Below, one piece after another: positions 1 to 64,000 of a DNA stretch of 64,000 bases. A model generated the notes under the pieces. It worked only from the letters and a program-made list of their open reading frames with translations, made no database searches and had not been told where the DNA came from. Each line of letters opens with the position of its first letter. Position 1 is the first letter of the stretch. Made by a program: the position numbers and the translations under genes. Source of the stretch: a virus; IMG/VR virus record IMGVR_UViG_3300049033_000018, positions 19,638 through 83,637 of that record, one strand, 5' to 3'.

Positions 1-690
1 AGAAATCTTACAGCAGCAGATATTGCAGCAGTGATGATTAATGATGCCATTAACAATGGAACAACTCAAACATGGAGCTCCACTAAAATTTTTACTGAAA
101 TTCAGAATGCCATTACTCAGGCAGGAGCAGGAGCATTAATCTATAAAGGTGAATACAATCCTGTAACAAATACACCAAATGTTGGATTACCAGCAACAGG
201 TGTTAAAACTGGGTGGACTTATGTAGTATCAGTTGATGGAACCTTTTTAGGAGAATCAGTTGAAGCAGGTGATATGATTATCGCTAAGATAGATAATCCT
301 GGAACTACAAGAGCAAACTGGCAAATAGTAAATAAAAACATTCCAGCTATAGTGGCTGCTTCTACAACTGTAGCAGGTATTATAATGATTGCTACTACAG
401 CAGAAGCTTTAGCAGGAGTAGATAATACAAAAGCAATTACTCCTTTAACATTGGCAGCAGTGTTGGATTCAAGAGTTGGAGGATATGCAGCTAATATAGG
501 AGATGGTTCTACCTTATCTTATACAGTAACTCACGGACTTAATACCCAAGATGTTTCTATAACTCTTTTTAGAGTTTCAGATAGGGCTGTAGTCTATGCA
601 CAAACAGCAGCTCCTTCAGCAACTACTGTTACAGTAGCTTTCAATGTAGCCCCAGCTTCTGGAGCATACAGAGTAGTAATTAAAAAATAA
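1..690 (+). CDS. Tail fibre-associated protein (5' partial; frame open from base 1)
   Basis: Frame 1 is open from position 1 (RNLTAADIAAVM...). Contains a phage tail-fibre repeat-like segment ASTTVAGIIMIATTAEALAGVDNTKAITPLTL and a C-terminal THGLNTQDV...YRVVI domain common in tail proteins; first gene of a tail-fibre cluster. Confidence 0.7.
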   Translation, partial: RNLTAADIAAVMINDAINNGTTQTWSSTKIFTEIQNAITQAGAGALIYKGEYNPVTNTPNVGLPATGVKTGWTYVVSVDGTFLGESVEAGDMIIAKIDNPGTTRANWQIVNKNIPAIVAASTTVAGIIMIATTAEALAGVDNTKAITPLTLAAVLDSRVGGYAANIGDGSTLSYTVTHGLNTQDVSITLFRVSDRAVVYAQTAAPSATTVTVAFNVAPASGAYRVVIKK

Positions 691-700
691 CAACTAAATA

Positions 701-3700
701 ATGGCAGAACAGTATTTTAATTCTGATATATATGCAGATGGTAAAATAAAGTTAACTACAGTACCTAATGCAACAGGTACTGTAGTTACTTATAATGCTA
801 CCACAAAAGAATTATCTACTAGAACAAATGCTCAATTTATATCAGACCTAGGTTTAAATTCAGACCTTACAGCTTATGTAAAGAAAACTGGAGATACTAT
901 GTCAGGGTCTCTACACCTTATTAATGTTGCTGGAGTTATAAAGAGGGATTTATCTACCATCACTGCTGCTAGTGGATTTGCCAGAGATTTATATCAACTG
1001 ATAGGAACTAATGGAATCATTGATACTATGGGTTGGTATGGTTCAGTAGATGCAACAGGAAATGTAACAATGGGTTATGGTTTCATGGGGGGAACTAGTT
1101 ATAGTGTAAAAAATGCTTTTAGATGGACCCCTGACCAAAGAGTATTAATTGGGGGCACAGGACTTCCTTCTGGAACATATGCTTTAGATATAGTTGGAGA
1201 TACATTAACAAGAGGAAGTTATAATGCTCAAGGTGCTTTTAATTCTGCTTCAGGAGAACTTTTAGTTCAAAGGTTTGGAATTAATAGGATTAGAACAAAT
1301 ACAACTTCAATAATTCTTTCAGGAGATTCAACAAACGGAATTGTTTATCTAAGACCTCAAGGTGATTCAGTATCAACAAGTGAGGTTCAATTTAGAGCAA
1401 ATTTATCTGCTATTTTTCAAGATAATTATAATTTACATTTTGGTAATCAAACAACAACAGGTTCTTCTTTATTTCATACAAATAAAACTGATTTAATTGC
1501 AGGGTATGGTATGTGGATGAATCACAATTTACAGTTTGATGGAACAAATTTTATTCAACCAAGAGGTAGTATAGGTTCCTATGGATTTACTGCAAATTAT
1601 CATAAAGGATTTTCTTTTAATTATGCTTCTGCTACGGGGACAAATGGAAGTGTTGTAGCTTTATCTGAAGTTGTTAAAATTAACAACACAGGAACTATTA
1701 CAACATTGAATCATGGAGATTCTTCTCAATGGATTTCAGGGTTTAATAATGGATTTTTATACAGAGGTGTTTTAGGTAATACTGATTTAAATACTATTAT
1801 TACAACAGGTTGGTATGTACAAACAGGAAATGCCAATGCAACTGTAGTAAATAATTATCCAGCTCCAGCAGGTTTAGCAGGACAGTTAAGAGTTTATGCA
1901 ACTGCAACCCATTTGGTTCAAGAATATACAACTTATGCTAACAATAATGATGTTTACAGAAGATATTATTTTAATGGAACATGGTATGCTTGGGCTAAGG
2001 ATTGGGATTCAAATGACTTTACTCAAACAAATATAAATTCTTGGAATAATATTGCAGCAAATGGAGCAACTCAACAATGGGTAGACCAATATTATGTTAA
2101 TAAATCTACTCAAAATGTTATAGCAAATGACCAGTGGTTTATAACAAGTGACTATTCTTCTGGTATGGAAGATAAAATAACTTTTAGAAACGGCTATCTT
2201 TCACTAGAATGGGACCAATCTAGAATGGTATTTAGTGATGAAGGGTTTGTAGATTTGATTAAGTATGGTATTAGACAAGATGACCCTCTTTATTCAAATT
2301 TATTTTTTGGTAATACCCAGTTTAGGAATGTATTTTTTGAAAATGCTCAAGGAATATCTCCTTTCTCAGTTACTTCTTCAACACTTGTAACAAATCTTAA
2401 TGCTGATTTGCTTGATGGTAGACATGCTTCGGATTTTGTTTTAACTTCTCAAATTGGGAATTATGTTCCCACTTCTAGGACAATTACAATAAATGGTGTA
2501 ACTCAAGATTTAACAGCTAATAGAACTTGGAATACACCAGACACTGTTACTAGACTAAGAGGAACAGCTTCAGGAACATATGTTTCGGGGGATGTAACTT
2601 TAGCAGCAGGAGCTAACATAACTATCTCACAATCAGGACAAACTATAACAATTGCTTCTTCAGGAGGGACTTATACAGCAGGAAATGGATTAACTCTTAC
2701 TGGAACACAATTTAGTCTTCCTGTAGTAGCTTCAGGGACAGGAAACGGAGTAGCTAATGTAACACAAACCGCTACTGGTATTCAAGTTACAATGGGTAAC
2801 TATATGACTACTTCTCATGCAGCCAATGCTATTACAACAACTAATATAAATAATTGGAACACTGCATTTGGCTGGGGTAATCATGCAACAGCAGGGTATG
2901 CTCTAGCTGATGGTACAAATGCTACAGATACTTGGAGTAGTGCTTCTAGAGGATTGGTCTACAATCCCTTTATAGCAGGAAAAACTTTTAATGCATCTGG
3001 AGCAACTTATTTACAAGATGCTACCTATGGTAGTGTATCGGGAGTATTAAACAGTTCAGGAATAGCACAAGGAAACCCTAGTGATACTTGGTATCATAGA
3101 ATTAAAATGCTTCACGATAATTCAGCAGGATATTATACTGAAATTGCAGTACAAATGACTGGTGGAAATGGAATGCATTATAAAAGATATGAAGGGGGAG
3201 TAGACCAAGGTTGGATAAAGGTTTGGGATAATAGTAATTTTAATCCAGATAATTATGTTACATTAACAGGTAACCCTCAAACAATAACTTCTCCAAAAAC
3301 ATTTAACACTAATGTTACTATTAATGGGAACTTACAAGCAAATGGTTTACTAGGAAATGGTAGTCAAAGTAACAGTGAAGTTTGGACTACTGATGGAGGT
3401 TATATCAATATAGGTGAAATTAGTAGACTTGATGCACAATGGAGATTTCAGATTGATGGATTGACTAAGATTTTAGATATAAAGCCTACTCATGATTTAG
3501 GAGTTGTTATTTATGAAGGAGGTGGTATAGAAAATACTACATTACTTCTTCCAAGAATAACAAGACAAGGACAAGAAGTTCAAATAATAAATAAGGCAGA
3601 TGCGGTAGTTTTAATAGGTAAAGTAAGTGGCTCAACATTAATGCCTTTAAATCCAGGAGATACATTTAGGTATGTATTTGAAATATACAGCAATGTGGGG

Positions 3701-3772
3701 GATTTCTCTGAGGATATTGTAGACCTTGGGGCTTGGATACATATTGCAACAGAAAAATATACAGAATTATAA
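701..3772 (+). CDS. Long tail fibre / receptor-binding protein (1023 aa)
   Basis: Gly/Thr/Asn-rich with typical fibre motifs LNADLLDGRHASDF, DLNTIITTGWY...AGQLRVY...QEYTTY (knob-like) and WNTAFGWGNHA. Confidence 0.8.
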   Translation: MAEQYFNSDIYADGKIKLTTVPNATGTVVTYNATTKELSTRTNAQFISDLGLNSDLTAYVKKTGDTMSGSLHLINVAGVIKRDLSTITAASGFARDLYQLIGTNGIIDTMGWYGSVDATGNVTMGYGFMGGTSYSVKNAFRWTPDQRVLIGGTGLPSGTYALDIVGDTLTRGSYNAQGAFNSASGELLVQRFGINRIRTNTTSIILSGDSTNGIVYLRPQGDSVSTSEVQFRANLSAIFQDNYNLHFGNQTTTGSSLFHTNKTDLIAGYGMWMNHNLQFDGTNFIQPRGSIGSYGFTANYHKGFSFNYASATGTNGSVVALSEVVKINNTGTITTLNHGDSSQWISGFNNGFLYRGVLGNTDLNTIITTGWYVQTGNANATVVNNYPAPAGLAGQLRVYATATHLVQEYTTYANNNDVYRRYYFNGTWYAWAKDWDSNDFTQTNINSWNNIAANGATQQWVDQYYVNKSTQNVIANDQWFITSDYSSGMEDKITFRNGYLSLEWDQSRMVFSDEGFVDLIKYGIRQDDPLYSNLFFGNTQFRNVFFENAQGISPFSVTSSTLVTNLNADLLDGRHASDFVLTSQIGNYVPTSRTITINGVTQDLTANRTWNTPDTVTRLRGTASGTYVSGDVTLAAGANITISQSGQTITIASSGGTYTAGNGLTLTGTQFSLPVVASGTGNGVANVTQTATGIQVTMGNYMTTSHAANAITTTNINNWNTAFGWGNHATAGYALADGTNATDTWSSASRGLVYNPFIAGKTFNASGATYLQDATYGSVSGVLNSSGIAQGNPSDTWYHRIKMLHDNSAGYYTEIAVQMTGGNGMHYKRYEGGVDQGWIKVWDNSNFNPDNYVTLTGNPQTITSPKTFNTNVTINGNLQANGLLGNGSQSNSEVWTTDGGYINIGEISRLDAQWRFQIDGLTKILDIKPTHDLGVVIYEGGGIENTTLLLPRITRQGQEVQIINKADAVVLIGKVSGSTLMPLNPGDTFRYVFEIYSNVGDFSEDIVDLGAWIHIATEKYTEL

Positions 3773-4122
3773 TGTCAGATATAATAATAAACGTAGCAGA
3801 ATTTCAGTGTGAGTCTCCTATAATGGGTGCTACATATAGAGATTTGGGCTCTGGGGGAGCATATATATTTAACTGGACTTCACAATGGGACAATTATATT
3901 GCTCTAGGACTGAATGCTCAAGTAAGATTATTTTACTCAGGAGATGGAAATCCTGAAGTGGAATATACTAATCAAACTATGCCAGGTAACGCTAATCAGT
4001 TAGTAATAAGTGATTTACCTGGATACGATACAACAAGTTTCAAAGTTGTATTTAATGTAGATGGGGGAGATACCTGCTCATTTACTTTTGATATACCATA
4101 TTCATCAATCATAATAATATAA
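3772..4122 (+). CDS. Small beta-sandwich (Ig/FnIII-like) virion protein
   Basis: The real start is most likely ATG 3772 (TAATG overlap with the upstream stop), not 3733. Beta-rich; paralogous to 5313-5684 (CxxP, WTS, second Cys near the C-terminus). Confidence 0.55.
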   Translation: MSDIIINVAEFQCESPIMGATYRDLGSGGAYIFNWTSQWDNYIALGLNAQVRLFYSGDGNPEVEYTNQTMPGNANQLVISDLPGYDTTSFKVVFNVDGGDTCSFTFDIPYSSIIII

Positions 4123-4130
4123 AATAAAAA

Positions 4131-4784
4131 ATGGCATCAAATATCGTTATTAACGTAGCAGCTAAGGAGTTTATTAATTTCGCTCCAACTTCAGCAGCTT
4201 TAATAAGAGAACAGAACAATTCAGTTCCTACTACTCTTAGCTATTCAAATGGAATAGGACAAACTATGACAACAGGTCAAGTTTTATATTCTGTGGGTAC
4301 ATCAGGTACTCCAGGATTTCTAGAAGTAGTAGTTCAAACTGGAGTTACTTTAAATGGTTCTGGAACAGTTAACTTAGTAGTTAATTCTCTTCCAACAGCA
4401 ACTCAAGCCAACCAAACTATTAACTTTGATTTTGACCAATCAAATATTGCAATTAGCTTAACATATAATTCTAAACCAGTTACTTCAGATGTTAATATTA
4501 ACTTAACAAACAGAGGAACACATGGATTTACAACGGCTGAATTCGTAGCAGCATATACAGATTTTGATTCTGATGCTATGGCAGAAATAATGGCTACTGG
4601 AAATGTAGATGGTTATGAATATGATATTAATGGGACAAATACTTGGGTACCTTATACAGCAGGAACTTGGATTCCAGTAAGTAATATCACAAGGTTAAGA
4701 TATGTAGCAGTTGACCAAAATGCAGCATATAGTAAATCTAACCCTTGGTTTGCAAAAGATAGTCAAGGAAACATTTCACAATAA
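4131..4784 (+). CDS. Cadherin-like/Ig-like two-domain virion protein
   Basis: NSKP...FTTAEF...YTDFDSD...LRY...WFAKDSQGNIS resembles bacterial cadherin-like repeats; tail cluster context. Confidence 0.55.
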   Translation: MASNIVINVAAKEFINFAPTSAALIREQNNSVPTTLSYSNGIGQTMTTGQVLYSVGTSGTPGFLEVVVQTGVTLNGSGTVNLVVNSLPTATQANQTINFDFDQSNIAISLTYNSKPVTSDVNINLTNRGTHGFTTAEFVAAYTDFDSDAMAEIMATGNVDGYEYDINGTNTWVPYTAGTWIPVSNITRLRYVAVDQNAAYSKSNPWFAKDSQGNISQ

Positions 4785-4796
4785 AAATTTACATAA

Positions 4797-5303
4797 ATGG
4801 GAATGATAAACATAAATGTAGAGGAGCTTTTTGTTAGTCCAATGAGTTATAATGGATTTAATGTTGGGCAATCAACTATATGTGGGAATGCAGATTCTCA
4901 AAGAAATGTAAGGTTTAATGATTTATTAGGAGACTGGGTAGTTGGAAAAGATTTTTTCCATGCCCAGGGTCTTCCTGCTCAAACTTTAAGAATACTTAAT
5001 TTTACTGATAATAACTTTTTTATAGAAAATTCAACAGGTAATCAAACTCCTGCCCCAGGGTTCTTTCCAAGAAGGTTAAAAAATATCACAACAAATACTG
5101 TAATAAATACATTTCCCACCGATATACCAATAGCTAATCTTAATCAATTAGGTGTAGAAACTACAGGTCCTGAATTGATTTGTCCTTCAGATATGGTTAA
5201 TAATACAGGAAGAAGAATTAGAGAGTTGACATATAGAATACTTGATAGTAATGGTGTTTTAGGACCTATACAAGTAGCTCAATTCATAAATACACCACAA
5301 TAA
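4797..5303 (+). CDS. Ig-like virion-associated protein
   Basis: ORF in the tail cluster with a C-terminal LTYRILDSNG motif typical of Ig-like repeats; shares an N-terminal motif with its neighbours. Confidence 0.5.
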   Translation: MGMININVEELFVSPMSYNGFNVGQSTICGNADSQRNVRFNDLLGDWVVGKDFFHAQGLPAQTLRILNFTDNNFFIENSTGNQTPAPGFFPRRLKNITTNTVINTFPTDIPIANLNQLGVETTGPELICPSDMVNNTGRRIRELTYRILDSNGVLGPIQVAQFINTPQ

Positions 5304-5312
5304 TAATTTATA

Positions 5313-5684
5313 ATGGGAGATATAATAATAAATGTAGAAGCATTAATTTGTGAAGCACCAATTTTTACTCATACAGAATGGACAGGCATTAGGTATGAAT
5401 TTAGTATAGATTGGACTTCAAATGGGGATGATTATTTTTTAATTGACCCCACAACTAATTTAGAACTTAGTATGGAAATTGTAGAAGTTTCTAATAATGT
5501 AACTGTATATACAGGGGTTGTAGATTCTTCTGTACCTTTTAATGCTACTGGGTATATATTTAATGTATTAGATTATTATCAAGGATTTTCGAGCAAATAC
5601 AAGTTAATTTTAACATTAAGTTTAACATCTCAGGCAGCCTGTAATATATCCAATTCATACACACTACCTATTGATTACCCATAA
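5313..5684 (+). CDS. Small beta-sandwich virion protein, paralog of 3772-4122
   Basis: MGDIIINVEALICEAP vs MSDIIINVAEFQCESP; DWTS vs NWTS; Cys pair. Confidence 0.55.
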   Translation: MGDIIINVEALICEAPIFTHTEWTGIRYEFSIDWTSNGDDYFLIDPTTNLELSMEIVEVSNNVTVYTGVVDSSVPFNATGYIFNVLDYYQGFSSKYKLILTLSLTSQAACNISNSYTLPIDYP

Positions 5685-5707
5685 TCAAATATTAATTAAA
5701 ATAAAAT

Positions 5708-7282
5708 ATGGCAACAATATATAGCTTAGATTATAAAGTTAGAATGCTAGAAAATAGAGTACACAAGTTGTATTGCTATATTCAAAATAATCCAGGTGGA
5801 GGAGAACCAATATTTTTGGCTTCACCTGCATATACTATTTCTCAATCTGATATAGATTTCTGGAATCAAGGCGGTGGAGGACAACAATCATTACAAACTG
5901 TAACTGATGTAGGAAATTATACAACTAATCCTATTGAGTCAAATCAAGGTATTCTTGGGTCTGTACTTGGAGTTAAAAATAATAGTTTTATAGGGGTTAT
6001 TGATGGAGGTTCATTGACTCAATCCGAAAACTACCAATTACCTCCAAAGTCAGGAACTTTTGCATTATTGGATGATATTCTTCCTGAATCAGATACTTTA
6101 AATACAGTTGTTCAAAGAGGAAGTTATTCTAGCAAACCAATATCTTTTTTACCAAGTACAACAACACCTGCTACAGGGAGTCCTATTGGAGCAATAGGTA
6201 TTCATGAAGCAACTTATTCTTACTATTGGGGAGACTTTAGTCAAGCAGCAACTGGATTATATAATGTTTCTATTTCATATGGTGCTTTACAGAAACTTAC
6301 ATCAGGAGATTATAATATTGGTATTGGAGTTTTTGCAGGTAAAGAAACTACTACAGGTAAAGGAAATACTTTTATTGGAGGATTAACAGGACAGAAAAAT
6401 ACGACAGGTAATTTCAATGCTATGTTTGGAAGACAGGCAGGTAATGAAAATACTACAGGGTATAAGAATACATATTTTGGTACATACGCAGGGTATAATA
6501 ATATTACTTCTAATCTAAATGTTCTTATTGGTTACAAAGCAGGAAATCAAACTGCAATGGGAGACAGAAACTTATTCTTAGGTTCCTTTGCAGGACAGGG
6601 AGTTACAGGAACAAATAATTTACTTCTAGGAATTGGAGCAGGTAATAATGATGGAGCTATTAATAATAGACTAATCATTCATAATAATACTACTCTTACT
6701 GGATATGGAGCTAATGATACACAAGAAGGAATTCTAGGAACACCAACACAAGGTAATTTAGCAAATGCACTTATTACAGGAGCCTTTGACCAAAGATGGG
6801 TTAAGTTAAATGGATATTTAGTTGTTGGGGCTTCTTATATGCCTAATGCACAAGGAGATGCTACATATACAAAGAGTATTGTAGCTAAACCAGATGGTAC
6901 ATTTGGATGGATAGATAGGGCTGATGTAGTTAGTTCAGGAATCACTACTTTAAATACAACTGGATTTCCAGCAATATTCGCCTATAGAAATACTCTTGAT
7001 ATGAAGAATTCTTTTATTCATATTTATTTAGATTTGAATTTAGGAGACCAAGCTGTAGAGAATTGGAGTATTATTGGAACTATACCTACACAATTCAGAC
7101 CTGCACAAAATACTTTAATAACAGGAATGCTTACATATACTTTAAATGGAACTCAAACTAAAAAAATTACTATGTATATGATAGAACCTACAACAGGGAA
7201 TATAAGTATGATGGAACCTATCCCTGGAGGAACAACAGGAGTTAGCTTGACAATTTCAACTCAATATGTTAAAATGAACTAA
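5708..7282 (+). CDS. Second tail fibre/spike protein with beta-helix repeats
   Basis: LQTVTDVGNYTTN and LNTVVQRGSYSSKPI repeats plus an array of ~14-aa GxxNxxxGxxAG repeats (aa ~175-310), typical of flavobacterial phage fibres. Confidence 0.7.
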   Translation: MATIYSLDYKVRMLENRVHKLYCYIQNNPGGGEPIFLASPAYTISQSDIDFWNQGGGGQQSLQTVTDVGNYTTNPIESNQGILGSVLGVKNNSFIGVIDGGSLTQSENYQLPPKSGTFALLDDILPESDTLNTVVQRGSYSSKPISFLPSTTTPATGSPIGAIGIHEATYSYYWGDFSQAATGLYNVSISYGALQKLTSGDYNIGIGVFAGKETTTGKGNTFIGGLTGQKNTTGNFNAMFGRQAGNENTTGYKNTYFGTYAGYNNITSNLNVLIGYKAGNQTAMGDRNLFLGSFAGQGVTGTNNLLLGIGAGNNDGAINNRLIIHNNTTLTGYGANDTQEGILGTPTQGNLANALITGAFDQRWVKLNGYLVVGASYMPNAQGDATYTKSIVAKPDGTFGWIDRADVVSSGITTLNTTGFPAIFAYRNTLDMKNSFIHIYLDLNLGDQAVENWSIIGTIPTQFRPAQNTLITGMLTYTLNGTQTKKITMYMIEPTTGNISMMEPIPGGTTGVSLTISTQYVKMN

Positions 7283-7290
7283 TAATACCC

Positions 7291-7731
7291 ATGATAGCAA
7301 TAAAATCAAACAGAGAACTTTATTTTCCAAGTGGAAAAGGGTTCATAACAATGAGTATTGATATGATTATCAATAGACCTGATGTAGGAGTATATGAAAT
7401 GAGAATCATAGATACCTGTGAGAAAGAAACTGTTGTAAACGAAGAAACTATAACACAGTTTGTTGGTTATATAACTAGGTTTAAAACCATGACATATGCA
7501 GAGCTTGATGCTTTGGTACAGCTTTTAGAAGTTGATATGACAATTGGTAGTTTAAGAGAAAATATTAATGAACTTTTTAGACAAGGTTTATTAATTGTAA
7601 CTCAAAAAGAATGTATGGATGGAATCTATGGAGAACCAGGACTAGGGCAATATGCAAGTCAGGCTCAAGATTGGGAAATTTACAGACCAACAGAAGAAGA
7701 GAGACCTCCACAAATTTTAGACAGAAAATAA
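7291..7731 (+). CDS. Hypothetical protein, possibly a fibre assembly chaperone
   Basis: Complete ORF directly after the fibre gene; function inferred from position only. Confidence 0.45.
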   Translation: MIAIKSNRELYFPSGKGFITMSIDMIINRPDVGVYEMRIIDTCEKETVVNEETITQFVGYITRFKTMTYAELDALVQLLEVDMTIGSLRENINELFRQGLLIVTQKECMDGIYGEPGLGQYASQAQDWEIYRPTEEERPPQILDRK

Positions 7732-7736
7732 AAGAA

Positions 7737-8279
7737 ATGCAAAAATATATAGATATTGCAAATGAAAATCAAACAGAATTTAAATTCTTTTTGACAAAAG
7801 TATTTCCTATTACAATGAAATGGGAAGGAGGAGGTAAACTGCACAATGTTGCAGGGGATTCAGGAGGATGGACTATTTATGGTATTGCTTGGAATTATAA
7901 CAAGGAATATTTTGAGTCTTTTGAAGATTTTAAGAATATCTCTGAAGAACATGCTGCCATGTTTGCTTTTGCTAACTACTATCTGAAACTATCTCCAGAA
8001 AATCTAAAATCTAATGTTAAACTTCTTGCTTTCGATATTGCTTATAATATGGGTGTAGGTAAAGCAATTCAGTATATACAAGAATGTGCTGGAGTTACAG
8101 CAGATGGAAAGATTGGTCCAAATACAAGGGCTAAAATGGGAAATGTAACAATAGATTGTTTACAGACAAAAAGAGTAGCTTATTATAATGCTCTTAATAA
8201 GCAAACAAAGTTCAAAAAATTCTATAAAGGATGGATGAACAGAGCAGAAGATGTATATAAAACATCAAAGAAAAATTAA
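7737..8279 (+). CDS. Endolysin, glycoside hydrolase family 108-like with C-terminal PG-binding domain
   Basis: EGG...DSGGWTIYGI catalytic motif, ADGKIGPNT and FYKGWMNR. The real start is ATG 7737; the ORF-track extension from 7611 overlaps the upstream gene. Confidence 0.85.
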   Translation: MQKYIDIANENQTEFKFFLTKVFPITMKWEGGGKLHNVAGDSGGWTIYGIAWNYNKEYFESFEDFKNISEEHAAMFAFANYYLKLSPENLKSNVKLLAFDIAYNMGVGKAIQYIQECAGVTADGKIGPNTRAKMGNVTIDCLQTKRVAYYNALNKQTKFKKFYKGWMNRAEDVYKTSKKN

Positions 8280-8306
8280 TAAATTTTAACACACTTATAC
8301 AACATT

Positions 8307-8537
8307 ATGACACTTACTTTTCTTATTGTGTTTTTCGGATTAATCTTAGTTGCATTAATTGGACTTTTAACACATAGAATACATCAAGTTACGAAAAAAT
8401 TTGATAAATTATATAACTATTTCATCAGGTCAGAAAATGATTTGGATAACAAAATCAGCTTTAGTTCTTTCATGAAAGGGTTGCCTCCAACAAATGGTGA
8501 GTGTCCAACTAAAGAAGAACTAGATAGCCTAGACTAA
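8307..8537 (+). CDS. Single-TM membrane protein (lysis cassette)
   Basis: N-terminal hydrophobic helix; directly follows the endolysin. Confidence 0.5.
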   Translation: MTLTFLIVFFGLILVALIGLLTHRIHQVTKKFDKLYNYFIRSENDLDNKISFSSFMKGLPPTNGECPTKEELDSLD

Positions 8538-8538
8538 A

Positions 8539-8958
8539 ATGGAATCTTGGAAAAAGTTATTTAATAACAAATATGTTTTAACTTTTATCAAATATTATAA
8601 TCTAATATTTTTGATAGTCTATACGATTGGATGTTATATATTTTTATTCAAATTTGAGTTTTACAAAACTATATTTCAGATATTAGTTGCTCTATTTGGA
8701 TTTAATTTATCCAGTCAAGTTTTTGTAGGATATTTGATGTCCAGGTTAAACTTTTGTGAGTGGCAGAACTTGGCTTTTCTATTTAATCTAATTATAAATG
8801 TTCTAGCCCTTATATTAAAAGTACTTGGAGTATTCTTTGTAATCAAATATGATTTGATAGCCATGACTGTCCTGTGTAGTATTTTTGTCACTTACTTTAT
8901 TTTTTATTTCATTTCAAAACACCTAAAAATAAACACTCACACAACAAATTTAAAATGA
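8539..8958 (+). CDS. Multi-TM membrane protein, holin candidate
   Basis: About 4 hydrophobic segments and a basic C-terminus; lysis cassette context. Confidence 0.5.
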   Translation: MESWKKLFNNKYVLTFIKYYNLIFLIVYTIGCYIFLFKFEFYKTIFQILVALFGFNLSSQVFVGYLMSRLNFCEWQNLAFLFNLIINVLALILKVLGVFFVIKYDLIAMTVLCSIFVTYFIFYFISKHLKINTHTTNLK

Positions 8959-9356
8959 AGCTAAATTTTATTGACAGAATAATAAAGTTTTTCAATTGGT
9001 TCGTTGATTTTTTGGCAAAGCCCTTAGGTATAGCTATTTGGTCGATTGTACTGATTTTATCAGGAGTTTATTATGGTAATTATCAAAGAGAAATTGGAAC
9101 TACTGCAAACAAAGAAAAAATGCATGCAGATGAAAATAGAATAATATTACTAGAAAAAAAGATTGATACTTTATCAAACAGACTTATGAACAAAGATTGT
9201 ACCGATGAAGTTCAGAAATACATAAACCTAATACAAACCTTACAAATTCAGACAAGTCAAAACAAAGAAGAAGTCAAAAAGAGACTTGAATTGGAAAAGA
9301 AAAAAACCGAAGAATTAGAATCTTTAAATAAATCGTTATATGATAAATCACATTAA
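8955..9356 (+). CDS. TM plus coiled-coil protein, i-spanin/holin-like candidate
   Basis: One TM followed by a coiled coil; ATGA overlap with the upstream gene. Confidence 0.45.
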   Translation: MKLNFIDRIIKFFNWFVDFLAKPLGIAIWSIVLILSGVYYGNYQREIGTTANKEKMHADENRIILLEKKIDTLSNRLMNKDCTDEVQKYINLIQTLQIQTSQNKEEVKKRLELEKKKTEELESLNKSLYDKSH

Positions 9357-9822
9357 AATCTTATGTTTACTAATAGTATCAAGTTTGATACTTGCACAAC
9401 CTACTTCGACAGACAGTACTAAAGTTGTGAACACAGATATTCCTCCTACAGTTAAACCTGTAGTAGAGCAAATAGTAACAGACTCAAAGGAAACTGAGAA
9501 AGGGACACTCCAAATTACTCAGGAGATGAAAAAACAAATTTCATTAATGAAACAGATAAAATCTAGAGTTAATGAATTAAAAAAATCTTCATCAAATAAG
9601 AAGGTGTTTAAGGTAGATACAACTAAAGATAAAAATATCATTTCTGATAAAACAGCTTTAAAGTCAAAAGATACTATAATCCAAGTCAAGGGTCAAATTA
9701 TTCAGTTTGAACCTAAAAATAGAACTTGGGTAGGAAGACTCCTTCATAAGAGTGATTCTATATATTATCCTTTTATATACGATGAAGAAGGTAATAAAAT
9801 ATATTTAAAAATAACTAATTAA
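9340..9822 (+). CDS. Secreted/periplasmic protein of the lysis cassette (spanin-like candidate)
   Basis: Signal-peptide-like N-terminus; overlaps the upstream gene; no clear lipobox. Confidence 0.4.
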   Translation: MINHIKILCLLIVSSLILAQPTSTDSTKVVNTDIPPTVKPVVEQIVTDSKETEKGTLQITQEMKKQISLMKQIKSRVNELKKSSSNKKVFKVDTTKDKNIISDKTALKSKDTIIQVKGQIIQFEPKNRTWVGRLLHKSDSIYYPFIYDEEGNKIYLKITN

Positions 9823-9870
9823 CAATAATACTTTTAAAAATTTATCTTTTTGTGGTTTTAGGTAAGTTTT

Positions 9871-9900
9871 AGCCCCTTAGTGAAAATTAAGGGGTTTTTT
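9871..9900 (+). terminator. Intrinsic terminator after the tail/lysis operon
   Basis: AGCCCCTTAG-TGAAAA-TTAAGGGGTT stem followed by a T-tract. Confidence 0.8.
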
Positions 9901-9901
9901 A

Positions 9902-9935
9902 TTTGCGTATGTCAAAATTTTTTCGTATATTTGCA
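9902..9935 (+). promoter_or_regulatory. Bacteroidota sigma70-type promoter
   Basis: TTTG (9902-05), 20 nt, TATATTTG (9926-33). Confidence 0.8.
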
Positions 9936-9953
9936 AAAAAGTTTAATATAAAT

Positions 9954-11552
9954 ATGGTTGGGTATAAATTAACAGATGATGACTACTTGTTATTAAAAGA
10001 CCTTATGCAAAAGCATAAAGACAATATAACAAAGGCATCACAAGAACTTTGTCAGAGGTTAAATTTACATTATACTGACACAAGTAGAAAAAAAGTTTCT
10101 ATGATTTTACATAGAAGAGGTTACTTTCCAGAAGTAGAAAGTCCAGAAGAAAAAGAACCTTCTGTGCTTGATAAAGATTATAGTATAGCTAAAGGTAGAA
10201 CTTTAGTTAACTCAAAATATTATATCATTACTTGGGAACAAAATGAAACTCCTCTTCACAATAAATTGTGGAAGAATATTTTGGCATATAAAGAATTCTT
10301 AAATGCTGAACTAAGCGTGATACTAGGAAGATATAAAAATCCAACTTCGGTATTTACTGATGTGAAGCACGAAAGCTGGAATCCTGCGACTAAGAAATAT
10401 TGGGATACTAATAGACATGATATTCATAAATATTTAACTATTCTAGGGGATGTCAAAATTCAACCAACTGCTGCTACCCCTTTAGAAGGTTTAGAATCCA
10501 TATCAGGGGAGACTACAACTATCGTAGGGCACCCAAAAATGCATTTAAAACCTGTTTCTGTATTGGAGGGTCATCCAAAAAAGATATTGCTTACAACAGG
10601 AGCTATTACACTCCCAAATTATACAGATTCAAAAGCTGGTAAGAGAGGAGAGTTTCACCATACATTAGGTTTCACTATTGTTGAAATCAAGAATGAGGAA
10701 ATCTTTTTTATTAGACAGGTAGAAGCTGATGAGAATGGAAATTTTATTGATTTGTATCATGAGGTTAAAAATGGCAAGATAACTTCTTTGGATAAGGCTG
10801 ATGTTATTGTGTGGGGAGATACTCACGTTAACTCCATGAATAAAGAAATCTTAAAACCAACAGAGAAACTTATTAAAGATTTAAAAATTAAGGTAGAAGT
10901 TCATCATGATTTAAGTGATGGGGTTTCTGTTAATAATCATATTATTAATAATCCTATTGAACAACATAAGAGATGGCAAAAGGAACAGGAAAGTGTTCAG
11001 GTTGAATTAGTTAGAACTGTAAACTTTTTAAAGAGAAGACCAGATACATTTAAAGTTATTGTCCAATCTAATCATAACGACAGGTTTGATAGATGGATTA
11101 TTAACCAAGATTGGAAAAAAGATATTCCAAATGCAATTCCTTATATGAAATATGCTTTAGCAACTCTAGAAGGAAAAGCTGATAAAGGAATTTTAGCATA
11201 TTATTTAGAAAGTGAGTTTGATAAATCACAACTAGTTTGTTTAGATTATGATGACTCATATATTTATAATGGCTTTGAATTAGCACATCATGGACATATA
11301 GGAGCGAATGGTTCTAGGGGTTCAATAGAACAATTTAGAAAGATGTCTACTAAAATGATAGTAGGGCATTACCATAAGCCTATGAGGTTAGATAAAGTTA
11401 TGGCTGTTGGTACCTCAACTCATCTTAGAGAAGGTTACAACAAAGGAGCCTCTGACTGGATGAACTCTCACATTATAGTTCATAAGAATGGAACCGCCCA
11501 ACATATTATATTTATAAAAGGAGAATTTACTACTTTCAAGAGAGAACCATAA
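9954..11552 (+). CDS. T5 A1-like calcineurin-type metallophosphoesterase (probable nuclease) with N-terminal helical domain
   Basis: Metallophosphoesterase motifs GDTH, HDLSDG, SNHND, HHGH and GHYH; blocks YIITWEQNETPLH, IQPTAATPLEG and TTGAITLPNYTDSKAGKRGEFHH recall A1-family proteins. The start is ATG 9954 because the upstream TTG lies inside the promoter. Confidence 0.7.
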   Translation: MVGYKLTDDDYLLLKDLMQKHKDNITKASQELCQRLNLHYTDTSRKKVSMILHRRGYFPEVESPEEKEPSVLDKDYSIAKGRTLVNSKYYIITWEQNETPLHNKLWKNILAYKEFLNAELSVILGRYKNPTSVFTDVKHESWNPATKKYWDTNRHDIHKYLTILGDVKIQPTAATPLEGLESISGETTTIVGHPKMHLKPVSVLEGHPKKILLTTGAITLPNYTDSKAGKRGEFHHTLGFTIVEIKNEEIFFIRQVEADENGNFIDLYHEVKNGKITSLDKADVIVWGDTHVNSMNKEILKPTEKLIKDLKIKVEVHHDLSDGVSVNNHIINNPIEQHKRWQKEQESVQVELVRTVNFLKRRPDTFKVIVQSNHNDRFDRWIINQDWKKDIPNAIPYMKYALATLEGKADKGILAYYLESEFDKSQLVCLDYDDSYIYNGFELAHHGHIGANGSRGSIEQFRKMSTKMIVGHYHKPMRLDKVMAVGTSTHLREGYNKGASDWMNSHIIVHKNGTAQHIIFIKGEFTTFKREP

Positions 11553-11567
11553 AGGTTCTCTTTTTTT
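11541..11567 (+). terminator. Intrinsic terminator
   Basis: AGAGAACC-ATAAA-GGTTCTCT plus T-tract. Confidence 0.8.
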
Positions 11568-11589
11568 GTTTTGATTAAATTTTATGTTT

Positions 11590-11622
11590 TTTGTAAAATC
11601 AAAATTTTTTCTTATATTTGCA
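11590..11622 (+). promoter_or_regulatory. Bacteroidota-type promoter for the tail operon
   Basis: TTTG (11590-93), 19 nt, TATATTTG (11613-20). Confidence 0.8.
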
Positions 11623-11644
11623 ATTCATAAAAAAATATTTTACT

Positions 11645-12343
11645 GTGACTAATGGAGAGTTTGTATCAAGGGTTGTGAATGGTTTAAGAGCATTAAATAA
11701 GGACGACCATATTAGTAGAAGATACATTTTAAGAATAGGACAAAACAAATCCAAATTTTATATTTCACAAAAACTACTTGATAAATCTCTTTTCAAGGAA
11801 GATAACTTATTTAGATATTTGAACTGCTTTAGACTTACAGATGAAGATAGAATCAAATGTGGAATCTATGAGTTTGCTAGATGTGAGTCTTTAATGAAAT
11901 CAACTAAGAAAATCCCAGGTCTTGTTTATAGTAGATATGGTGCATCTATTATATCTATTACATCTATAGATGGACTAACTAGATTTGTTCCAACTACTCT
12001 ATCAAATTATGCTTTATTTAGAGATAGACAAAATGCAGATAAATTTAAAGGTAGAACTAAATTCTTTTATATAAAAGAAGGTTATTTATATCTACCTGAT
12101 TCTGAGATAGAAATGGTTAATATTGTATATATTCCATTTGAAGAGTCCGCAGTAGATAAGGCATCTGAATGTAGTGATGGGAGTTCTTGTACATCAGTTT
12201 GGGATATGCAATTTGTGGTACCAGATAAATTATCAGAACAAGTCATCACTGAAACAATCAATGAGGTATTCACTTCAAGAAAAGTTGTAGTAGATGAGAA
12301 TCCTAATCTAGACACAAATATTAAAAGTTCAACAACCAGATAA
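11645..12343 (+). CDS. crAss-like tail ring/connector protein
   Basis: The start is probably GTG 11645 (MTNGEFVSRV), since the track's TTG start lies in the -7 box. ISRRYIL, Cys-rich, KKIPGL...IISITSIDG and FFYIKEGYLY resemble crAss-like ring proteins. Confidence 0.6.
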   Translation: MTNGEFVSRVVNGLRALNKDDHISRRYILRIGQNKSKFYISQKLLDKSLFKEDNLFRYLNCFRLTDEDRIKCGIYEFARCESLMKSTKKIPGLVYSRYGASIISITSIDGLTRFVPTTLSNYALFRDRQNADKFKGRTKFFYIKEGYLYLPDSEIEMVNIVYIPFEESAVDKASECSDGSSCTSVWDMQFVVPDKLSEQVITETINEVFTSRKVVVDENPNLDTNIKSSTTR

Positions 12344-12822
12344 TGAAATTTTTAACTGAAGACAATAGACAACTGCACAACTATGATAGAAAGAAGTCTT
12401 GGTTAAAATATAAAGAAAAAACAAAACATAGACCAAAATATCATAGAGTTAGAAATGAAGACCAATTCAGGAAAATTATTGATACAGTTCTTCAGGTTGT
12501 AAGAGAGAAGTGGGTTAATTGTACAGGAGGATTATACATGAAAAATTTAGGTTATTTTGCTGTATATAGAACTCCTCATAGAAGTGTATCTCATAGAAAT
12601 ATGTTTTCTTATGTAGATAGATTAAATACGGATGGTTATATGTATATTCCTACTCATTTTACAACCTTAAAGAATTCAGACTATTTTTATGGATTCGACT
12701 TAAACGAAACTTTTCCTTCCAGAATGACAAAGGAGCTATATGCTAATTTAAAAAATGGTAGGAGGTATACACTTAATTACTTTTTAATTAAGGAATATTT
12801 AAAAAACAGAAAATACTTATAA
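12343..12822 (+). CDS. IHF/HU-like DNA-binding protein
   Basis: Basic protein with GLYMKNLGYFAV (HU-like beta arm); crAss-like tail modules are known to carry IHF-like genes. Confidence 0.55.
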   Translation: MKFLTEDNRQLHNYDRKKSWLKYKEKTKHRPKYHRVRNEDQFRKIIDTVLQVVREKWVNCTGGLYMKNLGYFAVYRTPHRSVSHRNMFSYVDRLNTDGYMYIPTHFTTLKNSDYFYGFDLNETFPSRMTKELYANLKNGRRYTLNYFLIKEYLKNRKYL

Positions 12823-13682
12823 TGACATTTAACGAGTTTCTATCAGATTTAAAGGTAGAATTTAGACAATATTTTGATGCAAATCTTATAGATGATTTAT
12901 TAGTCTATAAGTGGGTTAACCAGGCTTTAAAGAAGTTTGGAGCTACTGTAATGGTATATCAAGATAAAATGATTTCTGTGGAAAATAATAAGGCTAAATT
13001 ACCTGAAAATTTCTTCCAATTAAAAGCAGCTATTTTGTGTGAGCCAGACTTTATTGAGTGTAGAAAAGAAGATGAAAAAATACTTCTTAATTCTTTCTTT
13101 TGGACTGATGTAACTAGAAAACAAAAATCTTGGGATATTTGTACAGAAGATTGCTGTGAGAATGCAGTAGAAGAATTTACCATAAGAGAAAAGACATATA
13201 TGAACGAGTGTGCTATCACAAAAGTTTATAAAAGTCCAATGGAACTAAAGTTAGGTAAATCATTTAATAAAACATATTGTGCTCCAGATTGCTTAAATAA
13301 GTTTGCATCAGGAGCTAGAAATGAAATTAATATCGTTGGTACCACTTTACATACCAATTTTAAAGAAGGAGAAATTTATCTAAAGTATAAAGGATTTGAG
13401 GTAGATGAAGAAGGGCTTACAATCATTCCTGAAACTCCAAAAGGGGAAGTATCATCTTATGTGATGATATTTGTAAAAAGAAATATTTTAGAATATATTT
13501 TAGCCAATGGAGAAGATACAAACATTATTACTTTATTCCAATATTATAATCAACAAGCACAAACACAATTAGCTTTAGCACTAACAGATGCTAAATTTAG
13601 TAACTTGACTCCTAAGTCACTTTACAAACTAAAATTAAGACCATACTTGGAGAGACAAGTATTTGAAAATAGAATTCACTAA
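12822..13682 (+). CDS. crAss-like tail tubular/ring protein (P22 gp4-like)
   Basis: AKLPENF and LHTNFKEGEIYLKY...DEEGLTIIP blocks; located just before the muzzle gene. Confidence 0.6.
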   Translation: MTFNEFLSDLKVEFRQYFDANLIDDLLVYKWVNQALKKFGATVMVYQDKMISVENNKAKLPENFFQLKAAILCEPDFIECRKEDEKILLNSFFWTDVTRKQKSWDICTEDCCENAVEEFTIREKTYMNECAITKVYKSPMELKLGKSFNKTYCAPDCLNKFASGARNEINIVGTTLHTNFKEGEIYLKYKGFEVDEEGLTIIPETPKGEVSSYVMIFVKRNILEYILANGEDTNIITLFQYYNQQAQTQLALALTDAKFSNLTPKSLYKLKLRPYLERQVFENRIH

Positions 13683-13684
13683 AT

Positions 13685-16600
13685 ATGCAAAATAATCAAA
13701 ATAATATCTATATCCCAACAGTAGGAATGGATAGAGATACCCACCCTGTAAGATTGAGGGATGGGTCTTATACTTTTGCAAAGAATATATCAGTAGAGGA
13801 TTCTTCTGGGAATGGTATTCCTGTTGTTCAGAACGAGCCTTCTAATATTTTATGTAAAGAAATTAAAAATGGTAAAAACGTTATTGGATTTAAATACGAG
13901 CCATCTTTAAGAAAAACTTTTTTATTTACAATTGATACCTCTACTGAAGTTTCAGAAGTAGGGTATATCAGTCATGATAATTATACATATAATTCAGAAG
14001 GACAAGTAGAGTATTGTAACTGTGAGCCTAGTATAGAGTTAGGAACTCCTTTAGAAGATATTATAACTTATACAGAAAATTGTCAGTATACACTTTTAAT
14101 TTCAGATTTTTGTACAGAAGCAAAGAAATGTTTAAATTTTTCAATTGACCACCCTATTAGAAATGCTAATATTGTTTTTAAAAATGAACAGTGTGGTAAA
14201 AGATTATATTGGACAGATGGATTTAATCCACCAAGATATATTCATTTTGAAGAATTAGAAGAAGGTTATGAAGGAGATAAATGGAAAACAAATAAGTATT
14301 ATCATAAAGGAGCTTTAGTTTGTAAGCAAGAAATTGACTTAGTTCAAACTTGCTTAAATTGTGATGCACTTAAAATATTTCCAGATTTCTCAATACCTTG
14401 TATTGATATTACAACTGTTGTAGCTGGTGGAAATTTAGAAGAAGGAACTTATGAATTCTTTATTGCTTTTAGTGATGAAGAAGGTAATGAGATTTCTAAT
14501 TACTATTCACACACTTTCCCAACTCCAATTTTTAACTTTGAAGATGTTGTAGTTGATTCATGGGATGCAGCAAGACAAACAACTTATGGAATTAACCTTG
14601 AGATGTCTTATCTTGATACAGGATTTAATTATTATAAATTAGCTGTTGTTTTCAAGAGTGCTCTTGGGCAATCAGAAAGATATTATGATTTAGGAACATT
14701 TCCTATTTCACAAACCTCTGTGACTATTTCGACTTTAGGGAATGCTAAAGATACTACCTTAAATAATATTATTACTAAAAAGCAAGAGGTTGCTGTAGTT
14801 GATAAAATGTCTGAGGCAAATGGTTATTTATTTATGGGAGGATTAACAGCTAAACCAGCGATTAATCTTCAACCTATTGTTGCTTTGATGGGACCATTTT
14901 TTAGATGGCATACTCTTATAGCAAATGAAAAGCTTTATAGAGATTCAGCATTTGCTCAAAAATTTAGAGGGTATATGAGAGATGAGACTTATCCTCTTTC
15001 TTTAACTTTTGGATTTGCAGATGGTACAGAATCAAATGATGAAATATTAATTAACAGAGGTCCATATACTGCTACTGATTACCAAGTTTTGGGAGAAACC
15101 CTTCCTGGAGACTTAACGGTTGTAGTTGATAATTCTGGAGATGTACCTGTGCCAATTGGTAATGATAAAAACGTATCAGCAATGCTTAATAGTAATTTAG
15201 CTTGTTTCGATACCAATAGAATTTATAGATGGCAGTATTATAACACTGCTTTAAATAAAGGTATGTCCCTATCTTCTTTAGTGGACACAGATATTGATTT
15301 ATCTAATACTACAGGATTAATAAAAAGAGTAATTCACTCAACTTGTTCCTCTGTAGATTTAAATGGATTAAATATTATACCTGATACTAGTATTAGGATT
15401 GATGGGGATTATCAGTTTTTCACAGGAACAGATGCAGATTATATTAATGTACATTTTAATGATTTTACAAACCCATCATATCCATTTTACTCATCTTATC
15501 TACATGAGTTTTTAAAATTAAGTAGATATAATAATCTTGGGTGTTTTCAAACATTAAGTGGGTCAAGTACAAATTGTAATAATTTTATTCTTGATTCAGA
15601 GAGTGTAGAAATGTCTCAGGCAGATTTTATTAATATAGTACCAACTATGTTACCATTTTCTAACTATACATATATGCCATTGGATTATGTAGAGACTCAA
15701 TTTACTAATGGAAACAGAGTAGTGGATTCTACTTTAAGTACTTCATTAGGATTAAAAGGGTATCCACAGATTCAATTAAGGGTAGATAGTCAGCAAGGGT
15801 ATGCTTGTGCTTCAGCAATCCCTTCATATGTATTAAATAATATAGTGGTTGCTGATACAGATGGTTTTATATTTAAAAATCTAGGAAAAAACTCAGATAG
15901 TTTTACTCCTGAATTAATTTTTGAAGAGTATTTAACAACAACTATTCCTGATACCTTTGATTATCATTTAAGACCGATGTATGTTAGTGGTAGTGGGGTT
16001 AAAATTCAAGAAGTAGGGTTTACAAAATTTAAATCTTCTAATGAAGTTTGGAAATTTTTAACTTTAAAACAACAGTTTACACCTAATGTGGCAAAAAATG
16101 CTCAATGGTTTAAGTTAAATTCATTAGATTCATATCCTTATTTACAAATAAACTTTAAATCTTTGAATGCTATTCCAATTAGTGATTCAGATTTAAATGC
16201 TTTTTATGTAGTAACAGGAGAAACAGATGTTACTTTAAACAGATTAGGTAAAGTTAGAATGTCAATTTTTGATGAATGTGTAACAACAGGGAGCAAAACT
16301 GCAATATATACTCAATTTTTTTACTTAACAGATAATCCTTTAATAGATATTAAATCAATTATTGCAGGATTAGGACTAATTACAAACAAGTCTTATATAG
16401 TTGCTTTTGATTGTCCAGTACAAAGGGTAAGAAAACAAATTATAGAGTTTACTAGAAGGTATCATACAGACTCAGGTATCCAAGAAAATACTATCCCTCA
16501 AGGAACATATTTACATATGGAGAAAATGGGTTCAGGACAAGGTACCTATTATAGAGCTAGAAACTTTGGTTCAAACGACCAAGTGGCTTCAACGTGTATA

Positions 16601-19600
16601 GACCCTATAGCTCAGATGAATCCTATTGCATGGTCTAGTATAGGTAACTATACAGAATTAGGGTCTTGTTCAGGACCTTTAGAATCTATATTTGTACCAC
16701 CTCCAGCACCTACGGAAGATGGGTATATTTGGACAACTACAACTCTTGAGAATTCATTTATGGTAACTCAGAGAGGAGAAGAGGTGGATTATTATGATTT
16801 AACTTTATCGAATGGTTTAGTAGCTAAATTACAAGAATTTCAAAAAGATTGTTACTACAAGGATATTACAGGGCAGGTTTGTGATTATGAAAACTATGAG
16901 AATGGTATTTTTGCTTACACAGAGTCAACAGAAATTTATCCTGATAATGCTAATTTATTTGATGCATCTAAACTAGATGTTAAAATTACAGAACAATTGG
17001 TTAATGCTTCTATAGCTGAGGCTTTAGGAAGTGGAACAAATGATTTTGATATATTTGATGGGGTAGGATTTAAAGACCTATTTAGGTTAAATTTCGGTTC
17101 TAATTCTAAGTTCGTGGAAGATACTAAAATTGACTTCACTTGTAAACCAATCAGACACTTTAAATTTCCTGATAATGCAATAAGTCCTTTCATGTATCCA
17201 AATGAGATGCTTGATTTTAATGAAACCTTTATTCACCCTCTTGGGGTGAGTATTGACACTGATGTAGTGAATGTATTCTTAAATCTTGCTGTAAAAACTG
17301 GACAAATTACTCAGGAGCAAAGAGATTCAATTGTTTATTTTAAAGTAAATAGAGGATATAGGGGAGTTAATAGAACTGTACTTACAAAAGGATTTTTATC
17401 AGATATGGTAAAATATTCTGATTCAGATGGTACAGATAATTATTACTCAAACTTCCCATTTAACTCTTTGAATAATAAAGAGTTAATTTACGGAAGTGGG
17501 TCATCTCCTATCTCTCATCAGAATGGTAAAAAAGGTAATAGTAGATTCTCATTTATTTCACCAGAAATTATGAGTAACATTACTGTTAATCCAACGGAAT
17601 TCAAACTTGATGGTTATGTATATGGTGGGGGGTTTAGACAGGCTGATGAAGTTAAAGACCATGCTAAAATGGTTGTGTTATCTCAAAGTGCTAAAGACTT
17701 AGCTGTTAAGTTAGGTAAGGCAGAAGCATCATTTGAGTTAGCTATGAATGTGGCAAATGGACTTCTTAATAGTGTTGAAGCTTTTGATATGTTCTATGGA
17801 TGGACAGGAGTTGGAATCAATATTGGAGGTATGATTAACTTCACTTTAGGTATGGCTACAATGATTGCTTTTGAATCTTCTGAATTTAACAGAAAACTTT
17901 ATAGTTATGCTTATAAATGGATGGAAGCTTTTAAGAATGCAGGAAAGGGTGCTAACTTTGCTCATTATTTAGCTGGAGCTGGATTCTATAATAACTTTAC
18001 TCCTATGGATAGATTATCTCAGGAGCAATTGAGAAGTTTAAGAATATCAAAAGTTATTGATGATGGAAATTACCCGATTAACCATGACTTTGGAACAATA
18101 ATTGATATTAATAATATTGATAGAGAGAAATCTATGTATTTATACATGGGTCCAAACTATCAAACAAATGGATTTACTTATCCTGACCAATACATTAATA
18201 TTGACAACTCTAATAAAGAGCCATCTCAAGATGTAATTAGAAAAAATGAGTCTATAGATGTAGCTAATTTATATGGGGGGTTAAAAATTTATAATCCTGC
18301 TCAATATGGAAGAATACAAAATATTACTTGGGTTAACACTCCAGGATGTTTTTATTTAAAAAATAGAGTAAATAATATATTTTTTGGAGGAGATATTTAT
18401 ATATCAAGATTTTCGTATAAAAAGAAATATAATTTCTATTTAGCAACTCAGTTAAATCAGGAAGATTTTGAACCTATTAAATATTCTAGATTAGATAATA
18501 TAGGAAAAAATAAATATTTTATTGATTATGATTCTGAAGTAGCTGATATAGGAAGTTATGGATTACCATTTGCTGATTCAGCCTATAGGTTACAATTTAA
18601 ACAAGAACATGGTAAGTACGTTGATTATGGTAGATTCTACCACTATGAATATGGATTCCATAATCAGTTAGTAGAGTCTGAGATTAATGGTTGGACAAGA
18701 GTAGCTTTAAGACAAGCAAAGGATGATTTTTATCCAAATTTTGCAGACTATATGAAATTCACACAAGAAAATTTTGTGAGTATCAGAGAAAGAGAACTAT
18801 TTCTTTATAATAGTGTATTTAGCAATGAAGGAGTAAGATATGTAGGAAGATTTTTACCAGATAATTATGACCCTAAATTCTATAATTGTATTAATAATTC
18901 TCCTAGTGGAATTATTAGGTCTCAAGTAGATAAATCTGAGAAGAGAAAAGTTGACCCTTGGTTAGTTTATAAAGCATTAGATTTTGATAACTTTAAAGCT
19001 TCATATGGTAAATTTATTTCTCTTAAATCTATTGAGTCTCAACAGTTATTAGCTTACTTTGAGCACAAATTAGTTCTATTAAATAGAATTGATGAGATTA
19101 GAGAAAGAGTAGCTCCAGAAACCGTAGAACTTGGACAGGGAATTTTTACTACAAGACCAATAGAATTCCATAGCACAGATAATGGCTATGGTGGTACTCA
19201 GCATGCTGAAGTAATAAGTACAGAATTTGGACATTTCCATGTAGATGCAAGAAGAGGGCAAGTATTTCAAGTTGACCCTAATGGGGAAAACATGACTGAA
19301 ATTACTTCAGGATTGAGAAATTGGTTTAAAGAGCATCTGCCATTTAAAATTTTAAGAGGAGATATTGATGGATTATCAGATTTAGACCTTGATAATAACT
19401 TTAAAGGAATAGGTATAGCATTAGGATGGGATTCTAGATATAAAAGAATTTTCCTGACTAAATTGGATTACACAGTAAATGTAGCTTATAAAGGAAAATT
19501 AGAGTATAAAAATATTGAAGATGGTAATTCACTTATTGAAACTAAAGTAATTGTAGATAAAATAACAGGACAAGAAGTAAAATTTTCTAATAGAGAAGTA

Positions 19601-20329
19601 TTTACTCCTGCTCATTTTACATTAGCTTATAGCCCATTATTTAAAACATGGATTTCTTATTATTCATTTGCTCCAAATTATTATATTTCATATGATAATT
19701 ATTTTAGAACAGGATTAAATGAGTCAAATAATGGAACAAGTGTTAAAAATGGTATATGGTCTCACCTACTAACAAACAAATCATATGGTGTATTTTATGG
19801 TAAAAAGTATCCTTGGTCAGTAGAATTAGTTACTAAGGAACAATTTAACCAAAAGATTATGTCTAGTGTAAATTACTGGCTTGATTCTTTAGTGTATCAT
19901 AATGATTATGATTATGCTCAGAACACTGATGTAGGACTTGATTCTGCAATTGTATATAACAATACAAATAATTCAGGAAAACTTAATTTAATTAAGAGAA
20001 AAGAAAACAGCAGATTCCAGTACACTCAGTATCCAAAGTACAATAATGATGGAAGTTCTGATATTCTTGCATCATTTGATGAAGGAAGCTGGAGATTTAA
20101 TGAGTTTTACAATAGAACTATTAATGAAAATAATAATGTTCCAATTTGGAATTATGACATTAATGCTATTGATAAAGTTATCAATCCAAAAGCTATTTCA
20201 TTTAAGAGAACTTGGCTTGATAGATTAAGAGGAGATTATTTCTTAATTAGATTTGAAGGAGGAAGTGATACCAGATACAAGCAAATATTTAAATGGAATT
20301 TTAACAACGAACAAATAGTAATATCATAA
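13685..20329 (+). CDS. crAss-like muzzle / tail stabilisation protein (P22 gp10-like), 2214 aa
   Basis: N-terminal GMDRD...YTFAKN, LYWTDGFNPPRYI, GYMRDETYPL, YTESTEIYP, PIRHFKFPDN, FGHFHVDARRGQVF and WISYYSFAPNYY blocks typical of this family. Confidence 0.7.
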   Translation: MQNNQNNIYIPTVGMDRDTHPVRLRDGSYTFAKNISVEDSSGNGIPVVQNEPSNILCKEIKNGKNVIGFKYEPSLRKTFLFTIDTSTEVSEVGYISHDNYTYNSEGQVEYCNCEPSIELGTPLEDIITYTENCQYTLLISDFCTEAKKCLNFSIDHPIRNANIVFKNEQCGKRLYWTDGFNPPRYIHFEELEEGYEGDKWKTNKYYHKGALVCKQEIDLVQTCLNCDALKIFPDFSIPCIDITTVVAGGNLEEGTYEFFIAFSDEEGNEISNYYSHTFPTPIFNFEDVVVDSWDAARQTTYGINLEMSYLDTGFNYYKLAVVFKSALGQSERYYDLGTFPISQTSVTISTLGNAKDTTLNNIITKKQEVAVVDKMSEANGYLFMGGLTAKPAINLQPIVALMGPFFRWHTLIANEKLYRDSAFAQKFRGYMRDETYPLSLTFGFADGTESNDEILINRGPYTATDYQVLGETLPGDLTVVVDNSGDVPVPIGNDKNVSAMLNSNLACFDTNRIYRWQYYNTALNKGMSLSSLVDTDIDLSNTTGLIKRVIHSTCSSVDLNGLNIIPDTSIRIDGDYQFFTGTDADYINVHFNDFTNPSYPFYSSYLHEFLKLSRYNNLGCFQTLSGSSTNCNNFILDSESVEMSQADFINIVPTMLPFSNYTYMPLDYVETQFTNGNRVVDSTLSTSLGLKGYPQIQLRVDSQQGYACASAIPSYVLNNIVVADTDGFIFKNLGKNSDSFTPELIFEEYLTTTIPDTFDYHLRPMYVSGSGVKIQEVGFTKFKSSNEVWKFLTLKQQFTPNVAKNAQWFKLNSLDSYPYLQINFKSLNAIPISDSDLNAFYVVTGETDVTLNRLGKVRMSIFDECVTTGSKTAIYTQFFYLTDNPLIDIKSIIAGLGLITNKSYIVAFDCPVQRVRKQIIEFTRRYHTDSGIQENTIPQGTYLHMEKMGSGQGTYYRARNFGSNDQVASTCIDPIAQMNPIAWSSIGNYTELGSCSGPLESIFVPPPAPTEDGYIWTTTTLENSFMVTQRGEEVDYYDLTLSNGLVAKLQEFQKDCYYKDITGQVCDYENYENGIFAYTESTEIYPDNANLFDASKLDVKITEQLVNASIAEALGSGTNDFDIFDGVGFKDLFRLNFGSNSKFVEDTKIDFTCKPIRHFKFPDNAISPFMYPNEMLDFNETFIHPLGVSIDTDVVNVFLNLAVKTGQITQEQRDSIVYFKVNRGYRGVNRTVLTKGFLSDMVKYSDSDGTDNYYSNFPFNSLNNKELIYGSGSSPISHQNGKKGNSRFSFISPEIMSNITVNPTEFKLDGYVYGGGFRQADEVKDHAKMVVLSQSAKDLAVKLGKAEASFELAMNVANGLLNSVEAFDMFYGWTGVGINIGGMINFTLGMATMIAFESSEFNRKLYSYAYKWMEAFKNAGKGANFAHYLAGAGFYNNFTPMDRLSQEQLRSLRISKVIDDGNYPINHDFGTIIDINNIDREKSMYLYMGPNYQTNGFTYPDQYINIDNSNKEPSQDVIRKNESIDVANLYGGLKIYNPAQYGRIQNITWVNTPGCFYLKNRVNNIFFGGDIYISRFSYKKKYNFYLATQLNQEDFEPIKYSRLDNIGKNKYFIDYDSEVADIGSYGLPFADSAYRLQFKQEHGKYVDYGRFYHYEYGFHNQLVESEINGWTRVALRQAKDDFYPNFADYMKFTQENFVSIRERELFLYNSVFSNEGVRYVGRFLPDNYDPKFYNCINNSPSGIIRSQVDKSEKRKVDPWLVYKALDFDNFKASYGKFISLKSIESQQLLAYFEHKLVLLNRIDEIRERVAPETVELGQGIFTTRPIEFHSTDNGYGGTQHAEVISTEFGHFHVDARRGQVFQVDPNGENMTEITSGLRNWFKEHLPFKILRGDIDGLSDLDLDNNFKGIGIALGWDSRYKRIFLTKLDYTVNVAYKGKLEYKNIEDGNSLIETKVIVDKITGQEVKFSNREVFTPAHFTLAYSPLFKTWISYYSFAPNYYISYDNYFRTGLNESNNGTSVKNGIWSHLLTNKSYGVFYGKKYPWSVELVTKEQFNQKIMSSVNYWLDSLVYHNDYDYAQNTDVGLDSAIVYNNTNNSGKLNLIKRKENSRFQYTQYPKYNNDGSSDILASFDEGSWRFNEFYNRTINENNNVPIWNYDINAIDKVINPKAISFKRTWLDRLRGDYFLIRFEGGSDTRYKQIFKWNFNNEQIVIS

Positions 20330-21729
20330 TGCCAAGATTAAAAGATAAAGATGGTACACCAGCATGGAAGTGGAATAGAAAAGCTTCTAGTGTAAATGTT
20401 GCTAATTTAAATTCAAATATAATCCAATACTTGGACACCTTACCACAAGGTGTTCAAGATAGGATTTTAGCAACTTCTGGGAATGATTCTGGACATGCAA
20501 AAACAAGCAGGCATTATTCTAATAATGCTATTGATTTAAGATTTGACCAAGAGATTTGGAATCACATTGAAAAAGACCCAAATAGATTGAAATATGGATT
20601 AACCCTTATTGACCCAAATCATGGTTCAGGGAAGCACATTCATCTTAGTCATGGAGATGGTACAGAGAATAAAAAAGATGTATGGATGAATCCGTTTTCT
20701 CCCCAAGCCAAAGATATGATTGGAATGCAAGATAATTCAAACACTGCAAATTATAAACCTACTTTAGTAGGAACTAGTAATACTCAGATTTTTGTAGAAG
20801 ATAACTCTCAGAGAGATGCTTTATTAAAAGGAATACAAGACCAAATTAGATTAGATTCAGAATTAGACACACAACAAAAACAACTTATTGCTCAAGAGCA
20901 AGCAAGACAGCAAGCTTTATTCGAAAAAACTCAAGAGAGAAATAATATCTTAGATGCTATTGGTAGCAATAATTTGAATTTTGAAGGAAGAAATTATAAA
21001 CCAAATCAGAATTTTGCTGAAGGAGGTGTAGTAGATGGTTTAGATGAGGATATTAATTTTATGATAGAATCAATAAAAGCCGATACTCCTAATTTTGAAA
21101 CTCCAGAATATTTGTCATTAGTTCAGGAAAATGAAGCTACACAGGGTAGACTAGCCAGAAGTATGGAAGCATATGACTCTGTGTTATCACAGTTTAAATC
21201 TCAGCAGCCTACCATTGTAAATAATGAGACCTATGGAGCTGTTCCAGTTCCAGGAGTACCTCAAAGTTCAGTATCAGCTTCACCAGAGAAAGTTTCAGAA
21301 TTACCCTCAACAAAAGGATTAATTTATTCTGAATTAAAAAATTTAGGTTTAAACGATATTCAAGTTTCAGGTGTAATTGGTTCATTAGGGGGAGAGTCAC
21401 ATGAAAGTATTTCTCATACAGCTAAGAATCCATCTTCAGGTGCATTTGGTATAGCTCAATGGTTAGGACCAAGATATAGAAATTTAGTTAAATTTGCTAA
21501 TGAGCAAGGACTGGATTATCAGAGTCCAGAGGCTCAAGTGAAGTTTCTTGTAAGTGAATTAAAAGGAAGTGAAAGAGGGGCTTTAAATAGTATTTTAAAA
21601 GCAAAATCTATTCCTGAGGCTACAGAAATTTGGACAAGAAAGTTTGAAAGACCTAGTGAAAAGGAAATCAGAGGCTCATTGGGAAAAAGAGTTAGTTTTG
21701 CCCAAAATTTTTTAAATAGCATAAGTTAA
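20329..21729 (+). CDS. Virion-associated peptidoglycan hydrolase: N-terminal M15/LAS-type peptidase plus C-terminal phage tail lysozyme
   Basis: SRHYSNNAIDL...HIHLS (H-x6-D, HxH zinc ligands); C-terminal GSLGGES...GAFGIAQWLGPR...QVKFLVSEL...FERP (Phage_lysozyme2-like). Confidence 0.8.
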   Translation: MPRLKDKDGTPAWKWNRKASSVNVANLNSNIIQYLDTLPQGVQDRILATSGNDSGHAKTSRHYSNNAIDLRFDQEIWNHIEKDPNRLKYGLTLIDPNHGSGKHIHLSHGDGTENKKDVWMNPFSPQAKDMIGMQDNSNTANYKPTLVGTSNTQIFVEDNSQRDALLKGIQDQIRLDSELDTQQKQLIAQEQARQQALFEKTQERNNILDAIGSNNLNFEGRNYKPNQNFAEGGVVDGLDEDINFMIESIKADTPNFETPEYLSLVQENEATQGRLARSMEAYDSVLSQFKSQQPTIVNNETYGAVPVPGVPQSSVSASPEKVSELPSTKGLIYSELKNLGLNDIQVSGVIGSLGGESHESISHTAKNPSSGAFGIAQWLGPRYRNLVKFANEQGLDYQSPEAQVKFLVSELKGSERGALNSILKAKSIPEATEIWTRKFERPSEKEIRGSLGKRVSFAQNFLNSIS

Positions 21730-21761
21730 GAGTTTTCTTTATACTTTTTATTTTTTGTTAT

Positions 21762-21779
21762 TTTTTTCTTAACTTTGTA
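21762..21779 (+). promoter_or_regulatory. Promoter, -7 box only
   Basis: T-tract plus TAACTTTG (21770-77) 13 nt before the GTG start; no correctly spaced -33 box seen. Confidence 0.55.
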
Positions 21780-21790
21780 AAAAATTTAAT

Positions 21791-24700
21791 GTGATAGATA
21801 TTTCGAAAATATATAAAAAACTAAAGGATAGCGAATTGGAATTCTTCCAAGACGGAGGTCCTTATGACCCATATACTGATGTTCCAGAGGGAGCATTAGA
21901 GAGTCAATATTTAGGAGAAGATACTTTATCTATTCCTTTTCCTATCCCATCACAAAGAGACATAGACTATGCCTTAAATTATGATGGAAATTCTGGTTTG
22001 ACACCAATTGACCAGTCAACTACTCCAGGAGTGATGGTTCCTAATATTGACATTTCCCAAAATAACACAAGTTCAGTATTTAGAAGAGTTGATACATCAC
22101 CAGAAGAATTAGGAACTTTAGCAGATGAATTAAAAGCTAAGTTAGGAATTTCTGTTCCTACTAATAATTCTATGATTCCATCTTCAGGTACAGGTACTTC
22201 AAGTGTGGCTCCTTCTCCATCTTTGGATTCGCAAAATTATGATGCTTTGTCTTTTGGAGAAGCTTTTAGACAGGCTAGAAGTAAAGTAGGTAGTTCAGGA
22301 ACATTTGAATATAAGGGGAAAAGATATACTACAGCAGCAGCTAGTGATAACAAGCCCTCTACAGGAGCTACAACTCCTAGAGCTTCTACGGGTAGTAGAG
22401 GTAGTTCAACAAACGGATTATCAGGAGAACAAATTGACTATAATAATTTAGTAAATATTTTAAGTAATAATCCATCAATAGAGGCACTAAGAAATTATAG
22501 TCCTCAAATGTTAAGAACTGCTTTAGGTAATAATGAAGGGTCAGGAGAAGCTCAAACTCTATTAAGACAAGCTTTGGGGTCCCCTTCATCAAGCTCAGGG
22601 GCTGAAAAAATACCTCAAGAACTAATTAATAAATTATCTGATATAGGTCTTCCTAAAAAGAGAGCTGCTACACAACAACCAGCCTCAACAAATACTGAAA
22701 AAATAACAGAGGGATATGACCCTAAAACAGACACTTTTACAGTAAATGGTAACTCATATACAAGAGCAAGATTAAATGCTGTAAATGCCCAGTTAGAAAA
22801 GTCTATAGAAGGGGGTGAATCTAAACATGGATTCGCTAAAATTTATAAGACTCAACAAATAATTAATAGGAATAAAAAATTAATTGATAATGCTCAAAAT
22901 TTTAAAAATGAGCAAAAAGTAAATGATATGAAATATGATTCTGCTTCTGGGTCTATTATCTTTAATGGTAAAAGATTTAATGTGAATAACAAAAGTGAGC
23001 AGGATAAATTAACTTCTATGTTAAGTGACTTACCATTATTTGGTAGAGGTAATTATGGTAGTGCATATGATAAGTACAATAAAATAAAAAACTCGATTAA
23101 CAAAGTTCAGAAGAAAGAATTAGGAGGAGAAATAGAGGAATTTGCTATAGGGGGACCACTTCCTGTACCTAATTTTCCACAATTTCCTAATTTATCTTCA
23201 GTTGTAGACCCAACTACAGGACAGGTTGCTACTACATCACCAATGCAACCAACGCCTCAATTTGCTTTGACTCCAGAAATGGATGCAAGAATTCAAGCTT
23301 CAGGACAAAATCAGTTTCAAAGTTTCATTGGTGACAATGGACAAATGAGAATTCAAACTGATGCTGATAAAGGTTTAAATATTTTAACAGCTCAAAGCGA
23401 TTTAGATAGATATTATATTGACCCTAAGACAAATCAGTTGTCACCAATTACTATTAAACAAGGTCAAAATTATGATGGGGGACTTGATGCACTGTATGAT
23501 ACGACTTTAAAGCAAGGAGGACCAAATGGAAATAGTACTTCTAATCCAGCTTTAAGTATGTTAGGAATGTTACAAAATCAACAATCTTATGATGTTCCTG
23601 AAGATTTAAGGATGCTTGGACAATCATTAGCTTTTAATGCTAATAAAAATGCTAAATACACTAATGATATTGATAGGGGTATTGCTACTGGTTTAAATGT
23701 TACTAGAGGAGTAGCTGCTGGTCTTGATGCATTAGTTGGAGGAGCTAGAGAACTTTATTCAGGGTATGCAGGGCAACAAAGACAACAAAATGTAGAGGAT
23801 AATTTCTATAGAAGACAAAGAAGAGCTTTAGAAAATCAGCAAATTAGATATGCTAATGGAGGAGAGGTTGTTCAGCATTTATTGTCTATGTTTGCCGAAG
23901 GAGGACAAAATCCAAATGATTTATCTGCTGCTTTTGGGGAGCAAGATAAAAGACCTGATTTATCAGAAGAAGAACTTTTAACAGGAGAATACATTCAACA
24001 AGCTCTACCTCAAGCAGGAGTTAGACCTAATGCCGAATTAGAGAATAAAGAATTTGTTCAACATAATGATGGAGAAGTTCAAGAAGTTGTAGGTAGAACT
24101 CATAGTCAAGGGGGTGAGAGATTAGCTCTAGACCCAGGAACAACAGTTATTTCAGACAAAGTTAAATTGGGAGCTAAAAATGCTAAAACAATTAACAAAG
24201 AATTTGATTTAGGAGTTAAAGCAGGAGATACATATGCTTCAGTAGTTGCTAAATACACTAAGAAAATTGGTTTATCTAAACTTAATGATGAACAAGAAGG
24301 ATATTTTACTCAATTACAAAAAGTTTCAGAGACTGCTCTGGCTGATAAATATGGTAAAAATAGTGAGACATCTGAATTAAATAATTCATTTTTATCTCAA
24401 AAGATAAATGATTTGGAACAACAAAAAGCATTTGTAGAAGATTCTAGGTCTCAATTCACTGAGTTTATTTATAACTTACAGGAAGGTTCCAAACCTAAAA
24501 GAGAAGAAGATGCTGAGGTTATGGCAAAAGGTGGAGAAATTTCTCATCATGCATTAGGAGACCAAGTTCCAGGAGGACCAGATGAGCCGATGACTTTAGA
24601 CCAATTAATTGCTTTGAATAATACTATTGGTACAAACTCAAAAGACCCTAGTATTGGTGGGAACTTATGGGATGCTTTATATTATCAACCAATGAATAAA

Positions 24701-25900
24701 TGGCAACAGAATTTAGGGTTAGACCCAACAAACAGAAGTACCCATTTAGACTATCAAAAAGATGTAGTTAATTTACTTAATCCTCAATTAAAAAAATTAA
24801 TTGAAAATGGAGAAATGGGATTAACTAATAAACATAGAGCTTTATTAAAAGAAGCAGGTATTAAAGATGCAGGGAGTAAAACTTCCTTCAAACAATTAAC
24901 AGATGCTGATAAGAAAAAGATTTCTAATATTGATGATTTTGTAACTCAAGGATATGAAGATGGATTAGCAGGACATAGGGGAGTAACGGTATTACCAGGA
25001 GATTTAGATGAGGAAGCTTATAATAAATTAACAGGAGCATATGACAAGTTGACAGATGCTGATGGTAGAAAGATTTATGCTAAGTATAACGAAGACGGAA
25101 CTATTCAAAAGACTAAGGATGGTAAAGTAGTGTTTTACTACCCACAAACAGGTCAAAAAGTTCCTGAAACTAAAACTCCAGCAACTAATACCCCTCAACC
25201 ATTTGTAGCTCCTAAAAGGACTCCATATCAGGCTCCTTTCTTACCATCTCAAAGACCTGTTGCACCAACACCAGCTTCTCCAGTTCCAGTTTATCAAACT
25301 AGACTAGATAGATTAGACCCAGTAAGATTAGGATATGACCAACAAGTATCTGAGATTAACAGACAAGCAAGTGCGGTAGCATCTCAATTTGATGGATTAA
25401 CAGATTCTCAAAGAGCTTCTGCTTTAACGAATCTTTCAGCCAATACTCAAAAGAATGTAGCTGATGTGGTAAATAATGTAGCTGTTCAAAATGCAATGAA
25501 TCAATTCCAAGTTCAAGGAGCTAATTTACAACAATCAAATGCAGAAGAACAAGCTAGATTAAATAATGCTAGATACTCTGATGAGTTATGGATGAAAACT
25601 GAAGCTAATCAAGAGGCGGATAACAGAGATTATCAGGAAGCACTTCAAAGAATTCAATTAGGTAGGTTTAGATATTTAACAAAAGATAGACAAATCCATG
25701 ATATGATAGAAAATTTTAAAGTAGGACCTGATGGAGGGCTTGATTTTGACCAAGGTTCTGCTGTTCCATTAACAACTACAGCTACTGGAGATACAGTAAT
25801 GCAAGATATGTATGGTAGAACTAAAGTAGTGAAAACTACTAAAACAGATAAAAATGGAAATGTAGTTGGTGGAACTACCACTGTTACAAAAAAACCATAA
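21791..25900 (+). CDS. Cargo/ejection protein, 1369 aa
   Basis: Low-complexity and Cys-free; ELENKEF...GRTHSQGG...ISD block and repeated xxGG motifs as seen in crAss-like cargo proteins. Confidence 0.6.
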   Translation: MIDISKIYKKLKDSELEFFQDGGPYDPYTDVPEGALESQYLGEDTLSIPFPIPSQRDIDYALNYDGNSGLTPIDQSTTPGVMVPNIDISQNNTSSVFRRVDTSPEELGTLADELKAKLGISVPTNNSMIPSSGTGTSSVAPSPSLDSQNYDALSFGEAFRQARSKVGSSGTFEYKGKRYTTAAASDNKPSTGATTPRASTGSRGSSTNGLSGEQIDYNNLVNILSNNPSIEALRNYSPQMLRTALGNNEGSGEAQTLLRQALGSPSSSSGAEKIPQELINKLSDIGLPKKRAATQQPASTNTEKITEGYDPKTDTFTVNGNSYTRARLNAVNAQLEKSIEGGESKHGFAKIYKTQQIINRNKKLIDNAQNFKNEQKVNDMKYDSASGSIIFNGKRFNVNNKSEQDKLTSMLSDLPLFGRGNYGSAYDKYNKIKNSINKVQKKELGGEIEEFAIGGPLPVPNFPQFPNLSSVVDPTTGQVATTSPMQPTPQFALTPEMDARIQASGQNQFQSFIGDNGQMRIQTDADKGLNILTAQSDLDRYYIDPKTNQLSPITIKQGQNYDGGLDALYDTTLKQGGPNGNSTSNPALSMLGMLQNQQSYDVPEDLRMLGQSLAFNANKNAKYTNDIDRGIATGLNVTRGVAAGLDALVGGARELYSGYAGQQRQQNVEDNFYRRQRRALENQQIRYANGGEVVQHLLSMFAEGGQNPNDLSAAFGEQDKRPDLSEEELLTGEYIQQALPQAGVRPNAELENKEFVQHNDGEVQEVVGRTHSQGGERLALDPGTTVISDKVKLGAKNAKTINKEFDLGVKAGDTYASVVAKYTKKIGLSKLNDEQEGYFTQLQKVSETALADKYGKNSETSELNNSFLSQKINDLEQQKAFVEDSRSQFTEFIYNLQEGSKPKREEDAEVMAKGGEISHHALGDQVPGGPDEPMTLDQLIALNNTIGTNSKDPSIGGNLWDALYYQPMNKWQQNLGLDPTNRSTHLDYQKDVVNLLNPQLKKLIENGEMGLTNKHRALLKEAGIKDAGSKTSFKQLTDADKKKISNIDDFVTQGYEDGLAGHRGVTVLPGDLDEEAYNKLTGAYDKLTDADGRKIYAKYNEDGTIQKTKDGKVVFYYPQTGQKVPETKTPATNTPQPFVAPKRTPYQAPFLPSQRPVAPTPASPVPVYQTRLDRLDPVRLGYDQQVSEINRQASAVASQFDGLTDSQRASALTNLSANTQKNVADVVNNVAVQNAMNQFQVQGANLQQSNAEEQARLNNARYSDELWMKTEANQEADNRDYQEALQRIQLGRFRYLTKDRQIHDMIENFKVGPDGGLDFDQGSAVPLTTTATGDTVMQDMYGRTKVVKTTKTDKNGNVVGGTTTVTKKP

Positions 25901-25917
25901 CAATTTTTTTCATAGAT

Positions 25918-25950
25918 TTTGATTTGTCAAAATTTTTTCTTATATTTGCA
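25918..25950 (+). promoter_or_regulatory. Bacteroidota-type promoter
   Basis: TTTG (25918-21), 19 nt, TATATTTG (25941-48). Confidence 0.8.
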
Positions 25951-25980
25951 GTCTTATTTATACAAGGCTGCATTTTTATT
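25947..25980 (+). terminator. Intrinsic terminator overlapping the promoter -7 box and start site
   Basis: TGCAGTCTT-N8-AAGGCTGCA followed by TTTTTATTTT. Confidence 0.6.
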
Positions 25981-26014
25981 TTGTAGTTAATAATTATTTT
26001 TAGAATATATTTAA

Positions 26015-28573
26015 ATGGCTAATGCATTTTCAGTTTTTAGAGCAAGACAAGGGTGGATAGACCCAACAGACCAGGACTTCACTTTGAAGGCTCTTATGTT
26101 TAAACAACAGAAGTATGATGCTAACCAAGCTAAAGTCCAATCAATTATAGATAAATACCAATCTCTTCAAGTAGCAAGGGGTGTAGATAAAGAGTATTTA
26201 AATTCAAAACTATCTCAATTAGTTGGGTCAGCAAATGCTTTAGGACCTCAGGATTTATCATCAAACGCAGTAACTTCATCCATCACTAACCATTTAGGTC
26301 AAGTTTTGGATGATAATGTTATGACTGCAATTGGAGAAACAGCAAAGATTAGAAATTATCAGAATGAGATGGCTCAAATAAAAGAGAAACATCCTGAATT
26401 ATATAATCCTTTGAATGAAGCTTACGGTTTAGCACCAGCTCAACAATATTTACAAAGCTCAGATTTAGGAGCTAAAATACAAGGTAATTTATCATACACT
26501 CCTTATCAAGATGTTGAAGGGGATGTTAATAAATTCTTAATGGAAATTCAAAAGAATTCCAAAGATGGCGTTACCATGATGCCAAATCCAAATGCTCCAG
26601 GGCAAATGATTGAAGTAACTTTAAATGGTAAAAGTGCTAATGAACTTAGACAAATTGCTATGGGTTATATTGGTAATAGATACGATAATCAGTTGAAAAT
26701 AAATACATGGGGGGGAACAAATGGGTTTAGAGATATTGAATCTAGACTGGAACCCACTCTTACTGGATACACAAATTTGATTAACCAAAAATCTAAAGAA
26801 CTTGCTGATGCAAAATCTAGGTTGACTGGGAATTTAACAGCAGAAGAAAAATCAGCATTACAAGACCAAGTAAAATCATTAGAGAATGAGGTATTATCAG
26901 CTTCTTCTATGAGAGATGGAATTGAAAGAGACCCAGTAAGCTCTTTAGTTTTCTTAGAAAAGGAGAAAATTGCTAATAGGTCAGGGTTGGCTTTAGGTAT
27001 GCTTCAAACTAGGTCTGTAGAATATAAGAAAGATGATTATTATTTTTCAGTATTAGATAATGCTAGAGAGGATAGAAAAGAAGCTTTTGACATTCAAAAG
27101 TATAATAATGATACTGCAATTAAAAGCAGAGAGTTAGAGTTGAGAGAAATGGAGATAGGAATTAAAGCTGCTAAAGGAAGTAAAGATTCGGATTCGGATT
27201 CCACTTCTTCAGGGGGCACAAGTAATCTTACTAATCTTATTCTAGAAGATACTAATCCAGCAGAAGCTTTACCAGAACAATTAGAATCAGCTCACAACTC
27301 TTGGAAACAATCTATTAGTGATAAATATCAAGCTCAAAATAATTTTGCAAGGCAAATTATGAATACAGTTAATGATATTGCTTCTGGTAGAAATAGAGCT
27401 GTCAATGAAGACCAAAGACAGGCTGCTATTGCTGCTGTAAACCAATTCAAACAGAATGGAGGTAAGATGGATACAATGAGTGCTGCTCAGGCTCAAAATT
27501 TCATGAAGTTAATGTCTAGAGCAGATGCATTCAGTGCGCTTGATTTCTTACCTGTAGATAATGGTAGACTTGTACAAGTGAAGCAAACATATACTGATTT
27601 ATTTAATGATTGGAGCCAATCAGCAAATGGATATAGAAATGCTAAAGCTCAAGCTCAAAAAGCTGAGGCTTCAGGAATGAAAAGAGGATTTGCTTCTAAT
27701 GAGATGTTTGTTGAAACAGCTAAAAAACTTGCTCCAGGTATTTATACGGATAGAGTAGCAAATGCAGTTGTAACAAAGAAAAATAAAGGAGAACTCCAAA
27801 CTTTAATCTCTATGTCAGATGAAGCAAAAGGTTCAGCAGAAGTTCCTATTTTAGAAGATGATTCTGCATTTAAAATAAAAGATTTAAAAAATGGTAAATT
27901 TGAAATTACTTATTTTTCCAAATCTAAAGATTCAGATAAAAATAATGTAATTGTTCCTAATACAGTAACAGTTGCTAAAGAAAATGCTTATAGAATTATT
28001 CCTTCTTTAAGCCAAGGTAGAACAGAAGAAGATAGATACAGATTAGCAACTTTAGGTACAAAACCTTTATATTCAACTAATCTAAAATTTTTAGATGCTA
28101 ATTCAACAAATTATGATAATTATGTTGATACTGCTAAAACTTTTGCTACTACTCCTTATGATTTAAATTTTATTGATAGTAATAATGCCAAACAAACTAT
28201 TAAACAACAGCTAGGAATAACAGGACTAAGAAAACCAGAAGAAAGAGAGATGATGAACAGTTTAGTTGATACATTACTTTCAGATGAAGTTATGAGTAAA
28301 TATAAAACTTCTGTATATTTTAATCATTCTGCTATTTCAAGTAATGGAAAAGGTTATATTAGTGTTGTTAATAAAAAAGGAGATAAGATAGCTACTTTAA
28401 ATTTAGGAGAAAAAAGAAGTTTAGATAAAGAGGTAAAGCAAAATGAATGGTTACCTCAAATAAATTATTCTAAAGTAGTTGGAAGTGAATTAAGAAAAGT
28501 ATTGTTAAATTATCAAACAACAGGAAAATTGGAGTTAACTCCAGAAATACAAAAATTATTATCGAATGGCTAG
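26015..28573 (+). CDS. Cargo/ejection protein, 852 aa
   Basis: Helical and Cys-free; N-terminal ...LMFKQQKYDANQ block; located in the cargo cluster. Confidence 0.55.
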   Translation: MANAFSVFRARQGWIDPTDQDFTLKALMFKQQKYDANQAKVQSIIDKYQSLQVARGVDKEYLNSKLSQLVGSANALGPQDLSSNAVTSSITNHLGQVLDDNVMTAIGETAKIRNYQNEMAQIKEKHPELYNPLNEAYGLAPAQQYLQSSDLGAKIQGNLSYTPYQDVEGDVNKFLMEIQKNSKDGVTMMPNPNAPGQMIEVTLNGKSANELRQIAMGYIGNRYDNQLKINTWGGTNGFRDIESRLEPTLTGYTNLINQKSKELADAKSRLTGNLTAEEKSALQDQVKSLENEVLSASSMRDGIERDPVSSLVFLEKEKIANRSGLALGMLQTRSVEYKKDDYYFSVLDNAREDRKEAFDIQKYNNDTAIKSRELELREMEIGIKAAKGSKDSDSDSTSSGGTSNLTNLILEDTNPAEALPEQLESAHNSWKQSISDKYQAQNNFARQIMNTVNDIASGRNRAVNEDQRQAAIAAVNQFKQNGGKMDTMSAAQAQNFMKLMSRADAFSALDFLPVDNGRLVQVKQTYTDLFNDWSQSANGYRNAKAQAQKAEASGMKRGFASNEMFVETAKKLAPGIYTDRVANAVVTKKNKGELQTLISMSDEAKGSAEVPILEDDSAFKIKDLKNGKFEITYFSKSKDSDKNNVIVPNTVTVAKENAYRIIPSLSQGRTEEDRYRLATLGTKPLYSTNLKFLDANSTNYDNYVDTAKTFATTPYDLNFIDSNNAKQTIKQQLGITGLRKPEEREMMNSLVDTLLSDEVMSKYKTSVYFNHSAISSNGKGYISVVNKKGDKIATLNLGEKRSLDKEVKQNEWLPQINYSKVVGSELRKVLLNYQTTGKLELTPEIQKLLSNG

Positions 28574-31500
28574 TACACCACAAGACTTATATAACGCTTC
28601 ACCATCAGGAATTGACCCAGTAATCGCTATGACTTCAAATGGAGTAAGTGAGAATATGGCTTTGACAGAAAATATTTTAAACAACCCGATTTCATATGAT
28701 TTCGGGGAGGAATCTTTATCCCAATCTTTGAAAAGAGTTTCTGAATTAAAAGTTGTTGACTTCAATTCTATCTATAAGCCAACTTTAAATCTTGGTAATA
28801 TTGGTATTGATGGGAGTGGTGCTTCTGGTAGTAGAGGTAAAATTGACCCATTTAGTTCTCCAGACGATAATACTTTCTCTTGGATTGGAGATAGAATTAA
28901 TGTGGATGAATACTATAACCAAATGAGTGAAGATTGGGCTAATCTTGATAAAGATAATGCAGGACTTATTGGTACAGGAGGTGGTATTGTAGCAGGAGCA
29001 GCAACAGGAGCAGCAATAGGTTCACTTGGTGGACCAATAGGTGCAGCTATTGGGGGAGTAGTTGGAGGAATACTTGGGGGAATAGAAGGTAATCAAGTAT
29101 CTAAAAATATTGGTTATGGTTACGTCAGAAACAAGTTCGGATTTGATGAACAAGCTAAGTATAACCAACAGGGATTTTGGGGCAGAGCTGGAGCAGGGTT
29201 AATGAATATGGTTCACTCAGCAGATAGTTTAACTTTAGGAACTCTAGGAACAATAGCTTATCTTCCACAATCTATTTCAGAAAGAAGTTTAAATGTTTTA
29301 TTCAATAATGATTTTACTAAATTATTGGATGATTATGATAAAAGTTCACAAAGTTCTAATAGGATTTACCACTCAACAGATTATGATAACTCTTCATTAA
29401 TTGGAAAGTTAGCTCATAGTGAAATGTGGTTTGAACAAGTAGCTCCAGCCGTGGGATTCATGATTGGAGCTATTGGTGTTGGTAGAGCTACGGGACTTGG
29501 TTTAGGTGCTGTAGGATTAGGAGGAGCTGGAACAGGGGCTGCTGGTAGAGCATTTTTAGCTGAAACCATTGGAGCTGCTGCTAAAGGTGAAACTCAAGCA
29601 TTAGGTAGACAGGCTTTACTTAATGGTTTCAAACAGGCTGCTAGACAAGAACTTAGAAACCAAACATTTAAGTCAATGGCTGGAAATATGGTAACACTTT
29701 TAACAAGTGCATCTCCAGAATCAGGTCTTGAAGCAAGAGGAGCAATGAATGAAGCTCAGGAAAACTATATTAAAGCTTATAACAATGCATATGGTAGACT
29801 TCCTTCTTCAGAGGAAATTGCTAATTTTGATGTAGCTAATAAAGAATCAGGAAATGGTGTTTTTGCAGCTAATTTAGCTGTGGTAGGATTATCTAACTGG
29901 TTACAATTTGGTGATGCTATGGGTCTAAATAAGGTTGTTAAAAAGGGTCTTTTAGATGATTCTATTAACAAAGTATTTGGATTAGGAATTAAGAAAACTG
30001 TTGGCGATGTCTCAGAAAAAGGTATTCAATCTGCTGTATGGGAAGCTGTACAGAGAACTAAACTTCAAAAGTTAGGGTATAGAGCTTTAAAAGCTTTACA
30101 AGCCCCTGCAACGGAAGGTCTTTGGGAAGAAGGTATTCAACATGTTATTTCTGATACACATAAAAATTATCTAGAATCCAGATTTAATCCACAAGCAACA
30201 GAAATTAATAAATCTCTTTTAAATGCTTTTGGAGAATCCTTTGTTAATACATATACCTCAGAAGCAGGGTGGAATGATATTATGATTGGGATGATTGTTG
30301 GTGCTGGAGGAACTGTAAGAGCAAGAGGAGGATTTGATATTTTAAATCAAAGACAGGTAGGAAGAGAAGAAAGAGCCATTGCAGGGAATGTTCAGAACTT
30401 AAATGAAACTCAAAATGAGCTTATTTCTGCTCATGAGGATTATTTAAGTAAACAAGCAATTTATAATAACTTAGCAAATGTTTCAACAGCAAGATTAAGT
30501 GATAAAATTGGTGCTTTAAATCAACAGGTTATAAATTCAGATTTAAGTAAAAAATATATAGCAAGTGGTAATCTTGAACAAGCTCAATTGGCTTATCAAA
30601 ATTCATTATTTGCTAAACTATCAGCAGAAAAAAGAGCAGGGTTATCTGAATCTAATAAATTTGATTTGGATATGATGGTTGAAAATATTCCAGAAGATGC
30701 ATTAACAAATCTGTATAATTTTAGAACTCCTGAACAAATAGCTCAATTTAAACAAGAAACTCAAACTAATTTAAATAATTTAGTTGAATCCTTTGATGCA
30801 GCCTATGAGATGGCAGAATCCCTTAATATTGGAACTAATTCAGGAAATTTCTCACCAGCTCAGGTAACTGAAATGGCAGCATTAAATTTTTTCCATGGAA
30901 TGCATTCTGCTGACAATGCTAATAACATTGCCCAAGCTTTAGAACAAACTACAGGGATAAATGGTATTGCAGATGCTATGAATTATTATTCTAATTTAAC
31001 TGGAGTACAGCAAAGAAGAATGGGGGAACTAGAAGACCTTCAAAAGCAGTTGACTGAATTAGAATCAAAACACAATGATTTATTAAATAGTTTTTCAACT
31101 GAGATTAATAAACCGCAAAGAGAAGGTGAAAATGAAGTTGTAGTAACTCAATTAGATAGAACCAATAATGCTATTGCAGGAGTACAAAGTGAAATAGAAA
31201 GTGTTAATAATAGAATCAATACTTTAACTAACATTTTAAATTCAAAAGAATCTATTCCAGAATTTCCTTTTTCTAATCCTGCAATAAAATACTTTGATGC
31301 TGTTAATTTGACATTAGCAGATAACGAAGCATCTAATGTATTAGGTAATATGCAAAGTTTAGACAGATATGTTGAACATTTGTTAGACACTACTGAAAAA
31401 ACAGAAGATGAAATATCTATTGATAGAAATAAAGCAGATATGCTTCAAAGCTTAGTAGGTGCTTATAAAGCTCAGATGGCTTTGATGAGAAATTTTGCCA

Positions 31501-34500
31501 AAGCAGCTCAGATGATTGCTGACCCTGCGTATGTAAATAATTTATCAAAAGGTATTTTTAACTCTAAAAAATATGATGCAATATTTGACAATACAGATTG
31601 GATTGAAAATAATGAATCAGGGTTTGATGAACTTTCAAAAGAAGAATTCAGACAATTAAAAGAAAAGTTAGACTCAGGAATTATATCTAAATATGATGTT
31701 CATACATTCTTAACTAATGCAGAAATTTTAAGAATGGGTGCTTCAACACAAGAAGGGAATACTATCCAAGAACAAGAGGATGATATTGTATCGAAAGAGG
31801 ATTTACAAGATATTGTGAATCAGGATGATGAAGGAAATATGAATTTAGATACATCTTCAGTAACTTATAAAAATATATCTGAAGCTATTGCTCAAGATTT
31901 AGCTTATGGTAATGAACTTTCATCTAACCAACAATTAGTTTATAATGCTATTCAATCTAATGAGACAGAGTTTGAATCACTAAATGAAAGGATAAATGAG
32001 ATAAAATCAGAAGCAGAAGTCTCTCCTGTTACAATTGGAGAAACTAATAGAAATTCTAGATTAGCTCAGGAACAAAGATTAAATAAAATTGCAGAAGATA
32101 GAAGAAATGAAATTAATGCAAGGTATGATGAGTTAATTGCGAATATACCTGAAGAAAGTCCTATAGAAGAAGTAATTGTTGAAGAAGCAGCTCAAGAATC
32201 TGAATTATCAGAAGCTGAAGCTTCTTTACCTGAATCAAATGCTTTAGCAGGATTTAATGGGCATGACCAAATTAATTTTAGAAATTCTAATTTCCAACAG
32301 GTAGGTTTTGATATTGATGGGAATCATTATAATGTAATTACAGGTTTTGATAGAGCAAAAACTCTTATCAGTATTAATGGTATTACAATTCCGTTTTATC
32401 TAACTTCAGGACATGGAGGTAAAGGGTTGACTCCAGGATGGTATCCATTTTTTGGAATCGGTAAGGATGGTTGGATGAATAAGACTGATAAAGCTGATAT
32501 GGAAACATATTATGAAAGATATTGGGGAACTGAGGTTGCTGATATTATCAGAGAAATTTCTGAAGAGTTAAATCAGTTCTATGGTACAGAACCAAGTTCT
32601 TTTAGTAATGATGCAGACCCAACTACAACTGTTAGACCTATTACTACATTAGCTGATAAAGTAGAAGATTATATTAATGATGCTATTAGTATTACTCCTA
32701 CAGCTAATAATACAGATGCAAGAAAATCATTAAGAAGTAATGTAGAACAGTTAGGAAATGATATTCTTGATAATTATGATGAAAATGCTCCAGTAAATGA
32801 AGTAGAGGAATCAACAAATAGAGGACCTCAGCCGTTTTCATCTCCAGAGCTAGAAGTTACTACACCTACTGACCCTGTTTCAGCAATTGACCCTATTGGA
32901 CAACTAGAAGCAGAAAGACAAAATGAGCTCGATGAAGTTGAAAGAATACTTGAAGAAGCTTTAAATCCAGTAGAACAAAGAACTATTCAGATAAATACTG
33001 AGCTTGATAGGTTAAATGCATTTATTGAGAATGTAATTGATGAATTAAAATCAGCTTCTAAAGAGTTAAATGTTGAAACAGTAGATAATTTTGATTTAAA
33101 CCCTCAGAAAGTTTCTAAAATCTTTGATGAATATGAGACATTATTTAATAAAGAAGAAAAAACTAATGATGATGAAGCAAGACTAACTGAGTTAAAAAGT
33201 TTAATTAACAAATATGGACTTGTTGAAGGTAGAGTTATTGATTATCAGGGAGCACCTATTAGGTTATCTGACGTATTAGAGCAAAGAGTTTTCTTAGAAA
33301 ATGAACACTTTAATACTGAAAGTGAATTAATGCCCCTATCAGATGTTGAAACTACTCTAGTAACAACAGAAGCACCTACTGATGAGTTTACAGCTAAAAC
33401 AAGAGGAGGAGACCCTACAGTACTTAATAACTATGACTTTGCTACTTTTACAGGTAGTAATTCTAGTAATGAGGTTTCTGTAGCAAATATTACTCCAGAA
33501 TTGTTAATGACTCAATTATTAAATGGTAAACAAGATTGGAGTATTGAAGTTGATAATAATGAGATTAGCTTAGACCAAGCAAATGATTTCATTGCTGAGG
33601 GACAAGTTGTGAGAATAACTTTCCCAGATGTAAATAATGAAATGAACAGAGTTTCATTCCAGTTAGATAAATCAAGAAGAATTATTCTTCCGAGTGGAGA
33701 TATTCAAACTTTAGAAGAAAATTCACCATTTAGATTTAATTCAGATAACATTATTGGTAGTTCAGGATATTATACTTTAACTATGGATGTTAATGGGGTT
33801 CAAGTTCCAGTTAAGTCAGATTTTAATTTAGCTCAGCTAATTGACAGTCAGGCAGCTCAAAGACTTAATCCAGGTGATAACATTTTTTTTGAAGTTGAAT
33901 TGGATTCTACTTTTAATCAAGGTTTATTAAATAGGATGTCCCCGTTCTTATCTTCAGTTTCTGAAGAGGATAGAGCTAAATTTGAACCTTTATTAAATCT
34001 GGCTACTGAGGCTGTAGATAATACTACAAGACTGAATGTTTTAAAAGCAAATATTGCTTCTTCACAAAAGTTCTTAGATGAGTTAAATGAACAAATTGAT
34101 GCTGCTAATGATGCAACTGTAACTGACAGAGCAACTTATAACAAAGAAGTTGTTTTTCCTTTAGTTGATAGAGCAACATCTGAAGACAAAAAAATTCAAG
34201 CTTTAGAAAATGAGGTAAGCTCATTACAGGCTAGAAATAAAGAAATCAGAGTACAACTTAATGTTGATTTCAATAAGATTCCTTATGATAGAATTCTAAG
34301 AAATCTTGAAAAGAAACTAGGTAAGTCTAAATTAAGTGACTCTCAACAAAAAGAGTTTGATGCTTTAAGAAAAGAGTTTAAGGATAGTATGGTAATAGTT
34401 TCTAAAGATAAATCTGGAAATACTGTAGGAATTGTAAAAGCATTCAATAACTCAAATGGTCAGAATGCTTTATATATGGATTACCTAAGAAACAGTTTAT

Positions 34501-35294
34501 TCAGCAAGTTTGAGAGCAGTGGGTATAAAAATGCAAAAAGTTCATTTACAGTTCCAGTTCAGATTGTTTACATGGGGATTCCAAATATTTCATCTACTGA
34601 AGCAGGAAAGGTACTATATGAATTTTCTAGAGATACTGGAGATAATATGATAAATCCTAATAAAGTGATGGATATTGGTTATGTTGGATTCAATGAGTTG
34701 AGGTTTAACTCTGGGGCAAAATATAGTACTCCTTATAATTATGCTCAAAGTATAATGAGAGATAAGGCTTATACAGGAAGACAAATCCCTGTAATTATGT
34801 TTAGGTATAATGGAAAAGAAGTTATTTACCCTGTATCATTAAAAGAAGCATTGAGTAGTGATGTTGTAGTCTCTCAATATGATTCTCTAGTAAGTAATAA
34901 GAGTAAAGATTTTAGTGCTTATATTAATGACATTAATGAGTTCTTATCTTCAAATAAAATATCTCCTAAATACAGACTTACATCTTTGAACTATACGGAT
35001 GAGTATGTAGGTCAGATAAGAGATGTAATTGAAAATTCTGAGTTTTATCCTTCTGTAGAAGAGTTTTTAAATACAAGGAATATCGCACAGACTCTTATAG
35101 ATAATGCTCTTATAGATATTGACTTAAATAATAGTCCATTTATTGGACCAAAAATAAAGCTTGCACTTAATCAAGTTCCTGAATTTAACTCTGAATTGAG
35201 CAATACTGATAAAGTAATTAATGATAATTCTCCTATACAAAATCAAGCTGAGGAGAATAAAGATGAAAATGAATGTAATTTTGAATTAGACTAA
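28566..35294 (+). CDS. Giant cargo/ejection protein, 2242 aa, probable membrane-channel former
   Basis: Gly/Ala-rich hydrophobic segments (GGGIVAGAATGAAIGSLGGPIGAAIGGVVGG; GFMIGAIGVG; IMIGMIVGAGG), an EGLWEEGIQ motif and long acidic coiled coils. Confidence 0.65.
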   Translation: MASTPQDLYNASPSGIDPVIAMTSNGVSENMALTENILNNPISYDFGEESLSQSLKRVSELKVVDFNSIYKPTLNLGNIGIDGSGASGSRGKIDPFSSPDDNTFSWIGDRINVDEYYNQMSEDWANLDKDNAGLIGTGGGIVAGAATGAAIGSLGGPIGAAIGGVVGGILGGIEGNQVSKNIGYGYVRNKFGFDEQAKYNQQGFWGRAGAGLMNMVHSADSLTLGTLGTIAYLPQSISERSLNVLFNNDFTKLLDDYDKSSQSSNRIYHSTDYDNSSLIGKLAHSEMWFEQVAPAVGFMIGAIGVGRATGLGLGAVGLGGAGTGAAGRAFLAETIGAAAKGETQALGRQALLNGFKQAARQELRNQTFKSMAGNMVTLLTSASPESGLEARGAMNEAQENYIKAYNNAYGRLPSSEEIANFDVANKESGNGVFAANLAVVGLSNWLQFGDAMGLNKVVKKGLLDDSINKVFGLGIKKTVGDVSEKGIQSAVWEAVQRTKLQKLGYRALKALQAPATEGLWEEGIQHVISDTHKNYLESRFNPQATEINKSLLNAFGESFVNTYTSEAGWNDIMIGMIVGAGGTVRARGGFDILNQRQVGREERAIAGNVQNLNETQNELISAHEDYLSKQAIYNNLANVSTARLSDKIGALNQQVINSDLSKKYIASGNLEQAQLAYQNSLFAKLSAEKRAGLSESNKFDLDMMVENIPEDALTNLYNFRTPEQIAQFKQETQTNLNNLVESFDAAYEMAESLNIGTNSGNFSPAQVTEMAALNFFHGMHSADNANNIAQALEQTTGINGIADAMNYYSNLTGVQQRRMGELEDLQKQLTELESKHNDLLNSFSTEINKPQREGENEVVVTQLDRTNNAIAGVQSEIESVNNRINTLTNILNSKESIPEFPFSNPAIKYFDAVNLTLADNEASNVLGNMQSLDRYVEHLLDTTEKTEDEISIDRNKADMLQSLVGAYKAQMALMRNFAKAAQMIADPAYVNNLSKGIFNSKKYDAIFDNTDWIENNESGFDELSKEEFRQLKEKLDSGIISKYDVHTFLTNAEILRMGASTQEGNTIQEQEDDIVSKEDLQDIVNQDDEGNMNLDTSSVTYKNISEAIAQDLAYGNELSSNQQLVYNAIQSNETEFESLNERINEIKSEAEVSPVTIGETNRNSRLAQEQRLNKIAEDRRNEINARYDELIANIPEESPIEEVIVEEAAQESELSEAEASLPESNALAGFNGHDQINFRNSNFQQVGFDIDGNHYNVITGFDRAKTLISINGITIPFYLTSGHGGKGLTPGWYPFFGIGKDGWMNKTDKADMETYYERYWGTEVADIIREISEELNQFYGTEPSSFSNDADPTTTVRPITTLADKVEDYINDAISITPTANNTDARKSLRSNVEQLGNDILDNYDENAPVNEVEESTNRGPQPFSSPELEVTTPTDPVSAIDPIGQLEAERQNELDEVERILEEALNPVEQRTIQINTELDRLNAFIENVIDELKSASKELNVETVDNFDLNPQKVSKIFDEYETLFNKEEKTNDDEARLTELKSLINKYGLVEGRVIDYQGAPIRLSDVLEQRVFLENEHFNTESELMPLSDVETTLVTTEAPTDEFTAKTRGGDPTVLNNYDFATFTGSNSSNEVSVANITPELLMTQLLNGKQDWSIEVDNNEISLDQANDFIAEGQVVRITFPDVNNEMNRVSFQLDKSRRIILPSGDIQTLEENSPFRFNSDNIIGSSGYYTLTMDVNGVQVPVKSDFNLAQLIDSQAAQRLNPGDNIFFEVELDSTFNQGLLNRMSPFLSSVSEEDRAKFEPLLNLATEAVDNTTRLNVLKANIASSQKFLDELNEQIDAANDATVTDRATYNKEVVFPLVDRATSEDKKIQALENEVSSLQARNKEIRVQLNVDFNKIPYDRILRNLEKKLGKSKLSDSQQKEFDALRKEFKDSMVIVSKDKSGNTVGIVKAFNNSNGQNALYMDYLRNSLFSKFESSGYKNAKSSFTVPVQIVYMGIPNISSTEAGKVLYEFSRDTGDNMINPNKVMDIGYVGFNELRFNSGAKYSTPYNYAQSIMRDKAYTGRQIPVIMFRYNGKEVIYPVSLKEALSSDVVVSQYDSLVSNKSKDFSAYINDINEFLSSNKISPKYRLTSLNYTDEYVGQIRDVIENSEFYPSVEEFLNTRNIAQTLIDNALIDIDLNNSPFIGPKIKLALNQVPEFNSELSNTDKVINDNSPIQNQAEENKDENECNFELD

Positions 35295-35295
35295 T

Positions 35296-37596
35296 ATGAA
35301 TAAATGTAAAATTTTCAGAGACTTTGATACTGATAGAGTAACTAGAGTATTGAATAACCAAGGGGAGGAGTCAGCTTTGTATAAAGCTGCTCTAGCCCAA
35401 ACTAAAGACCAAGAGCAAGCTCTTGATATTTGGTCAGTTACTTCATTGCCAAGGTTTGAAGAATATGCAAAAGATTTAAATTTAAATGGAAAAGAAGCTA
35501 AATTATCAGATGTTTTAAAATTCATCAATAATTTAAACACAACAGAAACTCTTTCAAATCAGGATTTAGTCGAACTGTCTAATAATTTACAAACTTTAAA
35601 TGTTGAAAATGGGGATAATTTTTTATCCCTACTTCAACAGACTTTTTATAATGCAACAGGATTATTTGAAGTTAATAGACAAAAGTTAAGAAATTCAGGA
35701 TTATATACTGAGGCAGAAATAAATAATATTATGACTTTTCCTTCATTAAGAGCAAATATAAAGGAATTTATTAACAAAATTAGAAATACTTTAAAAGGAG
35801 ATAACCAATTACCAAATTTATTTACAGATAATACATCTTATAATGACTTTGTGATTCAGGACTCTTCCACTTATGTAGGGATAGGAAAGTTTAAAAACTA
35901 TTTACCAGAAGAAGTTAGAGATTATCTTTTAAAGAATATCAGAAGTTTTACAACTGATGTTGAGTTTAAGGCTAAACTTCAGGCATTAGATAATATTGAC
36001 ATAAGAGACTATGTTTTAGATAATTCAGATGTTTACAACTATGTAAAGGATTTAGTTAATAATTCTAAGGTAGTTCCTGTATTTACAGAGACGGATGGAA
36101 TGGTTGTTCCAAAGTTAGATAATGATTTGGTACCTGCTATTTTAAACACTATCAGAATAGGAGAGCCAAAAGACATCTTCACTATGTCTGTAGATAATGT
36201 AAGAGTTATTCCTGTGGACAATTGGTATCAAAATGAAGCTGTTCCAACTTTATTAAAAGATTTAGAGCTACAGGCTGCCATAAATCACATTGATTTATAT
36301 GGGTTAGCACAATCATACACTAGTAAGAGTAGAGAGGAAATTTTGGGTATCTTAGACGTTGTGGATGACTTTTTATACAAGGCTGAATTAGCAGAAATAT
36401 CCAATACTGATATTTATGATTTAGGAAACGATATTTCAGAGTTCTTTGGACAAGAGGTTACACAAGCAGAAATAACAATACCTATCTCTGAAACAGACAA
36501 GGGTAGAAACCTTTCTATTATTGATACTAGTCTTTCAGAAATTGATTTATATCAATCAGACGGATTTATCAAATTTAGAGATAACCTATATCAGAAAGCA
36601 ACAGTATATGATTCATTTAATACAATGGCTGAAGATACATACAATGCTCTTTTAGATGATATTACTATTTTACCTGATTCAGTTTTAGAATCCTTACAAC
36701 TTAAAACTAATGGAAATTATAATTTTGCTTATTTACTAAATCCTGCAAATCAGACAAATATTTTAAGTAAAATAAATGAATTAGTAGCTAGAGAAATGGA
36801 TTCTAGTTTTACTATTAATAGTAATGAAGAATTTGATGCAGCTAAACAAATAACCTTATATAAAAGCTTATTAAAAGTTCCAACAATTCAAGTTAGAAAA
36901 TTAGATATTTCTGATTTCATGACTAGAAAAGCAGTGGTGGACATTGATAATGACACTTTGGATTATTTGACTTCAGATTTTATATCAGATTTTTATGCAA
37001 AATATTTACAGGAAAAAGTTTTAGAGTCTCCATTGTTTGATGCTGCTTATAAATACTTTGAAGTAACAAATAGGGGAATTGTATTTAATAACACGAATCC
37101 ACTTATCAAAAATCAAGTTTTAACATTAATGGCAGAAGATGAGATGTTTCCTGTATTACAAGCTTATAGTGCCATAAGTAAAGAAGATTCTTTGGAATTT
37201 TTAATGCCTGAACAAATTGATGAAACTTTAATCGATATTCAGGATAGAAGAGACTTTGTAGTTAATCATCCAGAATATGTACAAAAGTTTGTTAAACCTT
37301 TCACACAGGTAGACCCAACAACTTTAGTTGTTAAAAATAGTCTAGATGAATTTTTAAAGCTTAATAATGGATTATATGAACTTACAGATTTTAGAAATGG
37401 GGTTTCTATTTATTCTTTACTTAATAATGTAGCTGACCCAAATTTTTATGTCTTTAACTCAGCTAAACCAGTTGTAAATATTGATGTAAATATAGAGACT
37501 TATGAGTCCTCAAATACAGATTTAAACCTTACAAATAAATCTAAAGTAAGCCAGTCTGTGACTGATAAACTACTTGAAACGCTTATTTGTTCTTAG
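35296..37596 (+). CDS. Cargo/ejection protein, 766 aa
   Basis: Acidic and helical; the N-terminal C...V...GEESALY block resembles the start of the next gene. Confidence 0.55.
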   Translation: MNKCKIFRDFDTDRVTRVLNNQGEESALYKAALAQTKDQEQALDIWSVTSLPRFEEYAKDLNLNGKEAKLSDVLKFINNLNTTETLSNQDLVELSNNLQTLNVENGDNFLSLLQQTFYNATGLFEVNRQKLRNSGLYTEAEINNIMTFPSLRANIKEFINKIRNTLKGDNQLPNLFTDNTSYNDFVIQDSSTYVGIGKFKNYLPEEVRDYLLKNIRSFTTDVEFKAKLQALDNIDIRDYVLDNSDVYNYVKDLVNNSKVVPVFTETDGMVVPKLDNDLVPAILNTIRIGEPKDIFTMSVDNVRVIPVDNWYQNEAVPTLLKDLELQAAINHIDLYGLAQSYTSKSREEILGILDVVDDFLYKAELAEISNTDIYDLGNDISEFFGQEVTQAEITIPISETDKGRNLSIIDTSLSEIDLYQSDGFIKFRDNLYQKATVYDSFNTMAEDTYNALLDDITILPDSVLESLQLKTNGNYNFAYLLNPANQTNILSKINELVAREMDSSFTINSNEEFDAAKQITLYKSLLKVPTIQVRKLDISDFMTRKAVVDIDNDTLDYLTSDFISDFYAKYLQEKVLESPLFDAAYKYFEVTNRGIVFNNTNPLIKNQVLTLMAEDEMFPVLQAYSAISKEDSLEFLMPEQIDETLIDIQDRRDFVVNHPEYVQKFVKPFTQVDPTTLVVKNSLDEFLKLNNGLYELTDFRNGVSIYSLLNNVADPNFYVFNSAKPVVNIDVNIETYESSNTDLNLTNKSKVSQSVTDKLLETLICS

Positions 37597-37616
37597 TAAT
37601 ATTTTTTATCATATGT

Positions 37617-37649
37617 TTTGATATTTGAAAATTTTTTCTTATCTTTGCA
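37617..37649 (+). promoter_or_regulatory. Bacteroidota-type promoter
   Basis: TTTG (37617-20), 19 nt, TATCTTTG (37640-47). Confidence 0.8.
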
Positions 37650-37664
37650 TAAAATTAATTTTTA

Positions 37665-40600
37665 ATGAATTGTACAATAACTATAACTCCATCTGGAATC
37701 TTACAAAAAGTTTCAGACTTTAATGGAGTTGAGTCAGAACTATTTAAACAAATTGCCTCTCTTCCATATGTAAATAATGTAGGGGAGGCTTTAGATATTT
37801 ATTTAAAGACACAAACAGAAGATTATCAAAATTCAATAGCCAATGCTGCTGAGAAGTATTCTATTACAGAACCAGTACTTAAATTTCAATTAGGTAATGG
37901 TCAAATTGTAGATACCTATTTTGAAGCATTAGCTCAAGGAGCTGGAGATATTATCACAACAGGATTTGATGTGGAAGGAGATTTAGTACCTTTACATTCA
38001 TTTAGCTCAGATATTTCTCCAAATACACTTCTTGGAAAAATCAATAACCTAATTCTGAATAATGTACTTTCTCCATCTAAAGCAAAAGTTTCAAATGAAT
38101 ACAGATTGCAAGGAAGTGGTGATAATATTACTACAATTAGTTTCAATAATGTTGAGGCATTACAAGAATTAAATCAAGTTGAAGATAGATTTTCTATTGA
38201 AAGAAATACATTAAGAGATAAATTAACCGATAATGTATTAACAGATTATATACAGGAAGATTTTATAACTATAGAATCAAATGAATACCCTGTTTATAAT
38301 GTACAGTATGAAACTGTAGTTTTAGATAATAACAATCAGTTCAAAGTTATTAATAACGTTGAGCTGGATAGTCATGTTAATACTCAAACAGGAGCCAATC
38401 TTTTACTTGATAGAGAGCTTAATAATTTAATTGATTCAGAATTTGATTCTGTTTCCACAGTTGATGTGGATAAAATTTTGAGCACTAAAGACAAAAGTGA
38501 AATACAAAAGAAATTACTTAAAATATTAGAAAACTTAGGAGTTAAAGTAACTTCTCTTTCTAACTATTTAAAGACTTATGAACAAAAAAATGGTGTAGAC
38601 CCCTCTATTGAAGCATTAGCTGACATTACTCAAAGAGTTGTTGCTTTAGCTGAAGGTGGAGGAACTATTGAAAATCTATCTGAAGAGGTATCTCATTTCC
38701 TTGTGGAAGCCTATAACAATCAAGATGAGATTAATTCTATTCTTCCAACAGTAGAAAATTCTCCTGAGTGGGCAGATGAATCTAATTTCTATTTCACATT
38801 ATATGAAAACCAAGGTTTAACAGGTGAAAATTTAAGAGATAAGGTAAGAAGAGAGATTTTAGGTAAAATTGTAGCTAACTCTATTTTAAATAGAGCTGAG
38901 TCTACCCTGTATTCTAGAGCTTTAGGATTGATTAATAATTTTGTGAATACTATTAGAGGATATTTCTCTCCAAATATGAGAACTAATCTTAACTCCCTGG
39001 TGAATACTATTACTGAAAGTGCTTTAGAGGAAGACAAATTCAATAATAATTTTTCTACAGGTACTTTATCTGATAGTAATTTTGAAATATTCTATAGTGC
39101 AAAACCTTCAACTTTAACAAATAATTTGAATGCTGCTGTAACATTAATGCAAAAACAATTAGGAGTTTTACAAAGAGAAGGAACAGGTAGAGGATTACAG
39201 ATGAGAATGGATACATTAAGAAGTAATATTGAGGCTTCAGATGTATTAAAATCTGTATCTACATATTTGGATATGGTTGATACTATTTATTCAGATGTAA
39301 ACAGAAAAGTTAAAAAAGCTATTGAACTTGAAAGAAATGGTCAGAAAGTAAGTCCTATATTAATGGGACCTCAGGCTGTATCTGCTGATATTCTAACAAC
39401 AGAGAATCTGGCTCATCTTTCAACATTAAGAGATAACTTATTAAATTATAATTTCACTGACCCTGCTGATAAGAAAAGAGCAACTAGTCTTATAGATAAA
39501 ATAACATCATATTCTTCTGATATTCAAACACTTAGTGGGGAGTTAAAAAATTTAACTACTCAAAGAGGTGAAGAAATGGTTGAAACTTTAATGCAGGATT
39601 TTAGATTACCTGATGATGTTAGAGAAGCTTTTCAGGTTCAATTGAATTCTAAATTACACGATGTTAACATGCTTATGGCTAATTTTGGTAACATGCAAAA
39701 TGCGAGTAACCCAATTTTAGCATTGTTAAGCAAAATGGTTAACAGAATGTATACAACAGTTAGGAACAAAGATTTAAAAGTTTATAATGCTCTAGCTCAA
39801 AGACTAAAAGATTTAGGAATGATTGATAAATTGGATTCTTTAATTCAAAGAAGTCCTGAAGGAAAATTAACTAATTATTTTGCTTCAGTTGTTAATTATG
39901 CTAAATTTGATTCTGCTTTTGAAGCAGAGAAAGTGAGACTTTATAATGAAGCTTTACAAAAAGACCCTGTTACATCAGGGTTAGCTCCTATTGAAAATAC
40001 AATACAAATTGGAACTAAGGATTACCCAGGAGAATTAGATTTAACTGATGATGTAAGAAGAAGTTACAATGAACAAATGACTCAATGGTTGGAAGACAAT
40101 ACTGAAACTCCATATAATGGTTCATTCAAGAAATTGAGAGAAGATATGTTCAAGGCTATTGAAGATGGTGTAACTTTACCTGATGGAACTAAAATAGCTA
40201 TGGTGATTCCAGATGTTGTGAAACAGCAAATGGCAGAGTGGGCTAGGAGAAGAAGAGAAATTAAAGAACCTTATTCAGTTAATGGGATTGTAGATTATTC
40301 TCAAATGACAGAGACTGAAAGACAGCAGTTAAGTACAATTAAAAAAGAAAGAAAAGAAGCTTCTTCTTTAATTGACCCTTTAACTCTCGAAGAAAAAACA
40401 GGTACAGAGCTTGAAATTGCCAGAGCTTATCAGGCAATGAATGCTTATTATATGGAACAAAATAAAGGTCAGAATAAAAGAACTATTTCAGGTAGTTTAT
40501 TTGAAGCTTTGGATAATTTTACTAAAGGGAAGTCAGGAGCTCAATTAGCTGAAGGAAATAGAGGTTCATTTGATTTCTTTAATAAAAATTCAGGGATTGC

Positions 40601-43600
40601 TTTTAATGAAAAATTTTGGGATAGAGTTAAAACAAACAATTTAAAAGCTTCTCAAAAAGTTGAGAATTTTATAAGTTCAAATAATATAGTAGGTGACGAG
40701 GCTGACATTATGTTATCTCAGGCTATAAGATTAGAAAAACTATTATCAAATAGGTCTTCTTTTTTAAAACAGTTCAGTAATCCAGCTAATCCATCTGAAA
40801 TTGATGTTGAGTCTATGTCTTCGGCTATGCTTACATCATTTAAAGATTTAGAACAAGATATTGAATCTTTGTATTCAGAACTTAATTCTAAGATGGAGTC
40901 TGAAGGAGGACTTACTCCAGCAATAGAAACTGAATCTACTTCTAACGAAGCTTATTTAAAAGCATTATCTGAGGCTATCAAACTTCAACCTTCTTTAACA
41001 GAAATGGAATTTATGATGGGTCATATGACAGCTCTAAATAAAAATAAAGTAACATTGTTCAATTCTCAATATAGAGATTTTAAAAGAACAGGGATTATTC
41101 CGATTACTGGAAACTTCAAGTATGTTACTACAAAATTATTAGGATTAGACCCTAAGTCTACTAACTCAGAAATTCAGAGAGCTATCACTGAATATGATGC
41201 AAGAGGTGGGGAGGCTTTAGATGCAAGATTTGCTAAGTCTAAATTATTAGGATATTTCAAGAGATTCGCACCAAAAGGATTTGCTGAATTCTATGATATG
41301 TTAAAATCTGGAGATATTGTTAATAGTCAAGGTCAGAATGTTTCTTTCTCTGATGTTATTGAAGATATTGAAAAAGGAAGAAATGGGGGAGAAAGTACTT
41401 TTGAATTTACTACAAAAGATGGGCAAAATGTTAACATTAGTCAGTATCTAAGCATCAATGCAGAAGTTGAATGGATGGAAGACCAAAATCCATTTACAAA
41501 CAATCCAAATTATGTGAAGAATGCTCCAGGTAGTCAACACATGGGAGGAGCGAGACAGCCAAGAATAGATATTTATAAAAATGATGATTTCATTAGAAAG
41601 TACAACATAGATATGAATGCTTATACTTCAACTGGAAAGTTATCTTCTAATGGAACTACAAGAGAGAATGAGAATGAACTTCAAGCTTTAAATTTGGTCA
41701 TTGAAAATAGGTTTGAAGCTCTTAAAAATCAAGGTCTCCAAAATTCTGAAAACTCATTTAAGAGACCTCAAGTAAGAAAAACTACTTTAGAACATGCTGC
41801 TGCTGCAACTAAAGGTAATGTAATTGTTACAGCTAAAAATGCTTTAAGAGATGGATGGAGTAATACAGTAGATAAGATGCTTTATGGAGAAACAGTTGAT
41901 GGAGATATAAATTCAGATGGTAGAGAACTTTCTAATTTAACTGTCCCAGTTTTAAATGTGAGAAATCTTGAAAACCTAGAAGATGTAACTGAAGATGTTC
42001 TTTATGGGTTGATGACCCATACACATAATGCTCATTTATATACAGAAAGACAAAAAGTATTAGCTAAATCTAACCAACTAGAACAGTTAATGTTAAATAA
42101 ACAAAAGTTCATTGGGAAAGAAGCTAAAAATACAAGAGCTTATAAATGGTTTCAGGATTATAGAAAAGTAAATTTATTAGGAGTATCCGAATTAAATAAG
42201 GTAGAAATTCCACTAGCTGGAAAATCTATTAATTTGACTAATTTCCTAAGGTCATTTGATGCTTATCAAGGGTTGGTGAATGTTGGTTTAAACCCAGCCG
42301 TATCTATCACTTCAGGAACGTCAGCCTTTACTTTTAGTTTAACAGAATCTATTTTAGGAGATTATATTCCTACAGACTCCTATAAATGGGGAGCAAAGAG
42401 ATATATGGCAAATCAGCCAGCATTTATGACTGAGACTGGTAAAGTTGAAAAAACTAGTGAAATATATCTACTTGGTGAGAAATTCGGTTTGTTCAATCTG
42501 ACAGAAAGATTAAATGGCTCAAAATATAACCAAGCTTTAAGAACATTATTTAAAGATGGTATTCATGGGGCAGCCCACACCTTAACTGAAATGATGACTC
42601 ACCCTTATGCACCAACTTCAATGTATGGGGTACTACATGATTTTAGGTATGTTGCTAAACCAGATGGGTCTTACCAGTTAATGAGTTTTAATGATTTCAA
42701 GAGAATTAGTACAAATGAATTCTCAACTCAGAAGGAATTAATGGAAGCTTGGAAATTGCATGAGGATAACTCTATTGCTAAAAATTTAGATACAAATGGA
42801 GGGACTGTCAATTATTCTGACAAGTTAAAAGGAATCTGGCAAACAATGTATGGGGATAATCAAGAGGCTATTGATAATGAGCTAGAATATATGGAGAATG
42901 AGATTACCTCAGGAACTGAGAATTTAGTTTCTAAGATTGATGCTAAAATGCCAATGTATGATAAGTCTACAGCTTCAAGAAATGCTTTACTTAGATTTGC
43001 CTTGAGACACAGAGAATGGTTCTCAATTAATATGCAAAATAGATGGAAAGGACAGCATTATAACTTAAACACTCACAAGTATGAAGAAGGGTCTTATATT
43101 TCTGCTTCAACTTATTTAAGAGACGTTTACAAAGCTTTTGAATTTAAATCAGGTGTAAGTAATTATAAGAAGTTTAGAGAGATTTACGATGAATTGGATT
43201 CTCATCAGCAAAAGAATATTCAGAGAGTATTAATAGATTTAGCTTTATCAGCTCTTTTAATTACTGTAGGAGCTTTTGCAGTGGCTCCAATTGTGGATGA
43301 TGAGGAAAATAAAGATAACTGGGCAATTCAATATGCTGGGTATATGTATTTCAGATTAGCTTCTGAACAAATGTCAGTAGGTATTGCAGGTCTTCCACAG
43401 TCAAAAGATGTTATTGAAGCACCATTTGTAGCTGTAAACTCTATGAAGGAGTTAATGAAGCCTTCTAACTACTCTAGTGACCTTGTTGAAAGAGGGGCTT
43501 ATGAAGGACATAGTAAGTTATACAAGTTAATTGCTAAACAGACTTTTGCAAGACACTATTATGATACAGCTTATGGAGTAACTCAGAAGTCAGATTTCTT

Positions 43601-43730
43601 CAGATTGAATAACGAATGGACACTTATGGGAATGAGCAAACAATCCAAGAAAGAAAAGGATGAGCAAGCCAAGTATGAAGAAGAATTAGCCAACACGTTT
43701 GGAGGTCCTGATAGAGCAGGAATGAGATAA
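37665..43730 (+). CDS. Giant cargo/ejection protein, 2021 aa, with a degenerate zincin-like motif and C-terminal TM
   Basis: EEVSHFLVE (HExxH-like, degenerate); C-terminal hydrophobic helix LALSALLITVGAFAV; last + strand gene of the cargo cluster. Confidence 0.6.
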   Translation: MNCTITITPSGILQKVSDFNGVESELFKQIASLPYVNNVGEALDIYLKTQTEDYQNSIANAAEKYSITEPVLKFQLGNGQIVDTYFEALAQGAGDIITTGFDVEGDLVPLHSFSSDISPNTLLGKINNLILNNVLSPSKAKVSNEYRLQGSGDNITTISFNNVEALQELNQVEDRFSIERNTLRDKLTDNVLTDYIQEDFITIESNEYPVYNVQYETVVLDNNNQFKVINNVELDSHVNTQTGANLLLDRELNNLIDSEFDSVSTVDVDKILSTKDKSEIQKKLLKILENLGVKVTSLSNYLKTYEQKNGVDPSIEALADITQRVVALAEGGGTIENLSEEVSHFLVEAYNNQDEINSILPTVENSPEWADESNFYFTLYENQGLTGENLRDKVRREILGKIVANSILNRAESTLYSRALGLINNFVNTIRGYFSPNMRTNLNSLVNTITESALEEDKFNNNFSTGTLSDSNFEIFYSAKPSTLTNNLNAAVTLMQKQLGVLQREGTGRGLQMRMDTLRSNIEASDVLKSVSTYLDMVDTIYSDVNRKVKKAIELERNGQKVSPILMGPQAVSADILTTENLAHLSTLRDNLLNYNFTDPADKKRATSLIDKITSYSSDIQTLSGELKNLTTQRGEEMVETLMQDFRLPDDVREAFQVQLNSKLHDVNMLMANFGNMQNASNPILALLSKMVNRMYTTVRNKDLKVYNALAQRLKDLGMIDKLDSLIQRSPEGKLTNYFASVVNYAKFDSAFEAEKVRLYNEALQKDPVTSGLAPIENTIQIGTKDYPGELDLTDDVRRSYNEQMTQWLEDNTETPYNGSFKKLREDMFKAIEDGVTLPDGTKIAMVIPDVVKQQMAEWARRRREIKEPYSVNGIVDYSQMTETERQQLSTIKKERKEASSLIDPLTLEEKTGTELEIARAYQAMNAYYMEQNKGQNKRTISGSLFEALDNFTKGKSGAQLAEGNRGSFDFFNKNSGIAFNEKFWDRVKTNNLKASQKVENFISSNNIVGDEADIMLSQAIRLEKLLSNRSSFLKQFSNPANPSEIDVESMSSAMLTSFKDLEQDIESLYSELNSKMESEGGLTPAIETESTSNEAYLKALSEAIKLQPSLTEMEFMMGHMTALNKNKVTLFNSQYRDFKRTGIIPITGNFKYVTTKLLGLDPKSTNSEIQRAITEYDARGGEALDARFAKSKLLGYFKRFAPKGFAEFYDMLKSGDIVNSQGQNVSFSDVIEDIEKGRNGGESTFEFTTKDGQNVNISQYLSINAEVEWMEDQNPFTNNPNYVKNAPGSQHMGGARQPRIDIYKNDDFIRKYNIDMNAYTSTGKLSSNGTTRENENELQALNLVIENRFEALKNQGLQNSENSFKRPQVRKTTLEHAAAATKGNVIVTAKNALRDGWSNTVDKMLYGETVDGDINSDGRELSNLTVPVLNVRNLENLEDVTEDVLYGLMTHTHNAHLYTERQKVLAKSNQLEQLMLNKQKFIGKEAKNTRAYKWFQDYRKVNLLGVSELNKVEIPLAGKSINLTNFLRSFDAYQGLVNVGLNPAVSITSGTSAFTFSLTESILGDYIPTDSYKWGAKRYMANQPAFMTETGKVEKTSEIYLLGEKFGLFNLTERLNGSKYNQALRTLFKDGIHGAAHTLTEMMTHPYAPTSMYGVLHDFRYVAKPDGSYQLMSFNDFKRISTNEFSTQKELMEAWKLHEDNSIAKNLDTNGGTVNYSDKLKGIWQTMYGDNQEAIDNELEYMENEITSGTENLVSKIDAKMPMYDKSTASRNALLRFALRHREWFSINMQNRWKGQHYNLNTHKYEEGSYISASTYLRDVYKAFEFKSGVSNYKKFREIYDELDSHQQKNIQRVLIDLALSALLITVGAFAVAPIVDDEENKDNWAIQYAGYMYFRLASEQMSVGIAGLPQSKDVIEAPFVAVNSMKELMKPSNYSSDLVERGAYEGHSKLYKLIAKQTFARHYYDTAYGVTQKSDFFRLNNEWTLMGMSKQSKKEKDEQAKYEEELANTFGGPDRAGMR

Positions 43731-43736
43731 AAAATT

Positions 43737-43767
43737 AGCCTACTAGTATAAACTGGTAGGCTTTTTT
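43737..43767. terminator. Bidirectional intrinsic terminator between the convergent arms
   Basis: AGCCTACTAG-TATAAA-CTGGTAGGCT with an A-tract before and a T-tract after; overlaps the last codons of the helicase. Confidence 0.85.
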
Positions 43768-45143
43768 AATATATGGTTGACAGTAACTCTAAGTTTTGTA
43801 TCCATAGGATAGTTTGACGTTACAAGCCAATTAAGGTACCATTTAGGCACTTTTGTTATAATAGTATCCTTGTGTTGCCCAAAGGTCATTATATGGTCTA
43901 AATCAGGCTCCATTGCAGCCTCAACTCTTAATTTCCTTTCGACTAATTCATCAAGGTGTTTTTTTGTTACTTCAGGACCTACTAAAGGAGTTCCAGAAAT
44001 CATTCTATCTTTGTAGAAAACTTCATATCCAATTCCTCTGTGATTCTCAATTGTGATATTATGCATGTCACCAAACTTATTTAAGTTTCCACCATAGTCT
44101 ATAAATAAACCTTGTTTTCCTTCCATAGGTCTTACAAGTCTTCCATAGATTTGATAAAAGACTCCTAAAGAGTTTGTAGGTCTCCCCATAATTACAGTAT
44201 CTAATCCAGGAAAGTCAAACCCAACTACAAGAGCTGAGTGACAAACTACTACTTTAATAATTCCTGATTTGAACTCATCAATAATTCTTTCTCTGTCTTT
44301 AATCTTAGTTTTACCTGAAACTACCTCACACATACTGCCCAGGGCATTTTTCATAGTTTCACAGTTATCCACTGAATCTAAGAAAACTAGAATAGATTTT
44401 CGAGTAGGCATTAATTCTTTAATTCTTCTATAAATCTTGTTGTTGATGTTGTTGGCTTTGTTTCTTGCAACAACAGCATCTTCATCATAGTCAAGACCTG
44501 ACCTTGTAAGTAAAAGACCTGTTGTATCAAAATCATGCTTTTCTAAAGTAATTGGAGCCCAATAGCCTTTATTAACCAATTCAGATATTTGAGTGATATA
44601 AATATAATCATCAAAAATTTTAGGAAAAGTAGCAGGTAGCATACTCAAGGAGGATTCAGGATACCCAGAAGGTCCTTTTTGGTTGGTCAATCTAAATGGA
44701 GTTGCTGTGTATCCTATCTTAAATTTAGGTCCCATATCACTGATAAACCTTTTAAGCATCCCAGCACTCGCATCTGTATTTAAATGACATTCGTCAATAA
44801 CCAAAAGTTTAACTTTTTTTGCTTTAAATTCAGCTCCTAATTTTTCAATACTTTTTAATGAGGCATAAGTTACATCTCCAATTTCTTTTGATTTTAAAGA
44901 AGCAGAATAGATAGATGCTTCTCCACCATATTCAATAAATTTGTTATAGTTTTGTTTTAAAATTTCAATAGAAGGACTTATAATTAAAGCTTTTTGCCCC
45001 CAATCATGAACTAATCTAGCTTGTAATAAAGATTTACCCCCTCCTGTTGGAGTTACATTAATACCAGATTTCTTTCTATTACCTGATATATACTCCATAG
45101 TGGCTTGATGTTGTCTTTCTTGATAATCCCTAAATGTAAACAT
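43743..45143 (-). CDS. SF2 DEAD/DEAH-like helicase (RadD/UvsW-like)
   Basis: PTGGGKS, IDECH, TATPFR, GFDFPGLD and QIYGRLVR motifs; C-terminal MTFGQHKD...YLNWL domain. The start is probably ATG 45143, because the GTG at 45167 lies in a terminator stem. Confidence 0.9.
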   Translation of the reverse strand: MFTFRDYQERQHQATMEYISGNRKKSGINVTPTGGGKSLLQARLVHDWGQKALIISPSIEILKQNYNKFIEYGGEASIYSASLKSKEIGDVTYASLKSIEKLGAEFKAKKVKLLVIDECHLNTDASAGMLKRFISDMGPKFKIGYTATPFRLTNQKGPSGYPESSLSMLPATFPKIFDDYIYITQISELVNKGYWAPITLEKHDFDTTGLLLTRSGLDYDEDAVVARNKANNINNKIYRRIKELMPTRKSILVFLDSVDNCETMKNALGSMCEVVSGKTKIKDRERIIDEFKSGIIKVVVCHSALVVGFDFPGLDTVIMGRPTNSLGVFYQIYGRLVRPMEGKQGLFIDYGGNLNKFGDMHNITIENHRGIGYEVFYKDRMISGTPLVGPEVTKKHLDELVERKLRVEAAMEPDLDHIMTFGQHKDTIITKVPKWYLNWLVTSNYPMDTKLRVTVNHILKKPTSLY

Positions 45144-45156
45144 ACTTTTGCAATTT

Positions 45157-45183
45157 AAAAAGCCCACCGTTTCTGATGGGCTT
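45157..45183 (-). terminator. Intrinsic terminator after the rlpA-like gene
   Basis: Minus-strand AAGCCCATC...GGTGGGCTT plus T-tract. Confidence 0.65.
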
Positions 45184-45187
45184 AGAT

Positions 45188-45532
45188 TTAATTAATCTCT
45201 TCCACAAGTACTTTTATGACACCCTGCTTCAGAGAAGCTATTTGAGAAAAAGCTGCTTTGCTCAAGTCAACGATTTTAGGAAGCTTAAACGGTCCTGTAT
45301 CGGTTACTTTCACCTCAACACTTTTTCTATTCTCCAAGTTTGTGACTCTAATTTTAGAGCCAAGTTTGTACACATTTGATGCACATGTCAGCGCAGTTTG
45401 ATAGAACGTACTTCCATCTGCTGCTTTTCTACCATTATATTTATCGTGGTAGAAGGTTGCCTTCCCAGAATGTTGGGAAAAGGCGAAGGAGAATAACATC
45501 ATACTTAGTACTGTTAAAAATGTTTTTAACAT
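45188..45532 (-). CDS. rlpA: RlpA-like double-psi beta-barrel lytic transglycosylase with signal peptide
   Basis: GKATFY...G...ADG, LTCAS, GSKIRVTNL, VKVTDTGPF and IVDLSKAAF motifs. Confidence 0.85.
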   Translation of the reverse strand: MLKTFLTVLSMMLFSFAFSQHSGKATFYHDKYNGRKAADGSTFYQTALTCASNVYKLGSKIRVTNLENRKSVEVKVTDTGPFKLPKIVDLSKAAFSQIASLKQGVIKVLVEEIN

Positions 45533-45629
45533 ATTTTCGTATTTAGTTATACTGTGTAGACACCAACACTATCTTCTTTTTGAAATCTCAACTGAGAGAC
45601 AGGTGCTTGTTTGTTTATAAAAATAAAGC

Positions 45630-45663
45630 TGCAAATATACGAAAAATATTTGAAACTCACAAG
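45630..45663 (-). promoter_or_regulatory. Bacteroidota-type promoter
   Basis: Minus-strand CTTG (45663-60), 20 nt, TATATTTG (45639-32). Confidence 0.75.
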
Positions 45664-45679
45664 TTTATGATAAAATATT

Positions 45680-46327
45680 TTACCTATTGAAGGGTGCTTT
45701 AGTAGGTTTTGAAAAGGCATCTTCAACACTCCATTGTAATTTATGTAATCTAGCTTGTATTACACCATAATTATAATTTAACCTTCTACACCATTCCATT
45801 ACTGACATGGTTTCTCCGTTTAAAGTTATTAAATGAGTAGATGTTTTATTATTAGCTTGAGTTAAATTATTTGCCCACCTACAATTGTCTTTATTGTAGC
45901 CTTTATTTACATCAATTCGGTCCAAAGTAGTATCTGATGGTCTAGAGCCCATGTCCTCTAAAAAGTTTTCAAACGAGTCTAACCACCGTTGACAAACTGT
46001 AATACCTCTTCCACCATATCTAAAATAAACAGGTGAAGATTTATTAGAGCATCTATTTTTCATAGCATTCCAACTTACATATTCAGGAGTACCATATAAT
46101 CCATGTGTTCTAAATTTGTTTCCTACTAATTCTTTATGTAAACACCCACAAGATTTAGTTCTTCCTGAATTTAAACCATAAGTATTTACTTCTGATATAT
46201 TTCCACATGAGCATTGACATTCCCATTTATTATTATGAAGAAACCCTAAAACAGTTAGTCTATCAAAAACTTTTCCTGTTAAATCTTTCCAAGTTGAAGC
46301 TGTTGGAATTTTATATTTATCATCCAT
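45680..46327 (-). CDS. Free-standing HNH homing endonuclease
   Basis: GKVFDRLTV...WECQCSCG, KSCGC, YGGRGITVC and TLDRIDVNKGYNKDNCRWA. Confidence 0.85.
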   Translation of the reverse strand: MDDKYKIPTASTWKDLTGKVFDRLTVLGFLHNNKWECQCSCGNISEVNTYGLNSGRTKSCGCLHKELVGNKFRTHGLYGTPEYVSWNAMKNRCSNKSSPVYFRYGGRGITVCQRWLDSFENFLEDMGSRPSDTTLDRIDVNKGYNKDNCRWANNLTQANNKTSTHLITLNGETMSVMEWCRRLNYNYGVIQARLHKLQWSVEDAFSKPTKAPFNR

Positions 46328-47021
46328 TTTTTATTTTTTCTTGTAATAAAGCTTTGACCTTATCCTGAAATTCTTTATCAGTCTTATAACTTCCTGTAAA
46401 ATATAATTCAGGTTTTGCTTTTTTAGGTAATTCAAGTTGACTTAAATCCCATAACCATTGGTCTTCTTTACTTCTAGTAGGATTTACAAAAAATCCTGTA
46501 GGTAAATTAAACTTCTTTGTGATTAACTCAAAGAGACGGCTATCTTTTAAATTATAATGAATGGAAAAAGCTAAAGATTGACCTTTCCAAACTAGATTAT
46601 CCAGTCTCATTACAAAATCGTTACCATCAACATAGTCTTCAACTACTTTTTTGATAGCATTTGGACCAAACCCAGTTTCTTCAATGAACCATATTAGTCT
46701 CTTTTGAATTTCTAAATGATTTCCTGTTTCCTTAGAGTGGTAGTCATAAAGCTTAATAAGGTCAGTAACAAGTTCTCCAATATCATCAGTAAGACCTTTA
46801 GTAGAGAGAGCATCTAGGAAAGCTTTTCCATTCTTAGAGAGTCTTACTCCAATATGAGGTTCTTTTTCATTTTTAAGGAAAGTGATTAAATCCAGTTTTT
46901 CATATTTACTGAAATCTTTTCCTTCTAACAATGCACTTTCTTTCTGATTTATTTGAATTAAGGTATTCAAATCCTCAAAAGTTAATTCCTTTTGAAATAA
47001 TAGTCTATAATTTATGAACAT
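46320..47021 (-). CDS. Hypothetical replication-associated protein
   Basis: Complete ORF co-transcribed with DnaB; the N-terminus may be winged-helix-like; function inferred from position. Confidence 0.4.
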   Translation of the reverse strand: MFINYRLLFQKELTFEDLNTLIQINQKESALLEGKDFSKYEKLDLITFLKNEKEPHIGVRLSKNGKAFLDALSTKGLTDDIGELVTDLIKLYDYHSKETGNHLEIQKRLIWFIEETGFGPNAIKKVVEDYVDGNDFVMRLDNLVWKGQSLAFSIHYNLKDSRLFELITKKFNLPTGFFVNPTRSKEDQWLWDLSQLELPKKAKPELYFTGSYKTDKEFQDKVKALLQEKIKNG

Positions 47022-47023
47022 AA

Positions 47024-47392
47024 TTAAAATGGTGCTTGATGTTTTTTGTATTGATTTCTGTACCTGTCTTTAGAGTTATCCTGTAAAGTACCAAGAAGAA
47101 TATTCTTTTTACTATTATCTAGTGAGTTATCATTCTTATGTCTAACAACTAAACTTTCTTTAAATGTTCTTCCTTTATACTTTTGATAAGCTTGCAGCCG
47201 ATGAACCATTATATTGGTTGCTTTCCCTTCATAACACACTGAGAACCTATGATAAGGTTTACCCAGTGTGATTACTGTTTGCAGTTTACGTTCTCTACCT
47301 TGGTACTGTACTTTGGTACCACAATCTGAAACTCTGTATCCTTTGTTATAAGCTTCTTTTATTGCCTCGTTTCTTTTTCCAATAGTTTTCAT
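47024..47392 (-). CDS. HNH endonuclease (HNH_3 type)
   Basis: VHRLQAY...VVRHKNDNSLDNSKKNILLGTLQDNSKD. Confidence 0.85.
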   Translation of the reverse strand: MKTIGKRNEAIKEAYNKGYRVSDCGTKVQYQGRERKLQTVITLGKPYHRFSVCYEGKATNIMVHRLQAYQKYKGRTFKESLVVRHKNDNSLDNSKKNILLGTLQDNSKDRYRNQYKKHQAPF

Positions 47393-47398
47393 TTTCTT

Positions 47399-48535
47399 TT
47401 ATTTAAAAGGGTCATCTTCCTCCTCTATGTCATACCTTCCAAAGATTTCAGGAGTAGCATCAAATTTAGGTAGCTCTCCATAGTCTTGATAAGTAGTGAC
47501 CATACTTGGTTTTAATTCTGATTTTTGTAGTGGTTCAATCCATAAGTCCAATACACTTTGGTTTTCATCCTCTCTTAATTTAATAAAGTGATAGAAAATC
47601 AATCCTTTAGTTTTAAAAGTAGATGATTTTTTATCAGGAGTGTTTTTATACTGATTAAAAATAGTGTACATATCAGGGTAAACTACCATATGGTCTGTTA
47701 ATCCTAATTTAAACGGATTGTGTACTACTAAGATAACATCTGATAGTTGATACAAGAAATCTGATTGATAAAGGTCACCTTTTCTTGGAGCACTGTGTTT
47801 AGCGTTATCTCTTGATTCAATCTCTCTGTTTAACTGAGAAAGAATAATAAATGATACATTATTGTATTTATTCTTTAAGTAATTAATATGTTCAATCAAA
47901 TTGTCAATAGCATCCTTTTTACCTGCATAAGTCTGTTTTACAAGAGCAATATGGTCAATAGTAATTACAATGTGTGTCTTGTGCTGATTGGCTATGATAA
48001 AAGCTTCAACAACTTTAAACCATGTTTCAGGGTCAGTTGGATTCTGAAAGTATTTAATTCTTGGGTCAGATTCTCTTTCTTTGATTGCATTGAACATATT
48101 TTGTTCATCTTCAGTAAAAGGATTTGTACCAAGTAAATCAGAAATCTTTTTGTCTAAGTGATTCTTTAAAGCTCTAAGAAAGAGTTTAAAGACTGACATT
48201 TCATAATTATTTTTAAGAACAACATAATTGTCACAGTCAGGGTTAAGTTCCTTGTTAAGAATATCATCCTCCAATTCTTGCATTAAAGTTGTTTTACCAT
48301 GTCCAGAGGAACCAGCAATACCAAATACAGTTCCAGGAAAAAGTCCTCCTAATAATGCTTGATTAACAAATTGTTTTTTAAACTTAATTGGTTTTAGTTT
48401 ACCTGACTTAAAATCAAGAATTCTATCAGCAGCCTCTTCAACAAGTTCTTTAGCATCAAAAATGTATTTGGTTTGGGGCTTTACAACATCATTTGGATTT
48501 AATAAATCCGCCAACAATTCTTCATTTCTATCCAT
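47399..48535 (-). CDS. dnaB: DnaB-like replicative helicase
   Basis: Walker A GSSGHGKT, ITIDHIAL, LSQLNR and DLYQSD motifs. Confidence 0.9.
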   Translation of the reverse strand: MDRNEELLADLLNPNDVVKPQTKYIFDAKELVEEAADRILDFKSGKLKPIKFKKQFVNQALLGGLFPGTVFGIAGSSGHGKTTLMQELEDDILNKELNPDCDNYVVLKNNYEMSVFKLFLRALKNHLDKKISDLLGTNPFTEDEQNMFNAIKERESDPRIKYFQNPTDPETWFKVVEAFIIANQHKTHIVITIDHIALVKQTYAGKKDAIDNLIEHINYLKNKYNNVSFIILSQLNREIESRDNAKHSAPRKGDLYQSDFLYQLSDVILVVHNPFKLGLTDHMVVYPDMYTIFNQYKNTPDKKSSTFKTKGLIFYHFIKLREDENQSVLDLWIEPLQKSELKPSMVTTYQDYGELPKFDATPEIFGRYDIEEEDDPFK

Positions 48536-48777
48536 TATTGTATCTTGATTAAATTATTATTAAAAGAAACTAAAACAACATTGAACTTAACATCATAATA
48601 GTTCTGTATCATTTCGAAAATATGCTGTTTCTCAGGACCTGGAATTAACCAAGATGTAAAGTGAAACATAAAATCGTGAAAGGTTCCTTGAAAGTTTGCA
48701 ACCTCTTTAATGGCTTCATATATAATCTCCATTGCGAGGTTATTAGCCCTATAGTATATGTATTGTTCTCTTTTCAT
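48535..48777 (-). CDS. Hypothetical protein
   Basis: First gene after promoter 48782; TAATG-coupled to dnaB. Confidence 0.6.
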   Translation of the reverse strand: MKREQYIYYRANNLAMEIIYEAIKEVANFQGTFHDFMFHFTSWLIPGPEKQHIFEMIQNYYDVKFNVVLVSFNNNLIKIQ

Positions 48778-48779
48778 AG

Positions 48780-48813
48780 TGCAAATATAGTAAAAATAAT
48801 TGAATTGACCAAA
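48780..48813 (-). promoter_or_regulatory. Bacteroidota-type promoter
   Basis: Minus-strand TTTG (48813-10), 20 nt, TATATTTG (48789-82). Confidence 0.8.
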
Positions 48814-48831
48814 TATTTAACATTGTTTAAC

Positions 48832-48863
48832 AAAAAAGAGGTAGATTTTAACGTCTACCTCTT
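48832..48863 (-). terminator. Intrinsic terminator after groEL
   Basis: AAGAGGTAGA-N8-TCTACCTCTT perfect 10-bp stem plus minus-strand T-tract. Confidence 0.85.
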
Positions 48864-48891
48864 CATTACAACAAACAATTAATAATTAATG

Positions 48892-50520
48892 TTATGATGG
48901 TAAACTAAAGTCTACAGCTTTTGAATCATCCCCATCATAATTTATAGTACATCCTGTAGTAAGTAAGGTACCAGCTACTGATACAGCATTTATAAGTGCC
49001 GTCTTAGTTACTAATACAGGGTCAATAATACCTTGTTTAAATCCATCTTTAAATGTTTCAGACATTACATCTACAACAATGTTTTTGGACTTATTTAAAA
49101 TTTCTTTTTCGAATTGAGCAGCATCTAGTCCAGCATTCATTAGAATCTGTCTAAATGGGACCTTAATTGCTTTAAGCAGAACTAGTCTACCTTTAGTAAC
49201 ATCTCCAGAAGATTTAGAAAAATCACTTCCTTTGAAACCTTTGTCTCCAATTCTTAATAAAGGAGCTCCACCACCAGGAATAATTCCATCAAATAAAGAA
49301 GATTTAACTGCATTTACTGCATCTTCTACTCTATCTTTAAGTTCTAATTTTTCAACATCAGAGTAACCTCCAACTTTGATAACTACAACTCCACCTCTGA
49401 TTCTTGCGTATCTAGTTTCCTGATACTCTTTCATTTCCTCATCAACAGCATGTTCAATTCTTTCTTTGATGTTTGCTACTCTTTCAGCAATAGTGCCTAC
49501 ATCACCTGCTCCACCTATAATCGAGGTTTCATCTTCTCTGGCAATAAATCTCTTAGCCTTACCTAAATGAGTTTCATTAACTTCAGAAAGCTTTATACCT
49601 GTTAAATTACTTACAAATTTACCCCCAGTTAAAATAGCAATATCTTCCAAGTAATCTAATCTTCTGTCTCCAAATTCAGGAGCTTTAACAATTGCAACCT
49701 CTAGAGCCCCACTTAGTTTATTTCTGATGATAATTTCCTCAACTCTAATGTCAATATCTTCACATATAATTAGAAGAGGTTTTCTTTTAGAAGCAACAAA
49801 ATTAAGAACTCCTTCGATTTCTCTTTCATTATCAATAAGGTAATCACAGATAAGAACATAGGCATCTGAGTAATCAGCAGTATTCTTAGCATTGTTTACA
49901 TAGAATGGGTTGTTGTACCCTCTGTTAAAAGAAATACCTTCCATTTTTTTGTAAGAGGATTTAGCTGAGTTATTTGCAAGCTCAATAGCTACGTTTCCTT
50001 CCTTACCAACTTCTTTGTAAACATCTGTTACCAATTGAGCAACGTCTTTATCTCCGTTAGCAGAAATTAAAGCTACTTGATACATTTGATTGTCATTATC
50101 AACTGAAGTTTTGTATTTGTCTAATTCAGCAAGAACCTCTTTAAGTTGAAGATTTAATCCTCTTTGTAGCATAATAGGATGAATGCCATTTTCTACAATT
50201 TCCTTTTTACCATACTGAAATATAGCATTAGCTAAACTAATAGCTGTAGTAGTTCCATCACCAGCAATATCATTAGTTCTTAAAGCTACACTTTTAATAA
50301 GAGTACAAGCAATGTTTTGTACAGAATCTTTTAAGATAACTGATTTTGCTACTGTAACACCATCTTTGGTAATATGAGGTAAAGATGAGCCATAACTATC
50401 TTCTATTAAGACATTCTGCCCTTTCGCCCCCATTGTAATTGTTACTGCATCATTAAGTGTTTGTACTCCAAGCCCAAGTCTATCAAGAGCATCTTGTTTA
50501 AATAAAATTTGTTTTGTCAT
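48892..50520 (-). CDS. groEL: Phage chaperonin GroEL
   Basis: TMGAKGQNV, ITKDGVTVAK, AGDGTTTA, KAPEFGDRR and GIIPGGG motifs. Confidence 0.97.
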   Translation of the reverse strand: MTKQILFKQDALDRLGLGVQTLNDAVTITMGAKGQNVLIEDSYGSSLPHITKDGVTVAKSVILKDSVQNIACTLIKSVALRTNDIAGDGTTTAISLANAIFQYGKKEIVENGIHPIMLQRGLNLQLKEVLAELDKYKTSVDNDNQMYQVALISANGDKDVAQLVTDVYKEVGKEGNVAIELANNSAKSSYKKMEGISFNRGYNNPFYVNNAKNTADYSDAYVLICDYLIDNEREIEGVLNFVASKRKPLLIICEDIDIRVEEIIIRNKLSGALEVAIVKAPEFGDRRLDYLEDIAILTGGKFVSNLTGIKLSEVNETHLGKAKRFIAREDETSIIGGAGDVGTIAERVANIKERIEHAVDEEMKEYQETRYARIRGGVVVIKVGGYSDVEKLELKDRVEDAVNAVKSSLFDGIIPGGGAPLLRIGDKGFKGSDFSKSSGDVTKGRLVLLKAIKVPFRQILMNAGLDAAQFEKEILNKSKNIVVDVMSETFKDGFKQGIIDPVLVTKTALINAVSVAGTLLTTGCTINYDGDDSKAVDFSLPS

Positions 50521-50541
50521 TTTTATATATAATATTATTAA

Positions 50542-50733
50542 TTATTTTTTTGGTTTTACTCTATATTCTACACTAGTAATCCAATTAGGGTCTTTTCCTT
50601 CTTTTATATCATGCCAAGGACCCTCTTTGATTCTGAATTGAATTTGTTCTCCGTTTGCCCAGGCTTCAATTTCTGTCTTAAACTTTAAATAAGCTTCCTT
50701 TGTTAAAGGGTAGCAATCTTCATGTAGTCCCAT
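50542..50733 (-). CDS. Hypothetical protein
   Basis: 63-aa ORF filling the thyA-groEL gap; AWANGEQIQF...W...P.W...EYRVKP pattern seen in small phage proteins. Confidence 0.6.
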   Translation of the reverse strand: MGLHEDCYPLTKEAYLKFKTEIEAWANGEQIQFRIKEGPWHDIKEGKDPNWITSVEYRVKPKK

Positions 50734-50736
50734 ATA

Positions 50737-52071
50737 TTATTTTTTTAATCCTGTTGAAAGTTCACCCTTAATTGCTGGATGAGAGTCATACCCATTTAAT
50801 CTGAATTCTCTAATATCTAAAGAATTAATGAAATCATTTAAATCATACCTTCCTGAGAGGTATTTATCTAAATTGTCTGGAAGAAATCCTTTCTCATTTC
50901 TTTCTAAACATACTAATGTAGGTAAAGGTTTTGGTTCCCTTGTAAGCTGCTCGTCTATTTGAGTCATATGATTATCGTAAATGTGAACATCTCCGAACGA
51001 ATGAATGAAATCTCCAGGAATCATGTTACAAATCTTACATAAAATATGTGTTAGTAAAGCATATGAAGCAATATTATAAGGAACCCCCAAGAATAAATCA
51101 GCACTTCTTTGGTACATTTGGCAATCCAGTTTATATTTAGGAATATTAGAATTATCTAAATCTTGTTCAAAAGTTGTTGTAAGAGACATTTCCCATCTAG
51201 CATCCATTTCTTCAACTGTTTCTCCATATGTTTCTTTGAAAATAGCGTTTCTTTCATCATAACTTAATGGTCTACAGTTGAACTGAACCAAAGCATGACA
51301 AGCATTTAATGCCATATCATTTAAAGTGGCTGGATTCCAAGTAGTTAAAATATGTCTTCTACTCATTGGAGAATTTTTCAACCCATCAATCAAATCTTTA
51401 ATTTGGTCAATACCTTTTTTAGGTTTACTAGAAGAATCAATAGGTAGTATTCCTGATTCCTTACATAGTTTTCTCAATTGTAAAAGGGATTCTTCTGTAT
51501 TGTCTAACAATGTTCCAGGAGGAATATTATTAACATCAATCATGAAGACCTGTTCTAACGAATTGGTATCACCTCCCCAATTTCTCCAAAGCCATCCATA
51601 TTGCTTTCCACAGTCTCCTAAAGTGTACCCTGGTATTGATGAGATTTCTCCTTTTCTAATTAAGTTAGTAAATTCTCCATAAGAATGAAGTCTAAACCCT
51701 CCTGCTGTACCAAACAAAGGTGTTTTATCCCAATCATCTACAGATATAGGATGGAATATCTCAGAATTTTCAAATCCTGCCTTTTCTGTTGCAACTTTGC
51801 AATAATAATTATAGGCATCCTCATTCCAGATGTTACAACCATTGTCTACCAGATACTTAATGTTTGTATCCCCTCTTAAAAACCATAATAGTTCTACTAC
51901 TATATTTTTGAAAGATAATTTTTTTGTAGTTAAAAGTGGGAATCCTTCAGATAAGTCATGCCTAAATTGATACCCAAATAAACTAGTTGTGCCAGGCATT
52001 CCTTCCCTGGCTGGAGCCTTATAGGTTCCTTTTTCTTTTACAGCTCTCGCTAAATCTAAATACTGTTTCAT
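50737..52071 (-). CDS. thyA: Thymidylate synthase with three large insertions
   Basis: FPLLTTKK, ELLWFLRG, RRHILTTWNP, catalytic CH, YQRSADLFLGVPYNIASY and GDVHIYDNH motifs. Confidence 0.95.
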   Translation of the reverse strand: MKQYLDLARAVKEKGTYKAPAREGMPGTTSLFGYQFRHDLSEGFPLLTTKKLSFKNIVVELLWFLRGDTNIKYLVDNGCNIWNEDAYNYYCKVATEKAGFENSEIFHPISVDDWDKTPLFGTAGGFRLHSYGEFTNLIRKGEISSIPGYTLGDCGKQYGWLWRNWGGDTNSLEQVFMIDVNNIPPGTLLDNTEESLLQLRKLCKESGILPIDSSSKPKKGIDQIKDLIDGLKNSPMSRRHILTTWNPATLNDMALNACHALVQFNCRPLSYDERNAIFKETYGETVEEMDARWEMSLTTTFEQDLDNSNIPKYKLDCQMYQRSADLFLGVPYNIASYALLTHILCKICNMIPGDFIHSFGDVHIYDNHMTQIDEQLTREPKPLPTLVCLERNEKGFLPDNLDKYLSGRYDLNDFINSLDIREFRLNGYDSHPAIKGELSTGLKK

Positions 52072-52398
52072 TTATTCAAAAGTTATTTCTTTTTCTATAT
52101 AAGGTAGGAGTCTTCTTAAATCTTTATCTGTTAAAACAACTTCCTCTTCTTTGATATATTTAAACCCTTTAATAGGCTCAGCTATAAAGTGTTTTATTTC
52201 ACAATCATCTTCTTTAGGACACCAACATGTTTCTGCGAAGAACCATCTTGAATATTCCAGAATTAGGTGACACTTTATGATATAAGTTATCTCATCTTTA
52301 ACAAATTCCAAGTCAATGACTTTACTACTGTTATAATAAGACATTCCTTGAGAAGGATGCTTTTCAAAATCAAGTAACTCATTAAATTTTATTTTCAT
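52072..52398 (-). CDS. Hypothetical protein
   Basis: ORF abutting thyA within the operon. Confidence 0.55.
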   Translation of the reverse strand: MKIKFNELLDFEKHPSQGMSYYNSSKVIDLEFVKDEITYIIKCHLILEYSRWFFAETCWCPKEDDCEIKHFIAEPIKGFKYIKEEEVVLTDKDLRRLLPYIEKEITFE

Positions 52399-52579
52399 AG
52401 TCAGTTCTCTTAATTATTTTACCGTTTTTATCAGTTGTAACTTCTACAACTTTACCATTTATATTAAAGGTAATAGTGGAGCTAATTACTCTGTCAAACC
52501 CTATTAAAGTGTCATCTATAAAGAAATATTCTTTATTAAATCCAAAGAGTTTTTTTAAAAATAATGTTAGTTTTTTCAT
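52382..52579 (-). CDS. Hypothetical protein
   Basis: Short ORF with ATGA overlap to the upstream gene. Confidence 0.55.
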   Translation of the reverse strand: MKKLTLFLKKLFGFNKEYFFIDDTLIGFDRVISSTITFNINGKVVEVTTDKNGKIIKRTDYENKI

Positions 52580-52917
52580 TGTTTATGTATAGGGTTTTTA
52601 CAATTTCCTTTGTGAACAGGGATAGCAGGAACTGCATTTAAGAAATTTTGGTCATATATGTATTGACAACCATCAATTTCTACTTCAACAAAGTCTTCTC
52701 GTCTTACATGATATATTTTTTTGGCTTCTTTTGTTGAATCAACAGTCACTTTGTCTGATAGGTCTTTTTCTCTTTCATTTTCTTCTTGTTGAGGCTCGGC
52801 AGTTTGTTGAACTGGGATAGGGTTGTCTGGCTCTCCTTTAAGTTGTGCCACTTGAAATTCATCTGGTTTACAAGATGACATCAATAAAACTATTGCGAGT
52901 AAAAATACTTTTTTCAT
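52576..52917 (-). CDS. Lipoprotein
   Basis: MKKVFLLAIVLLMSS-C lipobox; C-terminal IDGCQY...HKGNC Cys pair. Confidence 0.75.
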   Translation of the reverse strand: MKKVFLLAIVLLMSSCKPDEFQVAQLKGEPDNPIPVQQTAEPQQEENEREKDLSDKVTVDSTKEAKKIYHVRREDFVEVEIDGCQYIYDQNFLNAVPAIPVHKGNCKNPIHKQ

Positions 52918-52933
52918 AACCTTTTAATTATAC

Positions 52934-52984
52934 TGCAAATATACGAAAAAAAATTGACACCTGCAAGTTTTACAAGTGTCAATT
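52934..52984 (-). promoter_or_regulatory. Fused terminator and promoter
   Basis: Minus-strand hairpin AATTGACACTTGTAA-AAC-TTGCAGGTGTCAATT followed by a T-tract that runs into TATATTTG (52943-36); CTTG at 52967-64 is spaced 20 nt. Confidence 0.8.
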
Positions 52985-52987
52985 CTG

Positions 52988-53956
52988 TTAATCTTTTGTT
53001 AAAAAACCTTCTTTTTTCAGAATATTTCTAATAGAATCTATTAAGTCATCTAAAGTTCCATTATTTTGAATTATATAATCAAAAGTTGCATTATCTAATG
53101 CTGTTTCTGATACATGTTCGTTTTGTCTTTCTCCAATCCAGTATCCAAATCCACTACAAGTAGGACACCCACCACCTTGACAGTTATTACATGGAACCCT
53201 GTATTCCCTTTCAATTCTAATTACTAACCCTTCTCTTGATTTTATAGCATCTAATTCATTGGGGAATCTCATGTCTGTAATAATCCACTTTGATTGTACT
53301 TTAGTAGTATGAATGTTAAACCATTTTTCTAAGTGTGTATCTATCCAATCTTGAGATGTACCTTCGCTAAAAGTTATGTTTTCTTTAAGATAGTTAATGA
53401 TATTTTCTTTGGTGTCTTTATAGAAATTTTTTAGCTTAGATTCTTGATGTACTTTATCATACCCAGCATAGTAATATAAAGTATTATCTTTACCTTTGTA
53501 ATCAGCTAAAGTTGCATTCACCCAGACTTGGGGGTGAATAATTTCTCTACCACATTCAGTACCAACTAATTGTAATAATAATCTTGGTGTTGTTTTTACA
53601 AGGAATCTTGCATCAGCAATTTGTTTATCAATTCCTGACCACTGCCCTAAGGGAAACAATTTACCTCCAGATTTATAATACCACCACTCTTCTCCTAAAG
53701 GAGTACTCTTAAAAGTCTCATCTTCTAATTGTTCTCTAGTACACCCAATAAGAAGACAAACAATATCCTTTAATTTATCAGCAAATTTTTTGATAACCCA
53801 TTTATCATAATAAGAAGTATCATTATCTTGAACTTGCTTTCTTAAAAAATCTTTAACTCCTGTATTATTTAATTGAGGAGAATTTAATAAAATTTGGACA
53901 ATACTTCCTGAAGTATCTTTTCCACTCTGTTTTTTTCCTGAAAATCCTATAATCAT
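52988..53956 (-). CDS. Deoxynucleoside monophosphate kinase
   Basis: GFSGKKQSGKDT, FADKLK, PRLLLQLVGTECGR, ITDMRFPNE and HVSETALD motifs. Confidence 0.85.
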   Translation of the reverse strand: MIIGFSGKKQSGKDTSGSIVQILLNSPQLNNTGVKDFLRKQVQDNDTSYYDKWVIKKFADKLKDIVCLLIGCTREQLEDETFKSTPLGEEWWYYKSGGKLFPLGQWSGIDKQIADARFLVKTTPRLLLQLVGTECGREIIHPQVWVNATLADYKGKDNTLYYYAGYDKVHQESKLKNFYKDTKENIINYLKENITFSEGTSQDWIDTHLEKWFNIHTTKVQSKWIITDMRFPNELDAIKSREGLVIRIEREYRVPCNNCQGGGCPTCSGFGYWIGERQNEHVSETALDNATFDYIIQNNGTLDDLIDSIRNILKKEGFLTKD

Positions 53957-54303
53957 TACCAGCTAATTTTATAATATGTTGTATTATGATACGCTGTATC
54001 ACTTGTCATTTTTTCAACTGTTAAACCTTCATTTTCTAACCATTTGATTGTAAAATCATCAATATCAGAAGGATGTATAACAGCATTATCTTGCCCATCT
54101 TTAGAAGCTTTATAAAGCATAGTTTTTACTTTATCTAGTTTTGAAGAAACAAAATCCTTTGTAGCTTTTTGTAGTTGTTCTTTAAATGTTGGCAATTCTT
54201 TTCCTTCAGGGCGTTTGTATGCACCAGACACCCCCCAAGCTGGGTTACCTTCATCATGAAGGTGGAGTTGATTGTTTAATATTCTTTTTAACATAATTAC
54301 CAA
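53956..54303 (-). CDS. Hypothetical protein, paralog of 54297-54596
   Basis: Shared TIxWLExEGxxV...(I/V)(S/T)W block. Confidence 0.6.
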   Translation of the reverse strand: MVIMLKRILNNQLHLHDEGNPAWGVSGAYKRPEGKELPTFKEQLQKATKDFVSSKLDKVKTMLYKASKDGQDNAVIHPSDIDDFTIKWLENEGLTVEKMTSDTAYHNTTYYKISW

Positions 54304-54596
54304 GTTACAGTTATAAAATCTCCATCTCTAAAATCATTTGTTTCTGTTACTATGAACCCTTCTGATTCTAACCAATTGATAGTATCTTTATCATAAAAAG
54401 TATACATGAAAGTTGCTCTAGTCTTGCCAGTAGCAGCAGCCACTTTAATTCTCTTTTTTATCTCCTGAATTTTAGGAGAATTATAATTTTTAGTGAGGGT
54501 CTGAACCTCTTGTAAAAAATTTCCCATAATCTTTATAGTTTTTGATTGTCTGTCTAGTTCTCTATCATAAGCATAAGCTTCATCATAATGTCCCAT
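54297..54596 (-). CDS. Hypothetical protein, paralog of 53956-54303
   Basis: Shared TINWLESEGFIV...VTW block. Confidence 0.6.
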   Translation of the reverse strand: MGHYDEAYAYDRELDRQSKTIKIMGNFLQEVQTLTKNYNSPKIQEIKKRIKVAAATGKTRATFMYTFYDKDTINWLESEGFIVTETNDFRDGDFITVTW

Positions 54597-54599
54597 AAT

Positions 54600-54827
54600 T
54601 TATTTTTTTCTTACATTTAATCCTATTGTTGAGGCAAATCCAAAATCACCATAGCTTTGGGTTTCAACACCAACAACCATGTATGTCTCTCCTTTATGAA
54701 CTATATTAGTTCCAATTTTTATTGGAATCTCTTTAATATACCCATCTGTAGCATATCCATTTTCTTTAAGGTCTACAATAAATATTGTACCTCTTCCTGT
54801 TACTTCAACTGATTCTTTGATTATCAT
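54600..54827 (-). CDS. Small beta-barrel protein
   Basis: 75-aa ORF in the operon; ESVEVTGRGTIF motif. Confidence 0.5.
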   Translation of the reverse strand: MIIKESVEVTGRGTIFIVDLKENGYATDGYIKEIPIKIGTNIVHKGETYMVVGVETQSYGDFGFASTIGLNVRKK

Positions 54828-55222
54828 TTTAACATTATTGCAGGAAAGTTAGTATTATGTAATTTACCATCATCAAATCCGTATAGAACAAACGGTATTA
54901 CAGGATAGTTGACTCCATCAATGAAGAATTCTCCACTTTCTATTGGAATAAAGTAGCTAGTACCACCTTCATCTTTGTGTGGTGGATAATTATCAGATGG
55001 AATAAATACCTCAATATAACTTTGAAGTGGTAATTTTCCTATTTCCTTCATTTTATTGATAACACAATTAGGATTTTTTTCAAAATAATAACAATCCAAT
55101 CTATGTTGTTTCACCATTCCAGATTTCATCTGCTTTATTTGGTTTTTTATTTGAGCTAAAGATTTAAAATCTTCAATAATAGACCCATAACTTACTAAAG
55201 ACATATGTTTATTTATTTCCAT
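54824..55222 (-). CDS. 2OG-Fe(II) oxygenase/cupin-like protein
   Basis: YPPHKD (HxD) plus a distal LHNT His. Confidence 0.6.
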   Translation of the reverse strand: MEINKHMSLVSYGSIIEDFKSLAQIKNQIKQMKSGMVKQHRLDCYYFEKNPNCVINKMKEIGKLPLQSYIEVFIPSDNYPPHKDEGGTSYFIPIESGEFFIDGVNYPVIPFVLYGFDDGKLHNTNFPAIMLK

Positions 55223-55224
55223 AA

Positions 55225-55704
55225 CTATTTATTATATATTACTATTGTTACATCACAATCGGTAAACTCATTCTGAATAATAGATTTAATTCTCTCCCAA
55301 TCACCCCCAGCAAGTCCCGCCCCAATTTGAGGAAGACCAATTGTTCTACCTTTAAACCTATGATTCATTTTTCTCATACATAAAGTAAGAGCTTCATAAT
55401 CAATAGGAGTTTCTACACCATCTATATGATTTCTACCATAATGATATTGAGTATAAGCATTCACAATATAAGTACCATAAGCTATCTTCATATCTCTTTT
55501 ATAGTCAATGGTTCCTAGTTTGTCAATATTTCCAGGATGTTCTAATTCTTTAGGAAATTTATTACACCCAAAAGCCTGAGCCATCTGAGGAGCAATACCA
55601 GCTCCCATTGTACAAAAACAATTACAGCCGTGGGCTATAACATCAAATTCACCTTCTTGAGCAAGTTGAATTAAATCTCCTTTCATTTCGCTATATCTAC
55701 TCAT
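55225..55704 (-). CDS. Macro domain (ADP-ribose binding/hydrolase) protein
   Basis: KGDLI...IAHGCNC...MGAGIA, NAYTQY and PQIGAGLAGGDW motifs. Confidence 0.9.
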   Translation of the reverse strand: MSRYSEMKGDLIQLAQEGEFDVIAHGCNCFCTMGAGIAPQMAQAFGCNKFPKELEHPGNIDKLGTIDYKRDMKIAYGTYIVNAYTQYHYGRNHIDGVETPIDYEALTLCMRKMNHRFKGRTIGLPQIGAGLAGGDWERIKSIIQNEFTDCDVTIVIYNK

Positions 55705-55705
55705 A

Positions 55706-56221
55706 TTATGATATTTTATTTAACATGTAAATTATTGCTTCTGCTGTCTCTTTTGAGTACACAGGAAGTTTAGTTGTTGCCACATTTCTTAGTTCGGTTC
55801 CTGAATCGTTATCTTCAGGTAAAAGTTCCTGAGTGGTATAAGCACCATTATCTTTAATGTAGTAAGGAATAAAACTGTCTCTTCCTCCATAAAGAACTGC
55901 TTGTTCATCCCCAATCAAATTGGCAGATACTAAAAGGTCAACTGTTTTAACCCACTCTTCATTATTAGGATTATCCTTTAATGGAATCATTATATCACTG
56001 GTTCTTAGATGTTCAGAAATCATTTGTCTTCTGAAGTCAAAAGGAAATGGATTTTTTACATTAAAACTATCTGAAACACCTAACAAAATCAAAAGTTTGT
56101 TATGTCTGGACTGAATAGTTTCAATTAATTTAATGTGGCTAGATGTCAAATAAGGCACCTGCATTCTTGAAATAATAACACCTAAAGTGTTGTTGTCTTT
56201 AAATAGACTTTTTTCTGTCAT
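55706..56221 (-). CDS. nadM: NMN adenylyltransferase (NadM-like, no Nudix domain)
   Basis: GVIISRMQVPYLTSSH (HxGH-like), LLILLGVS, NPFPFDFRRQMI, YGGRDSF and SGTELR motifs. Confidence 0.75.
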   Translation of the reverse strand: MTEKSLFKDNNTLGVIISRMQVPYLTSSHIKLIETIQSRHNKLLILLGVSDSFNVKNPFPFDFRRQMISEHLRTSDIMIPLKDNPNNEEWVKTVDLLVSANLIGDEQAVLYGGRDSFIPYYIKDNGAYTTQELLPEDNDSGTELRNVATTKLPVYSKETAEAIIYMLNKIS

Positions 56222-56342
56222 AGTTTAGTTAATTTTTAATATAGTGGTAAATCAATAATATTTTAAAACTTCAAGTTTATAAAAATTTTTTCCTCCTGCT
56301 GTGTTTTTAAGTTTTTCACTTGTTTCATGGTCAATTCTTTTT

Positions 56343-56777
56343 CTATTTTTTATTCTCAAATTTTAATTTTTCAAGTAAAAACTCAATAGATTTTTTATCA
56401 GTAGTAGATATTTTTGTTGTAATATCCCCCCATCTTTTAGTAGGAAAATTGGGTTTTTGTATATTTTTCTTATGTTCTTCTGGAGTGTATTTATGAATTA
56501 AATCCCATACTTCACTCATAGGTACAGTTTCCCATCTTTCTTCAATAGGATTTTTTAACATTTTGTTAATCATTCTATTAGCCTCATCAAGCATATCATC
56601 CTTATTTTCAAATCCAAGTATAGGTGAATAAAATTTATAACGTTCTTTTCCATCAGTATCAATAATCCCACCTCTATAATGATATTTAAGGGATGTTTTA
56701 AATTGGAATATATCAATAAATAAATTTTTTGATTTTAACCATTCCTTATCATAAAGATATTCTTTATAGTTTTCCAT
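56343..56777 (-). CDS. Hypothetical protein
   Basis: ORF in the operon; no motif recognised. Confidence 0.55.
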   Translation of the reverse strand: MENYKEYLYDKEWLKSKNLFIDIFQFKTSLKYHYRGGIIDTDGKERYKFYSPILGFENKDDMLDEANRMINKMLKNPIEERWETVPMSEVWDLIHKYTPEEHKKNIQKPNFPTKRWGDITTKISTTDKKSIEFLLEKLKFENKK

Positions 56778-57081
56778 CTTCTAATTCTTTCGTTAAAATT
56801 TTTAATAGGTCTTCTTCATTTACTTCATCGAATCCTTCCCATTCCTGCATTGTCTCATAATCATAAGCTATAAAGTCCCCTGTATCTTCATTAAACATTC
56901 CTTCCTTGAAGAAATCTATACAATAACCTTTAGAGTGGTACATTCTATACTGCTTTTTAGACAGTATATCATGAGAGTAATATTCCTCTTCAGTCTTAAT
57001 AATATGGATACCATTTTGTTGAATTTCTCCTAATTTTTCTACTGTCTCAAATAACTTTTGAAATATTGATTTTGCCATCAC
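56764..57081 (-). CDS. Hypothetical protein
   Basis: First ORF after promoter 57096 (GTG 57081 or ATG 57078). Confidence 0.6.
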   Translation of the reverse strand: MMAKSIFQKLFETVEKLGEIQQNGIHIIKTEEEYYSHDILSKKQYRMYHSKGYCIDFFKEGMFNEDTGDFIAYDYETMQEWEGFDEVNEEDLLKILTKELEDGKL

Positions 57082-57093
57082 AATTAATTTATA

Positions 57094-57133
57094 TGCAAAT
57101 ATACAAAAAATCCCTCACATATGCAAGGGATTT
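57094..57133 (-). promoter_or_regulatory. Fused terminator and promoter
   Basis: Minus-strand AAATCCCTTGC-ATAT-GTGAGGGATTT, then TTT-GTATATTTG; CTTG 57127-24, 20 nt, TATATTTG 57103-096. Confidence 0.8.
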
Positions 57134-57148
57134 AGTGTTAATTATATG

Positions 57149-58090
57149 TTAAAATAAGTCAATGACAACTAATTGTTTATGAATATCGTGGTCCCAAGAC
57201 ATATATCTATCAGAATCAAACTTACTATTTGTTGTAAATACTTTATCAAAATAGTTTGTAACTGGGTCATTTCCTAAGTCATTTACTGTTAGGTGACTTA
57301 CAGCTAGGTAAAGTTTACCACAATTTTTCTGTTTCAGTAATTTTGAAAGACCTTTGAAAGTTCCTCCGAATACACAAATGTCGTCAACAATAAGAATGTC
57401 TTTCCCTCCAAAATCTGGTCTATCTATGTTCTGAATTAATTTTGAGTGACCTTCTTCATACTTTCTTGATTTAGAAGCAGAATAAGTTTCACCTTGCCAA
57501 TTAATTTTATCACACATTTTCATTAATGGTTTAAATCCACCAGCATCAGAACTCATTAAAATTAATTTTCCTTGAATTTGTAGAGTTTCTTTATCAATTT
57601 GTTTTAATGCTTTTTCAATAAATTCACTATTGTCAATAATTTCTACACTATCAATCAAAGCTTCAACTACTTCAGGGTTGTGAGGATGGTAGATTTTATA
57701 TCTAAAGTTACTTAAACTATTAAGGAATTCACACACTAATTTAAGTCCATGAGGTTGGTCAATAGCAAATCTTCTATCTGCTTGAGCATCAATTAAATTT
57801 GGAATTATAACAGTAACTGTCCATCCAGATGATTTAACTACATCATGAATCTGATTTAAAATCCACAAATCTTCATAGTGATTAATTCTGAATGTTAATT
57901 TGTTTGAAATACTTTTCACAATAACATATTTACTCATGTCAGGATAATCCTTTACTTCATACTCTAGTTCTGTATTGTAACCTGTATATTTAAATTGTCC
58001 AATTTCATCTAGTACTGATGAATTAGCAACTGTAAATTGTGGAACTTTTCTCCACGCTCTTTCGTCTTTTTCCCAAGGTGTTGTACTCAT
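57149..58090 (-). CDS. prs: Ribose-phosphate pyrophosphokinase-like protein (Prs / Adps-like)
   Basis: IPNLIDAQADRRF, HPHNP, SSDAGG, LIVDDICVFGGTF and LYLAVSH motifs. Confidence 0.85.
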   Translation of the reverse strand: MSTTPWEKDERAWRKVPQFTVANSSVLDEIGQFKYTGYNTELEYEVKDYPDMSKYVIVKSISNKLTFRINHYEDLWILNQIHDVVKSSGWTVTVIIPNLIDAQADRRFAIDQPHGLKLVCEFLNSLSNFRYKIYHPHNPEVVEALIDSVEIIDNSEFIEKALKQIDKETLQIQGKLILMSSDAGGFKPLMKMCDKINWQGETYSASKSRKYEEGHSKLIQNIDRPDFGGKDILIVDDICVFGGTFKGLSKLLKQKNCGKLYLAVSHLTVNDLGNDPVTNYFDKVFTTNSKFDSDRYMSWDHDIHKQLVVIDLF

Positions 58091-58092
58091 AA

Positions 58093-58152
58093 TTATCTTT
58101 TATCTTGTGATATTAATATTAAAGCAAATGCTATTATAAAAATCCATTCCAT
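58093..58152 (-). CDS. 19-aa hydrophobic micropeptide MEWIFIIAFALILISQDKR
   Basis: Hand-translated and absent from the ORF track. TAATG overlap with the NAMPT stop; its stop lies 2 nt before the Prs ATG. Confidence 0.55.
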   Translation of the reverse strand: MEWIFIIAFALILISQDKR

Positions 58153-59855
58153 TAGACCAGTTTGTTAATGTTATTTCTTACATCTGTTAGTGTAACTTCG
58201 TTAGTTAATTTTCCATCAAGAAAAACGATTCCTAATTTATTATCACTATCTTTTAAAGATTTCCAATTAATTTGGTCAACTAATTCAAGTTGTCCACCAT
58301 TATCAACAACTTTCAATAAACCTTTAGCAGATTTTTTCATACCATCATCAGTAATTGGGTCTTTGAAAATTTCAAATCCTTCAGTTACTTCAGCATTGCC
58401 AGAAAATTGACCTGTCCAGTATGTTTTTTCAACATAAGTTGCTTTCATTGCAAACCCGAAAGTATCTCTCGTGTTATACTGATAAGTGTAAGAACCAACT
58501 CCAAACACAACATTAGTTGAAGCAAATCCTTTAGCTGCTAATCTCTTACATATTTGTTCAGCTCTTTCGTGAGTGATAGAATCTCCGTAGATAGCTCCAA
58601 TGTGAGCATCAAGAACTTTATATCCTTGTTCATTAATAGTTCCTCCAAAAACATCCCAAAGCAATTCAATTACTCCTTTATGAAGGGGTGCTGGTTCAAC
58701 AGAATTATCAGAAACTCTAACTACACTATCTCCAAAACAAACATCTACATATCCTTTTTCAGCTATTTCATCTACAAATTTCACTCTAACACTTTCAATA
58801 AATTCTACATTTGGTGCTGTGTATGAAATACCACAAAGAATATCTACAGGGTCCCCAGAGTCAGGACGAATAACAAGTTTACCATCTCTGGTAAGAATTT
58901 CATCCTTCAAGGTAGGTAACAAGTTTGTACACACATTCCATAAATCCCAGGTATCACTTACTACTGAAAGAATACCTTTAGGATACGTTTTCAAAAGTCT
59001 TCTAAATGTTCCAAGTTCATCTTCCTTGGAACCAGCACACATTACAGAGTGTTCAGTTGCAGGAACGGAACCAGCTAACATTTTAGGTTCATTATAGTAA
59101 TGAGCAGCACCCCAAATAGTAGGCATTGAATCAGTTCCATAGAATGAAGTCAAGTGACCTAATCCAGAAGCTACAGTAGCCTCTACAGCATCAAGACCTC
59201 TCATTGAGAAATCATGACCTTGCCAATTAACAAATTCAATAGCTTTAGGGTCTGTTTTCTTAGCCCATTTAGTAAGAATCTTTCTGTAAGACAAAGCAAT
59301 AGTTGCAGAAGTCATTGGTTTCCATAAAAACTGACTTAAAATAGTTTCTAAGAAATTTGGTAACCAGTAAAATTCAGGATTTGTATTATGAATAGTTAAC
59401 ATAGGAACTCTTATAGGACAAATAGTACCTTCTTCAAGAGCTCTTATTTCTAATGGAAGATACCCTAAATCCCACAATTTTTCAAAATGGGTAGTATCAT
59501 ATTCTGAACCAAAGAAAAGTGATAGAGCCTCCTTTATTGGCTCAATAGCCTGATGTTTCAATTGTTCTAATACTCCCTTGTTCATTGTGTCAACAAAACC
59601 GTTTCCAGAATCAGTTACAATCATATTTCTTTCTTTAGTAAAAAAGAAATTTGTATCAAATTCTTCAACTAATTTTTTGATTGCTAACTGAACCCCAAAT
59701 ACTACCACCCCTCCTAAATCTTTTGTAGCCTCAGGAGCATATTTATTAGCTCTTGGAGTAAAGTTAGAGAATACTAAACTTGTTCCTTCTGGGTATTGTT
59801 GATGGTGAGATAGTTTGTAAGCATCAGTTAATAAAATTGCATTTTGTTTGTTCAT
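58152..59855 (-). CDS. nadV: Nicotinamide phosphoribosyltransferase-like protein (NAMPT / Namat-like)
   Basis: LLTDAYKLSHHQQYP, HDFSMRG, SVPATEHSVMC, SVVSDTWD, IRPDSGDP, IYGDSIT and KKSAKG motifs. Confidence 0.93.
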   Translation of the reverse strand: MNKQNAILLTDAYKLSHHQQYPEGTSLVFSNFTPRANKYAPEATKDLGGVVVFGVQLAIKKLVEEFDTNFFFTKERNMIVTDSGNGFVDTMNKGVLEQLKHQAIEPIKEALSLFFGSEYDTTHFEKLWDLGYLPLEIRALEEGTICPIRVPMLTIHNTNPEFYWLPNFLETILSQFLWKPMTSATIALSYRKILTKWAKKTDPKAIEFVNWQGHDFSMRGLDAVEATVASGLGHLTSFYGTDSMPTIWGAAHYYNEPKMLAGSVPATEHSVMCAGSKEDELGTFRRLLKTYPKGILSVVSDTWDLWNVCTNLLPTLKDEILTRDGKLVIRPDSGDPVDILCGISYTAPNVEFIESVRVKFVDEIAEKGYVDVCFGDSVVRVSDNSVEPAPLHKGVIELLWDVFGGTINEQGYKVLDAHIGAIYGDSITHERAEQICKRLAAKGFASTNVVFGVGSYTYQYNTRDTFGFAMKATYVEKTYWTGQFSGNAEVTEGFEIFKDPITDDGMKKSAKGLLKVVDNGGQLELVDQINWKSLKDSDNKLGIVFLDGKLTNEVTLTDVRNNINKLV

Positions 59856-59870
59856 AATATTGATTTTTGA

Positions 59871-60260
59871 TTATTTTATATGTTCTTCTAAAACGATTAA
59901 TTGATTTGAAATTATTTCTCCTCCTACTCCTTTTATATATAATGACCCTTTAGGAATAATAGCTTTAAGCATTAATGTTCTAATAGAGTGCATGTATAGA
60001 AGAGCTTGTAGAGCATTTCGTTGGTTTCTATAAGAATGTAATCCTATTTCTAAATAAAGGTGTTTTCTAGTGAGATTCTCTAAAGGGGAGACCATGACTA
60101 TATTTAGTGTATAAGGGTATTCTTGAATTGGAGATTCCCAGCTACCATCTCTGTTTAATTTTAATAATTTATATACAGGAATGTCTTTCTTTGCTATCCT
60201 ATATTTGGGACCTAAGATAATATTTTTTAATACTGATAGTGGTCTAATAGTTAAACACAT
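59871..60260 (-). CDS. Hypothetical protein
   Basis: First ORF after promoter 60285; DIPVYK...GLHSY...IIPKGS pattern seen in Bacteroidota phage proteins. Confidence 0.6.
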   Translation of the reverse strand: MCLTIRPLSVLKNIILGPKYRIAKKDIPVYKLLKLNRDGSWESPIQEYPYTLNIVMVSPLENLTRKHLYLEIGLHSYRNQRNALQALLYMHSIRTLMLKAIIPKGSLYIKGVGGEIISNQLIVLEEHIK

Positions 60261-60282
60261 ACTTTATTGTTTTTAATTATAG

Positions 60283-60322
60283 TGCAAATATACAAAAAAA
60301 TCCTCACTTACGCAAGGATTTT
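60283..60322 (-). promoter_or_regulatory. Fused terminator and promoter
   Basis: Minus-strand AAAATCCTTGC-GTAA-GTGAGGATTTT (GNRA loop) plus T-tract; CTTG 60316-13, 20 nt, TATATTTG 60292-85. Confidence 0.8.
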
Positions 60323-60343
60323 CTGTTAAAATTTTGTTAAAAA

Positions 60344-61195
60344 TTAGTTTTTTATTTCTAATCTTTCAGCTTTCATCTTTTCAATTATTTCAAAACCTTT
60401 CTCAACATTATAGTTATGGTCCATACCTAATGATGTTAATTTTGGTTGAATATTATTTCCGAATGCTTCAATATTAGCAGTGTATTGAGAAACTGAACTT
60501 TCAATTTGTTTTAATGATTCCTTAAACATTTTCATTTCAGCAGAATTATCTCCTAAGAATCCAGAAGCTTTATCTGTTGCCCCATTAAGTTCTTTTAATA
60601 ATTCATATTCTGATGCTTTGTTATCAAGTTCATGTTTTAAGATTTCAGAATCAGCAATCCATAATTTATAAATCTCCTGTAACTGAGTTACTTGACCATT
60701 TACGAATTCTAATTTTGGTTTTAATACATCAATATTCTTTTGACTAGTGGCTATTTTAGAAGCTAGAATTTTAGTAAATACTTCTTCTTTATCTCTACCT
60801 TCAGCTTGTGATTCAAGTTTTTTAACCTCCTCAGTAAGTTCATCAACTCTTCTCTGAGTTTTAGTTCTTACAGCCATCACATCTCTGGTAGACTTTTCAA
60901 GACCTTGAATCTTTTCAACTAAATAGTCATAGTATCTGTACATATGCCAAAGTGGATTTGAAGAGATAATTTTTCTTGTCATATTCCAGCTAATTTGTTT
61001 AAACCAAGCCCAAATAACTTCATAGTTAAAGATAAGGAATAAAAGTGGAATACCTAAAATTGCAGCCATCCACAGGTTAGTCATAATGACAATAAGTGGT
61101 GGGAGTAAGAAATATAACAGGACCAAAACTCCTACTAATAATCCTCCTGCTAAAAACTTTTGACCTGGGGTCGTTAAATCTGGTAAATTCTTCAT
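60344..61195 (-). CDS. Two-TM membrane protein with long coiled coil (PspA/IM30-like candidate)
   Basis: Two N-terminal hydrophobic helices followed by ~200 aa of heptad-rich sequence. Confidence 0.55.
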   Translation of the reverse strand: MKNLPDLTTPGQKFLAGGLLVGVLVLLYFLLPPLIVIMTNLWMAAILGIPLLFLIFNYEVIWAWFKQISWNMTRKIISSNPLWHMYRYYDYLVEKIQGLEKSTRDVMAVRTKTQRRVDELTEEVKKLESQAEGRDKEEVFTKILASKIATSQKNIDVLKPKLEFVNGQVTQLQEIYKLWIADSEILKHELDNKASEYELLKELNGATDKASGFLGDNSAEMKMFKESLKQIESSVSQYTANIEAFGNNIQPKLTSLGMDHNYNVEKGFEIIEKMKAERLEIKN

Positions 61196-61199
61196 GTTG

Positions 61200-61289
61200 T
61201 TAAAATTTGTCTATGATTGAAAAGATGAATAAAATATAATTTTCTACACCAAGGTAGGGGATTCGTGGAATCCAATTTAAAAATTTCAT
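61200..61289 (-). CDS. Possible 29-aa hydrophobic micro-ORF
   Basis: MKFLNWIPRIPYLGVENYILFIFSIIDKF fills the gap between two co-transcribed genes. Confidence 0.35.
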   Translation of the reverse strand: MKFLNWIPRIPYLGVENYILFIFSIIDKF

Positions 61290-61299
61290 GTAAATGTTA

Positions 61300-62286
61300 T
61301 TAATTTATTGATAAAATATAACCCATTGTAAAGTTACAATCCCAGTCCCAAATAACGTTTCCTGGATTAGTTGCATCCTTGATTGCTTTGTAGATGTTAA
61401 GCCCTGATTTTACTTTAGCATTATCAGCAGTATAATCCTGAGGATTTTTTAGTAAAATAAATCTTGAACCACTACCTGTTTGTTTTGCTAGTTCAAATGG
61501 AACACCTCCAATGATAAACATATTTTTTCTAAGTTCTTGAGGAACTTTTGTAACTAATGTACTAATTTCAGAATATACATTTCCATCAGTTTTACCATTT
61601 TGAAAATATTTAGCCCCATAAGTCTCAACAGTTTTCAATTGTGTACCCTCATACCAAGAAATCTTAGTATTACCTGAACCCATGTCTACAGCGAATGAAT
61701 TTGCTCTATATTCTTTAGGAAGTAAGGCTTTTAATGCATACTTACCTTCTTGGTCAGCAGTTACCTCATTGACTTGGTAACCCATATCTTTAATAGCTTT
61801 AGCAATAAGTTTTGTTTTTTCATTTTTCAAAGCTCCTGAACTAATAATAAAATGTACATTTCTTCCTGAAACTCCTTTATTAAAAATAGAAGAAAGATAT
61901 TTCTTTAAACCAGACTGTACATCTTGTGTAGTAATGAATCCTTCATAAGCAAGAGACTCTCCAAACTCTTTAGATATTACCTTATAGTTATCTTGAACAT
62001 CTGCTTCAATAACGAAACTGTTAAATCCTGAGGCTCCAATTTCTACCACTCCATAAAGAGTTCCTCCAATTGGCTCACTAACTTGAACATTAGCATTTCT
62101 ATTATCTGAAGTTCCAGAACCAGAAACTATGGCAGTTGAAGTAGTAGGAACAGTTGGTGTTACTGAGTTAGCTACCGAATTTGTGATACTTTCAATCTTG
62201 TCTGGATTCTTAAAGGCATAATATTTATAACCTCCAATAATTACCAGTAAGATTACAATTACGAATGGGATTAAATACTTTTTCAT
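61300..62286 (-). CDS. Membrane-anchored ASKHA-fold (Ppx/GppA/NTPDase-like) phosphatase
   Basis: Signal anchor, Thr/Ser/Pro linker, VVEIGASGFNS (phosphate 1), QEG (catalytic Glu position) and AVDMGSGNTKIS (phosphate 2). Confidence 0.65.
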   Translation of the reverse strand: MKKYLIPFVIVILLVIIGGYKYYAFKNPDKIESITNSVANSVTPTVPTTSTAIVSGSGTSDNRNANVQVSEPIGGTLYGVVEIGASGFNSFVIEADVQDNYKVISKEFGESLAYEGFITTQDVQSGLKKYLSSIFNKGVSGRNVHFIISSGALKNEKTKLIAKAIKDMGYQVNEVTADQEGKYALKALLPKEYRANSFAVDMGSGNTKISWYEGTQLKTVETYGAKYFQNGKTDGNVYSEISTLVTKVPQELRKNMFIIGGVPFELAKQTGSGSRFILLKNPQDYTADNAKVKSGLNIYKAIKDATNPGNVIWDWDCNFTMGYILSIN

Positions 62287-62330
62287 TGTTTTGATTTTTG
62301 TTATTATTAATTATTTATTATTTATTAGAT

Positions 62331-62364
62331 TGCAAAGATAAGTAAAATTTTTGAGATATGCAAA
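62331..62364 (-). promoter_or_regulatory. Bacteroidota-type promoter
   Basis: Minus-strand TTTG 62364-61, 20 nt, TATCTTTG 62340-33. Confidence 0.8.
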
Positions 62365-62390
62365 TCTTTTATTGTTAAAATTTTGTTAAT

Positions 62391-62843
62391 TTATATTTTT
62401 CTGTTAAATTGGTCAAGTCCATATAACCATTGCCATTGGTTTCTTCCTTCACTTCCAATTTTTTGCATATCTTCATTGAATTTAGAAATTTCTTCGTTTG
62501 TCATTGTTGAACCACTATCTCTACTTGGTTTAGGAGCATATTTATTTTTAGTGGCTTGAACTTCTTTTTCTATTTCACTTGGAGGAACTTCTTGTACACG
62601 TTTATCCTTTAACCTATAACAATCTTTTGGATAAACAATTTTAGTACATGGGTCAAAATCTCCTATATAAACTTCAATTTCTAACCATTTATCCCCCCAA
62701 CCATCTCCTCTTCTCCTTGTGTTAATTACTTTACACTCAAGTATGTAGTAAGGGTTATAAAGATAAATTATATCTCCTCTTCCAGGTCCATAATTAGAAC
62801 CATAGGACTCTAAATCATCTAATTTTAAATCTTTTCTGTACAT
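62391..62843 (-). CDS. Hypothetical protein
   Basis: ORF in the operon; the N-terminal half looks SH3/KOW-like (weak). Confidence 0.55.
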   Translation of the reverse strand: MYRKDLKLDDLESYGSNYGPGRGDIIYLYNPYYILECKVINTRRRGDGWGDKWLEIEVYIGDFDPCTKIVYPKDCYRLKDKRVQEVPPSEIEKEVQATKNKYAPKPSRDSGSTMTNEEISKFNEDMQKIGSEGRNQWQWLYGLDQFNRKI

Positions 62844-62849
62844 TACTAA

Positions 62850-63020
62850 TTATTTTATAATTTCAATCCATCTGTCTCTATAATACTGATGGTTGTGTCT
62901 TTCTGCTGGATTAAGAAGCATATATTCTTTCATTGATTCTACATTTGTAAACAATCCAACTTCTCTTAATTTCTTTGTTCCCCCTGGACCTTGGTCTAGC
63001 CAAATTTCTAATATTAACAT
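62850..63020 (-). CDS. Hypothetical 56-aa protein (not in ORF track)
   Basis: Hand-translated MLILEIWLDQGPGGTKKLREVGLFTNVESMKEYMLLNPAERHNHQYYRDRWIEIIK; first ORF after promoter 63042. Confidence 0.65.
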   Translation of the reverse strand: MLILEIWLDQGPGGTKKLREVGLFTNVESMKEYMLLNPAERHNHQYYRDRWIEIIK

Positions 63021-63039
63021 AGTTTTTTAATTTTGATAC

Positions 63040-63085
63040 TGCAAATATAGTAAAAATAAATGACCCTCACAATGGTAAGGGTCAT
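63040..63085 (-). promoter_or_regulatory. Fused terminator and promoter
   Basis: Minus-strand TGACCCTTAC-CATT-GTGAGGGTCA plus TTTATTTTT; ATTG 63073-70, 20 nt, TATATTTG 63049-42. Confidence 0.75.
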
Positions 63086-63108
63086 ATTTAACATAACTTT
63101 AACATATA

Positions 63109-64000
63109 TTAAGCTTCACAAGCACTACAATCTGGTTTTTGTACAATGTTTGATAATAATTCTTTTGATACACTCTTACTTCTTTGGTAATAAAGTGTTT
63201 TAACTCCTTTCTTCCATGCATCTATATAAAGTCTGTTAACATCTTTAACCTCCATTTCTGGTGGAATATTAAGATTTAAACTTTGAGCTTGGTCAATAAA
63301 GGTTTGTCTTAAAGCAGCTTGTTCTACAATAGCAAATTGATTAACCTCTTGGAAGGTTTTGAATACCTCTTTTTCTTCTTGAGATAAACATTCTAATTGT
63401 TGAACCGAACCGTGATTCAGCATGATTTGTCTCCAAGTTTCTTCATTATCTAATCCTTTTTCTTCTAATAAAGCTGCTAAGTATTTATTCTTTCTCATAA
63501 AGTTTCCTTTTGCAAGCCCTGCTTTAAAATAATTTGAAGAGAAAGGCTCAATTCCAGGAGAAACTTGTCCTAGAATAGAACTTGAACTTGTAGTAGGAGC
63601 AATAGCCATCAAAGTTGTATTTCTTCTACCATAGCCTTTTAAAAGCTCAGGTTCCCCAAATATGTCAGCAAGTTCTTTTGAAGCTTGTAAAGATTGTTCC
63701 TGTAGTTGTTTGAAAATTACAGTTGTGTAAGCTCTTGCTGATAAAGAATCAAATGGAAGCATTTTACTTTGTAATAATGAATGCCACCCCATAACACCAA
63801 GACCTAAAGCTCTATGTCTTTTAGCAAATAAATGAGCTGATTCCATGAAAGGAAGACCATCTGTTTTTTCAATAAACTCAGACATAACAGCATCTAAAAT
63901 ATAAATTGCAATTTTAACTGCTTTTGTATCTTTCCATTCATCATAAAGTTCTAAATTCATAGAAGCTAAACAACAAACAAAGGATTCTTCTAGTGATGAT
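63109..64000 (-). CDS. nrdA: Ribonucleotide reductase class Ia alpha subunit (5' partial)
   Basis: ESFVCCLASMNL at the window edge, MAIAPTTSSS, SPGIEP, FIDQAQSLNL, KTLYYQRS and C-terminal CSACEA. Confidence 0.95.
   Translation of the reverse strand, partial: SSLEESFVCCLASMNLELYDEWKDTKAVKIAIYILDAVMSEFIEKTDGLPFMESAHLFAKRHRALGLGVMGWHSLLQSKMLPFDSLSARAYTTVIFKQLQEQSLQASKELADIFGEPELLKGYGRRNTTLMAIAPTTSSSSILGQVSPGIEPFSSNYFKAGLAKGNFMRKNKYLAALLEEKGLDNEETWRQIMLNHGSVQQLECLSQEEKEVFKTFQEVNQFAIVEQAALRQTFIDQAQSLNLNIPPEMEVKDVNRLYIDAWKKGVKTLYYQRSKSVSKELLSNIVQKPDCSACEA

Follow-up and report, generated by a model that had tools for sequence, protein, structure and literature searches.

We analyzed a 64,000-nt stretch of viral DNA (hereafter the window; IMG/VR record IMGVR_UViG_3300049033_000018, positions 19,638 to 83,637), in which a muzzle-like gene is followed by the genes of three cargo-type proteins (466, 1369 and 852 aa) and then by those of three giant proteins, here named A, B and C (Table 1). 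The gene order is the same from gp042 to gp035 of phage phi4:1. A, B and C are separate ORFs with stop codons between them and gaps of 1 nt (A/B) and 68 nt (B/C), and the window contains no fused single-ORF form of the three.

Table 1. Features of the virion protein genes in the window (positions count from the first nucleotide of the window; Cys positions with a minus sign count from the C-terminus).
Feature	Position	Strand	Remarks
Two putative ring proteins	11618-12343; 12822-13682		5 and 8 Cys
Muzzle-like virion protein	13685..20329	+	2214 aa; 25 Cys; Cys-rich contrast and synteny anchor
Three upstream cargo-type virion proteins	20329..28573	+	466, 1369 and 852 aa; 0 Cys each
Protein A, first link	28566..35294	+	2242 aa; only Cys is residue 2237 (-6)
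A residues 135-175, near the N-terminus	28968..29090	+	glycine-zipper, membrane-active-like segment
Cys codon of A (residue 2237)	35274..35276	+	inside the acidic C-terminal tail
Protein B, middle link	35296..37596	+	766 aa; Cys only at residues 4 (codon 35305) and 765 (codon 37588, -2)
N-terminal Cys module of B, ~60 aa	35296..35475	+	Cys4, then beta-hairpin and helices
C-terminal helix of B, residues 753-765	37552..37590	+	ends in Cys765; disordered tether (739-750) just before
Protein C, last link	37665..43730	+	2021 aa; only Cys is residue 3
N-terminal Cys module of C	37665..37844	+	Cys3 codon 37671-37673
C residues 1852-1880, near the C-end	43218..43304	+	hydrophobic, transmembrane-like helix

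A, B and C are probably giant proteins carried and ejected by the particle of a crAss-like phage from the phi4:1/csAssE-Sib lineage. A is homologous to phi4:1 gp038, while C is homologous to phi4:1 gp035 (6e-35 and 2e-43), crAss001 gp49 and phi14:2 gp65. The homologs of C also match each other, gp035 with gp49 at 1.8e-8 and gp49 with gp65 at ~3e-28, and a tblastn search with C found crass genes annotated as "RNA-polymerase subunit". According to the phi4:1 record, proteomics detected gp035, gp037, gp038 and gp039-041 in the particles of that phage. The arrangement of three giant genes behind those of the muzzle and the small cargo proteins is also that of phi14:2 (gp67-gp66-gp65, where gp66 is PDB 6VR4) and crAss001 (gp47-gp50-gp49).

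Unlike the polymerase gp66 of phi14:2, the middle link B is short and has no DFDxD. This catalytic motif of two-barrel RNA polymerases was recognized neither in A, B and C nor elsewhere in the 157-kb genome, and gp66 as a query had no match in that genome. The motif scan of the genome returned two matches only, which were taken as chance. A fold search with the B model had gp66 as its top match, a weak one in which the resemblance was limited to the two terminal parts of gp66. We therefore place B in the RNA polymerase block without implying that it is a polymerase, since DFDxD is missing, and we regard its model-based relation to the polymerase scaffold as tentative. Pfam contained nothing for B or C, and a sequence search of the PDB gave no matches.

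Cysteine is strongly depleted in these proteins. A, B, C and the three upstream cargo proteins together contain 4 Cys in 7716 residues (0.05%), compared to 0.99% in the window's other ORFs and 0.82% genome-wide. At 0.99%, ~76 Cys would be expected (Poisson P < 1e-25). All four are terminal and lie in A, B and C at exactly the codons given by the initial annotation, which had proposed that they join the three proteins into a disulfide-linked chain. It was also correct in describing the upstream cargo proteins as Cys-free and the muzzle and ring proteins as Cys-rich. The phi4:1 homologs of the three upstream cargo proteins (gp041, gp040 and gp039) lack Cys as well. If the Cys were placed at random, the probability that each of the four facing 6-residue end zones receives one would be ~5e-11. 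Of the 102 ORFs of at least 150 aa that the 157-kb genome contains, A, B and C are the only ones whose Cys are all terminal.

We then asked how far this pattern is conserved. Scans of viral contigs with B or C as query returned near-identical relatives only, and other loci of the families were reached by looking up the contigs that encode the homologs. The terminal-Cys pattern was present in every crAss-like genome examined, which included nine named phages (phi4:1, csAssE-Sib, crAss001, phi14:2, IAS virus, p-crAssphage, crAss002, Fpv1 and cr1_1) and six metagenomic contigs. Three links with a Cys at the C-end only, at both ends and at the N-end only were found in this order in phi4:1 (gp038/037/035), csAssE-Sib, crAss001 (gp47/50/49), phi14:2 (gp67/66/65), IAS virus and the metagenomic loci L008, L009 and L011. 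The rule in the phi14:2 and crAss001 blocks is thus identical to that of the window, and the numbers of C-end and N-end Cys were equal wherever all links of a genome were examined. That the chain follows gene order, as had been suggested, is not universal: the first link of crAss001 is encoded on the strand opposite to the other two, although its three proteins still show the same succession of Cys ends.

At E<=1e-3 the B family comprised 535 representatives, and Cys were counted on 150 B-family representatives with a mutual identity of 50% or less. A Cys was located at residues 3-6 in 140/150 and in the last four residues in 148/150, while 133 had exactly two Cys, at residues 3-6 and -1 to -4. 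Extra internal Cys, named in advance by the initial annotation as evidence against a chain, were absent from A, B and C and amounted to 15 in 162,949 residues (0.009%) in the B family. Nine of the ten representatives without an N-end Cys could be accounted for: four were truncated according to profile coordinates, three were cut at contig edges, one began at a wrongly called start, with an internal Met-Ser-Leu-Lys ahead of its Cys at 13, and one was an A+B fusion. The tenth was P0050. In an alignment of 62 B sequences with 22% mean identity, the two terminal Cys formed the only invariant columns. They are kept even where the adjacent tail residues differ between close relatives, and their position shifts by a few residues among family members. 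Similarly, 37/37 C-family proteins had a Cys at 3-4 and 0/37 had one at the C-end, while the sole or last Cys was at -2 to -6 in 22/22 A-family proteins, none of which had an N-end Cys. The terminal Cys are therefore strongly conserved in all three families, as the proposal of a chain had predicted. The purge has exceptions, since some lineages tolerate internal Cys: p-crAssphage gp44 contains seven and the polymerase of IAS virus ~10.

In several phages, neighboring links are fused into one protein. A+B-type fusions (P0118, P0218, P0217, Fpv1 gp33 and cr1_1 gp076) lack the junction Cys and keep the C-end Cys; Fpv1 gp33, for example, has a single Cys, at -2, in 4401 aa. The next protein keeps its N-end Cys in the three cases where it was examined (P0118, Fpv1 and cr1_1). 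Conversely, the B+C fusions p-crAssphage gp44 and crAss002 gp33 keep the N-end Cys and have none at the C-end, and the protein preceding them keeps its C-end Cys. One relic Cys remains at the junction in p-crAssphage gp44, in a motif resembling that of the B C-end. The fused forms of p-crAssphage, crAss002, Fpv1 and cr1_1 thus contain the same modules in the same order as the window. They differ in that their modules are held together by a peptide bond and have lost the junction Cys, whereas the window has separate genes and retains the facing Cys. Pairing within one molecule, between the N-end and C-end Cys of B, was also considered. This arrangement was rejected on the evidence of A+B fusions, which have lost the N-end Cys of B while the C-end Cys of B and the N-end Cys of the following protein are both retained.

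The ends that would meet also differ in charge. The flanks of N-end Cys are basic (net charge +1.1) and those of C-end Cys acidic (-2.0 in B, -3.4 in A), against a background of -0.4 to -0.6, and acidic residues often directly adjoin the C-end Cys in D-x-C and D-E-C motifs. Together with the loss of junction Cys in fusions, this complementarity gives independent support to the initially proposed pairing of the A C-end with the B N-end and of the B C-end with the C N-end. The resemblance between the N-terminal blocks of B and C, already noted in the initial annotation, is true homology that starts at the Cys (hhalign E 1.2e-10, 97%, 58 columns). This N-terminal Cys module of ~60 aa is also shared by the phi14:2 RNA polymerase gp66 (residues 1-69). 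The C-end Cys of B is on a helix behind a disordered tether. When C residues 1-120 were modeled together with B residues 680-766, using alignments, the predicted complex scored 0.01, a result that speaks neither for nor against the contact.

From these sequence patterns, we suggest with a probability of roughly 60% that head-to-tail disulfides turn A, B and C into a linear pseudo-polyprotein that can be taken apart by reduction and serves their ejection in order. The interiors of the three proteins have been purged of Cys, with one kept at most 6 residues from each facing end. The acidic C-terminal tail of one protein would meet the next protein at its basic N-terminal Cys module, and a disulfide would form between the two thiols after the particle has left the reducing cytoplasm; we infer both the covalent bond and the time of its formation. 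The product would be a linear A-B-C thread of ~5000 residues with stubs of at most 6 residues per joint. Unfolded into one continuous chain, such a thread might pass through the ejection channel with its proteins in fixed order and in a 1:1:1 ratio, and the host cytoplasm would reduce it to separate proteins. Stoichiometry, ejection order and release by reduction may be functions of the link, and a disulfide would be a reducible stand-in for the peptide bond of phages with fused genes. Cargo proteins are thought to leave the particle partly unfolded and N-end first (PMC10172136). More tentatively than for the chain itself, we propose that crAss-like phages post-translationally disulfide-link their giant ejected proteins end-to-end into one thread of >5000 residues. 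It would pass the tail N-end first, each protein pulling the next, and be cut by host thiol reductases, so that release, and in most lineages RNA polymerase activation, would be gated by arrival in the cytoplasm. Against a disulfide it can be argued that the cytoplasm in which particles assemble is reducing and that many of the hosts live anaerobically in the gut, conditions under which oxidation may proceed slowly or only in part.

A bound metal or a modification would suit the two thiols equally well. Head-to-tail pairing through a metal ion such as zinc fits all of the comparative data (pairing, fusions and charge), could draw on the acidic residues beside many C-end Cys, and could form in the reducing cytoplasm during assembly, which removes the oxidation problem in anaerobic hosts. 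In the Rad50 zinc hook and other known clasps, however, each partner contributes two Cys. Each joint here has one Cys per side, and neither a second Cys nor a conserved His that could complete the coordination sphere was found in the flanks of the terminal Cys, leaving the pattern of zinc hooks and zinc clasps (two Cys, or Cys and His, per partner) unmatched. We thus consider a metal clasp unlikely, though the least unlikely of the alternatives. Slightly less probable is that the terminal Cys bond elsewhere, either like with like (A-A, C-C or B polymers) or as an anchor to the portal, to the inside of the capsid or to a tail protein. Partners cannot be assigned from sequence alone, and crAss001 particles contain many inter-subunit disulfides. 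Yet bonding elsewhere does not predict that fusion of neighbors removes exactly the two facing Cys and spares the others. Furthermore, like ends have like charge, and each genome in which all links were examined has as many C-end as N-end Cys.

About as improbable is that the terminal Cys link nothing and act as a packaging or recognition signal, redox sensor, modification site or processing nucleophile. The location of the N-end Cys in a conserved 60-aa module and the slight variation in Cys position, as in a flexible tag, are compatible with such a role, which nevertheless leaves unexplained the matched numbers of ends, the joint loss on fusion and the purge of all other Cys. That the pattern arose by chance or is a functionless relic of an ancestral polyprotein could be argued from the existence of fused forms and from the relic Cys in p-crAssphage gp44. 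This explanation is effectively refuted by conservation, as the two Cys remain the only invariant columns at ~22% identity while their tail neighbors change, and random placement is already highly improbable in the window alone.

Disulfide-linked chains can be compared with several known systems. Cys-free ejection proteins have already been published for N4-like phages, where Cys suppression was explained by passage through the oxidizing periplasm (Lokareddy et al. 2024, PMC11445570). A, B and C, themselves probably ejected, resemble N4 gp50-52 and DEV gp71-73 in being nearly Cys-free, with a Cys content far below that of the proteome. Unlike A, B and C, the N4-like proteins have no terminal Cys at all (N4 gp50, gp51 and gp52 contain 0 Cys), and no sequence relation between the two groups was found. 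The Cys purge can therefore be explained without a chain, and the new element relative to published Cys suppression is the paired terminal Cys. We did not find this rule in the literature searched: the examined papers on the RNA polymerase block make no mention of the cysteines, and the phi14:2 polymerase preprint mentions neither cysteine nor disulfide. Particles of the same phage group do carry disulfides, as proposed here for A, B and C, in the crAss001 tail and the gp57 dimer (Bayfield et al. 2023, PMC10172136). Those bonds stabilize fixed tail and capsid parts, however, and none was reported for cargo proteins (PMC10172136). The crAss001 particle disulfides were observed after aerobic purification. 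The working principle of the proposed chain would be similar to that of two-chain protein toxins, in which unfolded cargo crosses a narrow channel and cytosolic reduction of a single interchain disulfide releases it. The toxins are not related to A, B and C, and their link neither runs from end to end nor strings several proteins together.

In the human gut, no viruses are more abundant than crAss-like phages, and the question arises how they pack and eject megadaltons of giant protein through a narrow tail in an ordered manner (PMC10172136). The terminal-Cys rule makes this question experimentally simple in phi14:2 and crAss001, which are already cultivable. It can also serve as an annotation marker, since Cys found only at residues 3-6 and/or in the last few residues point to the true starts, ends and fusions of divergent giant genes. 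If the proposed chain is real, it would to our knowledge be the first case of a phage that strings its ejected proteins together through end-to-end bonds open to reduction. The chain would further account for the free tolerance of gene fusion and fission in the evolution of this block, because the joined thread would be much alike either way.

Cysteines in A, B and C, the three giant cargo proteins that form the first, middle and last links of a proposed chain, were found only near the protein ends. An ORF listing and cysteine count bore out every position and number in the initial annotation. The contrast it drew also held: the upstream cargo proteins (466, 1369 and 852 aa) contained no cysteines, whereas the muzzle-like protein (2214 aa) contained 25 and the small putative ring proteins 5 and 8. 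With 0.99% Cys in the remaining window ORFs, ~76 would be expected in the 7716 cargo residues, against four observed. By our own arithmetic, random placement would put one Cys into all four facing end zones, of 6 residues each, with a probability of ~5e-11. A scan of the whole 157,140-base genome identified A, B and C as the only ORFs with solely terminal cysteines (3/102 ORFs of at least 150 aa). The terminal-Cys observation is confirmed as real and far beyond chance.

Coordinates of cargo proteins and related features in the window and in loci (L) of other genomes
Feature	Coordinates	Strand	Details
A	28566-35294	+	2242 aa; sole Cys at residue 2237, six from end
B	35296-37596	+	766 aa; Cys 4 and Cys 765
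C	37665-43730	+	2021 aa; sole Cys at residue 3
Glycine-zipper segment	28968-29090		near N-end of A
Transmembrane-like helix	43218-43304		near C-end of C
AT-rich gap	37597-37664		68 nt, between B and C
Thioredoxin-domain ORF	G000:C1:94235-94507 (whole genome)	-	locus L017, outside window; Pfam PF00085, E 4.8e-13
Small gene between middle and last links	L002 19652-20011; L007 17451-17843; L009 16797-17177; L011 16408-16818		119-136 aa
csAssE-Sib block	L001 7720-25178
Last link with added domains	L007 17833-27102
Intestiviridae small cargo proteins	p-crAssphage L013 673-4161; crAss002 L014 393-2066
crAss002 gp33	L014 11088-23825		as annotated
Phage N4 gp50, gp51, gp52	L020 10523-21025; L021 126-2523		zero Cys

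The window is the structural module of a crAss-like phage, with PHROG matches to virion structural proteins. The closest relatives of A, B and C (~23-27% identity) were gp038, gp037 and gp035 of Cellulophaga phage phi4:1, which are consecutive, proteomics-confirmed virion proteins, together with their counterparts in the gut phage csAssE-Sib, which carries genes matching all three. Pairwise HMM searches connected C via phi4:1 gp035 to crAss001 gp49 and phi14:2 gp65, and the virion RNA polymerase phi14:2 gp66 to crAss001 gp50. B is a shorter middle protein. Its AlphaFold model was confident (pLDDT 87), and its sole noteworthy structural match was a weak one to gp66 (PDB 6VR4; Foldseek E 0.016; VIA Z 6.4 and rmsd 13 Å, across both gp66 ends). 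The first 60-70 residues of B matched the gp66 N-terminus (hhalign E 4.9e-5). A motif scan found no DFDxD polymerase motif in A, B, C or the rest of the 157-kb genome, so the window holds a crAss cargo block without a middle link established as a polymerase. Likewise, phi14:2 gp66 as query had no match in this genome. The lineage of phi4:1, csAssE-Sib and the window phage has a three-link cargo block, with the DFDxD motif of two-barrel polymerases not found in the window phage genome.

We read the same block in all reachable crAss-like genomes, and the terminal cysteines were conserved in all of them as well as in the A, B and C families. In phi4:1, gp039 to gp041 were Cys-free. The first link of crAss001 is encoded on the opposite strand, which indicates that the rule tracks chain logic and not strictly gene order. 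Of the proposal that the chain follows gene order, the terminal-Cys logic therefore stood, but strict gene order did not. Gene content between the middle and last links also varied: four loci had a small gene where the window has just a short gap, and csAssE-Sib had ~8 kb of unrelated small genes before its C homologue. The annotation splits this homologue into two overlapping CDS (281 and 1885 aa), suggesting a frameshift or sequencing error.

Terminal cysteines in the cargo blocks of crAss-like genomes
Genome	First link	Middle link	Last link
phi4:1	gp038, 1957 aa, one Cys, last residue	gp037, Cys 4 and -2	gp035, 1914 aa, one Cys at 3
csAssE-Sib	2208 aa, one Cys, last residue	Cys 5 and -2, two internal	Cys 5
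crAss001	gp47, 2341 aa, one Cys at -3	gp50, Cys 5, 1334, -9	gp49, 1349 aa, one Cys at 5
phi14:2	gp67, 1797 aa, one Cys, last residue	gp66 polymerase, 2180 aa, Cys 3 and -2 only	gp65, 1421 aa, one Cys at 3
IAS virus	same terminal pattern	same, more internal Cys	same
Metagenomic loci L008, L009, L011	same pattern	same	same

A profile of B retrieved 535 relatives from 1.84 billion representatives. Among the best 150 of these (327-2807 aa, at most 50% mutual identity), Cys was present at residues 3-6 in 140 and within the last four residues in 148, while 133 had exactly two, one per end. Internal cysteines, a possible objection to the proposed chain, were absent from A, B and C and nearly so from these 150 representatives (15 per 162,949 residues, with a single protein accounting for ten). 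The ten representatives lacking the N-end Cys comprised four truncated calls, three contig-edge cuts, one mis-called start, one fusion and one unexplained case. The two cysteines were the sole invariant columns of a 62-sequence B alignment (22% mean identity). Because terminal Cys had been a selection criterion for that set, the 150-representative counts are the unbiased figures. In close B relatives, Cys was constant while the tail residues varied freely. The 37 C-family proteins found all carried Cys at 3-4 and lacked a C-end Cys; the 22 A-family proteins all lacked an N-end Cys, and their only or final Cys lay at -2 to -6. Some last links (one at L007, and representatives P0171, P0176 and P0192) carried extra C-terminal enzyme domains (Kinase-PolyVal, DUF3293, a methyltransferase, PF18760) resembling polyvalent injected proteins, and internal cysteines lay chiefly within such added parts.

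If facing cysteines form a link, they should become dispensable once a peptide bond joins the two proteins, and gene fusions matched this expectation. In the A+B-type fusion P0118 (2482 aa; A homology to ~1710, B from ~1725), a linker stands in place of A's C-terminal tail and B's first hairpin; its one Cys is the last residue, and the next giant protein begins Met-Ala-Cys. P0218 (2383 aa), another fusion that is independent of P0118 and of phi4:1 type, had one Cys at -2. Flavobacterium phage Fpv1 gp33 (4401 aa) likewise had its single Cys at -2, and the next protein carries Cys 3. Two further A+B-type fusions each had one additional Cys distant from the junction: cr1_1 gp076 (4551 aa; Cys at -4, next protein with Cys 5) and P0217 (3793 aa; Cys at -2, own ends only). 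The B+C fusion p-crAssphage gp44 (4070 aa) kept Cys 3, had no C-end Cys and retained one relic Cys within a motif resembling the B C-end motif; the preceding gp45 had a terminal Cys at -2. The same pattern was found in crAss002 gp32/gp33 after correcting the over-long gp33 start.

The two ends differ in local anatomy. The N-end Cys starts a conserved ~60-residue module, a hairpin followed by helices, common to B, C and gp66. The similar N-terminal block previously noticed in B and C proved homologous (hhalign E 1.2e-10), with the alignment beginning at the Cys. In the AlphaFold model, the C-end Cys of B terminates a short helix on a disordered tether. Mean flank charge was +1.1 (basic) at the N-end Cys and -2.0 in B and -3.4 in A (acidic) at the C-end Cys, against a background of -0.4 to -0.6. 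These opposite charges suit a tail-to-head meeting and disfavour like-with-like contacts. Terminal cysteines lay at most ~6 residues from the chain end, nine in one case, so a joined thread would have only tiny stubs and be effectively linear, which in our view explains why the cysteines sit so close to the ends. The only membrane-like segments among the six cargo proteins, the glycine zipper of A and the transmembrane-like helix of C, lie at opposite extremes of the proposed thread and may be relevant to its start and end.

Our best reading, with a probability of roughly 0.6, is that A, B and C would form a head-to-tail disulfide thread that is ejected and then reduced. The tail of each protein would dock onto the head module of the next, and the disulfide would form by thiol oxidation once out of the reducing cytoplasm. 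The thread A-B-C would leave the particle with its N-end leading, a direction proposed for crAss001 gp45 (PMC10172136), and be reduced into separate parts inside the new host. The topology, in which the C-ends of A and B pair with the N-ends of B and C as initially annotated, is well supported by the fusions and charge complementarity, whereas the disulfide chemistry and function of the link are plausible proposals from sequence.

A metal bridge at the same cysteines would be consistent with the comparative data, but each side offers a single ligand, and we consider it unlikely. Bonds with other partners, or of like with like, are disfavoured by the fusions and flank charges; the loss of junction cysteines in fusions speaks against like-with-like dimers and equally against B bonding its own N-end to its own C-end. 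We regard such partners as improbable, and equally so a non-linking role, which would leave the matched numbers and joint loss of cysteines unexplained. Chance or a relic is hardly credible.

The phage's own genome encodes a thioredoxin-domain ORF, and the p-crAssphage thioredoxin genes gp39 and gp37 lie a few kb from that phage's own cargo block; a connection to the terminal cysteines is possible. Intestiviridae small cargo proteins upstream of the block have a basic end motif around the only or final Cys (Cys-Gly-Gly followed by Lys/Arg/His; in gp47 also Ser-Cys-Arg), which may be an additional terminal-Cys link, missing in the window phage.

Cys suppression in ejected proteins of N4-like phages has been published and is explained there by their having to cross the oxidising periplasm (PMC11445570), so a Cys-free interior is a known kind of feature. 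Our zero count for phage N4 gp50 (virion RNA polymerase, 3500 aa), gp51 and gp52 agrees with the suppression published for Schitoviridae ejection proteins. Paired terminal cysteines, in contrast, fall outside this suppression, and a full-text literature search, including the crAss001 atlas (PMC10172136), the phi14:2 preprint and the DEV paper (PMC11445570), found no description of them. We group the window block with crAss cargo blocks, polyprotein forms included, and regard terminal-Cys pairing as the new element. Annotated starts of crAss002 gp33 and P0154 were too far upstream, the conserved Met-Ser-Cys / Met-Ser-Leu-Lys-Cys start lying 32 and 8 codons further in, respectively. The terminal-Cys rule can be used for correcting gene starts in crAss-like genomes.

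Follow-up and report, generated by a model that had tools for sequence, protein, structure and literature searches.

A putative NARP1-AP-type NAD+ reconstitution module with an added NMN adenylyltransferase gene in a 157-kb phage

Results

Gene organization of the NAD+ rebuilding island

The 157-kb genome of a phage whose host is probably a member of Bacteroidota carries an NAD+ rebuilding island, which lies in the window (the whole stretch of 64,000 nucleotides that was analysed). The features of the island are all on the minus strand and are given here from high to low coordinates.

60285..60324, minus strand: terminator-like hairpin, then a TTGTATATTTG box that matches the Bacteroidota-type -7 box TAnnTTTG
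59871..60260, minus strand: 129-aa ORF, first in predicted unit A; phrog_13450 (unknown function), E 3.5e-15
58152..59855, minus strand: predicted Namat (nicotinamide ADP-ribose transferase), 567 aa; PF04095 (E 2e-37), PF18127, phrog_448 (E 3e-181)
57149..58090, minus strand: predicted Adps-like (PRPS-fold) enzyme, 313 aa; PF00156, phrog_619 (E 1e-33)
57096..57133, minus strand: terminator-like hairpin (11-bp stem) and TTGTATATTTG box, between the Adps-like gene and the next genes
56764..57081, minus strand: 105-aa ORF, first in predicted unit B; no family match
56343..56777, minus strand: 144-aa ORF, predicted unit B; no family match
55706..56221, minus strand: predicted single-domain NMN adenylyltransferase (NMNAT), 171 aa, by profile and fold; phrog_395 (E 7e-9) as the only family match
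55225..55704, minus strand: macro-domain protein, 159 aa; PF01661 (22.5 bits, cut-off 22), phrog_335 “phosphatase” (E 6e-50)

A NAMPT-like and Prs-like pair, an NMNAT and a macro domain had been proposed at this locus in a sequence-only reading, and all four genes were found by family, profile or fold matches that lay far beyond chance. The element at 60285..60324 likely marks the end of the upstream unit and the beginning of unit A, which is predicted to contain the 129-aa ORF and the Namat and Adps-like genes, the latter two separated by a gap of 61 nt. A near-identical cassette at 57096..57133, in which the hairpin (57133-57108) is followed by a promoter-like box, forms the predicted boundary with unit B, comprising the 105-aa ORF, the 144-aa ORF, and the NMNAT and macro genes. 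The NMNAT gene starts 0.93 kb after the stop of the Prs-like gene. Because a terminator-like hairpin and a promoter-like box intervene, the earlier placement of NMNAT and macro about 1 kb away in the “next operon” fits the locus. The 129-aa ORF showed no Pfam match, the 105-aa ORF showed no match in Pfam, PHROG or NCBIfam, and neither has a homologue at the loci of relatives. The 144-aa ORF likewise had no family match in Pfam, PHROG or NCBIfam, and the leads from an Atlas search were all below 0.8.

The NAMPT-like gene is predicted to encode a Namat

The adenine-clamp motif GS-X-phi-X-phi-X-phi-TRD with aromatics at the X positions defines Namat (PMC12774641). The clamp helix of the NAMPT-like protein reads GSYTYQYNTRD and fits this motif exactly, whereas Nampt-type relatives have GGxLLQ at the same position. 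In the clamp loop, the third position is expected to be R, K or Y and, if K or Y, the following residue stacks (PMC12774641); the A-N-K-Y of the present protein aligns to T-S-R of SPbetaL1 Namat, with Y after K as the predicted stacking residue. The catalytic residues of Namat are retained in the alignment, and two insertions relative to SPbetaL1 Namat were located at approximately aa 78-117 and 344-390. The closest solved structure was that of SPbetaL1 Namat (9w5x, E 1e-147), true Nampts reaching about 1e-54, and the identity to ICP1 Namat was 42%. In the phylogeny with characterised enzymes, the protein was placed in a nine-row clade (support 100/100, stem 0.82) together with all of the NARP1 reference Namats, five in number; this clade excluded the NARP2 references as well as 50 genes that neighbour an NMNAT. 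These results together suggested that the gene encodes a Namat and not a Nampt.

No Nampt-type (PRPP-preferring) enzyme was found in the 157-kb genome, the sole NAMPT-family gene being of Namat type, and NARP2 in the strict sense (Nampt with Nmnat) is therefore missing. Thus, the suggestion that the phage might run both NARP1 and NARP2 was not borne out; in a published survey, no phage had both systems.

The Prs-like gene is predicted to encode a divergent Adps-like enzyme

The Prs-like protein showed 30% identity to ICP1 Adps (E 4e-18) and 24-30% to the tested Adps enzymes, and scored 56 bits against ICP1 Adps vs 25 against E. coli Prs by phmmer. With the Prs model TIGR01251 it reached 56 bits, below the cut-off of 113, as compared to 98 for ICP1 Adps and 423 for E. 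coli Prs. The C-terminal regulatory helices of PRPS are absent from the protein in the alignment. Nine catalytic or acceptor residues of ICP1 Adps were checked (K185, D212, D213, H121, D161, R87, D216, F18, and F92), and seven of them (K185, D212, D213, H121, D161, F18, and F92) are kept and invariant in 31 homologues; the equivalent of F221 is kept as well. The catalytic lysine and the DD pair are invariant in the subfamily. The other two, R87 and D216, are conserved across both Adps and PRPS and are replaced here by Q and V, respectively, both of which are fixed within the subfamily; the D216 equivalent is S in the Adps of Bacillus phage Hakuna. The subfamily has its own signatures, AQADRRF in the RF-loop and DDICV[YF]GGTF in the PP-loop. 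The loop DDICVFGGTF, which the sequence-only reading had set against that of housekeeping Prs, is indeed present. It does not cleanly discriminate the protein from Prs, as the loop differs among accepted Adps enzymes. On the basis of these comparisons, the gene appears to encode a divergent Adps-like enzyme. Together with the clamp motif, the Namat clade placement and the missed Prs thresholds, this agrees with the pair being of NARP1 type.

The island could also serve plain NAD+ salvage or boosting in the manner of KVP40 and not counter-defence, as a self-sufficient pathway of three steps in which the Prs-like enzyme would make PRPP, the NAMPT-like enzyme NMN from PRPP and nicotinamide, and the NMNAT NAD+, with the macro gene unrelated. 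The three enzyme families required for this are all present inside 4.6 kb, two residues in the substrate site of the Prs-like protein are altered in a lineage-specific way, its loop retains GGT like that of housekeeping Prs, and PRPP is accepted by Namat-type enzymes in vitro, where Namat also makes NMN from it (PMC12774641). However, the NAMPT-like protein has the full adenine clamp and nests within the Namat clade, and the Prs-like protein falls short of the Prs model cut-offs and has no regulatory helices. Furthermore, ribose-5-phosphate yielded no product with SPbetaL1 Adps (bioRxiv 10.1101/2024.02.11.579819), and in six of the seven clade members the pair and a macro gene occur with no NMNAT nearby, so that the Namat/Adps pair would work without NMNAT. 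We therefore consider plain salvage very unlikely.

The NMNAT-like protein has a NadM/archaeal-type fold

The 171-aa protein showed no Pfam match and missed all the curated NMNAT thresholds, the best NCBIfam score being 38.6 bits for NF002243 against a cut-off of 127. When a profile built from 36 homologues was compared with the PDB, all 11 matches were NMNAT/NadM chains (E 6e-10 to 4e-6). In the AF2 model (pLDDT 84), the top 26 Foldseek matches were all NMNAT domains, with PPAT and GCT ranking lower, which is consistent with the profile result. Residues R11, H19 and R136 probed in the archaeal enzyme correspond to R19, H29 and R145 of the protein and are invariant. The HxGH motif, for which the family pattern is (H/T)xGH, is replaced by TxSH (T26-x-S28-H29, Ser for Gly) after a 2-residue insertion, and the SxTxxR motif is kept as SGTELR; both TxSH and SGTELR are invariant or nearly so in the 36 homologues. 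The distant relatives of this protein are NMNAT-Nudix fusions adjoining Nampt (NARP2), and NMNAT relatives are directly upstream of a Nampt-type gene in 60 of 80 viral loci. The Nudix domain is absent from the single-domain subfamily. Thus, the protein has a NadM/archaeal-type NMNAT fold of a TxSH variant without the Nudix domain.

The macro-domain protein is a candidate Adpp

The macro protein showed 35% identity over its full length to gp176 of Vibrio phage Cody (E 5e-25). The three-gene operon of Cody and the characterised NARP1-AP operon of phage Gary share 95.6% DNA identity. The Gary Adpp converts ADPR-1''-P to ADPR (bioRxiv 10.64898/2026.01.28.702374). Fold search placed TARG1/DarG hydrolases and Poa1p (TM 0.71-0.72) about equally close, and fold therefore does not tell a phosphatase and an ADP-ribosyl hydrolase apart. 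The family occurs in approximately 2,760 phage records, exceeding the number with NARP1.

The possibility that the protein is a TARG1/DarG-like hydrolase, which would remove ADP-ribose from protein, DNA or RNA and counter ADP-ribosylating defences or toxins, was considered. Among the structural matches, TARG1 and DarG ranked first (E 2e-9 to 1e-7), with Poa1p slightly behind; DarG was the best NCBIfam match; and in clade member L114 the gene directly upstream of Adps encodes an ADP-ribosylglycohydrolase. Such a hydrolase could additionally release ADP-ribose from modified targets for the Adps step, as was proposed earlier. In sequence, however, the protein is far nearer to the Adpp of the NARP1-AP operon (E 5e-25) than to any PDB hydrolase (E 8e-8), the activity of the Gary enzyme has been demonstrated, and a search of the phage genome for an ADP-ribosyltransferase gene found none. 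The hydrolase function is thus judged unlikely, and the published Adpp of NARP1-AP fits better than release from modified targets. The protein is a probable Adpp (ADPR-1''-phosphate phosphatase), as suggested by these similarities.

Gene neighbourhood in related phages

The Namat gene lies within 3.5 kb of the Adps-like gene in all seven clade members, and all seven clade phages examined have a macro homologue no more than 2.5 kb from Namat/Adps, those of the other six being 50-69% identical to the present one. A survey of NARP1-AP required Adpp to be no more than two genes from the NARP1 pair. The macro gene in the window is four genes downstream of Adps, beyond the predicted terminator, and thus lies farther away than this limit; in the relatives L003 and L117, by contrast, it lies inside the limit, the Namat, Adps and macro genes being contiguous with macro abutting Namat.

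NMNAT was found near NARP1 in one of the seven clade members, which is the present phage, and in one further phage the NMNAT and NARP1 genes are 13-15 kb apart. The NMNAT subfamily also stands alone in other phages (G002, LR756500, and LR745206), being found in a complete 188-kb phage and two huge phages, all without a Namat or Prs-like gene. On these grounds, the placement of NMNAT may be incidental: the island would be an ordinary NARP1-AP with a chance neighbour, an independent NMNAT that recycles, for example, the NMN released by the host NAD-dependent ligase or raises NAD+ for the enzymes of the phage. The predicted terminator between NMNAT and the Namat/Adps pair also favours this explanation. 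On the other hand, the product of NMNAT is the same metabolite that the island would rebuild, and in phage G001 the same NMNAT subfamily co-occurs with both a Prs-like gene and a gene of the Namat clade. The macro gene starts 1 nt past the NMNAT stop, the two genes appear translationally coupled, and they are likewise kept together in the closest relative, L100. In addition, the subfamily lacks a Nudix domain, which would hydrolyse ADP-ribose in competition with Adps. A chance association is judged somewhat unlikely.

Discussion

The presence of the four genes, their family and clade membership, their conserved residues and the gene order in relatives were observed directly, and the most plausible interpretation, which we hold with moderate confidence, is that the island represents an NAD+ reconstitution module of the NARP1-AP type plus one additional enzyme, the NMNAT. 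The NARP1-AP kit of Adps, Namat and macro phosphatase is already known; what is unusual is the rare NMNAT beside it, which could provide a second route to NAD+.

We infer the substrate and activity of each enzyme as follows, the biochemistry of NARP1 (bioRxiv 10.1101/2024.02.11.579819) and NARP1-AP (bioRxiv 10.64898/2026.01.28.702374) having been described. The Adps-like enzyme would pyrophosphorylate ADP-ribose with ATP to give ADPR-PP, and Namat would join ADPR-PP with nicotinamide to form NAD+; the two steps would undo NAD+ cleavage by SIR2, TIR and SEFIR effectors. The macro protein would strip the 1''-phosphate off ADPR-1''-P, the aRES product, and feed the Adps step. The single-domain NMNAT would convert NMN and ATP to NAD+, giving the phage a second entry point and a putative link of this gene to counter-defence. 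Namat may make the NMN from host PRPP, which would amount to a NARP2-like bypass, or the NMN may be released by defences whose cleavage of NAD+ yields NMN and AMP. As there is no Nampt-type gene in the genome, a hybrid route to NAD+ appears plausible, and it would need the residual PRPP-to-NMN activity of Namat seen in vitro (PMC12774641) or another source of NMN.

NARP2 of Vibrio phage KVP40 consists of the NadV Nampt and the NatV NMNAT-Nudix. Unlike in KVP40, no Nampt-type gene is present anywhere in the genome, and the NMNAT is single-domain without the Nudix ADP-ribose pyrophosphatase and has TxSH for HxGH. The NadM/archaeal-type NMNAT is shared, and its more distant relatives show precisely the NARP2 arrangement, with a Nampt-type gene as neighbour.

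NARP1 of Bacillus phage SPbetaL1, Vibrio phage ICP1 and Escherichia phage Bas63 (bioRxiv 10.1101/2024.02.11.579819; PMC12774641; PMC13586617) differs in the size of Namat, which is 567 aa here vs about 490 owing to the two insertions, and in the RF-loop and PP-loop signatures particular to the Adps subfamily found here. In both, Adps and Namat are adjacent and Namat keeps the catalytic core and adenine clamp. Adps likewise retains its catalytic lysine and DD pair along with the aromatic contacts to adenine, and the regulatory C-terminus of PRPS has been lost.

NARP1-AP of Vibrio phage Gary (Osterman et al., bioRxiv 10.64898/2026.01.28.702374) was compared through the operon of Vibrio phage Cody. 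The order here, Namat then Adps, is the reverse of that in Gary/Cody; the macro gene follows Adps at a distance of four genes, past a predicted terminator and with NMNAT immediately upstream of it; Adps shows an identity of about 25-30% and has Q and V for R87 and D216 of ICP1; and the host is probably of Bacteroidota in place of Vibrio. The same three enzyme families, Adps, Adpp and Namat, are nevertheless common to both, and Namat carries the clamp motif in each.

Genome setting and predicted transcription units of the NAD+ island

The virus record has 157,140 bases and is rated 100% complete, and the window covers its bases 19638–83637. The G+C content is about 31%, and all genes from about 44 kb on are carried by the minus strand. 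Six minus-strand ORFs were found between 55225 and 59855, and the genes that the sequence-only reading had reported in this interval, as well as the loop DDICVFGGTF, are present as it described them. The features of the region are as follows.

58152–59855, minus, NAMPT-family protein of 567 aa
57149–58090, minus, PRPS-family protein of 313 aa
between 57149 and 56221, minus, two ORFs of 105 aa and 144 aa
55706–56221, minus, NMNAT-type protein (predicted) of 171 aa
55225–55704, minus, macro-domain protein of 159 aa
57096–57133 and 60285–60324, minus, cassettes of a hairpin plus TTGTATATTTG in intergenic gaps (pattern match)
60324–60295 and 57133–57108, minus, terminator-like hairpins (pattern match)
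52936–52946, minus, box with one mismatch (pattern match)

The sequence TTTTTTGTATATTTGCA, which includes TAnnTTTG, follows each of the two terminator-like hairpins, and TAnnTTTG is the consensus of the Bacteroidota -7 promoter. The repeated cassettes resemble terminators fused to promoters and would divide the region into units. The pattern suggests one unit with a 129-aa ORF, the NAMPT-like gene and the Prs-like gene, and a second that would contain the 105-aa and 144-aa ORFs, the NMNAT gene, the macro gene and further genes; a single nucleotide separates the NMNAT stop from the macro start.

The nearest deposited matches were a crAss-like gut phage for the NAMPT-like protein (47.5%) and Cellulophaga phages for the macro protein (49%), and megablast of the 5-kb region against the phage DNA collection gave no match. 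The phage is without a close cultured relative. Neither the two small ORFs (105 aa and 144 aa) nor the one preceding the NAMPT-like gene had a family, a homologue in the loci of relatives or a usable Atlas lead. Further upstream, at the end of the window, the ORF at 63109–63999 (minus) shows 54% identity to the ribonucleotide reductase large subunit of L004, a related viral locus in which that gene lies just upstream of Namat; therefore, the region is syntenic with a nucleotide-metabolism block. When the rest of the genome was searched, neither a second macro gene nor a second cytidylyltransferase-type gene was found, and the sole other nucleotide-diphosphate-handling gene found lies about 34 kb past the window:

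G000:C1:117578–117949 (= L101:1378–1749, minus), stand-alone NUDIX hydrolase of 123 aa (PF00293, E 1.5e-14)

The NAMPT-like protein is predicted to be a Namat

Namats are defined by a selectivity clamp in two parts, a helix with the consensus GS-X-phi-X-phi-X-phi-TRD, in which the X positions are aromatic, and a variable loop with R, K or Y in third place, where K or Y leaves the stacking to the following residue (PMC12774641). The window protein has the clamp helix GSYTYQYNTRD and A-N-K-Y at the aligned loop positions. Its best match among solved structures was 9w5x (E 1e-147), taken as the SPbetaL1 Namat because the chain numbering and residues agree with the published protein; bacterial and mammalian Nampts of solved structure matched with E values of about 1e-54 to 1e-60. 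Identity to the ICP1 Namat was 42%. In a maximum likelihood tree of 70 sequences, the protein fell within a nine-member clade with a long stem (support 100/100) that includes the Namats of Hakuna, LinBro, cr111_1, ICP1 and Cody, and outside which are the phi-Grn1 NadV (KVP40-type), the SCTP-2 protein and all NMNAT-adjacent genes in the tree. The catalytic residues, namely the FSxR stretch, the aspartates, the RPD stretch and the histidine, are retained. Together, these sequence features identify the protein as a predicted Namat. It carries two insertions relative to the SPbetaL1 and ICP1 Namats, at residues about 78–117 and 344–390, and the Namats of the clade relatives are long too (534–620 aa).

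Sister to the Namat clade (93/95) was a Nampt-type protein of another viral locus (L061:1012–2571, minus) with GSGGGLLQ at the clamp position. Its gene adjoins a Prs-like match at L061:20–595, an NMNAT-Nudix gene lies 7.4 kb off, and this arrangement may be a three-enzyme form that is transitional or uses PRPP.

The Prs-like protein as a divergent Adps-like enzyme

The Prs-like protein is 30% identical to the ICP1 Adps, for which activity and structure have been published (PMC13586617), and in phmmer it scored 56 bits against that enzyme and 25 bits against E. coli Prs. It failed the curated Prs model TIGR01251 (56 bits, cut-off 113), as did the ICP1 Adps (98 bits), and E. coli Prs passed (423 bits). 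The C-terminal helices, which serve in PRPS filament formation and regulation, are absent from it as from other Adps enzymes. The equivalents of ICP1 K185, D212, D213, H121, D161, F18 (here Y), F92 and F221 are invariant among 31 homologues. Two positions conserved between ICP1 Adps and PRPS are altered in the window subfamily, R87 being invariantly Q (AQADRRF) and D216 mostly V (DDICV[YF]GGTF). In the window protein, these residues are Q103 and V240.

The sequence-only reading had contrasted the loop DDICVFGGTF with that of housekeeping Prs. The loop itself was confirmed, and the argument drawn from it is weak as a test because the PP loop differs from one accepted Adps enzyme to the next (DDICDGAASF, DDISDGGASF, DDICDGGRTF, DDLISKGGTF and DDLCDRGGTF); it was dropped as a discriminator of Adps from Prs.

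The strongest contextual evidence for Adps-like identity is the gene order beside Namat. A Namat gene lies at most 3.5 kb upstream of the Adps-like gene in all seven subfamily neighbourhoods read, and the clamp motif was present in the upstream Namat of the three members checked (window, L003 and L004). In an eighth neighbourhood, available as a gene listing without DNA, a NAPRTase-family gene lies within 3 kb of the Adps-like gene. From its sequence and setting, the protein is probably a divergent Adps-like enzyme.

The macro protein as a candidate Adpp

A macro-domain gene occurs in 15% of NARP1 operons, and Adpp of Vibrio phage Gary removes the phosphate from ADPR-1''-P, which the aRES defence produces, to give the ADP-ribose from which NARP1 rebuilds NAD+; the authors named this system NARP1-AP (bioRxiv 10.64898/2026.01.28.702374). 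The Adps-phosphatase-Namat operon of Gary recurs in Vibrio phage Cody at a DNA identity of 95.6%, and the window macro protein shares 35% identity with its Cody counterpart across the full length (E 5e-25). A macro gene lies near the NARP1 pair in all seven phages of the clade sharing the Adps-like subfamily, and the homologues are 50–69% identical to that of the window. The gene adjoins Namat in two relatives (L003 and L117) and follows Adps by 1.5–2.5 kb in four (L004, L114, L115 and L116). In the window, it is four genes from Adps and thus outside the rule of the NARP1-AP survey, in which the macro gene was within two genes of NARP1. The macro family is widespread in phages, with about 2,760 records.

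The sequence-only reading had proposed that the macro domain releases ADP-ribose from modified targets. A fold search with the protein model (pLDDT 82) was not discriminating between phosphatase and ADP-ribosyl hydrolase, which are not separable by fold here because TARG1, DarG and Poa1p matched about equally. No PARP-type ADP-ribosyltransferase domain was found in the genome; a phage ADP-ribosyltransferase as partner of the macro domain was rejected, the sole PARP signal (12 bits) being noise and the ORFs there having no family. By homology and gene neighbourhood, the macro protein is a probable Adpp.

Other genes related to NAD+ or nucleotides were observed in the contigs of relatives, with a deoxyribosyltransferase-like gene directly after Namat in three of them and NARP1 genes in L116 besides the SIR2-domain protein:

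L114:9232–9999, ADP-ribosylglycohydrolase in the NARP1 cluster, directly upstream of Adps (PF03747, E 1e-23)
L114:8291–8776, L004:5477–6004 and L115:8716–9186, nucleoside 2-deoxyribosyltransferase-like genes (PF15891)
L099:5423–6115 and L116:19923–20801, SIR2-domain proteins of 230 and 292 aa (PF02146)

A predicted single-domain NMNAT accompanies the predicted NARP1 pair

The 171-aa protein had no Pfam match and scored well under the cut-off of the NCBIfam NMNAT models. A profile of 36 homologues retrieved from the PDB only NMNAT and NadM chains (E 6e-10 to 4e-6), and structural matches 1–26 of its model (pLDDT 84) were all NMNAT domains, with PPAT and glycerol-3-phosphate cytidylyltransferase ranking behind them. 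The positions aligned to R11, H19 and R136 of the Methanobacterium enzyme, which were probed by mutants according to PDB titles, are invariant among the 36 homologues. In the HxGH motif, T replaces the first histidine and S the glycine, after a two-residue insertion. The profile and the model thus point to an NMNAT-type enzyme.

A search of viral contigs with the alignment as query gave 80 loci with NMNAT relatives. Sixty of these have a NAMPT-family gene no more than 1.5 kb away, in most cases directly downstream. The clamp motif is missing from these NAMPT-family genes, with the exception of two loose pattern matches, and the pairing of NMNAT with non-Namat genes is the NARP2 arrangement. 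The relatives in NARP2-like loci are about 313 aa long and had a C-terminal NUDIX domain in six of six sampled, as in NadM and NatV; the window subfamily (47–89% identity) is single-domain, with 171–188 aa.

Very divergent NAPRTase-like proteins of about 550 aa, a family with no clamp motif and a tree stem of 2.4, also recur near NMNAT-family genes, which there are mostly NMNAT-Nudix fusions. Prs-like genes are present too in four of the seven loci, and the two families may form another uncharacterised PRPS-like/NAPRTase-like pair:

L009:1369–3057, L010:841–2538, L015, L017, L020, L065 and L069, divergent NAPRTase-like genes

When 6–10 kb was searched on each side, NMNAT was found beside the NARP1 pair in one of the seven clade members, the window itself. 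The closest relative, L100 (NMNAT 89%, macro 81%), has the order NMNAT, 97-aa ORF, macro, and its contig stops just upstream of this stretch. The 210-kb phage record G001 carries the NMNAT subfamily (67%), and 13–15 kb away it has both a Namat-clade gene and one of Prs-like type. Two further huge phages have NMNAT paired with a NAMPT-family gene and no Prs-like gene. The single-domain NMNAT subfamily occurs in the absence of both NAMPT-family and Prs-like genes in G002 (the record of L007, a complete 188-kb phage) and in LR756500.1 and LR745206.1 (about 460–630 kb); therefore, NMNAT alone must be useful to some phages.

The original NARP paper found no phage with NARP1 and NARP2 together (bioRxiv 10.1101/2024.02.11.579819), and our search of the later literature found no description of NARP1 and NMNAT in one phage. 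The sequence-only reading had suggested that this phage may run both routes or a hybrid. Its interpretation was borne out in part. Strictly, NARP2 is absent here, the only NAMPT-family gene of the genome being the predicted Namat.

Discussion

The evidence best fits a NARP1-AP module with NMNAT added, in which the ADP-ribose route and the rescue of ADPR-1''-P are predicted from homology to tested enzymes. From ADP-ribose and nicotinamide, which SIR2, TIR and SEFIR release on cleavage, Adps and Namat would rebuild NAD+, and the macro phosphatase would salvage ADPR-1''-P from aRES cleavage. The Nudix-less NMNAT would re-join NMN to AMP against NAD+ diphosphatase defences, and would also take up NMN that Namat makes from PRPP.

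Both sources of NMN are plausible. The PRPP activity of Namat in vitro is about half of that of human Nampt (PMC12774641), and a residual activity of this kind could supply the substrate; an NAD-dependent ligase as NMN source was not found in the phage genome. Defences such as Metis MisA cleave NAD+ to NMN and AMP, and the authors of that work noted that NARP1 is unable to counter MisA. The Nudix domain of NadM is an ADP-ribose pyrophosphatase according to PDB titles, so its absence would spare Adps competition for ADP-ribose. A tentative idea, which we consider rather doubtful, is that the island serves as an NAD+ repair kit with three inputs, the first NARP1/NARP2 hybrid to occur naturally; in that case, the loss of the domain would be an adaptation protecting the Adps substrate from NMNAT.

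Few antiphage strategies of bacteria are as common as NAD+ depletion, and the phage pathways that rebuild NAD+ (NARP1, NARP1-AP, NARP2, NARP3 and RyDEP) are being charted fast. Two recent preprints describe aRES and Metis as cleaving NAD+ in ways beyond NARP1 repair, and a NARP1-AP island with a stand-alone NMNAT offers a natural test case for phages stacking repair routes against several cleavage chemistries. The findings would also place NARP1-AP in a large clade of uncultured phages that has a Bacteroidota-type promoter box, and the two altered substrate-site residues of the Adps subfamily are useful for defining what sets ADP-ribose specificity.

The core of the island is a known system. 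Compared with it, the new elements are the stand-alone Nudix-less NMNAT that adjoins the macro gene in a NARP1-AP island, the putative Adps subfamily in which two substrate-site residues are changed, and the apparent presence of the predicted kit across a large uncultured phage clade.
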